A stretch of 64,000 bases of DNA from positions 39,483 to 103,482 of the forward strand of contig CAYWBW010000004.1 of the NCBI GenBank assembly GCA_964456745.1. Reading direction: 5' to 3'. The DNA is from an uncultured Candidatus Peribacteria bacterium. GTDB lineage: Bacteria; Patescibacteriota; Gracilibacteria; GCA-2401425; JAJOLG01. Within the stretch, counting starts at the first letter, position 1. Each line of letters begins with the position of its first letter. A model generated the notes under the pieces. The model ran no database searches. It saw nothing but the letters and a program-made list of their open reading frames with translations, and had not been told where the DNA came from. This document shows positions 1 to 64,000 of the stretch, piece after piece. The translations under genes were made by a program, and so were the position numbers.

Positions 1-494
1 TAAAGTATAGTTTTAAAATTTTATCAGTCTAGCTAATTTATTTTAGCAAAATATCGTTACTCTAGGATGAATTCTGCTATTCATTTAACAAGCATTAATA
101 TACAAAGGACATACTATCTGAACATCATGAGATATAATTGTAACCTTTTATGCTTGCAACAATGGTCACAAAGCTAGTTCCGAGCTTATTGTCAAAAATA
201 AAAAAGTTTCTGACGTCGTCAGGTAGGGTGTACCAATTATTCTGCACATTAGAACTTGATTCTAGTGATTTTTGTTTACAATAAACAATTTATTTGCACT
301 CTCTATAATCTGATTGGTACTATTATTGTTTCTCATAATGAACATATTCACTCAATATTATTTTCAGTTGAAAAAGATTTGAAAATTTCCTTTTTAACTT
401 CATTGCTAATTCTTAAATATAGGGTTAAACTTAATTTGACATATAAATATATATAAATACTATTGTCAACCTTTAACATAATACATTTGAAGAT

Positions 495-1121
495 ATGTCA
501 AAAAATAGAAAAATTCACATTGATTTTGGTTCATGACCAAGATGAGAATATCTAGTTAATTGGTTATCAAATCCATCTGAGCATTTTTCAGTTAAATCAC
601 CAAGTGATACCTTGCTTACGTTTGATAAATGATCTGCACCATGAGAAGCTTTAAAAAAAGAATTTAGCACTATTCGTAATTGAGTTAGTGATCAATGTGC
701 TACAAAAATGGATATAATTCTTTGACACTTTAAATATCATAATCAAATAGATTTAATCAACTGGTCGTACTGATGGCTTGATCAGAGTTGGTATTTTTTT
801 ATTGACAGTGCAAGTCTTTGTTTTTCAAATTTTTGAGTTTCTGAACAAGATATAGCTAATTTACATAATCAAATTGCAAGCATTTTAAAACCATGATGAT
901 ATTTTATTTTACGTGGTCCATGATATTCAAATAGATCAAATACAGATAATCAGAAAAAAATTGAAAACTATCTAAAATATCATTTGTGAGGCAAATATTG
1001 AATATTTTCTATCGCAAGTTTTAGGCAGCTTTTGCCTACTGAAATAGAACTACATGATTTTACTCCTCCTAAATGAATGGATACAGCTTTTGAAATTGTT
1101 TTAAGAAAAAATAAAACTTAA
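495..1121 (+). CDS. class I SAM-dependent methyltransferase (208 aa)
   Basis: ATG 495 to TAA 1119-1121; open only when the multiple in-frame TGA are read as Gly. Has motif I-like IHIDFGSGPRG and LKPGGYFIL, typical of Rossmann-fold methyltransferases. Confidence 0.6.
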
Positions 1122-1266
1122 AAAGTTATTTTATTTTAAAATCTTCAATCTACGAATCTCAAGATAAAAAATATTTCTTACAAAATAAGTTCGAAGTTCT
1201 ATACTTTCGTTATACTGTAATACCTAATACATTGACTTTACCACATCTAAAGCTATTTTATTGATA

Positions 1267-2916
1267 ATGAAAAAATGCATAGAATGTAATCAGGACTTTG
1301 GCATAACTGAAAAAAATCGCAAATTTTATAATAATATGTGAGTACCTGAACCAGACACTTGTCCAATAGATCGTTCTAGGCATCGTCTTGCTTTTCGTAA
1401 CATACGCAACATATGCCAGCGCAAATGTAGCGCAACTTGAAAAATGATATTCTCTCATTTTGATGATGATGTGCCATTTCCAGTGTATGAACGTGATTAC
1501 TGGTGGTCAGATAAATGGGATGGATTAGATTATGGACGTGATTTTGATTTTTCAAAACCTTTTTTTGAGCAATTTAAAGAGCTCTATCATGTTGCACCTG
1601 CACTAGGGCAATCTGCATTTTCTATTGAAAATTGTGATTATTGTAATTGATTAGCAAATTGTAAAAATTGTTATCTAAGTTTTAACATGGATTACTGTGA
1701 AGATTGCTATTATTTAACAGCCGGAAGATATTGTACTAGCTGTGTTGATTCTTTAAGTCTCTCGAAGTGTGAATTGTGTTATGAATGTGTTTATTGTAAC
1801 GATTCATATAGACTGTTTTACTCAGATAGAAGTACTAGCTGTCATGAAAGCTACTTTCTTTCAGGGTGTAGACAATGTAAAAACTGTATTGGTTGTTGCA
1901 ACCTGAGTCAAAAAGAAAATTATCTTTTTAATGAAAAAGCAACACCTGAAAAAATTAAAGAAGTAAAAAAAGAATTAGAAGATTATAATAAACTTGTTGA
2001 ATTTAATAAGAAATTTGAAAACTTTAAGACTAAATTTCCAAAAAAATATTATTATGGTAACTCAAATGAATCATCAACAGGAGATAGCTTAAGAAATGCA
2101 AAAGATTCAGAAAATTGTTTTTATTGTGATAATGTTGAAAATTGCAATTATTGTTATTTTGTTTTTAATTCTAACAATTGTCAGGATCTCGATATTTTTT
2201 GAGATAATTCCTCATGGCTATATAATTGCATGGCTACCTGAGAAAATTGTAATCATAACATTTGCTGTATATATACGTGGAGCTGATCAAGTAATAACTA
2301 TTATTCCAATATACTTAGTGCTTGCACTGATTGTTTTGGCTGCGCGAGTCTTAGAAATAAAAAATATTGTATTTTAAATAAGCAATATTCAAAAACAGAA
2401 TATGAAAAACTTATTCTGAAAATAATTGATCATATGAAATCTACTGGAGAATGGTGAAAATTTTTTCCAGTTTCAATGAGTCAGTTTGTATTTAATAAAA
2501 CTCTTGCTTTCGAAAATTACCCTTTATCAGAGAAAGAGATATTAGCACGGTGATGGAAGTATGAAAAAATTGAGAGCAAGATACTTGAAGTTGATAAGAT
2601 TATTGATGCTAAACAAATACCTAATAATATCAACTCTATCCCTGACGATATTTTAAATTGGGCAATAAAATGTGAAGAATCAAATAGGCCATACATAATT
2701 ACAAAAAGTGAGCTTGCGTTTTATAGAAATTATAAAATTCCAATTCCTCGCTTACACTCTGAAATCCGCCACAAAAATCGCCTAAAAATTCGCAATCCTT
2801 ACATACTATATCATAGACAATGCGACAAATGCTCCTCTAATATTCAAACAACATATAATCCCAAATGACCAGAAAAAGTATATTGTGAAGAATGTTATTT
2901 GAAAGAGCTATATTAG
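1267..2916 (+). CDS. cysteine-rich zinc-ribbon repeat protein (549 aa), function unknown
   Basis: ATG 1267 to TAG 2914-2916 with TGA=Gly; merges three fragments of the standard ORF track. N-terminal CIECNQDF..FY..GVPEPDTCP..R module is echoed at the C-terminus (CEESNRPYIITKSELAFYRNYKIPIPRLHSEIRHKNRL...CDKC...YCEECY). The central part has many CxxC/CxxCxxC pseudo-repeats (CDYCNGLANCKNCY, CEDCYY, CTSCVD, CELCYECVYC, CRQCKNCIGCC, CFYCDNVENCNYCY). Confidence 0.7.
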
Positions 2917-2929
2917 ATGTTATATTATA

Positions 2930-3502
2930 TTAATGTCGCAATATTCATTCTAAAGCATGTATACCAGTAATCTGATCAAGATTTCCAGTATGAACTTGCT
3001 TTATTACGATTAATACATCTATGGTTTTTTTACACTTTGCTCTGATTTTTGATTCAATGGCTCATAAGTTTTTTAGTTTTCACTCTTTCTTTTTTATATC
3101 ATATACTCATACAATTCTAACCATATCTAGTATTTGTTGTACAACTATATATTCAATTAGATTTTCACAAAATCATTCTTTTTTAATATCATCAATGTCC
3201 ATTATAACCTCTCAATCCACGTATAGCCATACTTCCATTTGATAATTTCAGTCTATTTTAAAAACTAAATTTTCAGGTAAAGGGTTTTGACAAAATGCTT
3301 GTTTAATTCTTGGATCTGCAAATACAATTTTTCAAGTTTTAACCTGGTCAACCAGTTGCTCAATAGCTGGTGATATTTTTTTCTTTAATGTATTTGATAA
3401 TGCCAGTACTTTATCTATCGTAGTACATTCAAATCGTTCTAGTTGCTCTATTGGCAATTGTTGATTAGATGAAAGCACTGATTTACTTAATTCAGTTAAC
3501 AT
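2930..3502 (-). CDS. hypothetical protein (190 aa)
   Basis: ATG (revcomp 3500-3502) to TAA (2930-2932), 573 nt, uninterrupted with TGA=Gly. No recognisable motif. Confidence 0.55.
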
Positions 3503-3598
3503 AATTGAATGGTAATATAATTAATAGTAAATTATAATATAAGTAATGTGTATCTTATCAAGTAGTATTGTGAAAAATCTTATACAAAACAATACTGC

Positions 3599-4516
3599 TT
3601 AAGGAAGTACTACATAAAATTTATCCCTAAATCAAACTAAATCTGGTCAATATCACAATGTCTGAAAATAAGCTTTTGCATCTTCTTGTTTAATAACAGG
3701 AAGTCATATTTTATTAATTAGTGACTCAGCATGATGTGTTCATCATTTTTCAAAATCTAATTTCAAATCTCAAATCATGATCCGATATACTCATAGTTCT
3801 GGGAAAATTTTTGCAAATCATTCGAAATCTCTATAACCCAACAATGGAGATAATGAAGCTTGTGTTTTTATATCACTATTTCATAAAGTTTCTATTGCAT
3901 TTATGCGACTTTTTAGAGTAAAAGCAGCATTAGGCAAATCACCTGGCATTTCATCAAAATCGGTTTGAAAACCCATTCAAACAATAAGATTTGTTGCCTG
4001 TGCAAGATCTTTTAATATTGGTAATATTTGATCATTTGCTGCTACATCAGTATGTGTATGTAAGATCAATCCTCTTGGAGGAGACTGAATCATTTGACGA
4101 AGTAATTTAGCGGTAATATTAGTGATTTCCATTGCTTTATTATTAGAATCTCAAGGCAATGGCTCTGTATCTGTCGATAAGAATAATCACACATCATATC
4201 ACATAGATAATAAGTGATCGTTTTCAGCTCTATAATCTTCAGGAACTGTCAATCTTGGAGTATCTGATCAATTTCTTTCTAGATGTGCAAAACAATAATG
4301 TCCACAAAGTGATCAATCTCAAATAACACAACGATTACAAGCATTAATTGTTGCATTAATGATTCTTTCAACTCAAGATTCTCAAACACATTCCTGACCC
4401 CATTTCAACATGAATCTCGGTAACGACTGAATAGCTTTCAATTGTTTGAATGAACAATCTTCTAAAGAATTTGTTCTTGAATTTCTCAATAATAATTTAC
4501 CTGACCTGTACGCCAT
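3599..4516 (-). CDS. hypothetical protein (305 aa), possibly radical-SAM/SplB-like TIM-barrel with a variant Cys motif
   Basis: ATG (4514-4516 revcomp) to TAA (3599-3601), 918 nt. N-terminal CNRCVIGDGSLCGHYCFAH resembles the Cx3Cx2C region of SplB-type radical SAM enzymes, but the third Cys position is His. The assignment is weak. Confidence 0.5.
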
Positions 4517-4670
4517 TATTAACTTTTCTCTTAAATTATGGCATCGTAGTATATATTAATTAATTGATAAGTCAATAAATTTAGATTTAAAAATTATCCC
4601 ACATTACTTACTAAATTAATTGACACTCGAAAGCATTTCTTCTAAACTCAAAAACCATAATTGAAGATAA

Positions 4671-5618
4671 ATGCTAGATACTAACGATTACACACCTCCA
4701 TTATGACTCCTGAACTGGAGACAAATACTTGAAATTACTTGATTTCCAATGATTGCGAGCGATTGAACTAATCAAGAATGATATGAGCCATGTACCCTTG
4801 AACCATATTTTTGAGGAAAAAGAATAATTGACGTATGAGCTTGATGCTCACCACTAATGGATATGATTAAAAGTATATGAAATCCAAAAAGTGTAATAAA
4901 AATTGATCCTATCTACTCATGATGAGATACCATTAATAAACATATCAAATACAATAGAGACACAATAGATAATTCATGAGATCAATTAAGAAAAATGATC
5001 AAAAATAAAGGTATAATACACATTGAAGCTAATCCTTTAACTATTGAATGAATTAATATCATGAAACAGCAAACACTAGACATGAAACAACATCAATTTT
5101 CAACTGTTACAAAAAATGCTTCAGACTGAACTAATATAAATCTAGAAAACAACTCACAAGATATTATCTTCATTACAGCTTGCCTACTTTTTGCTGAAGA
5201 TTGAATTTCCATGCTTCAAGAATGTGACAGATTATTAGATAATAAATGAACTATAATTATAGTTGATTATGATGGCAATATTCATATTAATTATAATCAT
5301 TTTAGAGATGCACATATAAATATTAGAAATGCATGAAAGTTTAATAATAAACCTGTTTTTGTTGCAAAATTAATGAAATGACAATATAATCTACTAAGAA
5401 ATGTGGAAGCGTTTGGATTCCCATCTTTACAAAAAATGATGCGCAATCCCCGCACTGTAACTAAATTAGACATCAAACGTAATAGACTAAATTGATTAAA
5501 TGAATCTTTAGTCAATTCATTAAAAATCAAATGAAAATTAGATAGTTTTATGAAAGAAAGAGGAGAAAGTATAAGATTCGCACTCCTTTCTTGATCATTT
5601 TCAGCCGTGAGTTGTTAA
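4671..5618 (+). CDS. class I SAM-dependent methyltransferase (315 aa)
   Basis: ATG 4671 to TAA 5616-5618, checked codon by codon. Has motif I RIIDVGAGCSP and LLDNKGTIIIVDY. Confidence 0.6.
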
Positions 5619-5662
5619 TTTATGCTTTGTTTTAGATAGGTTTAAAGATTATAATAAATTTA

Positions 5663-6520
5663 TTAATACAAAAATAAAGCCAAGCTAATAATAGTAAAAA
5701 TAAAGGCCAAAATAGTCTTAATCATAATTTTTTCTTTATAAACAATAATTGAAAATAATATTGGAATTATTATTGAATATGAAAGTGTTTTATAAGACAA
5801 GGACAATGGTCATAATAAATAGATTTTCGGCAAAATAAGAATCATAAATCATACAAACAAACTGCTATTGATAAACGAAAATATTAATACTTCAGATAAA
5901 TTCTTTATTGTTATTTCTTTATGCTTATTACAGATCAAAATAAATATTGAAAGTCCTATAAATGCAACTGACATTTTAATAAAAATAAACTCTGACACAA
6001 TTAACTGATCTACAAAATTTTTAAAAAGTGAATGATTTAATGTTATTGCAGCAACTGCTATCAATATATAACGAAATCAGCTTCTAAAATCATCTTTTCA
6101 AACTGATTTCTCTGAATCATATAAAAGTCAAAAAACTACAAATCAAAGAAGAAATCATATAAAGCTCAATACAGACAGTGAATCATTTAATACAAATACA
6201 CCTATAAATAATACTAAAACTGAAGAAAGTAATCTAATGATGATAAATACAGAAGATGAGCTTAAATATTGCAATGCTGTAATCATAGCAATAGGAACAA
6301 TAAAATCTCAAACTCAGCTCGCTAATCCAATCAAAGATGTAACGGTAGATTTCTCAAAAATTCAAGAATATATAAAATAAATAAATGACAAAATAGTAGA
6401 ACAAATTGAAGAAACTAATAAAAAAGCATATTTATTGTATCATTTTTCAACAACTACTTTTTTTATAAAATCATAAATTCATAGTATTATAAGCCCTGAA
6501 ACAGCATAAAAGATCCACAT
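5663..6520 (-). CDS. EamA/DMT-family membrane permease (285 aa)
   Basis: 858-nt ORF (ATG revcomp 6518-6520, TAA 5663-5665). Highly hydrophobic, about 10 predicted helices in two similar halves, as in drug/metabolite transporters. Confidence 0.6.
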
Positions 6521-6650
6521 ATAATTTTAAATTAACATATTGATTTTGTTAATAAATATAATTTTATTAAACTTATATAATTTCATTTACAAAATATTTT
6601 AAACATAGACATAGTAGTCGTACTATTTGCAAATTAAAAATCATTCTTTT

Positions 6651-8516
6651 CTATCCCCCATAAATTTCATCAAAACCTTTATCTAAATCACTAAAATCTC
6701 TTATTCCGCCATCTTTTATAACCCAAACCCTATCAACAATAGATTCTAATATATCTCTATCATGAGAAACTAATATAACATTTCACTCAAATCAATCGAG
6801 CATGTTTTTTACTACTTTTTTAGAATGAAGATCTAAATGATTAGTAGGTTCATCCATTATTATAAGCTGCGGACCACTTAAAAGCATTTTAGTTAGAGCA
6901 ACTTTAGCTTTTTCTCATCCTGATAGAGTGGAAATTTTTTGATTTACCTTTTCTCAACTTATTAAAAGTCATCATAGCATTGTTCTGATTTCTTTTTGAG
7001 ACAATCAATCATCTAATAATTCTTCTAATATAGTACGATCAACGTTAATATCATCAAAAACCTGAGAATATGATCACACATTAATAGACTCATTAATATA
7101 AACATCTCAAGACAGAGACTTTATTTCTCAAAGTATAGTTCTAAGAAAAGTTGTTTTTCATATTCAATTCTTTCCTATAATTCAAACTTTTTGATTTTTA
7201 TTAATTTCAAGCTCTCAAGTAATATTAATTAAAACATTATCATATCAAATTTGTAAATCATTTAAACGTACAATTAAATTTGGCATTCTATTTATTGACT
7301 TTAAACTGATATCTCTTACTTGAGATTCATTTTCAGGCCTATCAATTCTTTCTATCTTATCAAGCATTTTTATCCTGCTTTGCACTCACAACGCCTTACT
7401 AGCTTTGGATCTAAATCTATCAATATATTTTTCTTGTTTTTCTATATGTCTTTGTTGCAAACTATGATCCTTAAGTTGTTTGTCGTATTTCTCTTGCTTT
7501 TTTTCAAGATAATGAAAATAATCTCACTTATACAAGTGTAATTTCTTTCATGATATTTCTAAAATCTCATTAGAAATACTATTTATAAATTTCACATCAT
7601 GTGAAATACATAAAAGTCACTTGTTCCAAAATTTACAAAAACGTTCTAAAAACATTATTCATTCTATATCTAAATGATTTGTAGGCTCATCTAATACAAG
7701 TAAATCAATTTCTTGTATTAAAAATTTAGCTATTTGCACCTTTGTCTGCTCTCAACCTGATAGTTGTAAAACATTTAAATCAAGTTGCTGCTCTGTAAAT
7801 CAAAAATAAAAAAGTATACTTGTCTGAAGTTCAAATCTTCTATATCAATCAGAGTGTGAAAATCTTTCAACGATTTCTTCTCTTTCATCATTAAGTTCAA
7901 CATAATCAGCATTTCATTCAGACAAAAGCATATCCTCAATTTGCTCAAGTCTTTTTGTATCTTTCGTAATTTCAGGAAAAACAGTAAGCATCTCATCTCT
8001 CAAACTATTTTCTTTATTATTCCAAAAAAGTTCTTGTGTAAGATATCAAATTTTGACATTTTTTCATAAATTTATTTCTCAATCATCGGGATCCTCTAAT
8101 CAAACAATCATCTTAAGAAGTGTTGTTTTTCAAGATCAATTTTTTCAAATCAAAGCAATCTTATCATTGCAAGAAATCTTTGTACTTACCGAGTCAAATA
8201 AATGAGTTTTTCAAAGAAATTTACTAATTAAACGAATATCAAGTAAATCATAAGATCATCAAAAATGTCAATCATACAAATACTTTGGAATATTGTCTAA
8301 ACTGTATTTTTTTTCTGCACTTGGCTTAGAGCAAACTCAATCAAGTTCAAACTCTTTAATTAAGTATTTATTTAAAAGCTTATGTTTTGTTGTTTCTTTT
8401 TTGCATTTTTTTGGCAGAGAGTTTAAAAAATTGTCACATACTTCTCTTAATTCATTAAATCCAAAATCTGGATGTGTCTCTAAAACTTTTGCAATTAGAT
8501 CATCAATGTATTTCAA
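6651..8516 (-). CDS. ABC-F family ATPase (two ABC domains, no TM) with an about 85-aa N-terminal extension; TTG start
   Basis: 1866-nt ORF ending TAG (6651-6653). Two Walker A sites (GKNGSGKTTLL, GKNGIGKTTFL), two signatures (LSGGEQ, LSGGEK), two Walker B sites (LLVLDEPTNHLD, IIMDEPTNHLD) and a charged inter-domain linker. The first possible start after an upstream in-frame TAA is TTG at 8514-8516. Confidence 0.85.
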
Positions 8517-8741
8517 ATTTATTTATTAATTTTATATAAACCAAGTACCTTTGATAATAATCATTATATTAATATTTACAAAAGATAATTATTTTTAAAT
8601 TATCTTTATAAATGACTACAAAATCTTATCTTCAATTTCGATAATATTTAATATACAAATAATTGCTTGCATTTATGTAAAATATTTTGTATAATTAAAT
8701 TAATGATCACGATCAAGATGTATTAGGTTAAGTGTTAGTGC

Positions 8742-9242
8742 TTAACTCGTGCATCTTTTCTTCTTTTTATACTGCAATTTCTTTTTCAAATTTGTCAATG
8801 AATCTATAAATCCTTGTCACTCAACTTTTAGAAAACTTGAGTATCTTTTTTGATTTGGCACTATAAGCCTTTTCAATTTTCACTTCTTTCTTAAATATCA
8901 AACTAAACATGCAAAATCTCAATCTCAAGTTACAATAACTGCTTTATTATATTTTTTATATTCTATCATTGATTGTAAAACTAATTCTGCATCAACATTT
9001 CATTTTGTCTTTCATGATTCAAGCTCTAATACAGGTTTAAATACAAGTAAAAATCAGCTTTCTTGTAAAAAAGAATAAAGATCAGTATTTTCAGATACAT
9101 ATCAAATAAATAAATATGCCTTACCAACCTTATACTTATCTTTCAAATAAACTCGTAACTTCTTCCAATCTAAACTCCACTTTTGATCTTTTATAGCAAG
9201 ATTTACATTTTGTGCATCTATAAAAGCATAGTTTTTTTCCAT
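8742..9242 (-). CDS. NYN/LabA-like (PIN-fold) domain protein (166 aa)
   Basis: 501-nt ORF. Has AFIDAQN...GNVDAELVLQ...VTGDGDF, characteristic of NYN domain RNase-like proteins. Confidence 0.7.
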
Positions 9243-9321
9243 AAATCCTTTATTATTTATTTAATATTAAGAATATATATGTAATAAACAATTATAAATG
9301 TAATAAACCTGCAAGCTTGAA

Positions 9322-9534
9322 TTAAAGTTTTTTCAAGAAACAAGTTTTTAATACTATTATGCTTTTGCCAATACGACACTCAACATTATCAAAATCATCT
9401 TCAACTGTTTTAATATTTTTAATCTTTTCTCATCTTTTAAGTGTTTTTGACAAACCTTTCACAGCTAAGTCTTTAATTGGCGTAACTGTATCTCAAGTGA
9501 TTAAGATGTTTCCATTACTATCTAATACTTCCAT
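9322..9534 (-). CDS. PhnA/YjdM C-terminal-domain protein (70 aa)
   Basis: 213-nt ORF. [38 protein letters not shown]...LKTCFLKK matches the conserved PhnA C-terminal domain pattern. Confidence 0.65.
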
Positions 9535-9673
9535 TTAACAAATTATTAATTAATACTTTCTTTAAAAAAAGCTTAAAAATAATCATATTATTGTCAAATA
9601 AGCCAATAATCCAAAATATCTATTGAAATATATTTAAAAATATGTAAACTTTTAATCTAATTAATAATAAATT

Positions 9674-9970
9674 ATGCCATATTTTAAATGACAAAGAGCT
9701 GTACTAACAGTAAATGAAGATGTTTCAAAAAGTGAATTAAAGAAAGCTTATCGAAAAATTTCACAAAAGTATCATCCAGATTTAAATCCATGATGTGATA
9801 AATCTGAGAAAATGATGAAAAAAATTACATACGCCTATGATGTACTTACAAATGTAGAAAAACAGCAAGAACACATTACAATGATGAAAGAAAAAATTAG
9901 AGAGGAGCAAAGAGCTATTGCAAAAAAAAATAGAGTTACAAAAAGTCGAGCAAGGAAAAAAAGAAAGTAA
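9674..9970 (+). CDS. J-domain protein (98 aa) with basic C-terminal tail
   Basis: Has [17 protein letters not shown] with the HPD tripeptide. Lacks the DnaJ Gly/Phe, zinc-finger and C-terminal domains. Ends in KSRARKKRK. Confidence 0.75.
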
Positions 9971-9996
9971 TTAAGGATTATTAATGTCTGCAAACT

Positions 9997-12306
9997 CTAG
10001 ATTTTTTTTTCAAGCATATCAATAATAATACTAAAAAACTCTCAAACAACTGGAGCAGCAGTATTTCATCAATAAACTCCTGAATCTATTTTTTGATTTC
10101 AATCATTTCACAATCTAACAACAACTTGAAGATCTTCCATTGATCAATTAAGAGAAAAATAAGCTGTTGAAGCAAATAACACATCTCTGCTTTCGTTTGT
10201 AGTTCAAGTTTTTCAAATCACTTTTACTCATTTAACCTTAGCTAATTTTCAAGTTCAATTTTCAACAACGTTATGTAACATATCTAAAACAATATTAGAA
10301 TTTACTTCAGTTGCTACCTGTATCTTATCAGTTAAAACAAACTCGGCTTCCGTTCAATCTTTATATTTTATAATTTTAATAATCTTGCTAGAGACCTTAT
10401 GTCCTCTATTAGACATTATAGAAAATAAATCAGCAACTTGTAAAAGATTTAATTCTAAAGTTCACAAAATAGTAGAAAGATGCTCTCATTTCAAATCTAT
10501 TCAAAACCTCCTCAAAGTATCAAAGTAATTTGAAAATCACATATTCATAACCAAATGTACCATTGGCAAATTAGCACTCTTTTGTAAGATTGTAATCATA
10601 TTCATAAATTCTCAAGTAACTTTTCAATCCCAATTACTTGGATCCCAAAATTTTCCAGGTGCATATTCAATCGAAATAAGTTCGTCTGGAAATTTTTGAT
10701 ATTGATCTATTCAATTTTCTAAAGCAGCAAGTGCATTTATCGCCTTAATTATACTTCATATTTGCCTTAGTGCTTGAAAAACCCTACTATATTGACTTTC
10801 ATCATAGGACATTCATCAAATCATAACTCTTATTTCTCAACTATGAGGATTAGTTACTACCATTCACCCATTGATTTCTCGCACTTTTCTTAATCTCTTT
10901 TTTGCATCTTCATAATCCCAATATGCTTCATCATATTCACTTGTTCAGTACTCAAATCTATCAATCACATTTCTTTTTCTTTTTAGATTTTTTACATGCT
11001 CTATTGTATATCATGACCTTAAAGAATGTCTGGCAATTTCTGTCAAAGACAAGTCTATTGTAGTACCAACTTCACATCAACAATCCTTAATATTCATTCA
11101 TGTTAGTTTCTCAAATATTATACTAATATAATTAACAGCATAAGGCGCATTATTAATTTTAATTGGGGTTTTATTGATATCAATACTTTGATCAAGATAG
11201 TGATTAACTGGCTTATCATTAGAAAGCAATCACTTTTTATAGAGAAATTTTAAAATCGTATTTCTCTTTTTTAATGACGATTTAGGATTTTTAAGAGGAT
11301 TTAGATACTTAGGACTTTGTATTGTTCACAGCAAGGCAACGATTTCAAAATCATTCAACTGATCAGGCCTTTTTCAAAAATAAAATTTTGCAGCGCTTGA
11401 AATTCAATATACTCAATATCAAAAATTTAATGCATTTAACCAGGTTTCTAGAACCTGATCTTTATCAAAATTAATACACATATCTACAGCATAAACTGCT
11501 TCAAGAATTTTCCTAGGGAGAGTTTGTTTTAAATCTCAAATAATTAAAAGCTTGGCTATTTGTTGTGTAATAGTACTTCATCACTGAACTACTCTTCAGG
11601 CCTTGATATTTGCAATACCAGCTCTAAAGATCGCAAAAGGATTAAATCATGGATGATAATAAAAAGCACCATCTTCTACTGCAACAAATATTTCTTTTAT
11701 CCTATCAGGAATTTTAGAAAGTGGGGTATATTTTAAATAATTTGTTTTATGTAAAGTGGTAATAACTTTTCAATTAACATCCAAAATTGTAGTATTTAAA
11801 AACTGCAAATCTTTAAAGTTTGTAATTTTATCAATTCAGTTTAGATCATATTCTTTTATAACTCATGAGATAAGATTATTAACATTATTAGCACTACAAT
11901 ATATGTGATCTAAAATATGGGAGTTATAATTAAAATCAGGTGAAAAACTCTTGTCAAAAACATAAGGTCATCTTTTGAAATCATTAGATTTTTTATGATA
12001 ATTTTTTCTCTTTTTCTTAAATTCTCATGTAATACAATTGCAATCATCCTTAACTAATTGCATTATCATATCAAGTCAAACAGCTCAACTGTATATAATT
12101 CAAAGCAATCAAAGAGTTCAATATAATAATTTCTTTATAGTTTTTCATATATCTCAAAATATATGATCATATTGTTCCTTGTCAGGTAGACTAATTCTAT
12201 CTCACATCTCTACTTGAAAATCTTCATTTAAAGGACTTCAAACTTTTTCTCCTGCTCAAGAAACAATGTTGTTAGATATTGCTGGAAAGTCTTGTAGTTT
12301 TAGCAT
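9997..12306 (-). CDS. class A penicillin-binding protein (GT51 transglycosylase + transpeptidase), 769 aa
   Basis: 2310-nt ORF. GT51 motifs: EDGAFYYHPG, GGSTITQQ, RKILE. Transpeptidase motifs: SIIK (SxxK) and KTGTT. Confidence 0.85.
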
Positions 12307-12433
12307 TTTTTTCCTTAAAGGAAAGTATTATAAGATATTACCAAGATTGGTCAATTGCAAAAACTATTGTTAATGGTTTTGCTGAATATTTGACATACTT
12401 TATAGATTATGTTATTCTATACTAAAACAAACT

Positions 12434-13444
12434 ATGAAGAATTTTAAAGAATATTTAACACATATATTAATAATCCTGCTAACATTTACAATATTTATAA
12501 GTTCAAATGTAAATGCAAGTTCCTCAATACCAAATAAAATAATATTTAATAAACATATGTACGAATGGTGAATACCAATAACCAGAACTTTAGTTTTTAG
12601 ATTTAGCCTATGGTCAGATTGAGACTATATCTTATCTGACATTCTCTGAGACTGATCAATTAATCAATCAAATCCCAACTTTAGTTAATATCAGGAAGTA
12701 CTGAATATAATTCCAAATTCAAAATGAAAATTTACATCAGATATTTGAACTATAAATCCGATTCCTTGAGTTAATGCAAATTTGCACAAATATTTGCAAG
12801 TTGAAATAAAAGAACTATGAGAAAATGACAACAAATTTGAAATACTGGATATTGATAATGATATAAATAACCAAACAGATAGAAAAAAAATTTGAATATC
12901 AACGTTTTCAATAGACTCTTCTAGTCTTGATAATAACAAGATTTGAAATAATCAGTGAGACATTGCCCTCTTATCAGAAAATTGAGTATTTAATTCAGAC
13001 AGAATTCCAAATAACACTAATAATACTCAGTTTACAATAAATTGCTGAGATAACAACTGAGATATAAAGTTAATCTTCGGTCAAGCCATAAACAAAGTTC
13101 TAAAATGGGCACAAACATCCAGTCAGTTTGAGTTTTGAGACAGTTTGAAAATTTGGTGAAATCTTATTGTTAATTGAGAAATCGAATCAAATTGAAAAAA
13201 TGTTGATGAATATTTAGACAGGATAGATACTCTTGAAGTAAAAATTAAAGAATTAGAGTTGTTAATATCAAATCACAATCACAATTGATGAAATGATGAT
13301 GATGATGATGATGAAGAAGAAGATGATGAAAATTGCAAAGATGCTAAAAAATGAAAATGACATTGTAAAAGCTGAAAATGAAAAAAGAAATGACATGAAA
13401 AAAATCATCATGAAGAAGAAGATGATGAAGAAGAAGATGATTAA
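12434..13444 (+). pseudogene. secreted protein gene interrupted by a single in-frame TAA (codon 85); otherwise a 336-codon frame
   Basis: ATG 12434 and signal peptide MKNFKEYLTHILIILLTFTIFISSNVNA. TAA at 12686-12688 was verified codon by codon. The same frame then stays open for 251 more codons to TAA 13442-13444, with no ATG near the restart. C-terminus is NHNHNGGNDDDDDDEEEDDE...KGHEKNHHEEEDDEEEDD. Confidence 0.5.
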
Positions 13445-13694
13445 TAAGATTGTAATAATAACAAAAATATAAATGGTTATTAATGAAAATTGAAAATGAA
13501 ATTAACTTGAGAAAAATTAATAAATCAAATACCTAATTCAACATAAGGCTTCTACAATTGGATTTTTCTAACCATCCTTTGCAAAAGGATAAAAAATCTT
13601 AAGAGAATATATTCCAATATTTACTTCTCTTGAAAACAAGAAAAACTATCATAATTAATTAATATACTATAAGTTATTTTTAAAATATAATAAT

Positions 13695-14939
13695 TTGAAA
13701 ATTTACCTTAAAATACGCTCAGTATTATTAATAAGTATAATAATTACTTCATTAATTCCATTAAATTTATTTGCTCAAATAAATAATATTTGAAGTTTTT
13801 CTTCATATATATCAAATATCTTTAACATAGAAGATAAACAACAAAGAATTAACATAATTGAAAACAGAGTAAATGGATTCTCAGACCCAAAAAGAAAGAT
13901 TGCTTTTGTTAGAAAAATTATTTCTGAGTGACTTAAAACTGAAGAAAATGATCTATTAGTTTTTAAATGATGATCATCACGTGTAAGTGTTAAAAAAGCA
14001 CCCGATACTCAAAAATGAGTTTATTTAAGGGTTGATGTTTTTAATCACAAATCATGAAAAGAAATCATTGAAAAAATTATAGATTCAAAGATAAATTCGA
14101 TTGTAGTTGATGTAAAAGAATATTGAAATTTGTTTTATGATTCAAATATCCCACTTGCAAATTTGAAATGACTTGAAAAAGTTTTAATAAAAAATATTAG
14201 ACAAAATATTAGTGATCTTAAAAACAATTGAATATACACTATTGCAAGAGTTGCTGTATTAAAAGATCCTAAACTTGCAAGAATCTACCCTCTCAAATGA
14301 ACAAATAATTTAGCATTTGATGGTCAATGGGTTGACTGAAGTAGTAAAGAAGTAATTTCTTATCACAAAGAAATTATAAAGGAACTCTCAGAAATTTGAT
14401 TTGATGAAGTTCAATTGGACTATATAAGGTTTCCAACTGAAAAATTTTATCAACAATGAATACAAAATAAAACTGCAAGGACAGATATAATTACAAATTT
14501 TGTTAAAGAAATGTATAAGCAATCAAAACAAAGTAATATAGCACTTTCTATAGATACATTTTGAATAACAGCATGGTATGTAAGTTCTGATATTAAAAGA
14601 ACTGGCCAAGACATAAAACAACTAATAGAGCATGTCGATTTTATATCTCCAATGATATATCCTAGTCATTTTAGTGAGTGATTTTGATGATTTCATAATT
14701 ATAATAATCCTTATCCTATTATTAGCACAGCAAACAAGAAATTAACTGAAGCAATCTGAGCACATAATATAACCAAAGTGAGACCCTGGCTTCAATGATT
14801 TAGATACAAATCGCCAACATTTTGAGTAGATTATATTTACAAACAAATGCTTGCTTGTAAAGATTATTGAATTAATTGATATTTAATATGGACACCGACT
14901 ATTTGATACAGTTCTAGCATACAGGCTGCTGCAAGATAA
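13695..14939 (+). CDS. DUF4015-like putative glycoside hydrolase, secreted (414 aa); TTG start
   Basis: Frame is open from 13659 with no ATG. TTG 13695 precedes signal-like KIYLKIRSVLLISIIITSLIPLNLFA. Has IVVDVKE..., FDEVQLDYIRFP and DFISPMIYPSHF, as in the DUF4015 TIM-barrel family. Confidence 0.65.
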
Positions 14940-14995
14940 ATTTGACTAATGATAGTATTGTTATATACTAAATTCCCTATTTTAAAACGGTTTTT

Positions 14996-15811
14996 ATGAA
15001 TGTCAAATTATCGATCATTAAAATAATAATTTTACTGTTAAGCATTTTAATTTATTCAAATTATGTTAACGCAAATACTAGCATAACTTTATCAGAACAA
15101 ATTAATATAAATGATAACATATACTCAATTGAAACAAGTATTCCAATAAAATACCAGCAAGCATGAATTATACAAAAGCTATCATTTGGTAAATCTAATT
15201 TTTCATGATCGATAGCCAGCAGAGTTCATAACATAATCACAGTAGCAAAACAATTTGATTGAACAATTATTAAAAAATGAGAAACATTTTCTTTCAATCA
15301 AATACTTAAATCAGTACATGCAAGATATTGATATGTTAAGGATCAAATTATTAAATGATGATCAATCATATGGGAACAAGGATGATGAGTATGTCAATTA
15401 TCAACCACAATATTAAGAGCTGCAATGAATGCATGACTGGAAATACAAAACTTTAGGAATCATACTTATGCAATCCCATATTACAAACCATACTGATTAG
15501 ATTCAGCTATTTATATGCCATATCTTGATTTAAAATTTAAAAATAATAGCCCATGAGATATATACATACAAACTATGATTATTGATTCAGAACTTATTGC
15601 AATTTTTTATTGAAGTAATGATGGCAGAAAAGTAGATATCAAAGGACCATTTATAAATCAAAATATAAAAGAAAGTCAATTGTCTGCAAACTTAAATTTA
15701 GTTGAAAATTCAAAAAAACTGGATTACAAAAAATTTATAGTTCAATACATTAGAACAATTGAACATAAATCATGAGAAAAAATCAAAGAAATATTTACTT
15801 CAAAATATTAA
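14996..15811 (+). CDS. VanW-family protein, secreted (271 aa)
   Basis: Signal peptide, then FSFNQIL and GGGVCQLSTTILRAAMNAGLEIQNFRNH, the VanW core signature. Confidence 0.75.
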
Positions 15812-15892
15812 GGACATAACAAAATAAACAACAAATATCAAACTTGACCCTGGTTTTAAAATCATTATTTTAAATTTATTAATAAAATAACT

Positions 15893-16312
15893 ATGAATAA
15901 ATCCAAGCTTATATTTTGAATATCAATTACAATAAGTTCACTCATACTAACTAGCTGCCTATGAAACTATTGAAAAAAAGAGATATCAGAAAGCAATCAA
16001 GCTCATGTTAAGGATTGATCATATTCTGTTAGACAAAAATATATAGCTTGAGATAATTGAGAATACAATTTTTATATTGATGTTAACCTCGATATAAAAA
16101 ATAAAACAATATCTAAAATTGAAGTTATTTGAGATCCTGATGGAAAATGATCAGTTTGATATGCAGAAGAATTTAAAAAATCCATTAAAGAGAAAGTTAT
16201 TTGAAAATCAATTGATCAAGCAAAAGAGTGATGATATCTAAGTTGATCCTCATTAACATCAAAAGCATTTTCTGATGCACTTGATACAATAAAGACTCAA
16301 AGCATAAAATAG
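15893..16312 (+). CDS. FMN-binding-domain lipoprotein (139 aa)
   Basis: Lipobox LILTSC. The C-terminal SGSSLTSKAFSDAL resembles the flavinylated S/T motif region of FMN_bind domains. The stop abuts the apbE start. Confidence 0.6.
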
Positions 16313-17197
16313 ATGTTAATCAAAAAAGAAAAAGAGCTTCTTTGAACAATCTTTAGCATTGAAGTTAATTCTTCATTTTCGAAAAATACTGTTATAAAAG
16401 ATATTGAAAATGCTTTTTCAATTATAAGTGATTTTGAAGGAAAATATTCAAGGTTTATTTCAGATAACAATTTATACAAATTAAATAACAATCTAAGAAA
16501 ATGGAACAGTATATCTGATGAAATGTTTTATATCTTAACAATATGAAAAGATCTAGAAGAACTAAGCAATAATGCATTTTCACTAAGTGTAAAAAATGTA
16601 TTAGATAGTTGGTGATATAATCAAAATTATGAACTTGATAAAGAATTTCCAGTAAAAACAACATGAGAATTCCTCTTATCGAAAAACAAAAGTCAAGTTT
16701 TCTTAAATTCTCCTATTGAAATATGAGCAATCTGAAAATGATTTGTAATTGATAAAATTCTTAAAATATTTAAACAATATAAAAACATATTCATTAATGC
16801 AGGATGAGATATTTATGCGCGATGAACAAATAATGATTGAAATAAATACAAGGCTTTCTTAGAACATCCAACAGATAAAGATAAAATAATTGGAGAAATA
16901 ATATTAGATGACGGTTTTTTAGCCTGAAGCAGTGCTAATAAAAGAAAATGGAGAAATAAACATCATTTAGTAAATATGAATACAATAAAACCTGCAAATC
17001 ATATGCTGGCAAGTTTTGTTCAAGGAGATAGTTGAATACTGTCAGATGGATACTCTACAATGCTATATTCAATGTGATATGAAAACGCTTTAAAATTAAT
17101 AAAACTAAAGAACATCTCAGCACTTATTGTATCACAACATTGAGATATATATAAATCAAAAGACTTCGCATGATCAATATACAAATATAAGAACTAA
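16313..17197 (+). CDS. apbE: ApbE-family FAD:protein FMN transferase (294 aa)
   Basis: ATG 16313 directly follows TAG 16310-16312. Has GAIGKGFVIDK and INAGGDIYA, typical of ApbE. Confidence 0.8.
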
Positions 17198-17203
17198 CAA
17201 GAT

Positions 17204-17246
17204 AAAGATGTTTGATAAACTTCAATTTTGTCTATCAAACATCTTT
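17204..17246. terminator. perfect 14-bp-stem hairpin between convergent genes (bidirectional terminator candidate)
   Basis: AAAGATGTTTGATA (17204-17217) pairs with TATCAAACATCTTT (17233-17246). Lies between the apbE stop (17197) and the FKBP gene stop (17270). Confidence 0.6.
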
Positions 17247-17269
17247 ATAAATCATGTAATTGATAATTA

Positions 17270-17824
17270 TTAATTTATTTTTAATAATTGAACATCAAAA
17301 ATTAATGTAGATCTAGCTGGAATTGGTCATCTAGGAGCTTCTCAATATCACATTGCATAAGGAACATGAACTCTTCTAAGTTCTCATACTTTCATTCAAA
17401 CAATTCATTTTTCCCAACCTTGAATAACTTGTCAATTTCAAATTATAAAATTAAATGGCTGCTTTCTATCTACACTTGAATCAAATTTACTTCAATCAAT
17501 AAATCTTCATAAATAATGTACACTCACTTTATCTCAATTTTTTACCTCATCTCAAGATCAATCTGATAAAATCTCAGTTTTAAGATCACTAACATCTTTA
17601 AAAGCTAACTTTTCAGTCATTTTAATTTTTGTATCAATAACATTTGAATTTGAATCTTTTTCATCATCTTTAGATTCTGGAATTTCCTGATTAGAATCAG
17701 GAAGTCTTCCTGAATCTTCAATACTTGTATCAGATGAGTTATTTTCCACTTTTTGATCAGTAGATCAACATGCAGTTAATAAAGCCAATAATGAGCTTAG
17801 AAGTAAAATTAGTAATTTTTTCAT
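17270..17824 (-). CDS. FKBP-type peptidyl-prolyl cis-trans isomerase lipoprotein (184 aa)
   Basis: Lipobox LLTAC, then an acidic linker, then VHYLGRFIDGSKFDSS...FNFIIGNGQVIQGWEKGIVGMKVGE...YGEAPRGPIPARSTLIFDVQLL. Confidence 0.85.
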
Positions 17825-18032
17825 TTATTTTAAGTTAGATTAATATTACTAATATTATTTATAAAAATGATAATGTAAAATTATAATTAAAAAAATTGTA
17901 AATTTCTATCAATAGTACATATTAAAATATCATATTAAGAATTATAGTAAATGTTTTTTTATTGTAACAACAAATATTTAAAACTAGATTATATAACCAA
18001 ATTATTAATTAAATATGTTAGCAGAAAAATAA

Positions 18033-20603
18033 ATGGAGAAGGAAATATCAATATATAGCCATGTTGATTTGATAGGATATGTTTGAGAATTAAATAAAAG
18101 AGACAATATTAATAAAAAATTGGCTAAAAAGTTTTGGAATGTTTTTTTTGAAACAAGAAAGCAGTTGTTTATAATTCAAGATTGATTTTTAGTAGTATGG
18201 AATCAAGCTTTTGAAGATGCATACAAAAAAAAATTAAATAGTATCACAACCTGAGAAAAAATAACTTGTAGCGAAGTAACTCATTCAGATGGGGAATGTT
18301 GATCTAAGCTCTGTCCTTGTCCAATTGATTTATCAAAAAGTTGTAATTGAAATTATGCTATAGATGACCATATACATACTAACAAAGACTGAATTGCATT
18401 TATATCTGAAGTTTGAGTAATACAGCTGAAAAATATTTTTTCACAAAAAATGCGTAAAAAACACAAAGATAAAATAAGATTCTCTGTACATACATCAAAT
18501 TCTAGTATATTTTTACATACTTCAAAAGATGTAACAGATCAAAGATTACTGGAGAAAAAAGCAAGCAATGAACATGATGCAAATATTCGTGCAAATCAAG
18601 CAAATGAAAGTTCAAAACTACTTCAACAGGCTCTGCATGCTGCAGAGACTGCAAATAAAAAAGCGCAAATCGCAAATGCTGCCAAAAGCTCATTTCTTGC
18701 GAATATGAGTCATGAATTAAGAACCCCGTTACATGCCATAATGTGAGTAACCGAGAGACTTCTTCTCAGTGACAACACAGACAGCACGCTTTCTGATTCA
18801 GAAACAATTAGACTACATACAATGATTCAACGATCAGCAAATATTCTAACCTCCTTAATAGGTGATATATTAGATTTAACAAAAATAGAAAACTGAGATT
18901 TTGAACTCGATAGAAAATCTTTTAATTTAAAACAATTTATAGATAATATCTTTGAAATATTTATTGTTTCTGCAAATAATAAAAATATTAATTTAGAACT
19001 AGAATATGATGAATCTTTAACAAAATATATTGTTACAGATTCCGATAGACTGAGTCAAATTCTTATAAATATAATTTGAAATGCAATAAAATTCACAAGC
19101 GAGTGATGAGTAATGCTAATTTGTAAAAACACAGATAGCTGAATATATTTTGAAATTCAAGACTCATGAATTTGAATAGCAGCAAGTAATTTAAAAAAAG
19201 TATTTTATGATTATCAACAAGCGAATCTAAGTATAAGAAAAAAATTTTGATGAACATGACTCTGACTTGCAATCTCAAAAAAACTTGTATCTCAAATGTG
19301 ATGAACTCTTAAAGTTAATAGTATAATTAATGTATGATCAACTTTTTATTTCACTTTACCATTAACTATTGGAGATGAACCATTAGCTGAACTTAAAGAT
19401 TCCTCAGAAATGAAAAATTGCTTTAAATGAAAAAATGTTTTACTAGTCGAAGATAATATAGTTAATCAAGAAGTTACAAGTCTTCCATTAAGTTATTTTT
19501 GATGTGAAATTACAATAGCAAATAACTGACAAGAAGCAGTGGACTTATACAAAAAAAGGGATATTGAATTTGATATTATTTTAATGGATTTACAAATGCC
19601 TGAAATGGATGGTGTAAAAGCAACAGAAATCATACGCACATTTGAAAAAAGGAACAAGATTTCGAAAATCCCAATTATTGCTCAAACATGAAACGTTCTC
19701 AGTGAACAAAAGAGAGCATGCCTTGAGGTGTGAATGAATGATTTTATTACAAAGCCAATTAAGAAAGAAACTTTAGCAATAGCTATGCGTGAACATTTAT
19801 TATCTCAAAATTCTACAACATCATTTACTACTCCAAATCTTTACGGAAGCTATGCAAATATTGAAATGCTGCATAGACTAAAAACAAATATATGAGAACT
19901 TAAAAATAATGATATAATTCAGCAAACAATAAATAATTTATTAGAAGTAAAAGATAAATTATTCTTAATTAATAATGATATAAATACAAAAAGCTTATTA
20001 ATAATTCTTGGGGAAATTGAAGACATTTGTACTGCATATTGAATTAGAATTTCTATATTAATAACAAAATTAAAAAAGAGTAAAACTGATTTACATATTC
20101 CCATAATAGAAATTAGAAAAATTGAAAATGAATTAACTAATACAATTGAATTCTTTCTAAATATATACAAAAACTGAATTAATATAGCAGCACCAAAATG
20201 AAATTCTTTAATATTAGATGTTGAAGAATTTAACATGAGTGAGTTGCTAGAAAATCAATTCAGTAAAAAAATACGAGAATTACAAAAAGAAGACATGGCA
20301 GAAATCATTATTACAACTTATTTAGAAGATTTTGACAAAGCCACTGAGAGGATTAAGAATTCAGTCAATAATATTGATCCATCAGAACTAAGAGAATCAG
20401 CACATTATCTAAAATCATCTGGTGATTCACTGGGAACAGTTAGAATGCGAAAAATTTGCCATTGGCTTGAAAGATTATGAATGTCATGAGATAAATTAAG
20501 AATAGATAGTGATGAAGCAAGAGATGTATTAAAAATATTTGATAATGAAATAATAATTATAAAAAGATATTTAGAACCTCATTTAAATTGATCAAAAAAA
20601 TAA
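18033..20603 (+). CDS. soluble hybrid sensor histidine kinase: Cys-rich N-terminal sensor, HisKA, HATPase_c, REC, HPt (856 aa)
   Basis: 2571-nt ORF with TGA=Gly. H-box [13 protein letters not shown]; N/G boxes NIIGNAIKFT, DSGIGI, GGTGLGL; REC LLVEDN...[12 protein letters not shown]...KP; C-terminal HPt [13 protein letters not shown]. The N-terminal 150 aa have no TM helix and contain [27 protein letters not shown]. Confidence 0.85.
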
Positions 20604-20655
20604 ATATATTTGCAGTAAAGAAAGAATTTCATAAAATAAAATTATAAATTAGTTT

Positions 20656-21552
20656 ATGGATACAACAAAATTTATCTGGATGAATTGAAAGTTAGTCAAA
20701 TGGGACGAAGCTAAGATACATATACTTACTCATACTCTTCATTATTGATGATGAGCTTTTGAGTGAATAAGAGTTTATAAATGAAAGAAATGACCAGCTA
20801 TTTTTAGATTAGATGATCATGTTGAAAGATTTTTTTATTCTGCCTCCTCTATAAAAATAGAAATACCATATTCCAAAAAAAAAATTAAATCTGCAATTAT
20901 TAAAACAGTTAAGGAAAATGAGCTACAAGAGTGATATATCAGACCACTTGCTTATTTTTGATATTGAAAAATGTGATTAAATCCAAAATGAGCACCATCA
21001 GAAGTATCCATAGCATGTTGGCCATGGTGAGATTATCTTCCAGAAAAGATTGATGTCAAAATTACAAAATATATAAGAATACATCCGAAATCTAGCATTA
21101 CAGATGCTAAAATTACCTGACACTATGTTAACAGCATACTATCTGTACAACAAATTGAGTGAAGTAAGTATCAAGAGGCTTTGTTACTCGACTATGAATG
21201 AAATATTGCAGAATGACCATGAGAAAATTTTTTCATTGTTAATGATTGAAAAATTACCACACCTCCCACATGAGCAATATTAAAATGAATAACACGCAGA
21301 ACTGTTTTTGAAATATGTGATTATTTATGAATAAAAATAGAGGAAAAAAATATAAAACCAGAAGAGGCCTTTGCTGCAGATGAATCGTTTTTTTCTTGAA
21401 CGGCAGCTAAAATCACTCCAATTTGCTCAATTGATGATAATATAATTTGAAATTGAAATCCTGGTGTAGTATCTAAGAAAATTAGAGATACATATAGGGA
21501 TATTGTTACTTGAAATAATGAAGATTTTGTTCAACATCTAACTTTTATTTAA
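20656..21552 (+). CDS. ilvE: branched-chain amino acid aminotransferase (fold type IV), 298 aa
   Basis: Has HTLHYGGGAFEGIRVY, YIRPLAYFGYGKMGLNP, EGPGENFFIV, PTGAILKGITR and ESFFSGTAAKITPI. Confidence 0.85.
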
Positions 21553-21632
21553 TTAGCGCTAAAAGCATCACAATCTATTGCAATTAGAAAATTTTATTGT
21601 AGTATTTGCCTCCTATTTTAATCACGCGCTAT

Positions 21633-22814
21633 ATGTCTTACTTATTTTTCATTTGAAGGTATGCAATGCTAATATGAATGCTTTCTCTTATTTGATTTTG
21701 ATTTTGATTTTCAAAAGTTTACCTAGATGACTTTCAGCTTACTACAAAAACCCAGTTATTTCTTACAATCGCTGTAAAATCTGATAATTCAAGCATAAGA
21801 GAAATTGAAGAGGCTTCAACTCATTTTTGACAAACTTTAATGTGATGGTTTTCTAATCCAGCTTTTCGTTCACAAGTAATGTCTGAAATAAATTCAGACT
21901 GAGTATCAATTTCTGCTTTTAAACAAGAAAGACAAAATATGATAATTGAAATCATTTCACCAAATAAGAAAATAAATGACCTGCTCATCAAATCAGCCTA
22001 TTACACTTTAAATGAGAAAATTAAAGAATACAATTCTAGATCAAATGTAAAATATATGACATTTGATCAAGGCAGGGTAACAACTATGTCTCCAATTAAA
22101 AACATTAGCATTCCTATTGCATGACTGCTTATTTGATTCATGATTGCTATTATGATACTGCTTCTCTATGAAAGCCTTGGCTGATCTGTATCTAATATAG
22201 ATCAGATTGAAGAGTTATTATGAAATTCCGCTTTGGATATAATTAATTCTGACTGGGCATTAAATGACTATACACTTATTTCTGTAGCCATGCTAAAAAT
22301 GAAACCGATTGTCATTCTAGCTTGAGTAAATATAAATACAGATATCTTAGCAGTATCAATTGCACAAAGACAAAGCTTTTTCTGAGAACAACTTGCTCTT
22401 GTTGATTGAGATCTTCAAAAAAGAATACTTCAACATACCCTATGACTTTCATTGAGACTTAAAAATTTAAAATGATATACCGATATCCAAAATGATATCG
22501 ACCTTAAAGCAAAAGAAAAGATGTGATTTTGAGAAAAGCCACAAGATCTAATATTTTTGCAAAATACCCTAGATGAAAATTTGAAATTTGTTCCTGCATG
22601 AACATGAAATAAATTCTTAACACAAATATTTACAAATATCTCAGAAAGAATGAAAACTCTTATACACACTCAACTCCCTGAAAATGTTGAAGTACTGAGA
22701 TTAAACAAAGCAAGCCTTGTTCTTGTTGTAAAACTTTGAAAAACTAAGATTTCTGAATTAAAGAGGATAAAAGAAGTTTGGGATGATGAAATTAGATATA
22801 TCGTGGTAAAATAA
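21633..22814 (+). CDS. Wzz-like/BY-kinase-like membrane protein with degenerate P-loop (393 aa)
   Basis: Two TM segments flank a periplasmic-type segment. The C-terminal domain (VILAGVNINTDILAVSIAQ...LVDGDL) resembles CpsD/CapB ATPases but lacks a GK(S/T) Walker A. Weak assignment. Confidence 0.45.
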
Positions 22815-22828
22815 CTTCAATAATAATA

Positions 22829-23407
22829 TTAAGAAATTACCTCTAGAATAGCTAAAGGATATATTTCTTGCTCTAAAATTTGAATTTTACTTTTTAAACT
22901 CTCAATTGTTTCTCAGCTCTCTACCTTGAGCTCTCTTTTCATAATTATTTCTCAAGTATCCACACCTTCATCTATATAATGAACAGTGCATCAACTTATC
23001 TTCTCTCAAGCCTCTAAAGCATCTTTGATTGCATGAGCTCAAGGAAATTTTGGCAACAAAGAAGGATGAATATTTAATATATTTTTATTCCATTTTCTAA
23101 CAAAATTCTTTGAAATAATATGCATCCATCATACACAGATAACTAAATCAATATTTTTAGACTCCAAAATTGCATCAATTCTTGAATATACATTATCACG
23201 ATCTTCATTCTTTGTTTTAACAATATGAGTTTCAATATTGTTATCATGAAATTTTGATATAGCTCATATAAAATCATGATTAACAATAGCTACTACAATT
23301 TCGCATTTTCATTTAAGAACTCATGATTTGATTGATGACATTATCGCAGGAAAATCACTAGCATTAGAAGAAGCAAATACTGCAATTCGTACTGTTTTAT
23401 TTTGCAT
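22829..23407 (-). CDS. purN: phosphoribosylglycinamide formyltransferase (192 aa)
   Basis: Has RIAVFASSNASDF, LVICVGWMHII, NIHPSLLPKFPG and GCTVHYIDEGVDTGEII. Confidence 0.85.
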
Positions 23408-23419
23408 TACAATAAATTA

Positions 23420-23977
23420 TTATTTAGCTCTTTCTTTATACTCTCAAGTCTGTGTATTAATAACTATTTTTTCTCACTCAGTAATAAACAAAGGAACTTG
23501 TACAACAGATCAAGTCTCCAAGGTAGCTGGCTTTGATCAACCGGTAGCAGTATCTCACTTTAATCATGGACCCGTTTCAGCCACTTCTAAAACTACACTA
23601 GGAGCGAGTTCAATATTAATAACATTTCAATTCCACTTTATAACACTAACATCCATATTATCTGCTAAAAAGTTTACTTGATTTCACAACTTTTCAGAAG
23701 AAAATTCAAATTGATCAAAGGTCTCATTATCCATAAAAAAATAATCATCTCAAGACTTATAAAGATACTGAGCTCTTCATGATACGATATCTGCGTCATC
23801 TAAGTTTTCTCAAGACATAAAAGTTTTTTCAACTATATTTCAATTTAAAAGATTCTTCATTTTAGTAATCATCTTTGCAGATCATCTAGACTGAGGTCTC
23901 AATGTATAAGTTAGCACGGTCCATGGCTCACTATTCATCATAACTTTCATACCAGTTCTTAATTTTGAAGCTTCCAT
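23420..23977 (-). CDS. efp: elongation factor P (185 aa)
   Basis: Has LRTGMKV...EPWTVL, KMKNLLNGNIVEKTF, YLYKSGDDYFFMDNETFDQ and ETGPGLKGDTATGGSKPATLETG. Confidence 0.9.
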
Positions 23978-24142
23978 AAAACTAATTAGTTAAAGATTAA
24001 ATTTGTGTTAAAACAGTAGCTCTATTAAGCTATAGATAAAATGCAAATTATATATTTACAATATAACATATATAAAAATATAAGAATAGAACATTTGATT
24101 TTTTCTATATTAAAAAGTAAAATAAAAAAGCTATTTAAAAAT

Positions 24143-24217
24143 GGCCTCATCGTCTAGTGGTTAGGACACTGCCCTCTCACGGCGGAAACAGGGGTTCAAT
24201 TCCCCTTGAGGCTACCA
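24143..24217 (+). tRNA. tRNA-Glu (anticodon CUC), CCA encoded
   Basis: GGCCTCATCGTCTAGTGGTTAGGACACTGCCCTCTCACGGCGGAAACAGGGGTTCAATTCCCCTTGAGGCTACCA folds as a cloverleaf. Acceptor GGCCTCA/TGAGGCT, anticodon stem CTGCC/GGCGG, loop CT-CTC-AC, T-arm AGGGG/CCCCT. Closely resembles bacterial tRNA-Glu. Confidence 0.85.
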
Positions 24218-24341
24218 ATTTCCATAACAATAGCATCCATCATTCTCTCAGAATACAAAGTCATATCTCTTTCATGAATATCAACAAATTTAACATTAGT
24301 TCAAATCTCTATTTTGCTGTGTTTAATATTTACAGGTTTAA

Positions 24342-25175
24342 TTAGCACTTCAAAAAACAGCCCTTTCATATAAACTTAATATTATCACGATCAAACTCCT
24401 TTCTATACCAATATTCTTCTGCTGTTCTAATCCTAATCCCAACAACAACTCATGGAGGCATTAATGTTCATGGATTCATTCAATCTTCCATATCGTCATA
24501 ATATCAAACAACCTCTCATTCTCATATTTCACATTTTTCATGCTCTAAAAATTCAGGTATTGACAACTTAATTCACATAACCATTAAGACATCAAGTAAA
24601 TCTAAGACAGCATCTTCACGTGCATACATATTATTCGGATGATATGACCAGTAAAAAATTCAATAAATTCTTTTAACTCATTGTTTAATTTTATCTAAAT
24701 CATCATCACTAAAATCACTAACAAAAAAATTATACATAATATCTCATTGTCTGTATCAAAATAAATAGTTCATTGAATATTCTCACACCTTCTCCATATT
24801 TTGAGCACTATCTACAATAGTTTTCCTTGCCATATCCTTAAATTCATAGAATATTTCGTAAAATATATGAGCTAAAAAATAGCTTTCTGACACAAGATCT
24901 CAGCCTCAAATAAATCTTAAAATAGATTCATATATAAAACGTTCAATTAATTTAGTATCAATTTGTCAATTAATTGTAGCATCTGTAAACACTCTATCTC
25001 TCAAGGATAACAATCTTTTTCTTTCTTCATTATAAACACGGTCCCAGGCTTGCAACTTAGGACTTTCTGCGAACTGTCTATCAAGTCTTTGAACAACAGA
25101 TTCAACATTAACAACAGCCTGATTATCAGGTGGGATATTATCAATTGGATTCCATATACTTATATCTTTTTCCAT
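24342..25175 (-). CDS. hypothetical protein (277 aa)
   Basis: 834-nt ORF, uninterrupted with TGA=Gly; extends the 73-aa standard ORF at 24966-25187. No recognisable motif. Confidence 0.55.
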
Positions 25176-25283
25176 ACTAATTAACAAAAAATGCTTTTAG
25201 TAAAGTACTTTAAATATTATTTGTAAATTTGCAAGCAGATAGATAATCTTTTATTACTATCTTTGTAATTTAAATATACTTTC

Positions 25284-26105
25284 CTACCTTTGTTTGCCGA
25301 ATATATAAAGCAAAAAAGACAGTGATCAAAAATATGTAACAATCTCAATCAATGAAGGATTTCCATTATATCAAAACAATCATTTAAAAAATTCTCAAAT
25401 TACTCAATTCTCATGTAACAATGGATAAACTCACTCACTTACTATAGATGGATTGATATCCCAAACATGCTCTATAATAATAGGAACTATTCACAATTCT
25501 TGTAATTCATGTATTCAATGAGCAAATAATCACGCTGCAAAAAAAATCAAAAGAAGGCTTGCAAAATTAAAAAACTTAACCAAAGGAATTGATTTAATTT
25601 TCTTATAAAAAAGTAATGCCAAAAAACCTGCAATAATTATTCATAGTACTCATCAAATTAGCACACTTTGTCAATTTGATTGCAAAACTGCGGAATTTAA
25701 AAATAACACAGTTTCAATTCATTCTCTTGTAACTCATATAAAACTTAAGAAAAAAAGTCATACAATATGATTATTGCTAATATGTTTTTGCACCTTATCT
25801 TCTATTTGTTTCTTGAGGCTATTTTTTTGATTTATCATCCATATTATCATCCATGAAAGAAGTCATCATGTAGCTAACATAAAAACTCACTCATAAAGCT
25901 GCTCCTTGCTTCAGCTGAATCATCAAAGATATTTTTCAAAAATTAAAGCTAAAAATAGGCTAAATAAAATTCAAATTCAAGCTCAATAATAAATAAACTT
26001 GCTAAGTTTTTCATTTTTTGTTTTTACTAAATAACTAATAATAATTGCGATTATCAGTAAGGCTTCCAAACTTTCTCTAAGAGTGATTATTATAGCTAAG
26101 ATCAT
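25284..26105 (-). CDS. FTR1/EfeU-family high-affinity iron permease (273 aa)
   Basis: Polytopic membrane protein with two REXXE motifs (RESLE near the N-terminus, REGIE mid-protein). Confidence 0.75.
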
Positions 26106-26125
26106 TATATATTATAAATTAGTAA

Positions 26126-26893
26126 TTATTCTATTCAAAAAACTACATTAATATTTGCAATAACTTCTAATTCTCAAGCAGGAATCGAAGAACCTCATCA
26201 AGCTGAAGATGATTCTGCCATATCCATTCTTGCAACATTGCTAAACATTGGTGGATTGTAATTTACACGAGATTCAGAGATAGTAATTGGTTTTAATAAT
26301 TTTAAACCTCAGAGTTTTGCAAGTTCTATAGCTTTTTGTTTAGCTTTTTCAAAAGCCTTTTCTCTTGCTTTAGTAAATAACCCTTTCTTGTTTTCGATAT
26401 CAAAATTAATTGAATTTAATTCAAGTCAATTAATTTCTCAAAGTGTATCTATAATACTAGACACCCTATCTTTGTCCTTATCAATTTCAGTAATTTTAAT
26501 ATTTAAATTTTGCCTAACTCTTTGTCATATAAGCTGTCTACCATTTTCTTTTGTCCATTCGTGTTCAGGATTTATTGATAAATTATTAGTTTGAATGTCG
26601 CTATCAGGTATGTCATAAGCCTTTAAAGCTTCTAATATTTTATTTAATTTTATATTTGCATTGATCTGTGCTTCTTTAGTTGTTTTTGCAAGTTCAGAAA
26701 TTCAAGCCCTTATTCTTACAATGTCAGGGTTTGCCATTGCTTTTCATTCTCATGACACAGTTAAAGAATTTTGCACCTGGCCAGAAACAGTTCATGTATT
26801 TTTTATAGAAATTCATGTGTTTTGTAAATTCCAAGATAATCAGAAAATAGTTAAACATATTATAATTGTGGAGCTTATTATTTGTATATTCAT
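26126..26893 (-). CDS. SIMPL/DUF541 periplasmic protein (255 aa)
   Basis: N-terminal anchor. Has IQTNNLSINPEHEW...QRVRQNLNIKI and KAREKAFEKAKQKAIELAKLGGLKL, typical of SIMPL-domain (26-kDa immunogenic protein-like) proteins. Confidence 0.7.
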
Positions 26894-27030
26894 AATATTT
26901 TTGTTAAAGTTTAAGTTTAATTTAAAATTTAGCTAAATCATAATACAAAACATAATTAATTTAACAATTACTTTATTAATTTTAAAAACCTGAGTTAAAT
27001 AATAATATATAAATAATTCTAAATAAAAAT

Positions 27031-27696
27031 TTATCAAAAAATTTCAATCGCTCAAGTAAGCCCATCTATCTTAATTCTTCATGATTTTTTCAATGTATCC
27101 ATAGCCCTAGTTACAGTAACACGATTCAATCAAGTTATAAGTGCAAGTTTTTCATGTGTAACATTTAATGGTAAATCAAACATCTTTCAAAAAAAGTTTT
27201 TTGATTTTTTTTCTTTTAATCTTTTGAGCTCATATATTACTCTATCATCAGCGCTACTTCAATTTATTTCAATTTTATGTTCATAATCTTTGATTCTAGA
27301 AGCCATTTTTTGCATCAACTTAAGCATTAATTCAGGATGAGCTGAAATAATTTTAAGAAACTCATTAAGAGGAGTAATACACAAATAACTATCTCTTATA
27401 CATCATGCACTATGTGTAGGTTTTGGCTTTTCAATTTCAAAATTTCAAAAAACAGATCATGGAGTTAGTATATCAAAAACAATCTTTTTTCAATCTTTAA
27501 CATGATAAAGTTCAATTTCTCATTTTTTAAGTACATAAATATTCTGATCATCATTATCTGGTCAATAAATAATTTCAGAGGCTAAGTGTGTTCTATCTGT
27601 AGAATTTTCCGCAATACGGACATGTTCCTGTTCTGATATTCAACTATAAATATCTAAATTCTTAAGAAAATAAGCCTTTTGATTGTTTGTTCCCAT
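27031..27696 (-). CDS. Crp/Fnr-family transcriptional regulator (221 aa)
   Basis: cNMP-binding-like beta-barrel (YVLKKGEIELY...GSVFG) followed by C-terminal HTH THEKLALITGLNRVTVTRAMDTLKKSG. Confidence 0.75.
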
Positions 27697-27754
27697 ATTA
27701 TTTATTAATTCTTCTATACACATATTACTAATAGTTAATTTTAAATATAGCTTA

Positions 27755-28486
27755 TTATTCTTTTATTCTATTTAAAATATCTTGTTCTAAGATACTAGTA
27801 ATTTCAGTAAAGCCAGTATTTATAATTAATCATTCAATTTTTTTATCAAATCAAATAATTATAGAAATTCATACAATTATAAATAATATTCATAATCATT
27901 TCTTAAACATGGAATTTGGATTAGAAATCCATTTTAATCTTATTATTATTTTTTGTCCGAAGTATGCTATAAGCAACATCATTAAAGAAAGTCCCAATGA
28001 GTAAAGCAATAAATTCAATATTCACACATAAAAGCTTGCTGGTAATACTATTGCAAGTATAAGTGCAAAAGTCGGAGAACAACTACTAAATACTGGTCAC
28101 AAAGCTGCTCATGTTAGTATTGCGCCCAAGACTCACCTTTCCTTTCATTTGGTTTCAAGAAAAGTTTGTGAGCTATGAGTCAGAGAAAAGTATAAAGATA
28201 TCTGTTTCCATAAATCAGGTAACAAAGTAAATATTCATATGATTATTATCAATCATCAAGAAACTAATTTCCAAAATAATGGATCAATATCTATCAAAAT
28301 AGTGCTAACTTTCAAAATCAATGTGAAAAACACAATTGATAATGCCAAGCTGCTCGTAATTAAAAATGGCCTTTTTATTCACTTCTCTTGCACACTTCAG
28401 CCAATTATTATTGGCAGAAGGGGCAAGACGCAAGGAGCTAAAATTGTTAAAATGCCTGCTAAAAAAGATGCTAAAAGTAATTCCAT
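27755..28486 (-). CDS. ccdA: CcdA/DsbD-family transmembrane thiol-disulfide electron transporter (243 aa)
   Basis: Has LAPCVLPLLP in TM1 and a second conserved Cys region PVFSSCSP. Six or more hydrophobic helices. Confidence 0.8.
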
Positions 28487-28487
28487 A

Positions 28488-29285
28488 TTATTTTAAAGCT
28501 AAATATTTACTAATTTTCTGAATTGACGGATTAACAAGTTTTGATATTTCATTTCAGTTTTTATCTACAAATACTAATGTTGTTTGTGACATAACTCAAT
28601 ATTTTTTTCTTAAAGCAATTTCTTTATCAAAATTTACATTATATATAATTGAATTATCTGGAAAAAAGCTTAAATTATTTTTAATATTTTTCTCTAAAGC
28701 AACACATACATGACACCAATTTGCATGGAAAAACAGTGCCGTTTTTTTGTTCTCAGAAAGTCAATTACCAAACTTCGATGGATCATAAGAAGCATATTGA
28801 GCAGGAGAATTTGAATAAGATACTTCACCTATTCACATATCTCAGTCATGATCTCACATCATATCCATCATTTCTTTCATCATTGCCTTTACTTTTCAAA
28901 GCTCATTTGAGCTAAGCGTTTTTCAATTAATAATATGTGCTGGAGTATTCATTTCATTGCATACTATTACTGTTATATTATTTGTGGGAGAATACATCCA
29001 ATCCTCAGGTCACATTCATACAATATTTTCATTACTTCATTTTGCTGCCGTTTTAAATGTTTTAAGATCTGGAAACAGCTTCATTATTTCTTTCATTCCA
29101 TCTTTAGGCATATCATGAATCAATTCCTCAGCAATCTCAAGTTTTGAGCCCAATGCTATAGATTGTGACTTTGAAACTTGTGAATTTGATGAATTTGTCA
29201 AACTTGCCTGATCTCAATTGCCACAAGAAGCAAGTAGAAAACTAAGGGTTAGTAAAAGTCCAATAGTGTTTAGTGTTTTTTTCAT
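28488..29285 (-). CDS. thioredoxin-fold lipoprotein (265 aa)
   Basis: Lipobox LLASC. C-terminal thioredoxin-like domain with ALFFHANWCHVC (WCxxC). Its stop lies 1 nt before the ccdA start. Confidence 0.7.
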
Positions 29286-29303
29286 AATATATTTGGTTAA
29301 ATA

Positions 29304-29332
29304 ATAAAAAAAGCTGATATATTATATCAGCT
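29304..29332 (-). terminator. rho-independent terminator candidate (minus strand)
   Basis: Perfect palindrome AGCTGATATA-T-TATATCAGCT (29312-29332), preceded on the + strand by an A-run (a T-run on the minus strand). Lies 51 nt downstream of the TVP38 gene stop. Confidence 0.5.
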
Positions 29333-29382
29333 ACCTTAAGAGCTAAAAAGCAATGTATGTAGTCTATGCTACATCTAAAAAA

Positions 29383-30063
29383 TTATTGTTTATAATTAAG
29401 TTTACAATAATTCTTATTTTTCAAATACTTAGAAAGTAATATTCAAAATACAAAAAATATTCATGCAAAAATTAAATTTCTTGGGTCTGTAAAACTTGCT
29501 CAAAGTACAACAAAAGTTATAAGTCATGGCAAAATTCAAATAAAAGTTCAAAGAGCAAATTCCCTCTGGCTTACATTACACGCACCTGACATATATCAAA
29601 CCAAATCAAAAGGAAAAAATATAAGCCTCATAGTTAATACTGCAATAAATCAATTTTCTTTAAATTTACAATCAGCAAATTTAAATATACTCCCTTTTGT
29701 TGCCATTTTTTCTAGAAATTCCTTTCAAAAATATCTTCATGTTACAAATGAAACATTTGCACTTATATTTTCTCAAACAATAGTGTACAAAACTCATAGT
29801 ACAGGTCCAAAAATTAATCCTGATACCATAGTAAGAAGTGTTGCTGGAAAAAATACCAAAGGTCTTATGGCATAAATAACAATATAAACAATTGGTCCAA
29901 TTATTCAAAAAGAAGCAATAAATTCTTTAATCATCTCTGGATACTGAACTAGTGGGACTCATAATTTATCAAAAAATGCAAAAGCTAGAGTTATCACAAG
30001 TATCCAAACAAGGAGAAGAGTTTGCTTTCTAAAAATTGGTTTAAGGCTAATGATTTTTGACAT
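29383..30063 (-). CDS. TVP38/TMEM64 (DedA/SNARE-associated) family membrane protein (226 aa)
   Basis: Has RPLVFFPATLLTMVSGLIFGP..G...GENISANVSFVTGRYFG and RLIFFPFDLVGYMSG. Confidence 0.75.
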
Positions 30064-30449
30064 AATTATTTGTTAAAATATAAATTTTATAAATTCAGCT
30101 TCAAAGTTTGATAAAGTAGAAATTATTATTTTAGCTACAACAACTTTATCATCATTCCAAACAGTTCATGCTCATATTTCGGCTATATCATAGTTACTTG
30201 TCATGTAAATTATGTTTAAGATGATTTATTATAACTATTTCATGTTAAATATATCTGAAAAAATATCAATTCTCTGAAGTAGCCTAAGCTACATTGAAAT
30301 AAGTATTCACATAAGTAAATTCAATCTGTCAATATTTGAATTATTGACATTATACTATTTTAATTCAGTATTAAATACTAATTTTTTTTAATTTTTTTAT
30401 AAATTTGAAAAAAGGAATAAAAATGCAAATAATCAATTAAAATTGTAAA

Positions 30450-31694
30450 ATGAAATTACATGAAAGCAAACGCGCTGAAAGGTCTTCACATATTGAAAAT
30501 ATTAGAAATTGAAGTGATGATTTTGACAAATTAACTGTTGAGCGCATGATAGCTGCAGAGGCGTTTTTAAATCGCATGAAGCCAAGTGTATTTTTATTAA
30601 ATAGTAATTGAAGTTTTATTTGGCATCATATATGACTTGATATAATAGAACAATCTAGAAACATAAAGAGTGTTAGAGGTTTGCTAAGGTCACTTTATAT
30701 CACAAGAACAGATGAAGATACTGCACTTAATTATATAAAACAATGAAAGAATAATACCAACAATTATGCAATTATAATTAAATCTAATGATGGTAGATCA
30801 TTTTCAATAAATTCAGTACAAAGACCTGATTGAAATATTCAATTTACAATTAAAGAAGAATCAAAAATAACAAATTTTGATCAAGCAAATGCAAATCATG
30901 CAAAAAAAATATTAGTATTAATAGATCGTAGAAAAACAAAAATATTAAATCTTTTAAAAATCTATGACACAGCTCAAGATAAAAATTCGTTAATACCATG
31001 AATATGGACAGAAATTTGAAAATTCAGAAGAGAAATAGAGAGAATTAAAAATCTTCCAATATTTTATAATCAATTTAACAATATTAAAAACATAGAAAAA
31101 GAAGCTAAATTTGATTGGCAAGAAAGATTATTACTCTGAACTAATATCCTAAATTGAACAAAGCAACTAGATCAAAATGAGAGAAATACATATGCAAATA
31201 TGTTAGATTTCTTAAATTATGCTATTCCAATATTCTTATTTTCTCCTGAATGAAGAATTGTTCATGTCTTAAGTGGTAAAACCCCATATGTACACTCCAA
31301 CCTTGCTGAATATTTTACTAGACAATTTGCTCTCACATGAGCAAAATGACAAAAAATTATAGATGACATTAATTATAAATTAAATGATCCAAATGTTGAC
31401 CAATTTATAGTAAAAATAAATACAAAAGTTTTGTCAATTTCTTGTATGAATGATATTAGTCAATGAAAATCAAATTGAAAGCGATGATTCCAAGCAACCT
31501 TAACTCCATTTAAATTAGATTGAATTCATAATATGATAAATTGAAAAACAGTCGATAACTTTATAAAAACATACTTAAAGTCAAAATTCTGAAATAGAAC
31601 CAGAAACCATAAAAATGATTTAAAAACATCAGTAAATAAATTCTATACATTAATCTCAGCCCTAGAAACAATGGCACGTAATACACAATTATAG
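30450..31694 (+). CDS. hypothetical protein (414 aa); intact copy of a locally duplicated family
   Basis: 1245-nt ORF with TGA=Gly. No known motif. Its codons from about 105 onward have a decayed paralog at 34478-35694. Confidence 0.6.
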
Positions 31695-31851
31695 TGTTAA
31701 TAGTGCAATATTATAATATCATTTCTCAATGATATTTTATAAACACAATCTATATAATATATATTATTATTCATTTGTTTAAATTTTAAATTATTTCTTG
31801 ACTTTTCAAGTAATTCTGATACAATAATATTAATAAAAATAAAAAACAAAT

Positions 31852-32421
31852 ATGGAAATCTCTTCAAGGTTAATTGAAAAAATCAAACGAAATTTTGATG
31901 ACGTAAGTTTCATGTCTTTAATATTTATCTGATTCGCTATTTTATTATTTAGTTCTATAAGTGAAGAAAAGCATAAAATTAATGAAATAATACTCAAAGA
32001 AGAAATTGGAATTCAAAGACAAGCTTTTGACTATTTTAATTGAAAAGACCAAAATCAAGCAAATATAATAAATTTTGCAAAAACAATAAAGGATGTTGAA
32101 TCAATAATTGTTTTAGATATAAATTGAAATGTAGTATTTTCAAATCCAAAAGATGAGATAGAAAGCGTGCACTCATCACCATACTCAGCAAGCATCATCA
32201 ATACCAAATCATGATATAATAATAAAACTTGACAATTACTTGCACTGGACTTCAACAAAAGTTCTAATAAAATAATAGTAAGAAAACAATTATCTAACCA
32301 TTATAAAAAAGAAATAATAACTCAACATTTTTCAATACTCTTTCTTGTAATATTTTTAATTACAACTATATATATATCATATAATACATTTTTTATTAAA
32401 AGATTAATTATAAGCAAATAA
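31852..32421 (+). CDS. two-TM membrane protein with about 110-aa extracytoplasmic loop (189 aa)
   Basis: 570-nt ORF with hydrophobic segments MSLIFIGFAILLFSS and FSILFLVIFLITTIYISY. The loop contains IIVLDINGNVVFSNP, reminiscent of small sensor (Cache/PAS-like) folds. Confidence 0.5.
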
Positions 32422-32425
32422 CATC

Positions 32426-33259
32426 ATGGTAACAACATTTTTCGATTACGCAACATATTGGCCAGCATTTCCAATATGAGTACTAATAGCTACTACAGCC
32501 ATGGCAACTGGTATAGACTGAGCAATATTTTGGGCCCCAGTGCTAATTTTTTGATTTGGACTTCCGCCCGAAATAGCAATTGCATGTTGAATTTTTATTG
32601 AAATCTTCGGGTTTTGATCATGAGTTTATTCATACATATTAAGATGAAAAATTTTATTTAAAGAAGTAATGCCACTTTTGATTTATGCCATTTGATTTTG
32701 ACTTTTGTGAGCGATAGCCTCAAAACTTGCTCCAAAGGCATTGATGTATTTCTTACTAGCCAGTAGTACATTATTTCTTGCTTACAATAATTTTAAAAGA
32801 TGCAGTAAAAAAAATAAAAAAGAAGAAGACAAACAATTATCTGATATTGAATTTCCAACAATTAAATACTTATGATTATGAAAAGTACTAAATTCAATTT
32901 GATGATTCTTAACTTGAATAATATGAGTATGACTTTGAGAAGTAAATAACTACTTTTTTCTTGAAAAAAATAAATTATCTATCCCATACGCATCTTGAAA
33001 CTCTGTTTTTCTAATAGCATTTACAGCCTTTGTATGCTCAATATTTAATATATTTTGGTTTTGATCACATCCTGGAGAAAATGATTTTATAAAAATTTAT
33101 AGCATTATCATATTCGCTGTTCCTTCAGTAGTAATTTGAGCAAGACTAGGAAGTATTCTTGCACATAAAATTAACCCGAAAGTATTTTATTTTACTGTAT
33201 GAGTTCTTTTCTTATGAATATGCATATTAAATCTATATCATACATATATTCTTTTATAG
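32426..33259 (+). CDS. TauE/SafE (DUF81) family anion exporter (277 aa)
   Basis: Starts 4 nt after the preceding stop. Polytopic with two similar halves, GIDGAIFWAPVL and repeated G-rich helices, as in TauE/SafE. Confidence 0.7.
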
Positions 33260-33283
33260 AAGAAAACACATATGAAACTTAAA

Positions 33284-34324
33284 CTATACAGCTTTTCCAT
33301 GATACTGTTGTAACATGCTTTCAGCTTCTTTAAGACTCTGTACAGGTATACTTCTATAACATTGCTCAAAAGCATCAACCAAAAGAGGTTTAAAACGTCT
33401 TCATCTATCATTTTGCATAAATCACATAACAACATCAGGATCATGCTTTTTAGATCTATAAGGTCTCACTGAAGTTAAAGCATCATAATAATCCACTAAA
33501 GATATTATTTGTGCCTCAAGGTGAATATCATCACCTTTTTTTGACAATGGATATCAAGTTCCATCCCATTGTTCATGATGTCATAAAACTATATTTAAAG
33601 CAACTGCTGACAAGTTTTTTAATGAATACAATAAATTATATCAGTTTATAACATGTCACTGCTTCATTGCATATGATTCAATTTCAGTAAGTTCATCTCA
33701 ACTATATAATATAGATCCTGGAACATCTATCTTTCAAATATCATGTAACGGACTTGCTATAATAACCTCATTAATAAATGCTTCGTCAACCAAACCCCGT
33801 CTTACAAGCTCTGCTCAAAAAATCCTTGTTCACTCCTTAACTCTGATTAGGTGCGGACCAGTATATTTTTTTCAAGTTTCTTCTACTGAAAGAGAAGCTA
33901 AGAAGTTAATGAGCTGATCACTTCTTAAATTTAAAGCATTTAGTCAAATCTTAAGTCATTCAGATCATCTAAGTTCGATAACTTGTCACTGATATCAAAA
34001 ATCAGATATAGTTCACATTAATTGAAATGCAATTTGAGTATTAGTATCAACAAAGATTCATACTATATCACTATTACTATGGGTCAATTTTCATCAGGAT
34101 GCATTAATAGATTCAATAAAATTTACTCAAGTAATATTTAAACGTTTATCAAGGACTTCCTGAATACTTCTTCATATTTCATTAGATCAAAACACCTTTT
34201 CCCACTGCTCATTCACAGCAGTAATTAGTCAATTTTTATCTGTCCAAAAAAAAGGATTTGCGATAATACCAGTCCTCTCTTTATATTCTTCCAATGTAGG
34301 TTCATGAAGTTTTGAAATCATCAT
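33284..34324 (-). CDS. PAS-like + HD-GYP domain protein (putative cyclic-di-GMP phosphodiesterase), 346 aa
   Basis: Has HLIRV..., ASPLHDIGKIDVP and GHHEQWDGTGYP (HHExxDGxGYP), then DYYDALTSVRPYR. Confidence 0.8.
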
Positions 34325-34477
34325 TTAAATATTATTTAGTACCGAGTCTAAGTTATTTTTTATAACAAATTAATGCAATTTAGATAACATTCAATTGTGC
34401 AAATGTTTAATATATGTTCTTTTATAGTTTTATTATAAACATATATATTGTTAGCCAATTTAAGCAACAAAGCTAAT

Positions 34478-35043
34478 AATGACCTCTTGCTATTTAATTT
34501 ATCTCACTGATCATTTTCATTAAACTCAATAAGAGACCCGATTGAAACATTCAGCTAACAATTAAAGAAGAATCTAAAGTCGTACATTTTGAAGAAGAAA
34601 ACCAAAAACATGCAGAAAAAGTACTAGAATTTATTAAAGAAAGTAGATTGAGTTAAATCAGCAGGAAATTACAGGCCGCGAAATTTAGCCCAAATGTTAG
34701 AGTTTTTCAATAACGCAATACCAATATTCATGATAAGTCCTGAGTGAAAAGAAGTATTTGTTTTTAGCTGAGAAAACAAATGACGTTTTAATAGTTTTGA
34801 TATTTTTTTTGATACACATTTTTAACACTCAGTTGAATGAATCGAAAAATCTAAAACATTACTTTTAAGAACACTGCAAAGTAGAATACATGACCTAGTA
34901 CCAATGAATATTTGAAAGCAAGCTTTTTCTATTGCATCTATGAGCAATATTGCTGAAGAAAATTGATACCAAGCTACATTTACTAGACTATGAAAAACCA
35001 AGAAGGCTTTTACACACAATCATCTTGAAGTGCTAATGATTTG
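34478..35043 (+). pseudogene. decayed, 5'-truncated paralog of the 30450-31694 gene (frameshifts, in-frame stops, internal deletion)
   Basis: GSFSLNSIRD / PDGNIQLTIKEESKVVHFEEENQKHAEKVLEFI aligns with RSFSINSVQRPDGNIQFTIKEESKITNFDQANANHAKKILVLI of the intact copy, but needs a +1 shift and hits TAA/TAG. NLAQMLEFFNNAIPIFMISPEGKEVFVFSG aligns with NMLDFLNYAIPIFLFSPEGRIVHVLSG and then meets TAA at 34823-34825. Confidence 0.55.
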
Positions 35044-35694
35044 ATGCAAGATTTTCTAGAAAAACATAAGAACACTGATTACACATGAGCACCTAACAAG
35101 CAAAAGATTTTAACAACTTTAGTAAATGATTATCGCATATTTATTGAATCTATTATTTCTATGACTAGCAATGACTATGAAGATGATAAGATATTTAAAA
35201 ATAATGTTTGAAATGAAAAAAAGAAAGTTCCAAATCAAACAGCTAAAATTAACAAAACAACAAGGAGTAATCAAGTAGAGCATAAAATGGATAGACTTGT
35301 AAACGCAAGAATATCGTTCAATTTTAGAAAATCGATAATAAAACATATTAATATTACCAAGCAAATAGCAAGAAGTTTTAAACAAAAATGAATTAGGAAT
35401 GATAATTCTCAAGATAATATCTATTTCAGGAACGCAAACTATTTTTTAAAAACCATGGAAGATATCATGTTTATATTTAAACGTTATAACCATGGTAAAT
35501 TGCCGAGGTCTGAATTTGAAATCATGCAAAACTTTCTCCTTAATATAAAACTTGTTATTGACGAAATAATTGATTTGTACATTAGACCACAAAATGACTA
35601 CTCACCTGATAATTTAGAAAGATTTAATGAAATTTTGCTCACATTTAGCACAATTATTAATCAATATGAAGAACGCAAATTATCAGGAAAGTAA
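34990..35694 (+). CDS. ORF (234 aa): C-terminal remnant of the decayed paralog plus a unique about 170-aa extension; may or may not be expressed
   Basis: ATG 34990 to TAA 35692-35694, in a third frame. KQKILTTLVNDYRIFIESIISMTSN aligns with KNDLKTSVNKFYTLISALETMARN at the end of the 30450-31694 product. Contains the 79-aa standard ORF at 35455-35694. Confidence 0.35.
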
Positions 35695-35862
35695 TTGTAT
35701 CTTCTTTATTAATTTAACAAATGTTTATTAGCACAGTTTATAAATAAAAACATTATTTAAATATCATAATCTTAAGCCATTACTCAAATCATGCCATAAT
35801 AGGCTTGAGAATAAGTATCATTGAAGCACCTTGTATATTTACAAGTTTTTTGCTATAATATT

Positions 35863-36249
35863 ATGAACAAAAAAACAAATATGGATAAAATTGTAAACAG
35901 CTTTATTAAAAATCATACCCTATTTATGTGGATATTAATATTTTCTGTAATAATTTTTTGATCAAATGCATTTCATGAAATTGAATGATGGTCATATCTT
36001 GATTCACTATATTTTATTATATCTACGGTGACTACTGTATGATATTGAGACTTTGTTCCAACACAAAACTCAACAAAGATTTTAACAATGCTGTTTTCAA
36101 TATCTGTAATTCCACTACTTTTCTACTTATGGCCAAAATTTCTGGATAAATCTATGACCAAAAAGATCGATTCGCTTAGGGAAAAATTAAATAAAGATAT
36201 AAAGAAAGTTGAAGAAAACGTCCAAATCGATCTTGAAATGAAAAAATAG
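35863..36249 (+). CDS. minimal two-TM potassium channel (128 aa)
   Basis: Has TM1, pore helix, selectivity filter TVGYGD and TM2, followed by a charged coiled tail. An alternative start ATG at 35881 is possible. Confidence 0.75.
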
Positions 36250-36422
36250 AGACAAATAATTATTCGTATAAACATAATATATTAAATTTAATCCTCAAGT
36301 TTTCGTAATATATCTAAAAGTTGATAGTTTCTACAAACAATTGCTTGCCAATAATTCTTTACTAATTAATATATAGTAAATAATAATAAGACGTGGAACA
36401 AAATAGACAAAATTCACATTTA

Positions 36423-37802
36423 ATGTTTAAGATAATAACTTTCTTTATCATTTTTTGACTATGACTATCATTTTGACATCAATATAGTTCAGAAATTTGA
36501 TCAATATGTAATTGACTATCTTTATGTGAACAAACAGAGGCACAAACCATATTAAATGATCAAAACATAGACCATGAAAAAACTGATAAATCTGAGGATA
36601 AAAATAACAAGGACAGGATATGACTTGATAAATTTTGGAAAGTATACAAAATCCTTGAATCAAAAGCTGTTGAACAATGAAAATTAGATGACTTAAAACA
36701 CATAGAAGATTCTGTTATTGCATGATTAGTAAGATCTCTGGATGATCCATACTCTTTATATATGAGCGAACAAGACAATAAAAATTTTAAAGAAGACCTT
36801 GCATGAAATTTTCAATGAATTTGAGCAGAACTTCAGATGAAAAATGAACTTGTTACAGTTGTTTCCCCTCTGGTAGACTCTCCTGCAATCAAAGCGGGCT
36901 TAAGACCTCAAGATATAATATTAAAAGTAGATGAGGAAGACATAAACGGGTGGTCACTTAGCGATGTAGTAAAAATTATTAGATGACCAAAATGAGAAGA
37001 GGTTGTATTATCAATAATGAGAAAATGAGAAAATGGCCTGATTGATATTAAAATAATAAGAGATATTATCCACATAAACTCTGTTAAATATGAACTAAAA
37101 AATGGAACAGGGGAAGCAATTGCATACATTTCTGTAAACCAGTTTTGAGATTCTACAGTTAGAGAATATTTTGAAGCCTTAAAAAAAGCAGAGGAAGATA
37201 ACATAACTTGAATAATTCTTGATTTAAGATATAATGGATGATGATATTTAGACTGATCGATTGTTCTATCATCTCCATTTTTAGAAAATTCAAGTTTAGT
37301 TACAAATATTAAAAGTAAAAATTGAAGTGAGAATAAAATGACAATCAATTTTGAAAGTAAGTTAAAAAGTTTGCCAATTGTAGTGCTTATCAACTGATGA
37401 TCAGCATCTGCTTCAGAAATAGTAGCCTGAGCTCTGAGAGATCACAAAAGAGCAATATTATTGTGAAGTAAATCATTTTGAAAATGAACTGTACAAGAAC
37501 TTGTTTCACTTCCATGAAAATCTTCAGTAAGAATAACAACTGCAAAATGGTTTACTCCAAATTGACAAAATATTCACAAATCATGAATAACACCAGATAT
37601 AGAAATTCCTAGAAATTATGAAGATATTTCAAACTGAGATGATGCTCAAATCAATAAAGCAATTGAAACTCTTCTTCAGTGAGATTTTAATAAATATTTT
37701 GATCTAAAAATATCCCTAACATGAAGTTCAATTTTAAAATATGACTCAAGCTGAGCAGTCGTTACTCAAGACGGTAGCTGATCAGTTTTAAATGATGAAT
37801 AA
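36423..37802 (+). CDS. ctpA: S41 C-terminal processing peptidase with PDZ domain (459 aa)
   Basis: N-terminal anchor, then PDZ (GIGAELQMKNELVTVVSPLVDSPAIKAGLRPQDIILKVD). Has ILDLRYNGGG, catalytic GGSASASEIVAGAL and SFGKGTVQ. Confidence 0.85.
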
Positions 37803-38924
37803 TTAAATATTTAGATAATTTTCATATATTAAATTTGTATACCTGTCTGTCATTCAGGAAATATAATCAGCTACGCAACGAGCTAGTGAATCTGTATCAA
37901 CACGTTTCTTATATTTCTCAGGCATTTTATCCCTATTTTTTATAAAATAATCAAAAAGAAACTTGATTTCATTTTGTCATTTTTCCATTTTTTTAATTAT
38001 AAATTTATTATTATAATAATAAGTAAATAAAAAATCTCTAAGTTCTTTAATTCCTAAGAAAAATCTATCTGAAAACTTAATCAAAACTATCTTGGATTTC
38101 TCAACATCAATTTGAGATTTAATTCAATTTGTTGTAAGTAACTTATTGCTATTTATTAACAAATCCTCAATCATTATTCAAAGTAAGTTTCAAATTACTC
38201 TTCTATAAAGCGATTTATCAATGTGATTCTTGCCGAGCTTTTCAAGTGATTGTTTTCAAATTTCTAAAGCCTCAAGTTGATCAACTCTAATAAGATCAGA
38301 TCTTATTGCATCATCTAAATCACTGGAAAGATAAGCAATTTGGTCTGCTATATTAACAACCTGAGCCTCAAGATATGGGAGCGCTCCTTGCTCAAATCAA
38401 CTTTTATTATCATGCTTTCAAAGTCACTCTAAAAGCTCGTAAGACAAATTTAAACCATCATAGTCATCGGATCTAGACTCTAAAAACTCTACTATTCTCC
38501 TTGATTGAATATTATGCTCAAATCTTAATCAATATTCAGCAAGACAATTATCTAAAGCATATTGTCAGGCATGCCCATAAGGTGTATGTCATAAATCATG
38601 ACATTTTGCAATAAGGTCAATTAAATCCTGATTTAATCAAAGAGATCTTGCAATACCCCTTCAGACCTGCTCAACTTCATTGGTATGGATAAACCTATTT
38701 CTAACATGATCTCTTGAAGTTGTACTTGGAAATACTTGAGTTTTTCTTGCAAGTCTTCTATACGACTTTGAATGCAAAACCCTATCTCTGTCAATCTGAA
38801 AACAAGTTCTAAACTCATCCTTTTCTTCAGAAAAAACTCTTCACTTGCTATTTTTTGACAAAAAAGCATATGTAGCTAAAGTCCTTTCTTCAATATCTTC
38901 AATATCCTTTCTATAATAAATCAT
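37803..38924 (-). CDS. dgt: dGTP triphosphohydrolase-like HD-domain protein (373 aa)
   Basis: Has [52 protein letters not shown] and ADYISGMTDRY. Confidence 0.85.
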
Positions 38925-38988
38925 AATATATTTAACAACTTGATTAAAAGCAATTTTCAATTATTGTCAAAGTAAATTTAGAAAGCAA

Positions 38989-39447
38989 ATGATTAAAAAA
39001 TTTAATATAAAACTTATCTTATTCACTTCTTGATTTGTAATTGCAGATTTATTGAGCAAGATATTCGCAAAAAAATATCTTGTTTATTGAGATTTACAAC
39101 TAATATTTTGAACAAAATTCTCCCTAGCATACAATGAGTGAATAGCATTTTCAATTCCAATTAAGTGAATGATTCAAATCATATTAAGCTTTGTTTTTTT
39201 GTGAATTTTTATTTTATATGCACAAAAGCATTGGAATTTAAAAAAACCTATTGCCAATTTAGCTATCAGCCTAATATTCGGATGAGCTATTTGAAATTTA
39301 TATGAAAGGATTTTATTTTGAAAAGTTACTGATTTTATTTCAATATTTTCTTGGTATCCAACATTTAATTTGGCAGATAGTTTTATATTTATTTGAGTAA
39401 TATTGATATTATTTTTTGAGAAACATTTTAAGAAACTTCTTAGCTAA
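38989..39447 (+). CDS. lspA: lipoprotein signal peptidase II (152 aa)
   Basis: Has LAYNEGIAFS, GGAIGNLYERI and FNLADSFI. Four hydrophobic helices. Confidence 0.8.
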
Positions 39448-40107
39448 ATCTAAAGCCATTTTTTGATCAATAAAAAGAGGAGACATAGCAACGGTGATTA
39501 AGCTAGCTTTTGTGGAAAGTTTAGAAATAATTTCCCAAATTCGATTATGACTTATTAAAGTTTGTTCTGGTGCAAAAATATCAAGGTCAATGTTAAGGAT
39601 GAAATCAAATGTAAAACACTCTCATCTAAAATCTCTAATATATTTATCAAAATTTTCAAAATCTTTAGTTTCACAAAGAGAAATATGATTTTCTTGTATC
39701 CAATTTTGATCCTTTGCCCATTTGATATAATCACAAACCCTTAAATCCTTTTCATAATCTAAAACATCTCAATAATCAGATTCATCTCTATGTTGATCAA
39801 TGTGAACTAATTTTAAATTGCTACTTTTATAGTAACTCCATGCTTCTAGTGACCTGTTGTGATTATCTGATACAAACACAGGGCATTGCCCGCTCAAAAT
39901 CCATAAATGCACATTCAGTCCAATTGATTGAACAAGTTCTCAATTATCAATGTCTGAAAAAACTATTCTATCTCAGAGCTGCAGATCTTCAACATCTCAA
40001 ATTTTAACTCCTGGAACCCAGATTTCTTTTCATTGAACAAATCAAAATGAATTATTTCATCTATTTTCATTAAGAAAAAATCATTTCTTTTCTATAAATT
40101 TCTTCAT
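39409..40107 (-). CDS. UPF0489/arginase-fold (ureohydrolase-like) protein (232 aa)
   Basis: 699-nt ORF. Has SDNHNRSLEAW, LVHIDQHRDE and NIDLDIFAP, resembling the metal-ligand motifs of the arginase/UPF0489 fold. Its 3' end overlaps the lspA 3' end by 39 nt. Confidence 0.5.
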
Positions 40108-40201
40108 AATTATTATTCGTGCTTTTATCGATTCTGCACATTTTATTACAGTTATAACTGTGCATTTCTACATATTACACATCTCTTTATTATATTATAT
40201 A

Positions 40202-41293
40202 TTACTGAATTATACAATTTTCAATTTTGATTTTTAATTCCTTAATTCAAATCTTATTGATAGCAGAAATCATAGACGGACAAAATTTCTTATATTTCTT
40301 TAAAAATGTTTTAGTTTTAATATTTTTTATTAAGTCAATTTTATTACACACAAATAAAATCTTTTTATCCAAGACTCACAATTTATTTAATATTTCATGA
40401 ACAACTTTAATTTTTCTATCTTTTTGTAAATCAGAATAATCAATTACATGTAGAACAAGGTCTGCATGTATTGTCTCATCTAAAGTTGACTTAAAAGCAT
40501 CAATAAGACCAGGTGGCAAATCTTGTATAAATCAAATAGTATCTGAAACAAGGCATTTAGATCAAGATATTGGTAAAAACAAATCTCAAATTCTAGTATC
40601 CAAAGTAGCAAAAAGTTCATCTTTTATTTTGACTCATTTTCAAGTCAAGCTTAATAGAGTTTGTGATTTTCAGGCATTTGTGTATCAAACAATAGCTACT
40701 GTTTTTAATCACCTCCTTTCTCTATTTTTTCGGTACAATTCATGCCTATTTCATATTTTTTTTAATTTATCTTTAATTTTCTTCTCTCATAGTGCTAAAT
40801 GACGTTTCATCACCTCTGTATTCGTCTCCCCTTTTCACCTTGTTCAAATTCAACCAGCTTGTTTTGAAAGCTCAAGTCACATTCAAAAAATCCTTGGTCA
40901 CAATTGTCTTATTGCAGCTAATTCAATTTGCAATCTTGACTCTGATGTCATAGCATGCTTTTCAAAAATCTTAAGAATAAGATCTACTCTTGTCCAAATT
41001 TTTATGGAGTATTTATCAAAAATCCACTCAAGATTAAAAAGCTGTTTGCTTTTCAAGTTATTATTAATAATAATGAGTTTTGATCAAGTTCTTAAAGCAT
41101 CATCTTTAATCTCTTCTAGTTTTCATTTTCATATAAAAGTTGAATAATCAGGAATAATTCTTCTTTGGATCTTTTTAATTATTACAAATCATCAATAAGT
41201 ATTAACCAAATTCTCAGATTCAATCATCCTTTCTTTTGCCTCTTTTTTAGAAAGCTTTGGACTAATTATATCAATAATTATTACTTTTCTCAT
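40202..41293 (-). CDS. hflX: GTPase HflX (363 aa)
   Basis: Has N-terminal HflX domain, GTRGKGETNTEV, G1 VGYTNAGKS, TLDT and NKID. Confidence 0.85.
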
Positions 41294-41309
41294 TGTAAAT
41301 ATTAAATTC

Positions 41310-44300
41310 TTAAGAAATTTTAGCACAACATTCACAGGTTTGCTTTCAACATCAGTCAAATTTCAAATTTTGTATTGATTTGTATACATCAACAATTTGC
41401 ATCTTCATTTCATCTACTTCATCTGATTCAATTCAAATTCTTATTTTTTTATACTTTCAATCTCTTCACTCTACAAAATCTATTTCTCACTCTTTCATGA
41501 CATATTTAGAAGAAAAATCATGATCAAGTGAAGTAAGAATTTTATAAAAAACCAACTGTTTTTTAATTTTTCAATCACTAGTGGCTGTATTTCATAAAAC
41601 CTCATTTTCAGACTTAATCCTTCAAGTTTTGTAATCTATTACTCTTACCGACTTAAGTATTCAATTAGATCAATCATTAATTAATTCGATTTTATCAATT
41701 TTTCATGTCAAAATTGCGTCATCAAGTCTAACATTTCTTGCATAAAAACTCAATTCTACTCATAGTGGTTTTTCAAAATCTTGCTTGTATTCTTCTAAAT
41801 ATCATTTCAATCATTCATATCATATTTCTTTAATCTCATTGCTCTCATCAATTGTAAGAACTTCTTTCAATAAAGCTGCATCAAAAAAATCACAAATCGC
41901 TTTATAACTTAACAAATCTCAATTGTTCTTGAAATGTAAAAAATATCTTTCCAAAGCCTTGTGAAATGCAGTTCATAAAACCATAGCTTTATTTTTTGCC
42001 TCAGGTATTTTAAGTAGATACTTATTTTTAAACCTTAATGGACAATCCAAATAAACGCTAAAAGAAGTAAAAGACAATTTAAAATCAATTAGTCATAGTT
42101 TTAAATATTCTTCTTCTGATGCATTATCAATATTAGAAATAGGAGAAAAATTGTTCATAAAATAATTCTCTTGATCTTCTATATTTAGAACAAAATTACA
42201 TTTTTTAAAATTATCCAATCAAATCTCAGAAATAAACTGAGACGGTACAACTTGCTTTTCAGATATTTCAGAAATAATCTTTTTAGAAAATGAAATATAA
42301 CATCTCTTTTTAGATCTTGTGATTGCTACAAAGAAAAGTCTTCTCTCTTCTTCGTTTAACAACTTAGCAGAACTTAATTCAAGAAAATCGTTAGTGTTAA
42401 TACTTTTTTTGTCATCAAAACTCGGAAACATAGGTAATTTAATTTTATCAAATGATCTTCTATTTCCCCATTTTTTATCAACACAAGATAAAATAAAACA
42501 ATAATTAAATTCTAAACCTTTTGACTTATGTGCAGTCATAATATTTACTCACGATAGAGCTGTTTCAAATCAAGTTTCTCCAATCTTAATTCAAAACTGT
42601 TGAAAAGTGTCAATTATCTCCAAAAAACCCTTTATTTTTAAATTTTGATCAATTTGATTAAAGCTCTTTATTTTGTTAAATAAAGTATTGATTTTATTTA
42701 AAGCACTAATTGATCACTCAGACATAACAAAATCTAAAACTCAAGATTTTTTGAGAAAAAACTCAAAAAACTTATAAAAAGTCTCCTTTGCTAAAATTAT
42801 CTTAAACTGCTCTATTAAAGCTACAAAATCATCAATTTTTTCCCTTTTAGATAAATCTAATTTATCTAAAACTTCATCATTAGTAATTATATCAAAATAA
42901 TGCTTTGGCCATTTTAAACTGTGGTTTATATTAGATAAATGATTTGAAATCTTATAAAGATCAATCTGACCTATTCAGGTAAATGGTAATGACATAGTAT
43001 AATAAAGAGCTTCATCATTAAAAGGATTATCAATAATCTTCAAATAATCAATAATAATCTGAACAAACTTGCTAATCAAAACATTTTCACCTCAAGAAAA
43101 ATTTACATCAATTTTATTTTTAATTAAAAAACTCGCCACTTGTTCAACTTCAGCATTAGACCTAAGAAATATTGCAATTTCATCCAACTTAGCTCAAGTA
43201 CTAAGAAGGGATTTAATTTCTTTCAGTATAAACACCTTTTCTTCTTGATCATTTTCAGATTCATTTAATAATATTTTATCTCATACTCCACTATTTGACT
43301 TAAGAGATTTTTCAATATTTGAATCAAAATTTTCAAGTCTAACAATTCCATGGCCGATTAAACTATAAGATCAATCTAAAATTTCTTGAGTAGACCTATA
43401 ATTTTGCTTCAATACAATTTTCTCCAAATCTTTAAAATGTTGTTCAAAAAATAATATATTCTCCACACAAGCTCATTGAAATCTATAAATTGACTGATCA
43501 TCATCTCAAACGGCAAAAACATTCGGACTCTGCTCAAAGGCATAAGAAGTAAGAAGCATTACAATCTCATTTTGTGCTGAATTTGTATCTTGATACTCAT
43601 CAATTAGAATATATTGATATTTTTCTTGAAAAAATGCTAAAAGATCAGAATCAGATTTAAATTTATTCACTACAAATAGAATCATATCTTCAAAGTCATA
43701 CTTTCAATCTATTTTTATTGTCTCTTGATATTTTGAATACACATCCAAAAGCTCTAATAATTTAAAAATGTTTTTTTCTAACTTATCCCACTTTTTCAGC
43801 CTCACTCAAGTTTTTTTATTATAAGTTAAGCCTGACTTAAAGTTATTGCTTTCATTTTCAATGAGGTCCTCAAATCATTTCACACTCACGTCTTCCCTTT
43901 TAAGATCTGATATTGCTTTAATAATATATGGGACGTAATAATATTTATTTCAAAAAGTTGTAAGATGATTGTATTTTCAATTATCAATTATTCATTTTAA
44001 AATTTGAATTTTTTCAAAATCATCAATTTGACTAAGATTTCGAGCAAATAAAAATTTCTCTGTAAAACTTCAAATAACCTCATTACAAAAAGAATGAAAA
44101 GTGTGAACACTAACTTGATAAGAATCTACTCATATAATTTCAAGGAGTCTTTGTTTTATTGCATAAACTCCAGAATCGGTAAATGTCAAGGCAAGAATGT
44201 TGTTTGGTAAAACATCTCATGCCTTTAACAAAATATTTGCAATTCGCATTGCTATGATTTCTGTTTTTCAAGTTCATGGACCAGCAATTACTAACACAGG

Positions 44301-44375
44301 TCAATTAATAGTATTCACAGCTTTAATCTGATCAGAATTTAAACGAGAAAGTCGATTGTTGAAAACTTTATTCAT
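41310..44375 (-). CDS. UvrD/PcrA-type superfamily-1 helicase fused to a C-terminal Cas4/AddB-like PD-(D/E)XK nuclease with 4-Cys cluster (1021 aa)
   Basis: 3066-nt ORF. Helicase motifs: AGPGTGKTE, LTFTDSGV, ILIDEYQDTN, FAVGDDDQSIYRFQGA, QNYRST, MTAHKSKGLEF and RRLFFVAITRSKK. Nuclease motifs: LDCPLRFKNKY, GKIDKIE, VIDYKTG, QLVFYKIL and C-terminal GCGKQTCECC. Confidence 0.85.
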
Positions 44376-44513
44376 AAAAGCTAAATCAATAATAAAATAA
44401 AAAGCTTTTTTTAAAATAGCATTCTTTTGTTTTTATAGCCAATTTTTTTAATATAATTTAGTAAAATTAGAAAATAATTATATTCGGAAATAAATTTTTA
44501 ATTTAAATAACAA

Positions 44514-47500
44514 ATGAGATACAATATAAAAATAAACAAATTATTATCATCAATATCATTTGCTTGCAGCATAATCTTTATATCAATCATCACAACTGCA
44601 AGCATATCTGCAGAAGAGATTGAAGATAGTAATGTAGAAAATAAACCTGTTATTTCCAAAATTCAAGCACAATATATAAATAACCAATGAGAACTTTTTA
44701 TTTATTGAAGTAATTTTTGAAAAGAAGAAAGCGATATTGTTCTTTCACTTAAGCCTGAATGAAAGGATGAAATTATAATTAATATAGAATGAGTTTATAA
44801 CAGTATTATTAATTCTAATATATTAGAATCTTTTGATAATTGAGAAATAACAGTAAAGATAAAGGATTGAAGCTGAGCAATTGCATCATCAAATTCTGTA
44901 TTTTTTGATTTCAAACTCCCAAATATAAGTAAAATTTACACAGAAAATGTTCTTTGACCATGAGAATATATAACTATTGAATGAGAAAATTTTAGAAAAC
45001 CAAGTTATTGAACAATGTGATGAAATAAGTACATATGTGAAGATGAATCATCAACACTTTGTAAATTTAAAATTCCAGCAAATGAAGATGTTAATTGAAA
45101 AATATGAATAAGCTCATTTTGATTTAATGATGAGAGTGAATATGAATTATCAAATAACAAAGTCCCCGATATAGATATTTTATGAACATCATCAAACCTT
45201 TTTGTAGCAAAAATAAACAATTTTGACTTCAAACAACTAAGAGAAATACCAGAAACAGAAAAAGAGCAAGAAGCCAATAAACGTAAGACAAGAAGCTGAA
45301 TAAAAATGATAATTGATTGAAAAGACTTTAGCGATTGTGAAATAAATACACTAAATGAATTATCTTGTATTTGAGATAGCTCAATCTATTATAAATGAGT
45401 ATGATATGTTGAAATATTTTGAGCAAAAAGTGCATTATTTCCTTATGAAATCCATAGCATGCCACTTGTAACAAACTATAAAACATACAGAAAATGGTGA
45501 ACAGTTCAAACAAGAGATCCTTCAAATAATGAATCCTTAATCATAAAAGGCAATATTCTTCATTTTGAAATATGACTTATTAATTTTAATTATTCAAAGA
45601 AAAATAATTTATCAATATTTATTGATTGAAAAGAGTACTCCTTATCTGACAAGAATTTAACATTAGAAAAAAAGAAAGCAATAATAAAATTAAATCAACT
45701 ACCAGATGATCAATGAGAAATATATTTGACCAATAAATCCGAATCAATACTTGATGCAAGCGAAGGAATCGAAGTGAAATCAAATATTATTCCATATGAT
45801 ATCTGAAAATATCTACCAGAAATCTATGAAATATCCACAACTGGCAATGATAATGAATTTTATATCACATGAAATAACCTAACTAATTTTGATAACCTAA
45901 AAACAATAGTTAATTTTTGAGACCTGGATCTTTCTAGCGATGCAATAGAAAAAATAGCCGAAGAACAAAAAGAAGATAATATAAAAAAAATAAAAAAAGC
46001 AGAGGACGAGCTTGCAAATGCAACATGAAATGATAGAAAAGATCTACAATATCTTATTAGTTCTTTAAAATCTATAAACGATGATATTAATAATTGAATA
46101 TACGAAAAATCAATTTCTCAAAAAGCACTTAAAATATGAGAAATAGTTACTAAATCAGACGAAAAAATTATTTTCAAAGCCTTTGATAAAGATGAATATT
46201 GAAAAACTATAGAAAAATGAGAATATGAAGTTTATGTAAATTCCAATTGAAAAAATTCGAATAAAATTAATTTTTTCTTTAATCCAGCAGCTGATACAAA
46301 CATATCCTATCCCTATCCAACGATTGAAAAAATTGACTTTATAAATTGAGCTTGAGACACAAGCAAGATAAAACTTAAATGACAATTTTTACAATTTGTA
46401 AAAGAGATATATTTATGAGATGAAAAAGTCTCAATACTAACTTCATCAAATGACTCAATCGTATTAGAAATCCCAGATTATGTCCAAAAGAAATGACCAA
46501 TAACTGCGAAGCTTATTAATAATAAACTCACTAACACACTGTACGTATATGAATTCTATGACGACATTAGCAACCAGATAGACATAAGTTGGAAAAAAAT
46601 AGATATGATTGAAAATGAAAATGAAGATGCAGATCCTGAGGCAGTCCTTGTTATAAAAAATTTATATAAGAATGCAATCATTAAAAGTTTAAAATTATTT
46701 GTTAGCTCTGATCTTTATGAAAATGACAAGCTTCCATTTTATCAAATCGCATTAGAACAAGATAATACTCACTTGGCAGATTGATTGTTTGAAAACAATA
46801 ATTTAATACTATTTGAAAATAGTGAACTAGAAAAAGCTATTGAAATTGATGAAAATAATAATGTTGAACTGTTGATAGATTTTATTGAAGTAGATAGGGC
46901 ATATTGAGATTATAAAATTAAGCTTATTGACATAGAATTTTATGATGAAAGCCAAATACCAAACCTGATACCGGCATCAAAAATTAAGTATGAAAAAGAA
47001 CCTTTCTATTACGTAATTAAATCTGGTGATTCAAAACTATGTATTGAAAAAATTGAATCAGACAAGTGGTTGAAATGCTGAGAAAGTCAATGGCTAACTT
47101 GATATGAAAATTGAATATTTGAACAAGAGGCATTTAAATCTGTAATAGCTCCTAAAAAGGATACAAAAAGAAGAGCTTTATTTTCCGATCTTCATACTAG
47201 CTATTGGTACTATGAATATGTACAAGACCTTTATCAAAGGGGAATAATAGAGGGGTACGTAGATAGAAGCTTTAGATGATGAAAGAATATTACAAGATGA
47301 GAAGCAATAAAAATGTTAATAACTACAATATGAGAAATAGTGCCAGAATATAACAAATCAGTAGAATCATTTGCATTTGAAGACATAGATGAAAACTATT
47401 GGTGAAAAGACATGCTTGAATATGCAGTAAGAAGAGAATTTCTTAGACCATCTAGGAATTTTAGACCAAATAAATACATTAGCCGTGCAGAATCAGCCAA

Positions 47501-47720
47501 ACTTATTATTAAATTTTTTGGAAGAAGCGTTCAAGATTCTTCGAATAATTATTTTAATGACACTTCCGACCACTGGGTTAGACCATATTCACAATACCTC
47601 TATGAAAATAAGATAGTATCCTGAGTATCTAACAAAAATATATTTAATCCTGAATGATTGCTAACTAGAGCAGAATTCTCTAAAATGATAAGTAAGTCAA
47701 TTTCATTATGGGCTGAATAG
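44514..47720 (+). CDS. large secreted surface protein with three C-terminal SLH (S-layer homology) domains (1068 aa)
   Basis: 3207-nt ORF and signal peptide. The C-terminal 190 aa contain three SLH-like repeats (FSDLHTSYWYYEYVQDLYQRGII.GY, FEDIDENYWGKDMLEYAVRREFL, FNDTSDHWVRPYSQYLYENKIVSG, each followed by (T/S)R(G/A)E...K). The N-terminal 870 aa have no recognisable motif. Confidence 0.8.
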
Positions 47721-48112
47721 AAAAATTTAGATTTAGTGAAGTTGTTACTATAATAGTGTCACTACTACTAATATTCTTTGTTGCAAAAATAGTTTACGAT
47801 GACAAAATTCTAAAAGAATATTTGCATGAATTTGAAAAGAAAAATTTAGAAATTGAAGAAAAAAATAGAATACAGAATATTAATTATAAATACTTTGAAA
47901 CACCACAATTTAAAGATCTTTATGCAAAAGAAAATCTTAATCTTCTCAGAACTTGAGAAAAAGCAATGATTATAAAAAAGGAAAAATCAAAAATTGATTT
48001 TATTGAAAAAGCATTTAATCACAAAAAAGAAGAAAACATCGAAAATTACGATATTGTAAAACAATGGGGAATTTATTTTAATATTTATAAAACTGAAAGC
48101 TTGTCTATGTAA
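47708..48112 (+). CDS. small bitopic coiled-coil membrane protein, FtsB/DivIC-like (134 aa)
   Basis: ATG 47708 overlaps the upstream stop by 13 nt. Has TM VVTIIVSLLLIFFVA followed by a charged coiled-coil (KEYLHEFEKKNLEIEEKNR). A GTG alternative start lies at 47756. Confidence 0.4.
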
Positions 48113-49179
48113 GACAATATAAGTCATCACATTTCTTTAGTTCATATTGAACTAGCATTATCAGTACAAATATCTCAAGTTCTATATCAATCTTCTAACA
48201 CATTATAAACGGCCAATTCTATCAATGAAGATTCTTCATATAATCAAAAGGAATGCTTAAGACACATCGCTACAGACAATATTTGAGCTATTGGATTAGC
48301 AACTCATCTTCATGCAATATCAGGAGCTGATCATCACGAAGGTTCATAAAGTCAAAATCAATCACTATTTAAACTAGCTGACGGCATAAGTCATAAAGAT
48401 CAAGGCAAAACAGCTGCTGCATCAGATAGAATATCTCAAAACATATTTGGACAAAGCATTAAGTCAAACTGTGAAGGATTTTTTATTATTTGCATAGCTG
48501 CGTTATCTACTAGCATATGCTCTAAGTAAACATCTTTAAAATCACCTGAAACCTCGGTAACAACTTGTCTCCATAGCTTAGAACTATCTAAAACATTAGC
48601 CTTATCAATTGAAACAAGCTTTTTTTTTCTTTTTTGAGCAGAGACAAAAGCAATCTTTGCAATGTTTTTAATTTGACTTTCGCTATACTCAGCTACATCG
48701 CTTGCAAATCTTTCTCAGTCTACAAGTCTAGTTTCGTGTTTTCAAAAATATATATCTCATATAAGCTCTCTAATTATAAGAATATCTATACCATCTTTTA
48801 ATAAACTATCTTTTAATGGGCATATATTAGTCAAAAATGGATAAACTTTGACAGGACGAAAATTTGCATTAAACTGAAAGGTTTTCCTCAAAGAAAGAAT
48901 TGAATTTTTTTCGCAATCTATCCACCTTTCCTTATCTTGGTCTTTTACAGGTCAACCAACTGATCAAAATAAAATCGCATCTGCACTTTTGCATATTTGC
49001 TTTGTATGATCTGGGAAATGAGTTCCATATTGATCATATGCCTCTCATCAAATCAAAGCTTTCTTATAAGAAAAATCATGATTAAATTTTTCTGCAATTT
49101 TATCAAGAACAGCGATAGCCTCAGCCATAACCTCTTCTCAGATTCAATCTCATGGCAAAATGGCAATAGTTTTTTTCAA
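48085..49179 (-). CDS. leuB: 3-isopropylmalate dehydrogenase (364 aa); TTG start
   Basis: Has [28 protein letters not shown]-like NFRPVK, IIRELIGDIYFG, DKANVL, NMFGDILSD and GLYEPSGGSAPDIAG. TTG 49177-49179 is the first start after an in-frame TAA. Confidence 0.9.
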
Positions 49180-49209
49180 ATTTATATTTTATTTAATAAA
49201 TAATAATTT

Positions 49210-51075
49210 TTATAAATATTTTCTAGGATCTGTAATTTTTCATTCAATACTACTAGCAGCTACTGTGGCAGGACTAGCAAGAAAAATTAATGAATCTTTA
49301 TGTCACATTCTTCATTTAAAATTTCTGTTACTAGAACTTAAGATTCTAGATCTAGAAGATGCAACTCATAAATGCTTTCAAAAACAAGGTCAACAATTAG
49401 GGGCCTCAATCATTGCTCAAGAATCTAAAAAAATCTTTATAAATCATGCATCTAAAGCTTTTTTATATATCTGATCACTAGCTGGTACTATAATCAAATT
49501 TACAGCCTCGTTTACATTATTTCATTCTAATATTTCTGCAGCTATTTGCAAATCTTCAAATTTTCAATTAGTACAAGCTCAAATAAAACACTGATTAACT
49601 TCAATATCCTTATCAGAAATAGCAGGAAAACTATTAGAATTTATTTTCATTGATTTATTAACCTGATTTACAATATCACTAATTCAACAAACATTTTCTG
49701 GACTATGTGGAAATGCAACCGCAGGCTCTAAATCACTTAAGTCCAAATCGATTTTCATTGAATAAACTGCTTCTTGATCCGCTTTAATTCAATTCACATC
49801 TTCTATTCAAATAGACTTTAAAAAATCTTTCAATATTTCATCGCAAGGAAATATTCAAGTTCGCGCACTCATTTCAACAACCATATTTGAAAGTGTGGTT
49901 CTCATATCCATAGACATATCCTCCAAAGCTGGTCAACTAAACTCAATTACTTTCTTAGAAGCTCACTTTGATCAAATAAGTGAAATCAAATGTAAGATAA
50001 CATCTTTTGCGCTAACTCATTTTTTTAATTTTCAAATTAAACTGATCTTAATTGTTTCAGGTACGATAAAATTAAATAAGGCTAAAGAAGCCATTGCATA
50101 AACACTATCAGTGGTTCAAACTCAAAGAGCAAAACTATTAATTGCTCAGGCAGTACAAGTATGTGAATCAGTTCATAAAACGACATTTCAAGGAAGTATT
50201 TCTCACTCTTCAATAAATACAATATGCTCAATTCACCTTCACTGTTTATACATTTTTATTCACTGATCTTTTGAAAAATCTTTCATCACTTCAATTCATT
50301 CAGATACAGCCACAGAGCAGGAGGGAATAGAGTGGTCTGGAATAAAAAGAATCTTACTATTATCAAAAACTCTAGCCTGAAGTCAAAAGTCTTTCTTGAA
50401 ATAATCAATTGCTGCTGGTCAAATAACTTCATTAATGTAAATCAAATCTATTGGCAAACAAGATATCTCATTTAATGAAAAAACTCTTTCTCAAACTTGT
50501 TTTGAAATGATTTTTTCTACAATAGTTTGACCTCTTTGAATTTGATCTGGTGATTTTTTAATATCAACTTTTCTTGATCAAATATAACTTTTAACAATTC
50601 AAACCTGTCATCATTCAATTATTAATCTTTTATGATAATCACTTATAAAAAAAGATAATATTTTTTCAGTTGTTTTATTTGTTATACTTAAATTTTCTAT
50701 ATCAATTTCAATATCATCTCAAAGCCTAAATAATTTTCTAACATTTTCAATTTTGATAAGTAAAAACCCATTATTAAATGCATTACGATAAAAAATATCA
50801 GGAAAACTTTCTGCAATGACGCATTTAATATTATTAAAAGATAGGGCATAAATTGCCTGTTCCCTAGACGAACCACAGCCAAAATTATTTCAAGCAACAA
50901 TTACATTTGACTCTTCTTTACTGCACTTTTCAACGAATTTGTGGTCAAATTTTTCAAATGCGTGTTTTGCGAAAAAAGCCTTATCAGTACTTTCTTGTAA
51001 TACATCTGCCCTAATTATATCATCCGTATTTATATCATCTTCATACTTACTGCTAACTTTTCAAAATATTTTCAT
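49210..51075 (-). CDS. leuDC: fused 3-isopropylmalate dehydratase, small subunit N-terminal and large subunit C-terminal (LeuD-LeuC, 621 aa)
   Basis: Single 1866-nt ORF. N-terminal part has LeuD motifs [23 protein letters not shown] and [14 protein letters not shown]. The frame then reads straight into LeuC motifs [39 protein letters not shown] and SSNRNFKGRMG. There is no stop or start at the junction. Confidence 0.85.
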
Positions 51076-51227
51076 TTAATTAATTTTTTTATTACAAGTT
51101 AAATCACTCAATAGAATTTAACAAAAAATATGATTTATGCAATTGTAAATGAATAATTATTAACAAAAACATAAACAGTATTCAAGTAAAATATATAATT
51201 TTGTAAAAGTTTTTAAATTAAAATACT

Positions 51228-51767
51228 TTAACTCGGAACAACTGCATCAACTGCAGCCCACTTAACATCATCGTTTCACTCTGGGATAATAATTGAAATT
51301 CTGTCTCAAACATTTGCTCTCAGATACGTAACAGCAGCAAGAATTACTCGATAGGTTTTTCAATCAGCAATTACTTTATATTGACCTTCATCAAGTGTTA
51401 GAGTTCAAACAAGATGTCTTCTTGGCTTTGGTCTTATTTGTTTATATAAAAATTTTCAATCTTCATTCACTGTTAGCTTCAATCAATCTCATTCAACCAA
51501 TTTTGATTTTGAAATATAATTAACAGGAATTGGGTGTTCAAATCACTCACTATCAATCATTTTTTCTCAATTAAAAACTCATTCAACAACATTATCATTT
51601 GAATCTTCTGATCATAAAGAAGCTAAAGTTCATGCTTCTCATTTTAACTGAGCATTGTTATTGGATATATCATCTCAAGTAAGATCCTTCATTAAATCTC
51701 TTGCTGCAGACAAAGATGCTGCTGCTGCTTCTATTAATTGTGCTAATTTTTTTATATTCATATCCAT
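51228..51767 (-). CDS. hypothetical protein (179 aa)
   Basis: 540-nt ORF with TGA=Gly. Ala-rich N-terminal helix (AQLIEAAAASLSAARDL). No known motif. Confidence 0.55.
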
Positions 51768-51867
51768 TTTATTTTTAATTTTATAAATTTATGTTAAGTA
51801 ATAATACTTATTTTATAAACAAAGTCTATTAAAGCTATTTGACAAGCACTGATTAATTATTAGATCA

Positions 51868-52884
51868 TTATAATGTTTCTGATCATGACTGAACTGTAAC
51901 TGACTCTAACGCAGATCAACTTAAACTAGCTGATTCTGTTAATTGATCTCATGAATTAGATTGTAAATCAGATCAAGTAAGATCTAATATCTCAATAATA
52001 TTTTCATCATCTACATTTTCAAGCAATGATTTCTCAGCTCAAGTTGAACTATCCATATAATCTTCAGGTCAGCCTATATCAGATAAAACTCAAGATCCTG
52101 ACACCTCTCATGTCATGGCATCAACCTGATCACTTATAAGTGATTTTGTTTGCGAACCAGGTCATCATAATTCATCTTCAGTTAATGAATTTAAAAATTC
52201 ATTTTTTTCAAAATCTGCTCATTGTAAAGTGTCAAAAGCAACAATTTTATCTTCATTCAATTTAACATTCACATCTAAACTCTTAGAAAATCACTCAAGT
52301 CAGCTGGCAATTTTAAGTACATACTCACTTAAACCATCAAGTGGCTCATCAGGTATAAACATTATTGCTCTATTATTTACATTACTTCTTTTAGCTGTTC
52401 ATTCAAAAACCTGATCTTTTTCTCAAGCCTTATTTAAAAATATTTTATTTAATTCTCCACACCTAATTAATTTATCAGTAGCAGTAATAGCATGTTTTCA
52501 GGAAGGACAAATATTTTGATTTCAAAGTTTTTCAATATATCAAAGCAAATCTTCAAGTCTAACAAATTCTGAGAATATCACCGTGATAACCTCATCTACA
52601 TCAATTGTATGATCAGTACTATTTGGAATTGTTTTTAAAACTCTGAGTGATGTCATATCCTCTATCGATGCAGCTTTTAAAACCTCACCAGTTTCTGCCT
52701 CTTGTTCTTCAAAAATAAATAATTGATAAGTATCAATTAAATCCATTTCTGATGCAATTAATTCCTCAGTAGGATTAATGTTTTCAAATCCAGAATTCAA
52801 AATACTTGATAAATAAAATCATCAATATATTGAGACTGACACAAAAAGGATTAATGATAATATGAAAAACTTTAACTGAGACAA
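51868..52884 (-). CDS. membrane-anchored acidic hypothetical protein (338 aa); TTG start inferred
   Basis: Frame is open from 52884 (TTG) to TAA 51868-51870. TTG 52884 adds an N-terminal anchor SQLKFFILSLILFVSVSIY. The standard-track fragment begins at 52800 (also TTG). Confidence 0.5.
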
Positions 52885-52992
52885 TTTGTTTTTATTAAAT
52901 TAATATTTAAATATTTTTTAAACTAAACTAATATTACTTACTATTTTTACTCACACAATCCAAAATTCATCATTTAGATTTACATTTATAAT

Positions 52993-54057
52993 TTAGTCTT
53001 TGGATCCAGCCATTTTTCTAGCCTGATCTTCTAATAATACTTTTTCAAAAACATCATTAATATTTCAATCCATTATTGAAGGTAAATTGCTCCAACTTGC
53101 TTTAATTCTGTGATCAGTAAGACGATCCTGAGGAAAATTGTAAGTCCTAATTTTCTCAGACCTATCTCAAGTTCACACTTGAGAAAGTCTCAAATCTTTT
53201 TGCTCTTTTTGTGCCTTCTCAATTTCTGCAGAATACAACCTACTTTTTAAAACAGTCATAGCAGATTGCCTATTTGCATGTTGACTTCTTCAATCTTGGC
53301 ACTCAACCACCAATCAAGTTGGAATATGAGTAATTCTTACAGCAGAATCTGTTACATTTACATGCTGCCCTCAAGCACCTTGAGATCTAAATGTATCAAT
53401 TCTTATATCTTCAGTTTTAACTTCAACCTCTTCTATATCATCAACCTCTGGCATTACAGCAACTGTAGCCGTAGAAGTATGAACTCTTCATTGTGTTTCT
53501 GTAAGAGGAACTCTTTGTACTCTATGAACTCAAGATTCATATTTATATTTTGAATAAGCTCAAGTTCAAATAACTTTAAAAGTAGCATATTTTACTCAAT
53601 CGGGCTCCACTCTTTGTACACTTATTATATCTACTTTATATCAATTATTTTCAGCATATCTTGTATACATTCTAAGAAGCTGTCAAGCAAAAATAGAAGC
53701 CTCATCTCAGCCTGCAGCTGGTCTAATTTCAACAATAACATCCCTATCGTCATTTGGATCTTTTGGCAATAAAACCACTTTTAATTCTTCCTCAATTTTT
53801 GGAATCATTTCCTTTGCTTCTTCAAGCTCCAACGAAGCAAGCTCTTTCATCTCAGGATCTTTCATTAATTCCAAAGCTTCATCCTTTTGTTTTAAATATT
53901 TTTCATAAATATGTAAAAGTTCTACAATTGGTCTTAAGCTCGCGGCTTTTTTGCTTAATTGAATATACTTTTTTTGATCAGACACTATGTCTTGTGACAT
54001 CAAGCTCTCATTTATTTTTTCAAGCTCTTGCTCAATTAATTTTAATTTATTTAACAT
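52993..54057 (-). CDS. prfA: peptide chain release factor 1 (354 aa)
   Basis: Has the PxT-type recognition loop [18 protein letters not shown] motif FRSQGAGGQHVN and [19 protein letters not shown]. The first G of GGQ is a TGA codon (53371-53373). Confidence 0.9.
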
Positions 54058-54377
54058 TAATTTATAATTATGGATATATTTTATTATTAGAAAAACTTTT
54101 GTTTTAGTCAATTGTATTGTAATCTTAATTAATTAGTTTTCTTTATTAATAGTAATATATACAGTGGATTGTTTGAGAATTTTTATAATTTTTGAAACAA
54201 GCTAGGTTCAAAATCTCAATTTTCAATTTATTAATATTAATAAATCACTTATTTCTAAATATATTTTGTTTTGAATTTTAAAAATTATTATTTATTTACA
54301 AAAATTTAAAAATTCCATATTTAACTTGAATACTATCTGAATTTCTGTTAATAATTTTTGCACAATTTAAATATTTT

Positions 54378-55427
54378 ATGGAGTATAATTATCTATCCAC
54401 AACCAACATCAAAGTAAGTAAAGCCTGTCTTTGAACAATGAGCTTTTGAGCACATGTCTCTGAAAATGAGTCGTTTAATATAATGGATAAAGCTTTGGAA
54501 CTTTGAATCAATTTCTTTGATACTGCTGAAATATATAGCGTTCCACCATCAAAAGACACATTTTGAATTACAGAAAATATTATCTGAAAATGGATAAAAT
54601 CTAGAAATGCGCGAAACAATATTGTACTAGCTAGTAAAATAACATGACCAGCAAGGCCTTGATTTGTTGACTATATAAGATGATGAGATACAAATTTCTC
54701 TAAAGATAGTATTGAAAAAGCAATTGATTGAAGTTTAAAACGATTAAACACTGATTTTATTGATCTTTATCAACTTCATTGGCCAGATAGAAATTTAAAC
54801 ACTTTTGGTCAAAGACATTTTATCCCATACGATGAAGAGATCATGAGACCAATTGAAGAAATTCTCAATTCTCTTCAGTATTTTATTAAAAAATGAAAAA
54901 TCAGAAAAATTTGACTTTCCAATGAATCTCCCTGGTGAACAATGAAATTCCTTCAAAAATCTAAGGAATTAAATTTGCCCAGAATGGTTAGTGTACAAAA
55001 CAGTTATAGCCTTCTTACCAGAACTTTTGACACATGCCTTTCTGAGATAAGTTTAAAAGAAAATATTGGCTTGCTCGCTTATTCACCTCTATGATATTGA
55101 GTTTTATGATGAAGATATATTGATTGAAACAAACCCGAATGATGACGTTTTACGAAATATCCAAGATATAATTTAAGATACCAATCATCAATGGTTAACG
55201 AGCTTATTAAGAAATACGACGCACTAGCTAAAGAAAATTCTCTAAAACTCTCAGAGCTCGCACTTACCTTTGTTTATTCAAAACCATTTTTAACAAGTTG
55301 TATCATTTGACCATCAAATGTTGATCAATTAATAGAAAATGTTAATGCTCTAAATATAACTTTATCAAAAGATGTTTTTAAATGAATTGAAAAAATTAAT
55401 GAGATTTGTCCTAATGTATGTGCTTAA
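54378..55427 (+). CDS. aldo/keto reductase (Tas-like), 349 aa
   Basis: Has FFDTAEIY, DLYQLHWPD, GLSNESPW, QNSYSLL, AYSPLGYG and IIGPSNVDQL. Confidence 0.85.
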
Positions 55428-55514
55428 AAAGAATTATATAAAATCCATTTCATAATTTTATACAAAAATTTTGATATAATTTAAATTATAATAAATTACT
55501 AAAACATCACTATT

Positions 55515-56351
55515 TTATATCTTTTCTCAATCTACATAAATATCAAATAATCTGTGAAAATTGTCCTCTTTTAATTTTTCTGATAAATATTTCGTTGTAA
55601 ATATTACTATATTCCCAACCTTAAACGGGTTATCATTCCAATCATTTCGCACCAATAGCAAAATTCCAAGTCAAGTGTTTTCAATACTAGAAACATCTGT
55701 CAAATCTATAACAAATTTTCTTCACTTTATAAATTTTATGGCTAATTCACAAAGACTCTCAAACTCTCAATGAATCGTATGATCAAAAACTCCGCTCATT
55801 ACAAGAATAACTTCTCCTGGCGTTTCTTTAATTTTTCACTCTTCTAAATATTTTTTATAAGCTATTTCCTCTGGTGATTCAATGATGCTAGTATCAGCTT
55901 GGACACTTACATGTTGTGTATGTGTTTCATCCATAACTTCTTCAACTTCAGCTCAATCTATAACCTGAATATCAAAATAGTCATGAAGAAATCATGCATT
56001 AGCAAAGTCATTACTAATCTTCTGATTAATCCTAAGTTTCACTTTGCATGAATCACTTCTTTTTTCAAAATAAATACGAATAAATTGTAATAACATGTCT
56101 TCAAATCAAATATTAACACTATCTACTAATGTCATATCTAATATTATTTTCTTTTTATTATTAGTCTCAATCAATGTATCATCTGTGATTCTCATAAAAA
56201 TACTATCAGAAATAGTTCAAAAATCTCAAATTAATTTAATAGTGATATTATTTTTACCAGGTTTAATAACTCATTCTAACTTATTATTTTTATATACTGG
56301 ATAACTCGAGGCACTTTCTACTCCTCTCTTTTTCTTCTTCTTTTTAGACAT
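55515..56351 (-). CDS. tandem-STAS-domain protein (278 aa)
   Basis: 837-nt ORF with a lysine-rich N-terminus. Two halves each have the STAS-like pattern (ITIKLIGDF...ILDMTLVDSVN and ILVMSGVFDH...FVIDLTDVSSIENTGLGILLL). Paralog of the next gene. Confidence 0.55.
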
Positions 56352-56428
56352 AATTTATTAATTATTAATTTATAATATTTGTACAATATGAATATTCCTT
56401 AAATCGTCAATTTATTATTTTATATTAT

Positions 56429-57256
56429 TTAAAACGGCTTTTTTTCAATACCATCAATATATAACTGAAAGAACTTATGAAAATTTGAAGCTGCTAAATA
56501 ATTTCAATACTTTCAAGTAGCCAAAATTCATATATTATCAAGTCATGGATCGGCTTGCTTGTTTGTTTGGTTAAATAAAAGTAAAATACCTAGTCCGAGT
56601 TGATCTAGATTAGAAATAGTAGTTAAATCCAGAATCAACTGTCTTCAATTCAATTGTTTCAAGGCTCTTGTGCAAGTATCTCTAAACACTCAATGAATTT
56701 TAAAATCAAGTATGCCACTTATTTTAACAATAACCTGATCTGGGGTCTCAATTACTTGAAATTGATCCAATTGCGCATTTAAATCTGTAACGGCTGATTC
56801 AACAATATCATTATCAACTCATCTGCCAACAGCTTGATGTATATTACCAATGGTATCTGTTATTTCAGATCAATGTACTACCTGAATCTCAAACATATTA
56901 TAGACAGTAGGCTCAGCAGAAAGCATATTATCCATTTCCTGACTAAGCTTAACTACAATCAAAGCATTAAAAGAATTTTCATGATTAACTCGTCAAAAAG
57001 CTGCAAGCATGTAAGTAAATCAATCACAAACAGTGTTTACTCAAAAACAATCAATTATAATTTTTTTGTGTTTATTGGCATTAATTAAGATCTTAGATGC
57101 AATTCATGCAAACACTTGCTCAGAACTTTGTCAAAAACTTCATTTGAATGCAATGACAACTTCTTGATCCGTACTTCTTATCCATCATTCAAATCCCCTA
57201 TATTGATATTCACAACTATATCACAATACTTTCGGACACCTTTGCATAGAATGCAT
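56429..57256 (-). CDS. tandem-STAS-domain protein (275 aa)
   Basis: 828-nt ORF. Has VIAFKGSF...IIIDCFGVNTVCDGFTYML and IVKISGILDFKIH...LILDLTTISNLDQLGLGILLL. The C-terminal half is clearly similar to the 55515-56351 product. Confidence 0.55.
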
Positions 57257-57560
57257 ATTTTATCAAAAATTATATTACAATATTTACACTATATTGCGTA
57301 CTTCGTCAATATCTTTTCTTATAAAAAAAGAACTTCAACATTAAGAAATAAATAACTCTACACAAACTTTTAAATTCCTAATTTTAAATTGAAAATCTAT
57401 TTTAAATTTTAAATTATCCACATACAACAATTTCTTATATTAATTATATCTAAAACCAATTTTATTTATAAAAATTAAATTCAATCCAGCAATACATTTT
57501 GTGAATTACCCCCAACTATGATCAATTACGGCATATCCCATTGTATTTAAAGACACTTTA

Positions 57561-57569
57561 TGTTATAAT
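57561..57569 (+). promoter_or_regulatory. extended -10 promoter element candidate (TGTTATAAT)
   Basis: TGnTATAAT match 19 nt upstream of the MFS gene ATG, with an AGG Shine-Dalgarno-like element in between. Confidence 0.3.
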
Positions 57570-57587
57570 TAATAGATAGGACAAAAT

Positions 57588-58802
57588 ATGACAAAAAAAT
57601 CACATATACTCAACTGGAATTTCCATAAAGCACATTGGGATATGAATATAATTGAATTTTATATTTTTCAAGCTTTGTATAAATTGGCAAATACTATGAT
57701 CAACCTATTTTTGCCAATATTCTTACTAGTTAAATGATACTGAGTCACTGAAGTAATACTATTTTTTGTAATAATGCAAATTTTATTCATACTATTTAAT
57801 CCCTTTACTTGAAAAGTAATAGAAAAATTATGAGTTAAACATTCAATTGCCTTAAAAATTCCTTGCTACATCGCTTTCTTTATTGGTCTTAAATATATTA
57901 GCTGAAACTTTATAGATGATATATATCTTATATTTATTATATTAATTTTTAGAGCCTCATGACCATCTATTTCAAATGTTGCAGTAGATATATTTATGGC
58001 TAAGAATATTGTGAAAAAAAATCCATGAAAAATGATAGCTTCACTAAAAATATTACTGACATTATCTTGAATACTAGCACCACTTCTTTGATGATTTATA
58101 TCATATTTCTATTGATTCAATGCACTTTTTTATTTTTGAATCGTATTAGTCTTACTGTCAGGAATACCACTTTTTCTAACTCCAGATAAGCACTTTAAAG
58201 TACATTACAAACCTCAACAATTATTTAGTTTTCTGCTACACAAAACTGACAAGAATTACTTAATAGCAGAAACTTGATATATATTGCCAGATACTATGAT
58301 GTGGATTATGTGGCCACTTTTCTTATTCTTTGCAATCAAAAATACTGCCGATTTATGATTACTACTTACCATTTCAACATGAATTTCAATTGTTATTTCT
58401 TATTATATTTGAAAAAAAGTAGATTCAAAACAATGAAACATGTATCTTATAAACTGAGTTAGACTATCAAGTATATCACTTTTTCTAAGATCAATTTCAC
58501 TAAACTCAATTATTATTTGAATTATAAACGCCATAGACAATATGATAGAACCAATTTGGAAAATTCCATATGACAATATTGCATATAAAGTAATAAATCA
58601 GCATCACGATCAAATTAAAATGGCAAATCTAAAACAGCTTATTTCAGAAATTCTATATACCCTATGAACCCTAATACTATTAGTAATAAGTTATCTGAAT
58701 GGAGAGATATCAGTTTCATTTTTTGTAATGGTATTTTGAATATTTTCTATTATATCACTACTTACTCAAAGAATGACTTGTGTTAAAGTCAAAGATAATT
58801 AA
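57588..58802 (+). CDS. MFS-type transporter (404 aa)
   Basis: 1215-nt ORF with about 12 hydrophobic helices in two six-helix halves separated by a charged loop (TPDKHFKVHYKPQQ). Confidence 0.6.
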
Positions 58803-58879
58803 TTTCTTTCAATATATAGATATCATTAATAGCAAATTCTCAATTGCATTTTATCAAAGTTCTTGTAACTTTTTTATAT

Positions 58880-59599
58880 ATGCTAAAAAGAGAAAAAAAT
58901 TACGATCAAATATTATATAAACAAGACGATTTTGTAAGTCAGTTTAAAAAACAAAAATCTATAAAAACAACAATTCTAGAATCAAAATATTTAGACTATA
59001 TTTGAAAGAGTAAATTTGATTATGTATATTTTAGCTATAGCGGTTGACGCAAAGTATTTTTTGTAGTGCCAGAAATTTGAGAGCTTGCAAAAAGTTATGA
59101 TAAAATGGAAATAAAATTTTCTAAAAACCAAAAAGATGAGAAAACAAAAGAAGAATTTTTTTGATTTTTCGATATTTTTATTAAAAAATTTGAAAATACA
59201 ATGAAACTTCTTCATTCAGATATTTACAATAATGCAAATTATTGGTTAAATTTTCATATTTGAAATTTTTATGCCAATGAAGCTGTCAAACTTGTAAGCC
59301 TAATTGTAGATAGTGAAACTGTTTATTGAAAACATTTTTGCTTTAGCCTTACAGAAAAGATTGTTAAACATAGGAAAAAGATAGCATTTAAAGCATATGA
59401 GAAAATTGCAAAAAAAATAGTAAAAGAAAATGAAATCAATTATAAATTTTTTAAAAAATTTTTTGTTAGTTATTCAAAGCTTAAGAAAAAACTAAAAGCA
59501 AGTTATGATATTAAAATACTAAAAATATTTGGATCTAATGTTAGTAAATTATATTTTGACAAACATTGCTTGAAAATATTTGAAGCAATGTTTTCTTAA
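58880..59599 (+). CDS. hypothetical protein (239 aa), lysine-rich
   Basis: 720-nt ORF with TGA=Gly. No known motif. Confidence 0.5.
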
Positions 59600-59833
59600 A
59601 TGGATATTATTAAAATATTTTCAATGATAAAAGTCAATGCCAATGACAACAATTATATGTACCTATGAAAGCGCAAAGTGTGAAAAATAATCGTTACGAT
59701 AAAAAAAGTTTTGTGAAAAAATAGATTCTTTGAAAACTGAGTCCCAAGAACGTTTTTAATTAAAAATAAAACAAGTTTTAAAAACAAGAATATTAACAAT
59801 GATATATTGAGTCAAAATTCCAATTGACTTTAA
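59600..59833 (+). CDS. small hypothetical protein (77 aa)
   Basis: ATG 59600 immediately follows TAA 59597-59599 (translational coupling geometry). Ends 41 nt before infB. No motif. Confidence 0.3.
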
Positions 59834-59874
59834 GTAAGGAAAAAGCTAGTATTTTTTAGCTATTTTCAGCCTTT

Positions 59875-62421
59875 ATGCATATTAGAAAAATTGCCCGGGA
59901 ACTTTGAATCACAACTCAAGACCTTAAACAGGAGCTTATTAGTGTAAACTTCTGAGTTGATCCAAATGAAAATGAAGTTCCAGATCATCTGGCTTCATGA
60001 ATTTTGAGAGTGCTTTGAAGAAAATTCAAGTGAAATAAAAAAAGCAAAGTAGTTAATGAGATAGAAAAACCAGCCCCTGTTAGTAATGTTGAAAAACCTG
60101 AAAAGTCGAAAGAAATTGTAAAAGACACAGAAACTGAAGAAAAACCTCAAAAAAAATCAATTAGGGAAAGACGTCTAGAGCAAGAAAAAATAAAACAAGA
60201 TTTAGCATTAGAAAAAGAAAAAAGTGATAGGAAAAAACAAACTGAAAAAAAACTTGAAGATGAATTTAAAAGTTTAAATAAAAAGAAATTCTCTGCTAAA
60301 TGAGAAAACATAAAGTGAAAAAAGCAAGAAAAAAGATTTGGTCAAGATAAAAGCAAAGACTGAATGATTGCTGTAACACGCAAGATTCAAATTTGAAAAG
60401 ATGATTACCCTGAAAGTAAAAAGAAATCTAAGAAAAAATGACATCATGAAGAACAAGAACAAAAAGCTTCTAAAAAACTTAAATTCAATGAGCTTTCTAA
60501 AGAAGAAATAGACTTGATGAGTGAAGAAGAAAGAATTGAATATTTTGCAGATCTTGAAGAGAGCAAGAGACTTGATGATGAAATGTTTAAAACTCAACAA
60601 CAAAAAAAGAAAAAAGTAATTAAAGCTTTTTCAAACCAAGAACAAATAAAAGAAAAACAATGAATAGTTGAACTTCCAGATATTGTAACAATTAAGGAAT
60701 ATTCAGAAAAAATTTGAGTACCTGTTTCTAAGGTAATAGCTGCTTTGATGAAAAACTGAATGATGATGACTATCAACCAATCAATTGATTTTGATACAGC
60801 TTCTCTACTTGCTTCTGATTTTGATGTTGAAGTTATTAAATCAATCGTTTCTGCTTCTGCAGAAGAATTGATAGAGTGAGATTTATCTAAACTTATAAAA
60901 GATGAAAAAGAAAATTTAATAGGAAGACCACCTGTTGTAGTTGTGATGTGACATGTTGATCATTGAAAAACATCCATTTTAGATTACTTTAGAAAGACAA
61001 ATATTATTTCAAAAGAAGCATGATGAATAACTCAACATATCTGAGCTTACCAGATTGATAGCAAAAAAAGAAAAATAAGCTTTTTAGATACGCCGTGACA
61101 CGAAGCATTTACTGCAATGAGAGCTAGATGAGCTAAAGTTACTGATATTGCAATACTGGTTGTAGCTGCTGATGATTGAGTAAAACCTCAAACAGTAGAA
61201 GCATATAATCATGCCAAAGAAGCATGAGTTTCTATAGTTGTAGCAATTAATAAAACTGATGTCCAATGAGCAAACATCGATAAAGTTAAATGAGAACTTG
61301 CAGAAATCTGACTAATGGTAGAAGATTGGTGATGAGAAATTCCATGCGTTTGAGTTTCAGCTAAGCATTGACAATGAATGGACGATTTACTAGATACTGT
61401 ATTTTTACTTTCTGATATGTTAGAGTTGAAAGCAAATCCAAATCGTAAAGCTATCTGAACTGTCGTTGAATCACATTTAGACAAATCCCACTGACCAGTT
61501 GCGACTGTTTTAATAAATACCTGAACATTAAAGAAAAAAGATATTTTTATTGCATGAACTACAATGTGAAGAGTGAAATCAATGATTGATTCAATTTGAA
61601 AATCCAAGAATTCACTTGATCCATCATGAGTATCACAAATTTCCGGATTTGAGGAAGTTCCAAATGTTTGAGACATACTACAAGTAGTATCAAATGAAAA
61701 AGAGGCTAGAGAAAGAACAGAAAAAATAAAACTTATACATGAGCAATCATCAAATAAATGAGTATGAATTGAAGAAATTCAAAGAAGAATTGCAGCATGA
61801 AAAATGAATTTATTAAAAATCATTATTAAATCAGATACACAGTGATCTCTTGAAGCTATTACAAATTCCTTAGTTAAAATTTATAATGATGAAGTATGAG
61901 TTAAAATAATTCATTCTTGAGTTTGATCGATTACAGACTCGGATATTCTTATGTCCACTGCTTCTAATGCTTTAGTAATTTGATTCCATATTTCAATTGC
62001 TCAGCAAACAAGATTACTCGCTGATAAAGAGTGAGTTGAAATTCAAGAATTTAAAGTAATTTATGAAATAGAAAATGCAATCAAAGCTCTACTGACTTGA
62101 ATGTTAAAAACTGAAGAAGTAGAGGTTGAAGCATGAGAAGTTGTAGTAGAACAAATTTTCTATACTAAGAAAAAAATGATGATCGTTGGTTGAAAAGTTG
62201 AAAAGTGATTTGTAAGGAAATGAGCAAAAGTAATTGTTGAAAGAAAATGAGAAGAGATAGATAGCGCACAAATTACCAATCTTAAATTTTTCAAAGATGA
62301 CGCTGAGGAAGTTAAAAAATGAAATGAATGCTGAATGCAATTTAATAAAAAAATTGATATAGAGAAATGAGATATCTTAAAAATCTTTGTTATAGAAAAG
62401 AAAATAAAGAGTTTAGACTAA
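59875..62421 (+). CDS. infB: translation initiation factor IF-2 (848 aa)
   Basis: N-terminal IF2_N-like [17 protein letters not shown], then a Lys/Glu-rich linker. G domain has VVVVMGHVDHGKTS, DTPGHEAF and NKTD, followed by the C-terminal beta-barrel and IF2 C domains. Confidence 0.95.
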
Positions 62422-62455
62422 AAACCTCTTGCATTTTAGAGTATTATTAATTAAA

Positions 62456-62482
62456 TTAGCACTCGCGTTTTGAAAGTGCTAA
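62456..62482 (+). promoter_or_regulatory. CIRCE operator (HrcA binding site) upstream of groES
   Basis: TTAGCACTC-GCGTTTTGA-AAGTGCTAA versus consensus TTAGCACTC-N9-GAGTGCTAA (one mismatch). Lies 25 nt upstream of the groES ATG. Confidence 0.75.
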
Positions 62483-62506
62483 TATTTACCAATTAACATT
62501 ATATAT

Positions 62507-62773
62507 ATGTCAACAATAACACCATTATGAGACAGAATTATTATTGAAGCTAAGCTTGCCGAAAATGAAACAAGTTCTTGAATTGTTCTTCCTAATAGTA
62601 AGGAAAAGCCGATGGAATGAATTGTAATAGCTGTTAATCAATCATCAAACAAAATAACTGTTTGAGTTTGAGAAACTGTTCTTTATAAAAAATATTCTGC
62701 GACTGAAGTAAAAATAGATTGAAAAGAATATTTAATCTTAGATATTGATGATGTATTAGCCACTGTTAGCTAA
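62507..62773 (+). CDS. groES: co-chaperonin GroES (88 aa)
   Basis: Has PLGDRIIIE, mobile loop ETSSGIVLP, EGIVIAVN and VGETVLYKKY. Confidence 0.9.
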
Positions 62774-62839
62774 TAATTTATCTTTTAATCCTAAAAAACA
62801 CTTAATATAAAAAATTATTAACCAAATTAACTAATAAAT

Positions 62840-64000
62840 ATGGCTAAACAAATAACATTTTGAGATGATGCTAGACACGCATTACATGCATGAGTAAAAA
62901 AATTAGCTGATGCAGTCAGGGTAACAATGTGACCCAAGTGAAGAAACGTAATTCTTTGAAAAAAGTATTGAGGTCCAGTTATAACAAATGACTGAGTCAC
63001 AATCGCAAAAGAAATTGAGCTTGAAGATCAAATAGAAAACATGTGAGCACAAGTTGTAAAAGAAGTTGCAAGTAAAACAAATGATGTTGCATGAGATTGA
63101 ACATCAACTGCTACTATTTTGGCAGATGCAATAATCACAGAATGACTTAAACACATCGTTGCTGGTTCAAACCCTATGGTGATAAAAAAATGAATCGAAA
63201 AAGCTTCTTCTTATTGCATAAAATCACTAGAGTGAGTTGCTGTTCAGATTAACACTAAAGAAGAAATTGCACAAGTTGCAACAAATTCTGCACAAAATGA
63301 AGAAGTGTGAAAACTGATATCGGAAGTTATTGAGATAGTTTGAAAAGACTGAGTGATCACTGTGGAGGATGGTCAAACAATATGACTTACTAAAGAAGTA
63401 GTTGAATGAATGCAATTTGATAATTGATATATTTCTCCATATATGATTTCTGATACTAGAGCAATGGCATCTGAAATCAAAGATGCAAAAATTCTTATAA
63501 CTGACAAAAAAATATCATCTATCCAAGAGATACTACCTTTACTTGAAGCTGTTGCGAAATGAGGTAAAAAAGATTTAGTTATTATAGCAGAAGACATTGA
63601 AGGAGAAGCACTTACTACACTTGTGCTTAATAAGTTAAGATGAAGCTTTAATGTACTTTGAATAAAAGCTCCATGATTTTGAGATAGAAGAAAGGAGATG
63701 CTTAAAGATATAGCTATATTAACATGAGCAAGAGTAATATCAGAAGAAGTATGACTTTCTCTTGAAAAAACTACACTAGAAGATTTAGGTCAAGCTTGAA
63801 AAGTGGTTTCTACAAAAGACAATACCGTAATCGTTGATTGAAAATGAGATCAAAAAGCTATAGAGCAAAGAGTTGAGCAAATCAAGATTGAAATTGATAA
63901 TTCAAGCTCTGAATTTGATAAAGAAAAACTAGCTGAAAGACTTTGAAAACTTACATGAGGTGTGGCCATTATAAAAGTATGAGCTGCAACTGAAGTTGAA
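62840..64000 (+). CDS. groEL: chaperonin GroEL (N-terminal 387 codons; 3' end beyond window)
   Basis: [39 protein letters not shown]...[43 protein letters not shown] with TGA=Gly. The frame is open to the window edge. Confidence 0.95.

Follow-up and report, generated by a model that had tools for sequence, protein, structure and literature searches.

Gene content and open reading frames

The window (the whole 64-kb stretch of DNA that was analysed) was gene-dense and low in GC, and the features that carry the evidence on its genetic code are collected in Table 1. In the fused dehydratase the small subunit was N-terminal and the large subunit C-terminal, and the real start of hflX is probably Met41, near 41293. 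The gene for RF1 was present and intact; its product scored 480 and 474 bits with the prfA equivalogs, but only 306 bits with prfB (cut-off 370), and its tripeptide at the PxT position was PLT. No rRNA was found in the window, and a scan for tandem repeats and composition gave nothing relevant.

Table 1. Features of the window, with positions counted from its first nucleotide.
Feature	Position	Strand	Remarks
Whole window	1..64000	none	Gene-dense chromosomal DNA; GC 27.1%; TGA sense, TAA/TAG sole terminators
ilvE (branched-chain aminotransferase)	20656..21552	+	26 TGA vs. 1 GGN
efp (EF-P)	23420..23977	-	13 TGA; Trp of EPWTV is TGG
tRNA-Glu(CUC)	24143..24217	+	Sole tRNA of the window
hflX GTPase	40202..41413	-	P-loop GYTNAGKS, both Gly are TGA
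UvrD/PcrA-type helicase fused to PD-(D/E)XK nuclease	41310..44375	-	CGA at aa 44 and aa 112
leuB (3-isopropylmalate dehydrogenase)	48085..49128	-	22 TGA
Fused isopropylmalate/homoaconitate dehydratase	49210..51075	-	40 TGA vs. 4 GGN
prfA (RF1)	52993..54057	-	NCBIfam prfA equivalog cut-offs passed, prfB cut-off failed
Tas-like aldo-keto reductase	54378..55427	+	CGA at aa 79 and aa 122
infB (IF2)	59875..62421	+	57 TGA vs. 4 GGN
groEL (5' part, continues past window end)	62840..64000	+	32 in-frame TGA

Under the standard code (table 11) the open reading frames (ORFs) were shattered: the longest had 171 aa, and the longest stretch between two stops was 189 codons. Frames were not rescued by reading TAG (189 codons) or TAA (285 codons) as sense. 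When TGA was made sense, the longest frame between two stops rose to 1069 codons and the longest ORF from an ATG to 1068, and approximately 84% of the window was covered by 54 ORFs. The 52 complete ORFs that were counted ended in TAA (42) or TAG (10), so that UAA and UAG still act as stops. The shattered frames, the ORFs of up to 1068 codons and their restriction to TAA and TAG ends had all been claimed in the initial annotation, and the same values were recovered here. The 54 ORFs contained 977 in-frame TGA codons (54.6 per 1000 codons, or 5.5%); TGA was found in every real gene and GC was even across the window (0.25-0.30), indicating that the recoding spans the whole of it.

An in-frame TAA at 12686-12688, affecting one pair of ORFs, was the sole apparent exception to the use of TAA as a stop.

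Amino acid specified by TGA

Three independent tests were used to identify the residue. When 12 E. coli orthologues were aligned by BLASTP, a partner was obtained for 277 TGA codons: Gly in 185 cases, Ala in 14 and Ser in 12, with Trp outside the six commonest; the GGN codons of the window, aligned in the same way, fell on Gly in 28 of 43 cases, a rate matching that of TGA. In deep alignments, built with homologues of normal Trp content, 29 of the 30 conserved columns containing a TGA in IF2 and 32 of the 34 in GroEL (61 of 64 altogether) had a Gly share of 80% or more, and Trp was the consensus in no conserved TGA column of either protein. Pfam bit scores were higher for the Gly than for the Trp translation in all five proteins scored (385 vs. 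310 for LeuB, 151 vs. 91 for GroEL and 125 vs. 76 for the GTPase domain of IF2), the loss caused by Trp ranging from 15 to 76 bits per matched family. The three tests agree, and this sequence evidence supports the assignment of UGA to Gly and not to Trp, as originally claimed; the scoring of alternative translations by HMM and BLAST had been proposed as a check on that claim.

The recoding was also apparent at individual sites. Eleven TGA codons were located in the first 105 codons of groEL, ten at positions where E. coli has Gly, as the initial annotation had described, and the eleventh at an Asp. Both glycines of the P-loop of IF2 (GHVDHGKT) were encoded by TGA, as were both in HflX (Table 1) and the first G of the GGQ motif of RF1; these sites had been singled out beforehand and were seen as reported. 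The statement that Trp is still TGG, illustrated by EPWTV in EF-P, also held, and the lone TGG of the IF2 alignment was in a column with 95% Trp.

It is therefore very probable that the window uses NCBI genetic code 25, in which UGA is Gly and UAA and UAG are the sole stops. The recoding of UGA to Gly has been known, at first as a prediction, since 2013, when the code of Gracilibacteria / BD1-5 was reportedly described by Rinke and that of Absconditabacteria (SR1) by Campbell, and what is seen here is this textbook code 25, an already known phenomenon.

Relatives and decoding machinery

For IF2 (53% identity) and GroEL (67%) alike, the nearest named relative was an NCBI entry, 'Candidatus Gracilibacteria bacterium' (GCA_021129445.1), in whose contig TGA made up 79% of the Gly codons and whose IF2, as translated by NCBI, had Gly at the TGA sites. 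Standard-code Peregrinibacteria scored slightly below this match. A high-scoring 773-aa NCBI GroEL (P0123) was considered as a close relative and rejected, given that it translates under table 11 and belongs to a standard-code organism. Scanning genome contigs for RF1, with seeds on K/E-rich 8-mers that did not recover code-25 relatives, listed 80 loci, all of them standard code, the best being Peribacteria/Peregrinibacteria MAGs (54-56%). Going by the best-match names of two proteins, the source would be an uncultured low-GC patescibacterium of the Gracilibacteria type (BD1-5 / GTDB class JAEDAM01); the clade known to use code 25 is GTDB class JAEDAM01, i.e. BD1-5 together with Absconditabacterales.

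The window had in common with Gracilibacteria / BD1-5 the use of UGA for Gly, UAA and UAG as sole stops, the presence of prfA, and a low GC content (27% vs. 28.9% in a closed Gracilibacteria genome, in which prfA is present and prfB absent; Sieber 2019, PMC6851277). Use of TGA for Gly was equally heavy in the window and in the named MAG (81% vs. 79%). There was no difference in kind from the code 25 of Gracilibacteria, the window organism being distant from the named MAG and its public proteins being translated with code 4. The attribution of the recoding to the Gracilibacteria/SR1 type in the initial annotation fits the TGA-recoded nearest named relative and can be refined to plain code 25 (see below).

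In Gracilibacteria and Absconditabacteria, code 25 is accompanied by the presence of tRNA-Gly(UCA) and the absence of RF2 (PMC8629427), and the insertion of Gly at UGA has been proven by proteomics (Hanke 2014, PMC4032931). By analogy with the characterised code-25 genomes, UGA would be decoded by a dedicated tRNA-Gly(UCA) charged by GlyRS, and RF2 would be lost, so that RF1, encoded in the window, would end translation at UAA and UAG only. From the literature, the source genome is thus expected to contain tRNA-Gly(UCA) and to lack prfB. The Gly identity elements of a UCA-anticodon tRNA are G1:C72, C2:G71, G3:C70 and U73. The window, the 8.4 kb that follow its 3' end and the contigs of four relatives were searched for a UCA-anticodon tRNA, and none was found; nor was a second release factor found in the 64-kb window.

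Glycine codon usage

TGA was the main Gly codon, with 977 occurrences vs. 222 for GGN (81% of the total), and GGN codons were residual (1.1 per 1000 codons for GGG and 1.9 for GGC). Together they accounted for 6.7% of codons, which is normal for Gly. UGA now serves as the principal Gly codon of this AT-rich genome. The choice between GGN and TGA was compared with respect to position within the gene, the first 30 codons and neighbouring bases, and nothing notable was seen except in one Cys-rich gene.

Two related readings would go further than code 25 as it is known: the GGN box may be partly without a tRNA and becoming unassigned, or the change of UGA to Gly may have been gained independently of the known JAEDAM01 clade in what would be a deep-branching lineage, its IF2 being only 53% identical to that of the nearest named MAG. 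Either would mean that the recoding is further along than an "additional glycine codon". They are improbable, considering that the named Gracilibacteria relative has the same share of TGA (79%) and that the GGN codons of the window are still aligned with Gly.

CGA, CGG and TCG codons

In Absconditabacteria, CGA and CGG specify Trp in addition to UGA specifying Gly (Shulgina and Eddy 2021, PMC8629427). Several features of the window would suit this variant: the change of UGA to Gly and the low GC are shared, the low frequencies of CGA (13 per 10,000 codons) and CGG (2 per 10,000) match those given for the clade (PMC8629427), and TGG is rather low (6.4 per 1000). The CGA codons, however, were on Arg at all four conserved sites available. 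Each of the three solved structures shown had Arg opposite those at aa 79 and aa 122 of the aldo-keto reductase, and those at aa 44 and aa 112 of the helicase matched conserved Arg of PcrA, aa 44 being also Arg in mycobacterial UvrD1. None of the seven CGA sites aligned with E. coli orthologues was on Trp. CGG, with four codons in the genes of the window, could be judged at two variable polar columns, one K/S/R (infB codon 8) and the other E/R/Q, and never corresponded to Trp, which hints that CGG is Arg. No organism named as Absconditabacteria was among the best 120 matches of IF2 or GroEL. The Absconditabacteria variant is thus very improbable here; CGA is still Arg and the code is plain code 25, a negative that helps in placing the organism with the Gracilibacteria rather than with the Absconditabacteria.

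At conserved positions of IF2 and GroEL, nearly all adequately sampled codons were standard, with scattered single-column exceptions, and on these alignments all the testable remaining codons are standard, including UGG for Trp and CGA for Arg. A reassignment of TCG to Ala was suggested by the comparison with E. coli, in which 5 of 11 TCG codons were on Ala and none on Ser. It was ruled out by the column of IF2 aa 689 (S59/T40/A1) and by Ser in the three other adequately covered TCG columns.

Other explanations for the in-frame TGA codons

Code 4, in which UGA is Trp, is used by Mycoplasmatales and several insect endosymbionts, and resembles the situation described here in that an AT-rich, reduced genome has put UGA to use as a sense codon, presumably once RF2 had been lost. 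A low-GC genome with UGA as a sense codon would be compatible with it, and the gene calls of a public collection do place Trp at all 57 TGA codons of IF2. The inserted residue was nevertheless Gly: as detailed above, Trp was missing from the six commonest partners that the 277 aligned TGA codons had, 61 of 64 conserved TGA columns were Gly, every matched Pfam family lost score with Trp, and the single TGG of the IF2 alignment occupied a Trp column. UGA was also too frequent (5.5% of codons) for a Trp codon, and reading it as such would raise the Trp content to about 6%. Code 4 is extremely unlikely.

Phages and prophages that use code 25 are known from these bacteria (PMC10746230), and the window could in principle derive from a phage, a prophage or another mobile element instead of the host chromosome. 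This origin is hardly credible for a region that carries the core genes infB, groES/groEL, prfA, efp, hflX, leuB, the fused leuD/leuC-type dehydratase and ilvE, as well as purN, a class A PBP, lspA and one tRNA, that has a uniform GC, and that gave no match to phage structural or integrase domains.

The standard code, with the in-frame TGA codons explained by sequencing or assembly errors or by mass pseudogenisation, has the shattered table-11 ORFs as its sole point in favour and can be dismissed, since the 977 TGA codons are specifically at Gly positions, assemblies of several samples (ENA and Logan), made independently of one another, contained the same IF2 protein, the assembly that was compared (L089) was 99.99% identical to the window over a 14.1-kb overlap, and the same pattern was seen in relatives at 56-74% IF2 identity.

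Mistranslated public records

The IF2 and GroEL of the window are stored in a public protein collection with Trp at every TGA, i.e. translated with code 4, which bears out the warning of the initial annotation that a table-4 annotation of this DNA is wrong. The proteins of at least nine relatives were translated in the same way. Approximately 7% of the residues are wrong as a result, with Trp for each Gly encoded by TGA, and this substitution lowers the Pfam scores. Scientifically, code 25 in the window opens no new question, and its value is practical, in that it flags mistranslated public proteins. Given that no Trp signal was seen at CGA or CGG, table 25 is the right one for re-annotation, and not the Absconditabacteria variant. 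The affected records are P0001-P0004 for IF2 and P0121, P0122 and P0124-P0127 for GroEL.

TGA as a sense codon

The GC content of the window was 27.1%, and under table 11 its longest stop-to-stop frame was 189 codons; counted from a start codon, the longest ORF was 171 aa, the value given in the initial annotation. Reading TGA as sense extended the top frames to 1069, 1040, 856, 853 and 776 codons (stop-to-stop), in line with the ORFs of up to 1068 codons in that annotation; reading TAG as sense left the longest frame unchanged (189 codons), and reading TAA as sense gave frames of 285 codons at most. When TGA was taken as sense, non-overlapping ORFs numbered 54 and covered about 84% of the window, and the 52 complete ORFs counted ended only in TAA (42) or TAG (10), again as described. 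The proposal that the recoding extends over the entire window also held: every real gene contained TGA and GC was flat (0.25-0.30), and the recoding was therefore a property of the whole window and not an island.

Amino acid at UGA

Over 53 ORFs there were 977 TGA codons (54.6 per 1000) vs. 222 GGN, together 6.7% of codons, as is normal for glycine; taking TGA as Trp would give the proteins about 6% tryptophan. Five proteins were translated with Gly or with Trp at TGA, the HMM comparison proposed in the initial annotation, and Gly outscored Trp for every Pfam family scored: EF-P (Elong-fact-P_C, 94 vs. 70 bits; EFP, 77 vs. 61; EFP_N, 69 vs. 47), LeuB (Iso_dh, 385 vs. 310), RF1 (PCRF, 232 vs. 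197; RF-1, 149 vs. 133), IF2 (GTP_EFTU, 125 vs. 76; IF-2, 112 vs. 89; EF-G_D2, 65 vs. 34) and GroEL (Cpn60_TCP1, 151 vs. 91).

When 12 window proteins were aligned to their E. coli K-12 orthologues with TGA masked, the partner was Gly for 185 of 277 TGA codons (67%), followed by Ala (14), Ser (12), Glu (9), Arg (7) and Gln (6); Trp was absent from these six commonest partners. GGN codons were opposite Gly at the same rate (28/43), and TGG was opposite Trp in 7/18. Deep alignments were restricted to homologues of normal Trp content (116 for IF2, 113 for GroEL) and to columns of at least 80% consensus: TGA corresponded to Gly in 29 of 30 IF2 columns (Pro in the other) and to Gly in 32 and Ala in 2 GroEL columns, and the other codons in these columns were nearly all standard, with scattered single-column exceptions. 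The motifs cited in the initial annotation were as stated: the first 105 codons of groEL held 11 TGA, ten at E. coli Gly positions, and the eleventh proved to be at Asp; TGA encoded both glycines of the IF2 and HflX P-loops and the leading glycine of GGQ in RF1; and the Trp of EPWTV in efp was TGG. Pfam scores, E. coli orthologues and deep alignments thus all supported the proposed reading, and at the sequence level UGA was shown to be translated as Gly.

Tests for further codon changes

In Absconditabacteria, CGA and CGG have also been reported to mean Trp, and in some Gracilibacteria CGG may do so (Shulgina and Eddy, PMC8629427). The window's genes contained 24 CGA and 4 CGG codons. CGA was paired with Arg at all 4 well-aligned, conserved sites and with Trp at none of the 7 sites aligned to E. 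coli. Arg was present in all three structures shown for the Tas-like aldo-keto reductase (CGA at aa 79 and aa 122, SLKRL motif) and in PcrA for the UvrD/PcrA-type helicase (CGA at aa 44 and aa 112; HRIA, NRNFS). Neither of the two judgeable CGG positions, both variable, polar and basic, gave a Trp signal: IF2 aa 8 (column K 52%, S 18%, R 16%) and HD-GYP aa 176 (where solved structures have E, R or Q). These comparisons showed CGA to be Arg and weakly suggested the same for CGG; the code is therefore table 25 rather than the variant of the Absconditabacteria, from which the window differs in keeping CGA, and probably CGG, as Arg. This distinction is new with respect to the initial annotation.

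A reassignment of TCG to Ala, prompted by 5 of 11 TCG codons opposite Ala in the E. coli comparison, was rejected: the IF2 aa 689 column was S59/T40/A1, and Ser also occurred in the three remaining TCG columns that had sufficient homologues aligned.

Termination and decoding

Against NCBIfam prfA the window's RF1 exceeded the cut-offs (480 and 474 bits), and its prfB score of 306 bits fell short of the 370 cut-off; its GGQ was intact, and the tripeptide at the PxT stop-recognition position was PLT. As judged from the sequence, termination was by UAA and UAG only. A tRNA(UCA) was found neither in the window nor in the adjoining 8.4 kb past its 3' end, nor at the loci of the relatives. By analogy with the clade (PMC8629427; PMC6851277; bioRxiv 10.64898/2026.05.24.727570), a dedicated tRNA-Gly(UCA) would decode UGA and prfB would be absent from the genome. 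Proteomics of a BD1-5 enrichment has confirmed Gly at UGA (PMC4032931).

Relatives and public records

The public records of the window's own IF2 (P0001) and GroEL (P0121) carried Trp at every TGA (57 Trp where 57 Gly belong in IF2), bearing out the warning that table-4 annotation would be wrong. The closest relatives in the collection were also code-4 translations: IF2 P0002, P0003 and P0004 (74%, 64% and 56% identity to the window) and GroEL P0122 and P0124-P0127. About 7% of residues in all these records were wrong and Pfam scores were lowered, a second point beyond the initial annotation. A single NCBI MAG, “Candidatus Gracilibacteria bacterium” GCA_021129445.1, supplied the nearest named proteins for both markers (IF2 53%, GroEL 67%) and was translated by NCBI with Gly; Peribacteria/Peregrinibacteria, CPR groups, ranked next. 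TGA made up 79% of Gly codons in the contig of this MAG (L095, GC 30%) and 69-84% in further relatives; a high share of TGA among Gly codons is therefore common to this low-GC group, and “high usage of TGA as a glycine codon” has been acknowledged (PMC10746230). The RF1 search of genome contigs, driven by low-complexity 8-mers and not a nearest-neighbour search, returned only standard-code genomes (best, Peribacteria/Peregrinibacteria MAGs, 54-56%).

Overall, the initial observation was confirmed and its interpretation supported: the recoding is the already known one, in a probable member of a lineage known to carry it. Only placement outside JAEDAM01, the class known for code 25, or loss of GGN decoders, if true, would make the case more notable.

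Gene content and atypical genes

Several ENA and Logan assemblies carried the same sequence as the window (99.99% identity to part of ENA ERZ23498660 scaffold_169, 147.6 kb, over the 14.1-kb overlap compared). Pfam and NCBIfam annotation gave ordinary cellular genes and no phage hallmarks. Translation and chaperones were represented by infB, groEL, prfA, efp and hflX, biosynthesis by leuB, ilvE, purN and the fused IPM/homoaconitate dehydratase, and envelope and export functions by a class A PBP, lspA, an S41 protease and an SLH-domain surface protein; others were an ABC-F ATPase, a hybrid histidine kinase, a UvrD-nuclease fusion, FTR1, ApbE and transporters.

Coordinates of individual features in the window
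Feature	Position	Strand	Observation
Cys-rich protein	1267-2916	+	549 aa, many CxxC pairs; C-terminal treble-clef zinc finger below threshold
Interrupted ORF	12374-13441	+	104 codons with signal peptide (MKNFKEYLTHILIILLTFTIFISSNVNA), then in-frame TAA (12686-12688); no Pfam match
DUF4015 gene	13659-14939	+	putative glycosyl hydrolase
tRNA-Glu(CUC)	24143-24217	+	only RNA gene in 64 kb
hflX, longest ORF	40202-41413	-	104-nt overlap with 3' end of helicase-nuclease gene
Helicase-nuclease gene	41310-44375	-	
Secreted protein	44514-47720	+	1068 aa, IPT/TIG repeats, C-terminal S-layer homology (SLH) domains
Fused isopropylmalate/homoaconitate dehydratase	49210-51075	-	621 aa; small (LeuD-type) subunit N-terminal, large (LeuC-type) C-terminal; adjoins leuB
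Paralogue 1	55515-56351	-	~275 aa, weak C-terminal STAS domain
Paralogue 2, adjacent	56429-57256	-	~275 aa, weak C-terminal STAS domain
groES	~62507-62773		from a gene table

The fused dehydratase and leuB, together with ilvE elsewhere in the window, represent branched-chain amino-acid capacity in a patescibacterium. Members of this group are usually portrayed as widely deficient in biosynthesis. The secreted SLH protein may serve in a surface layer or in attachment, and the STAS paralogues had no other recognisable domain. The tRNA-Glu(CUC) reads the rarer GAG (14 per 1000 codons vs. 51 for GAA).

In the Cys-rich gene TGA made up 45% of Gly codons (9 TGA, 11 GGN) vs. 81% overall (binomial p = 0.0003), and this gene may have been acquired recently from a standard-code organism or be under different constraints. 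Past the TAA of the interrupted ORF, the same frame ran for 251 more codons without Met and ended in an acidic/basic low-complexity tail; a pseudogene, read-through or an error in sequencing could account for this. The full DUF4015 profile was matched only from a start upstream of the first ATG and the frame opens with LKIYLKIRSVLL..., which resembles a signal peptide, and a non-ATG start is therefore likely. The Pfam match of HflX began only after Met41, and the true start is therefore probably near 41293.
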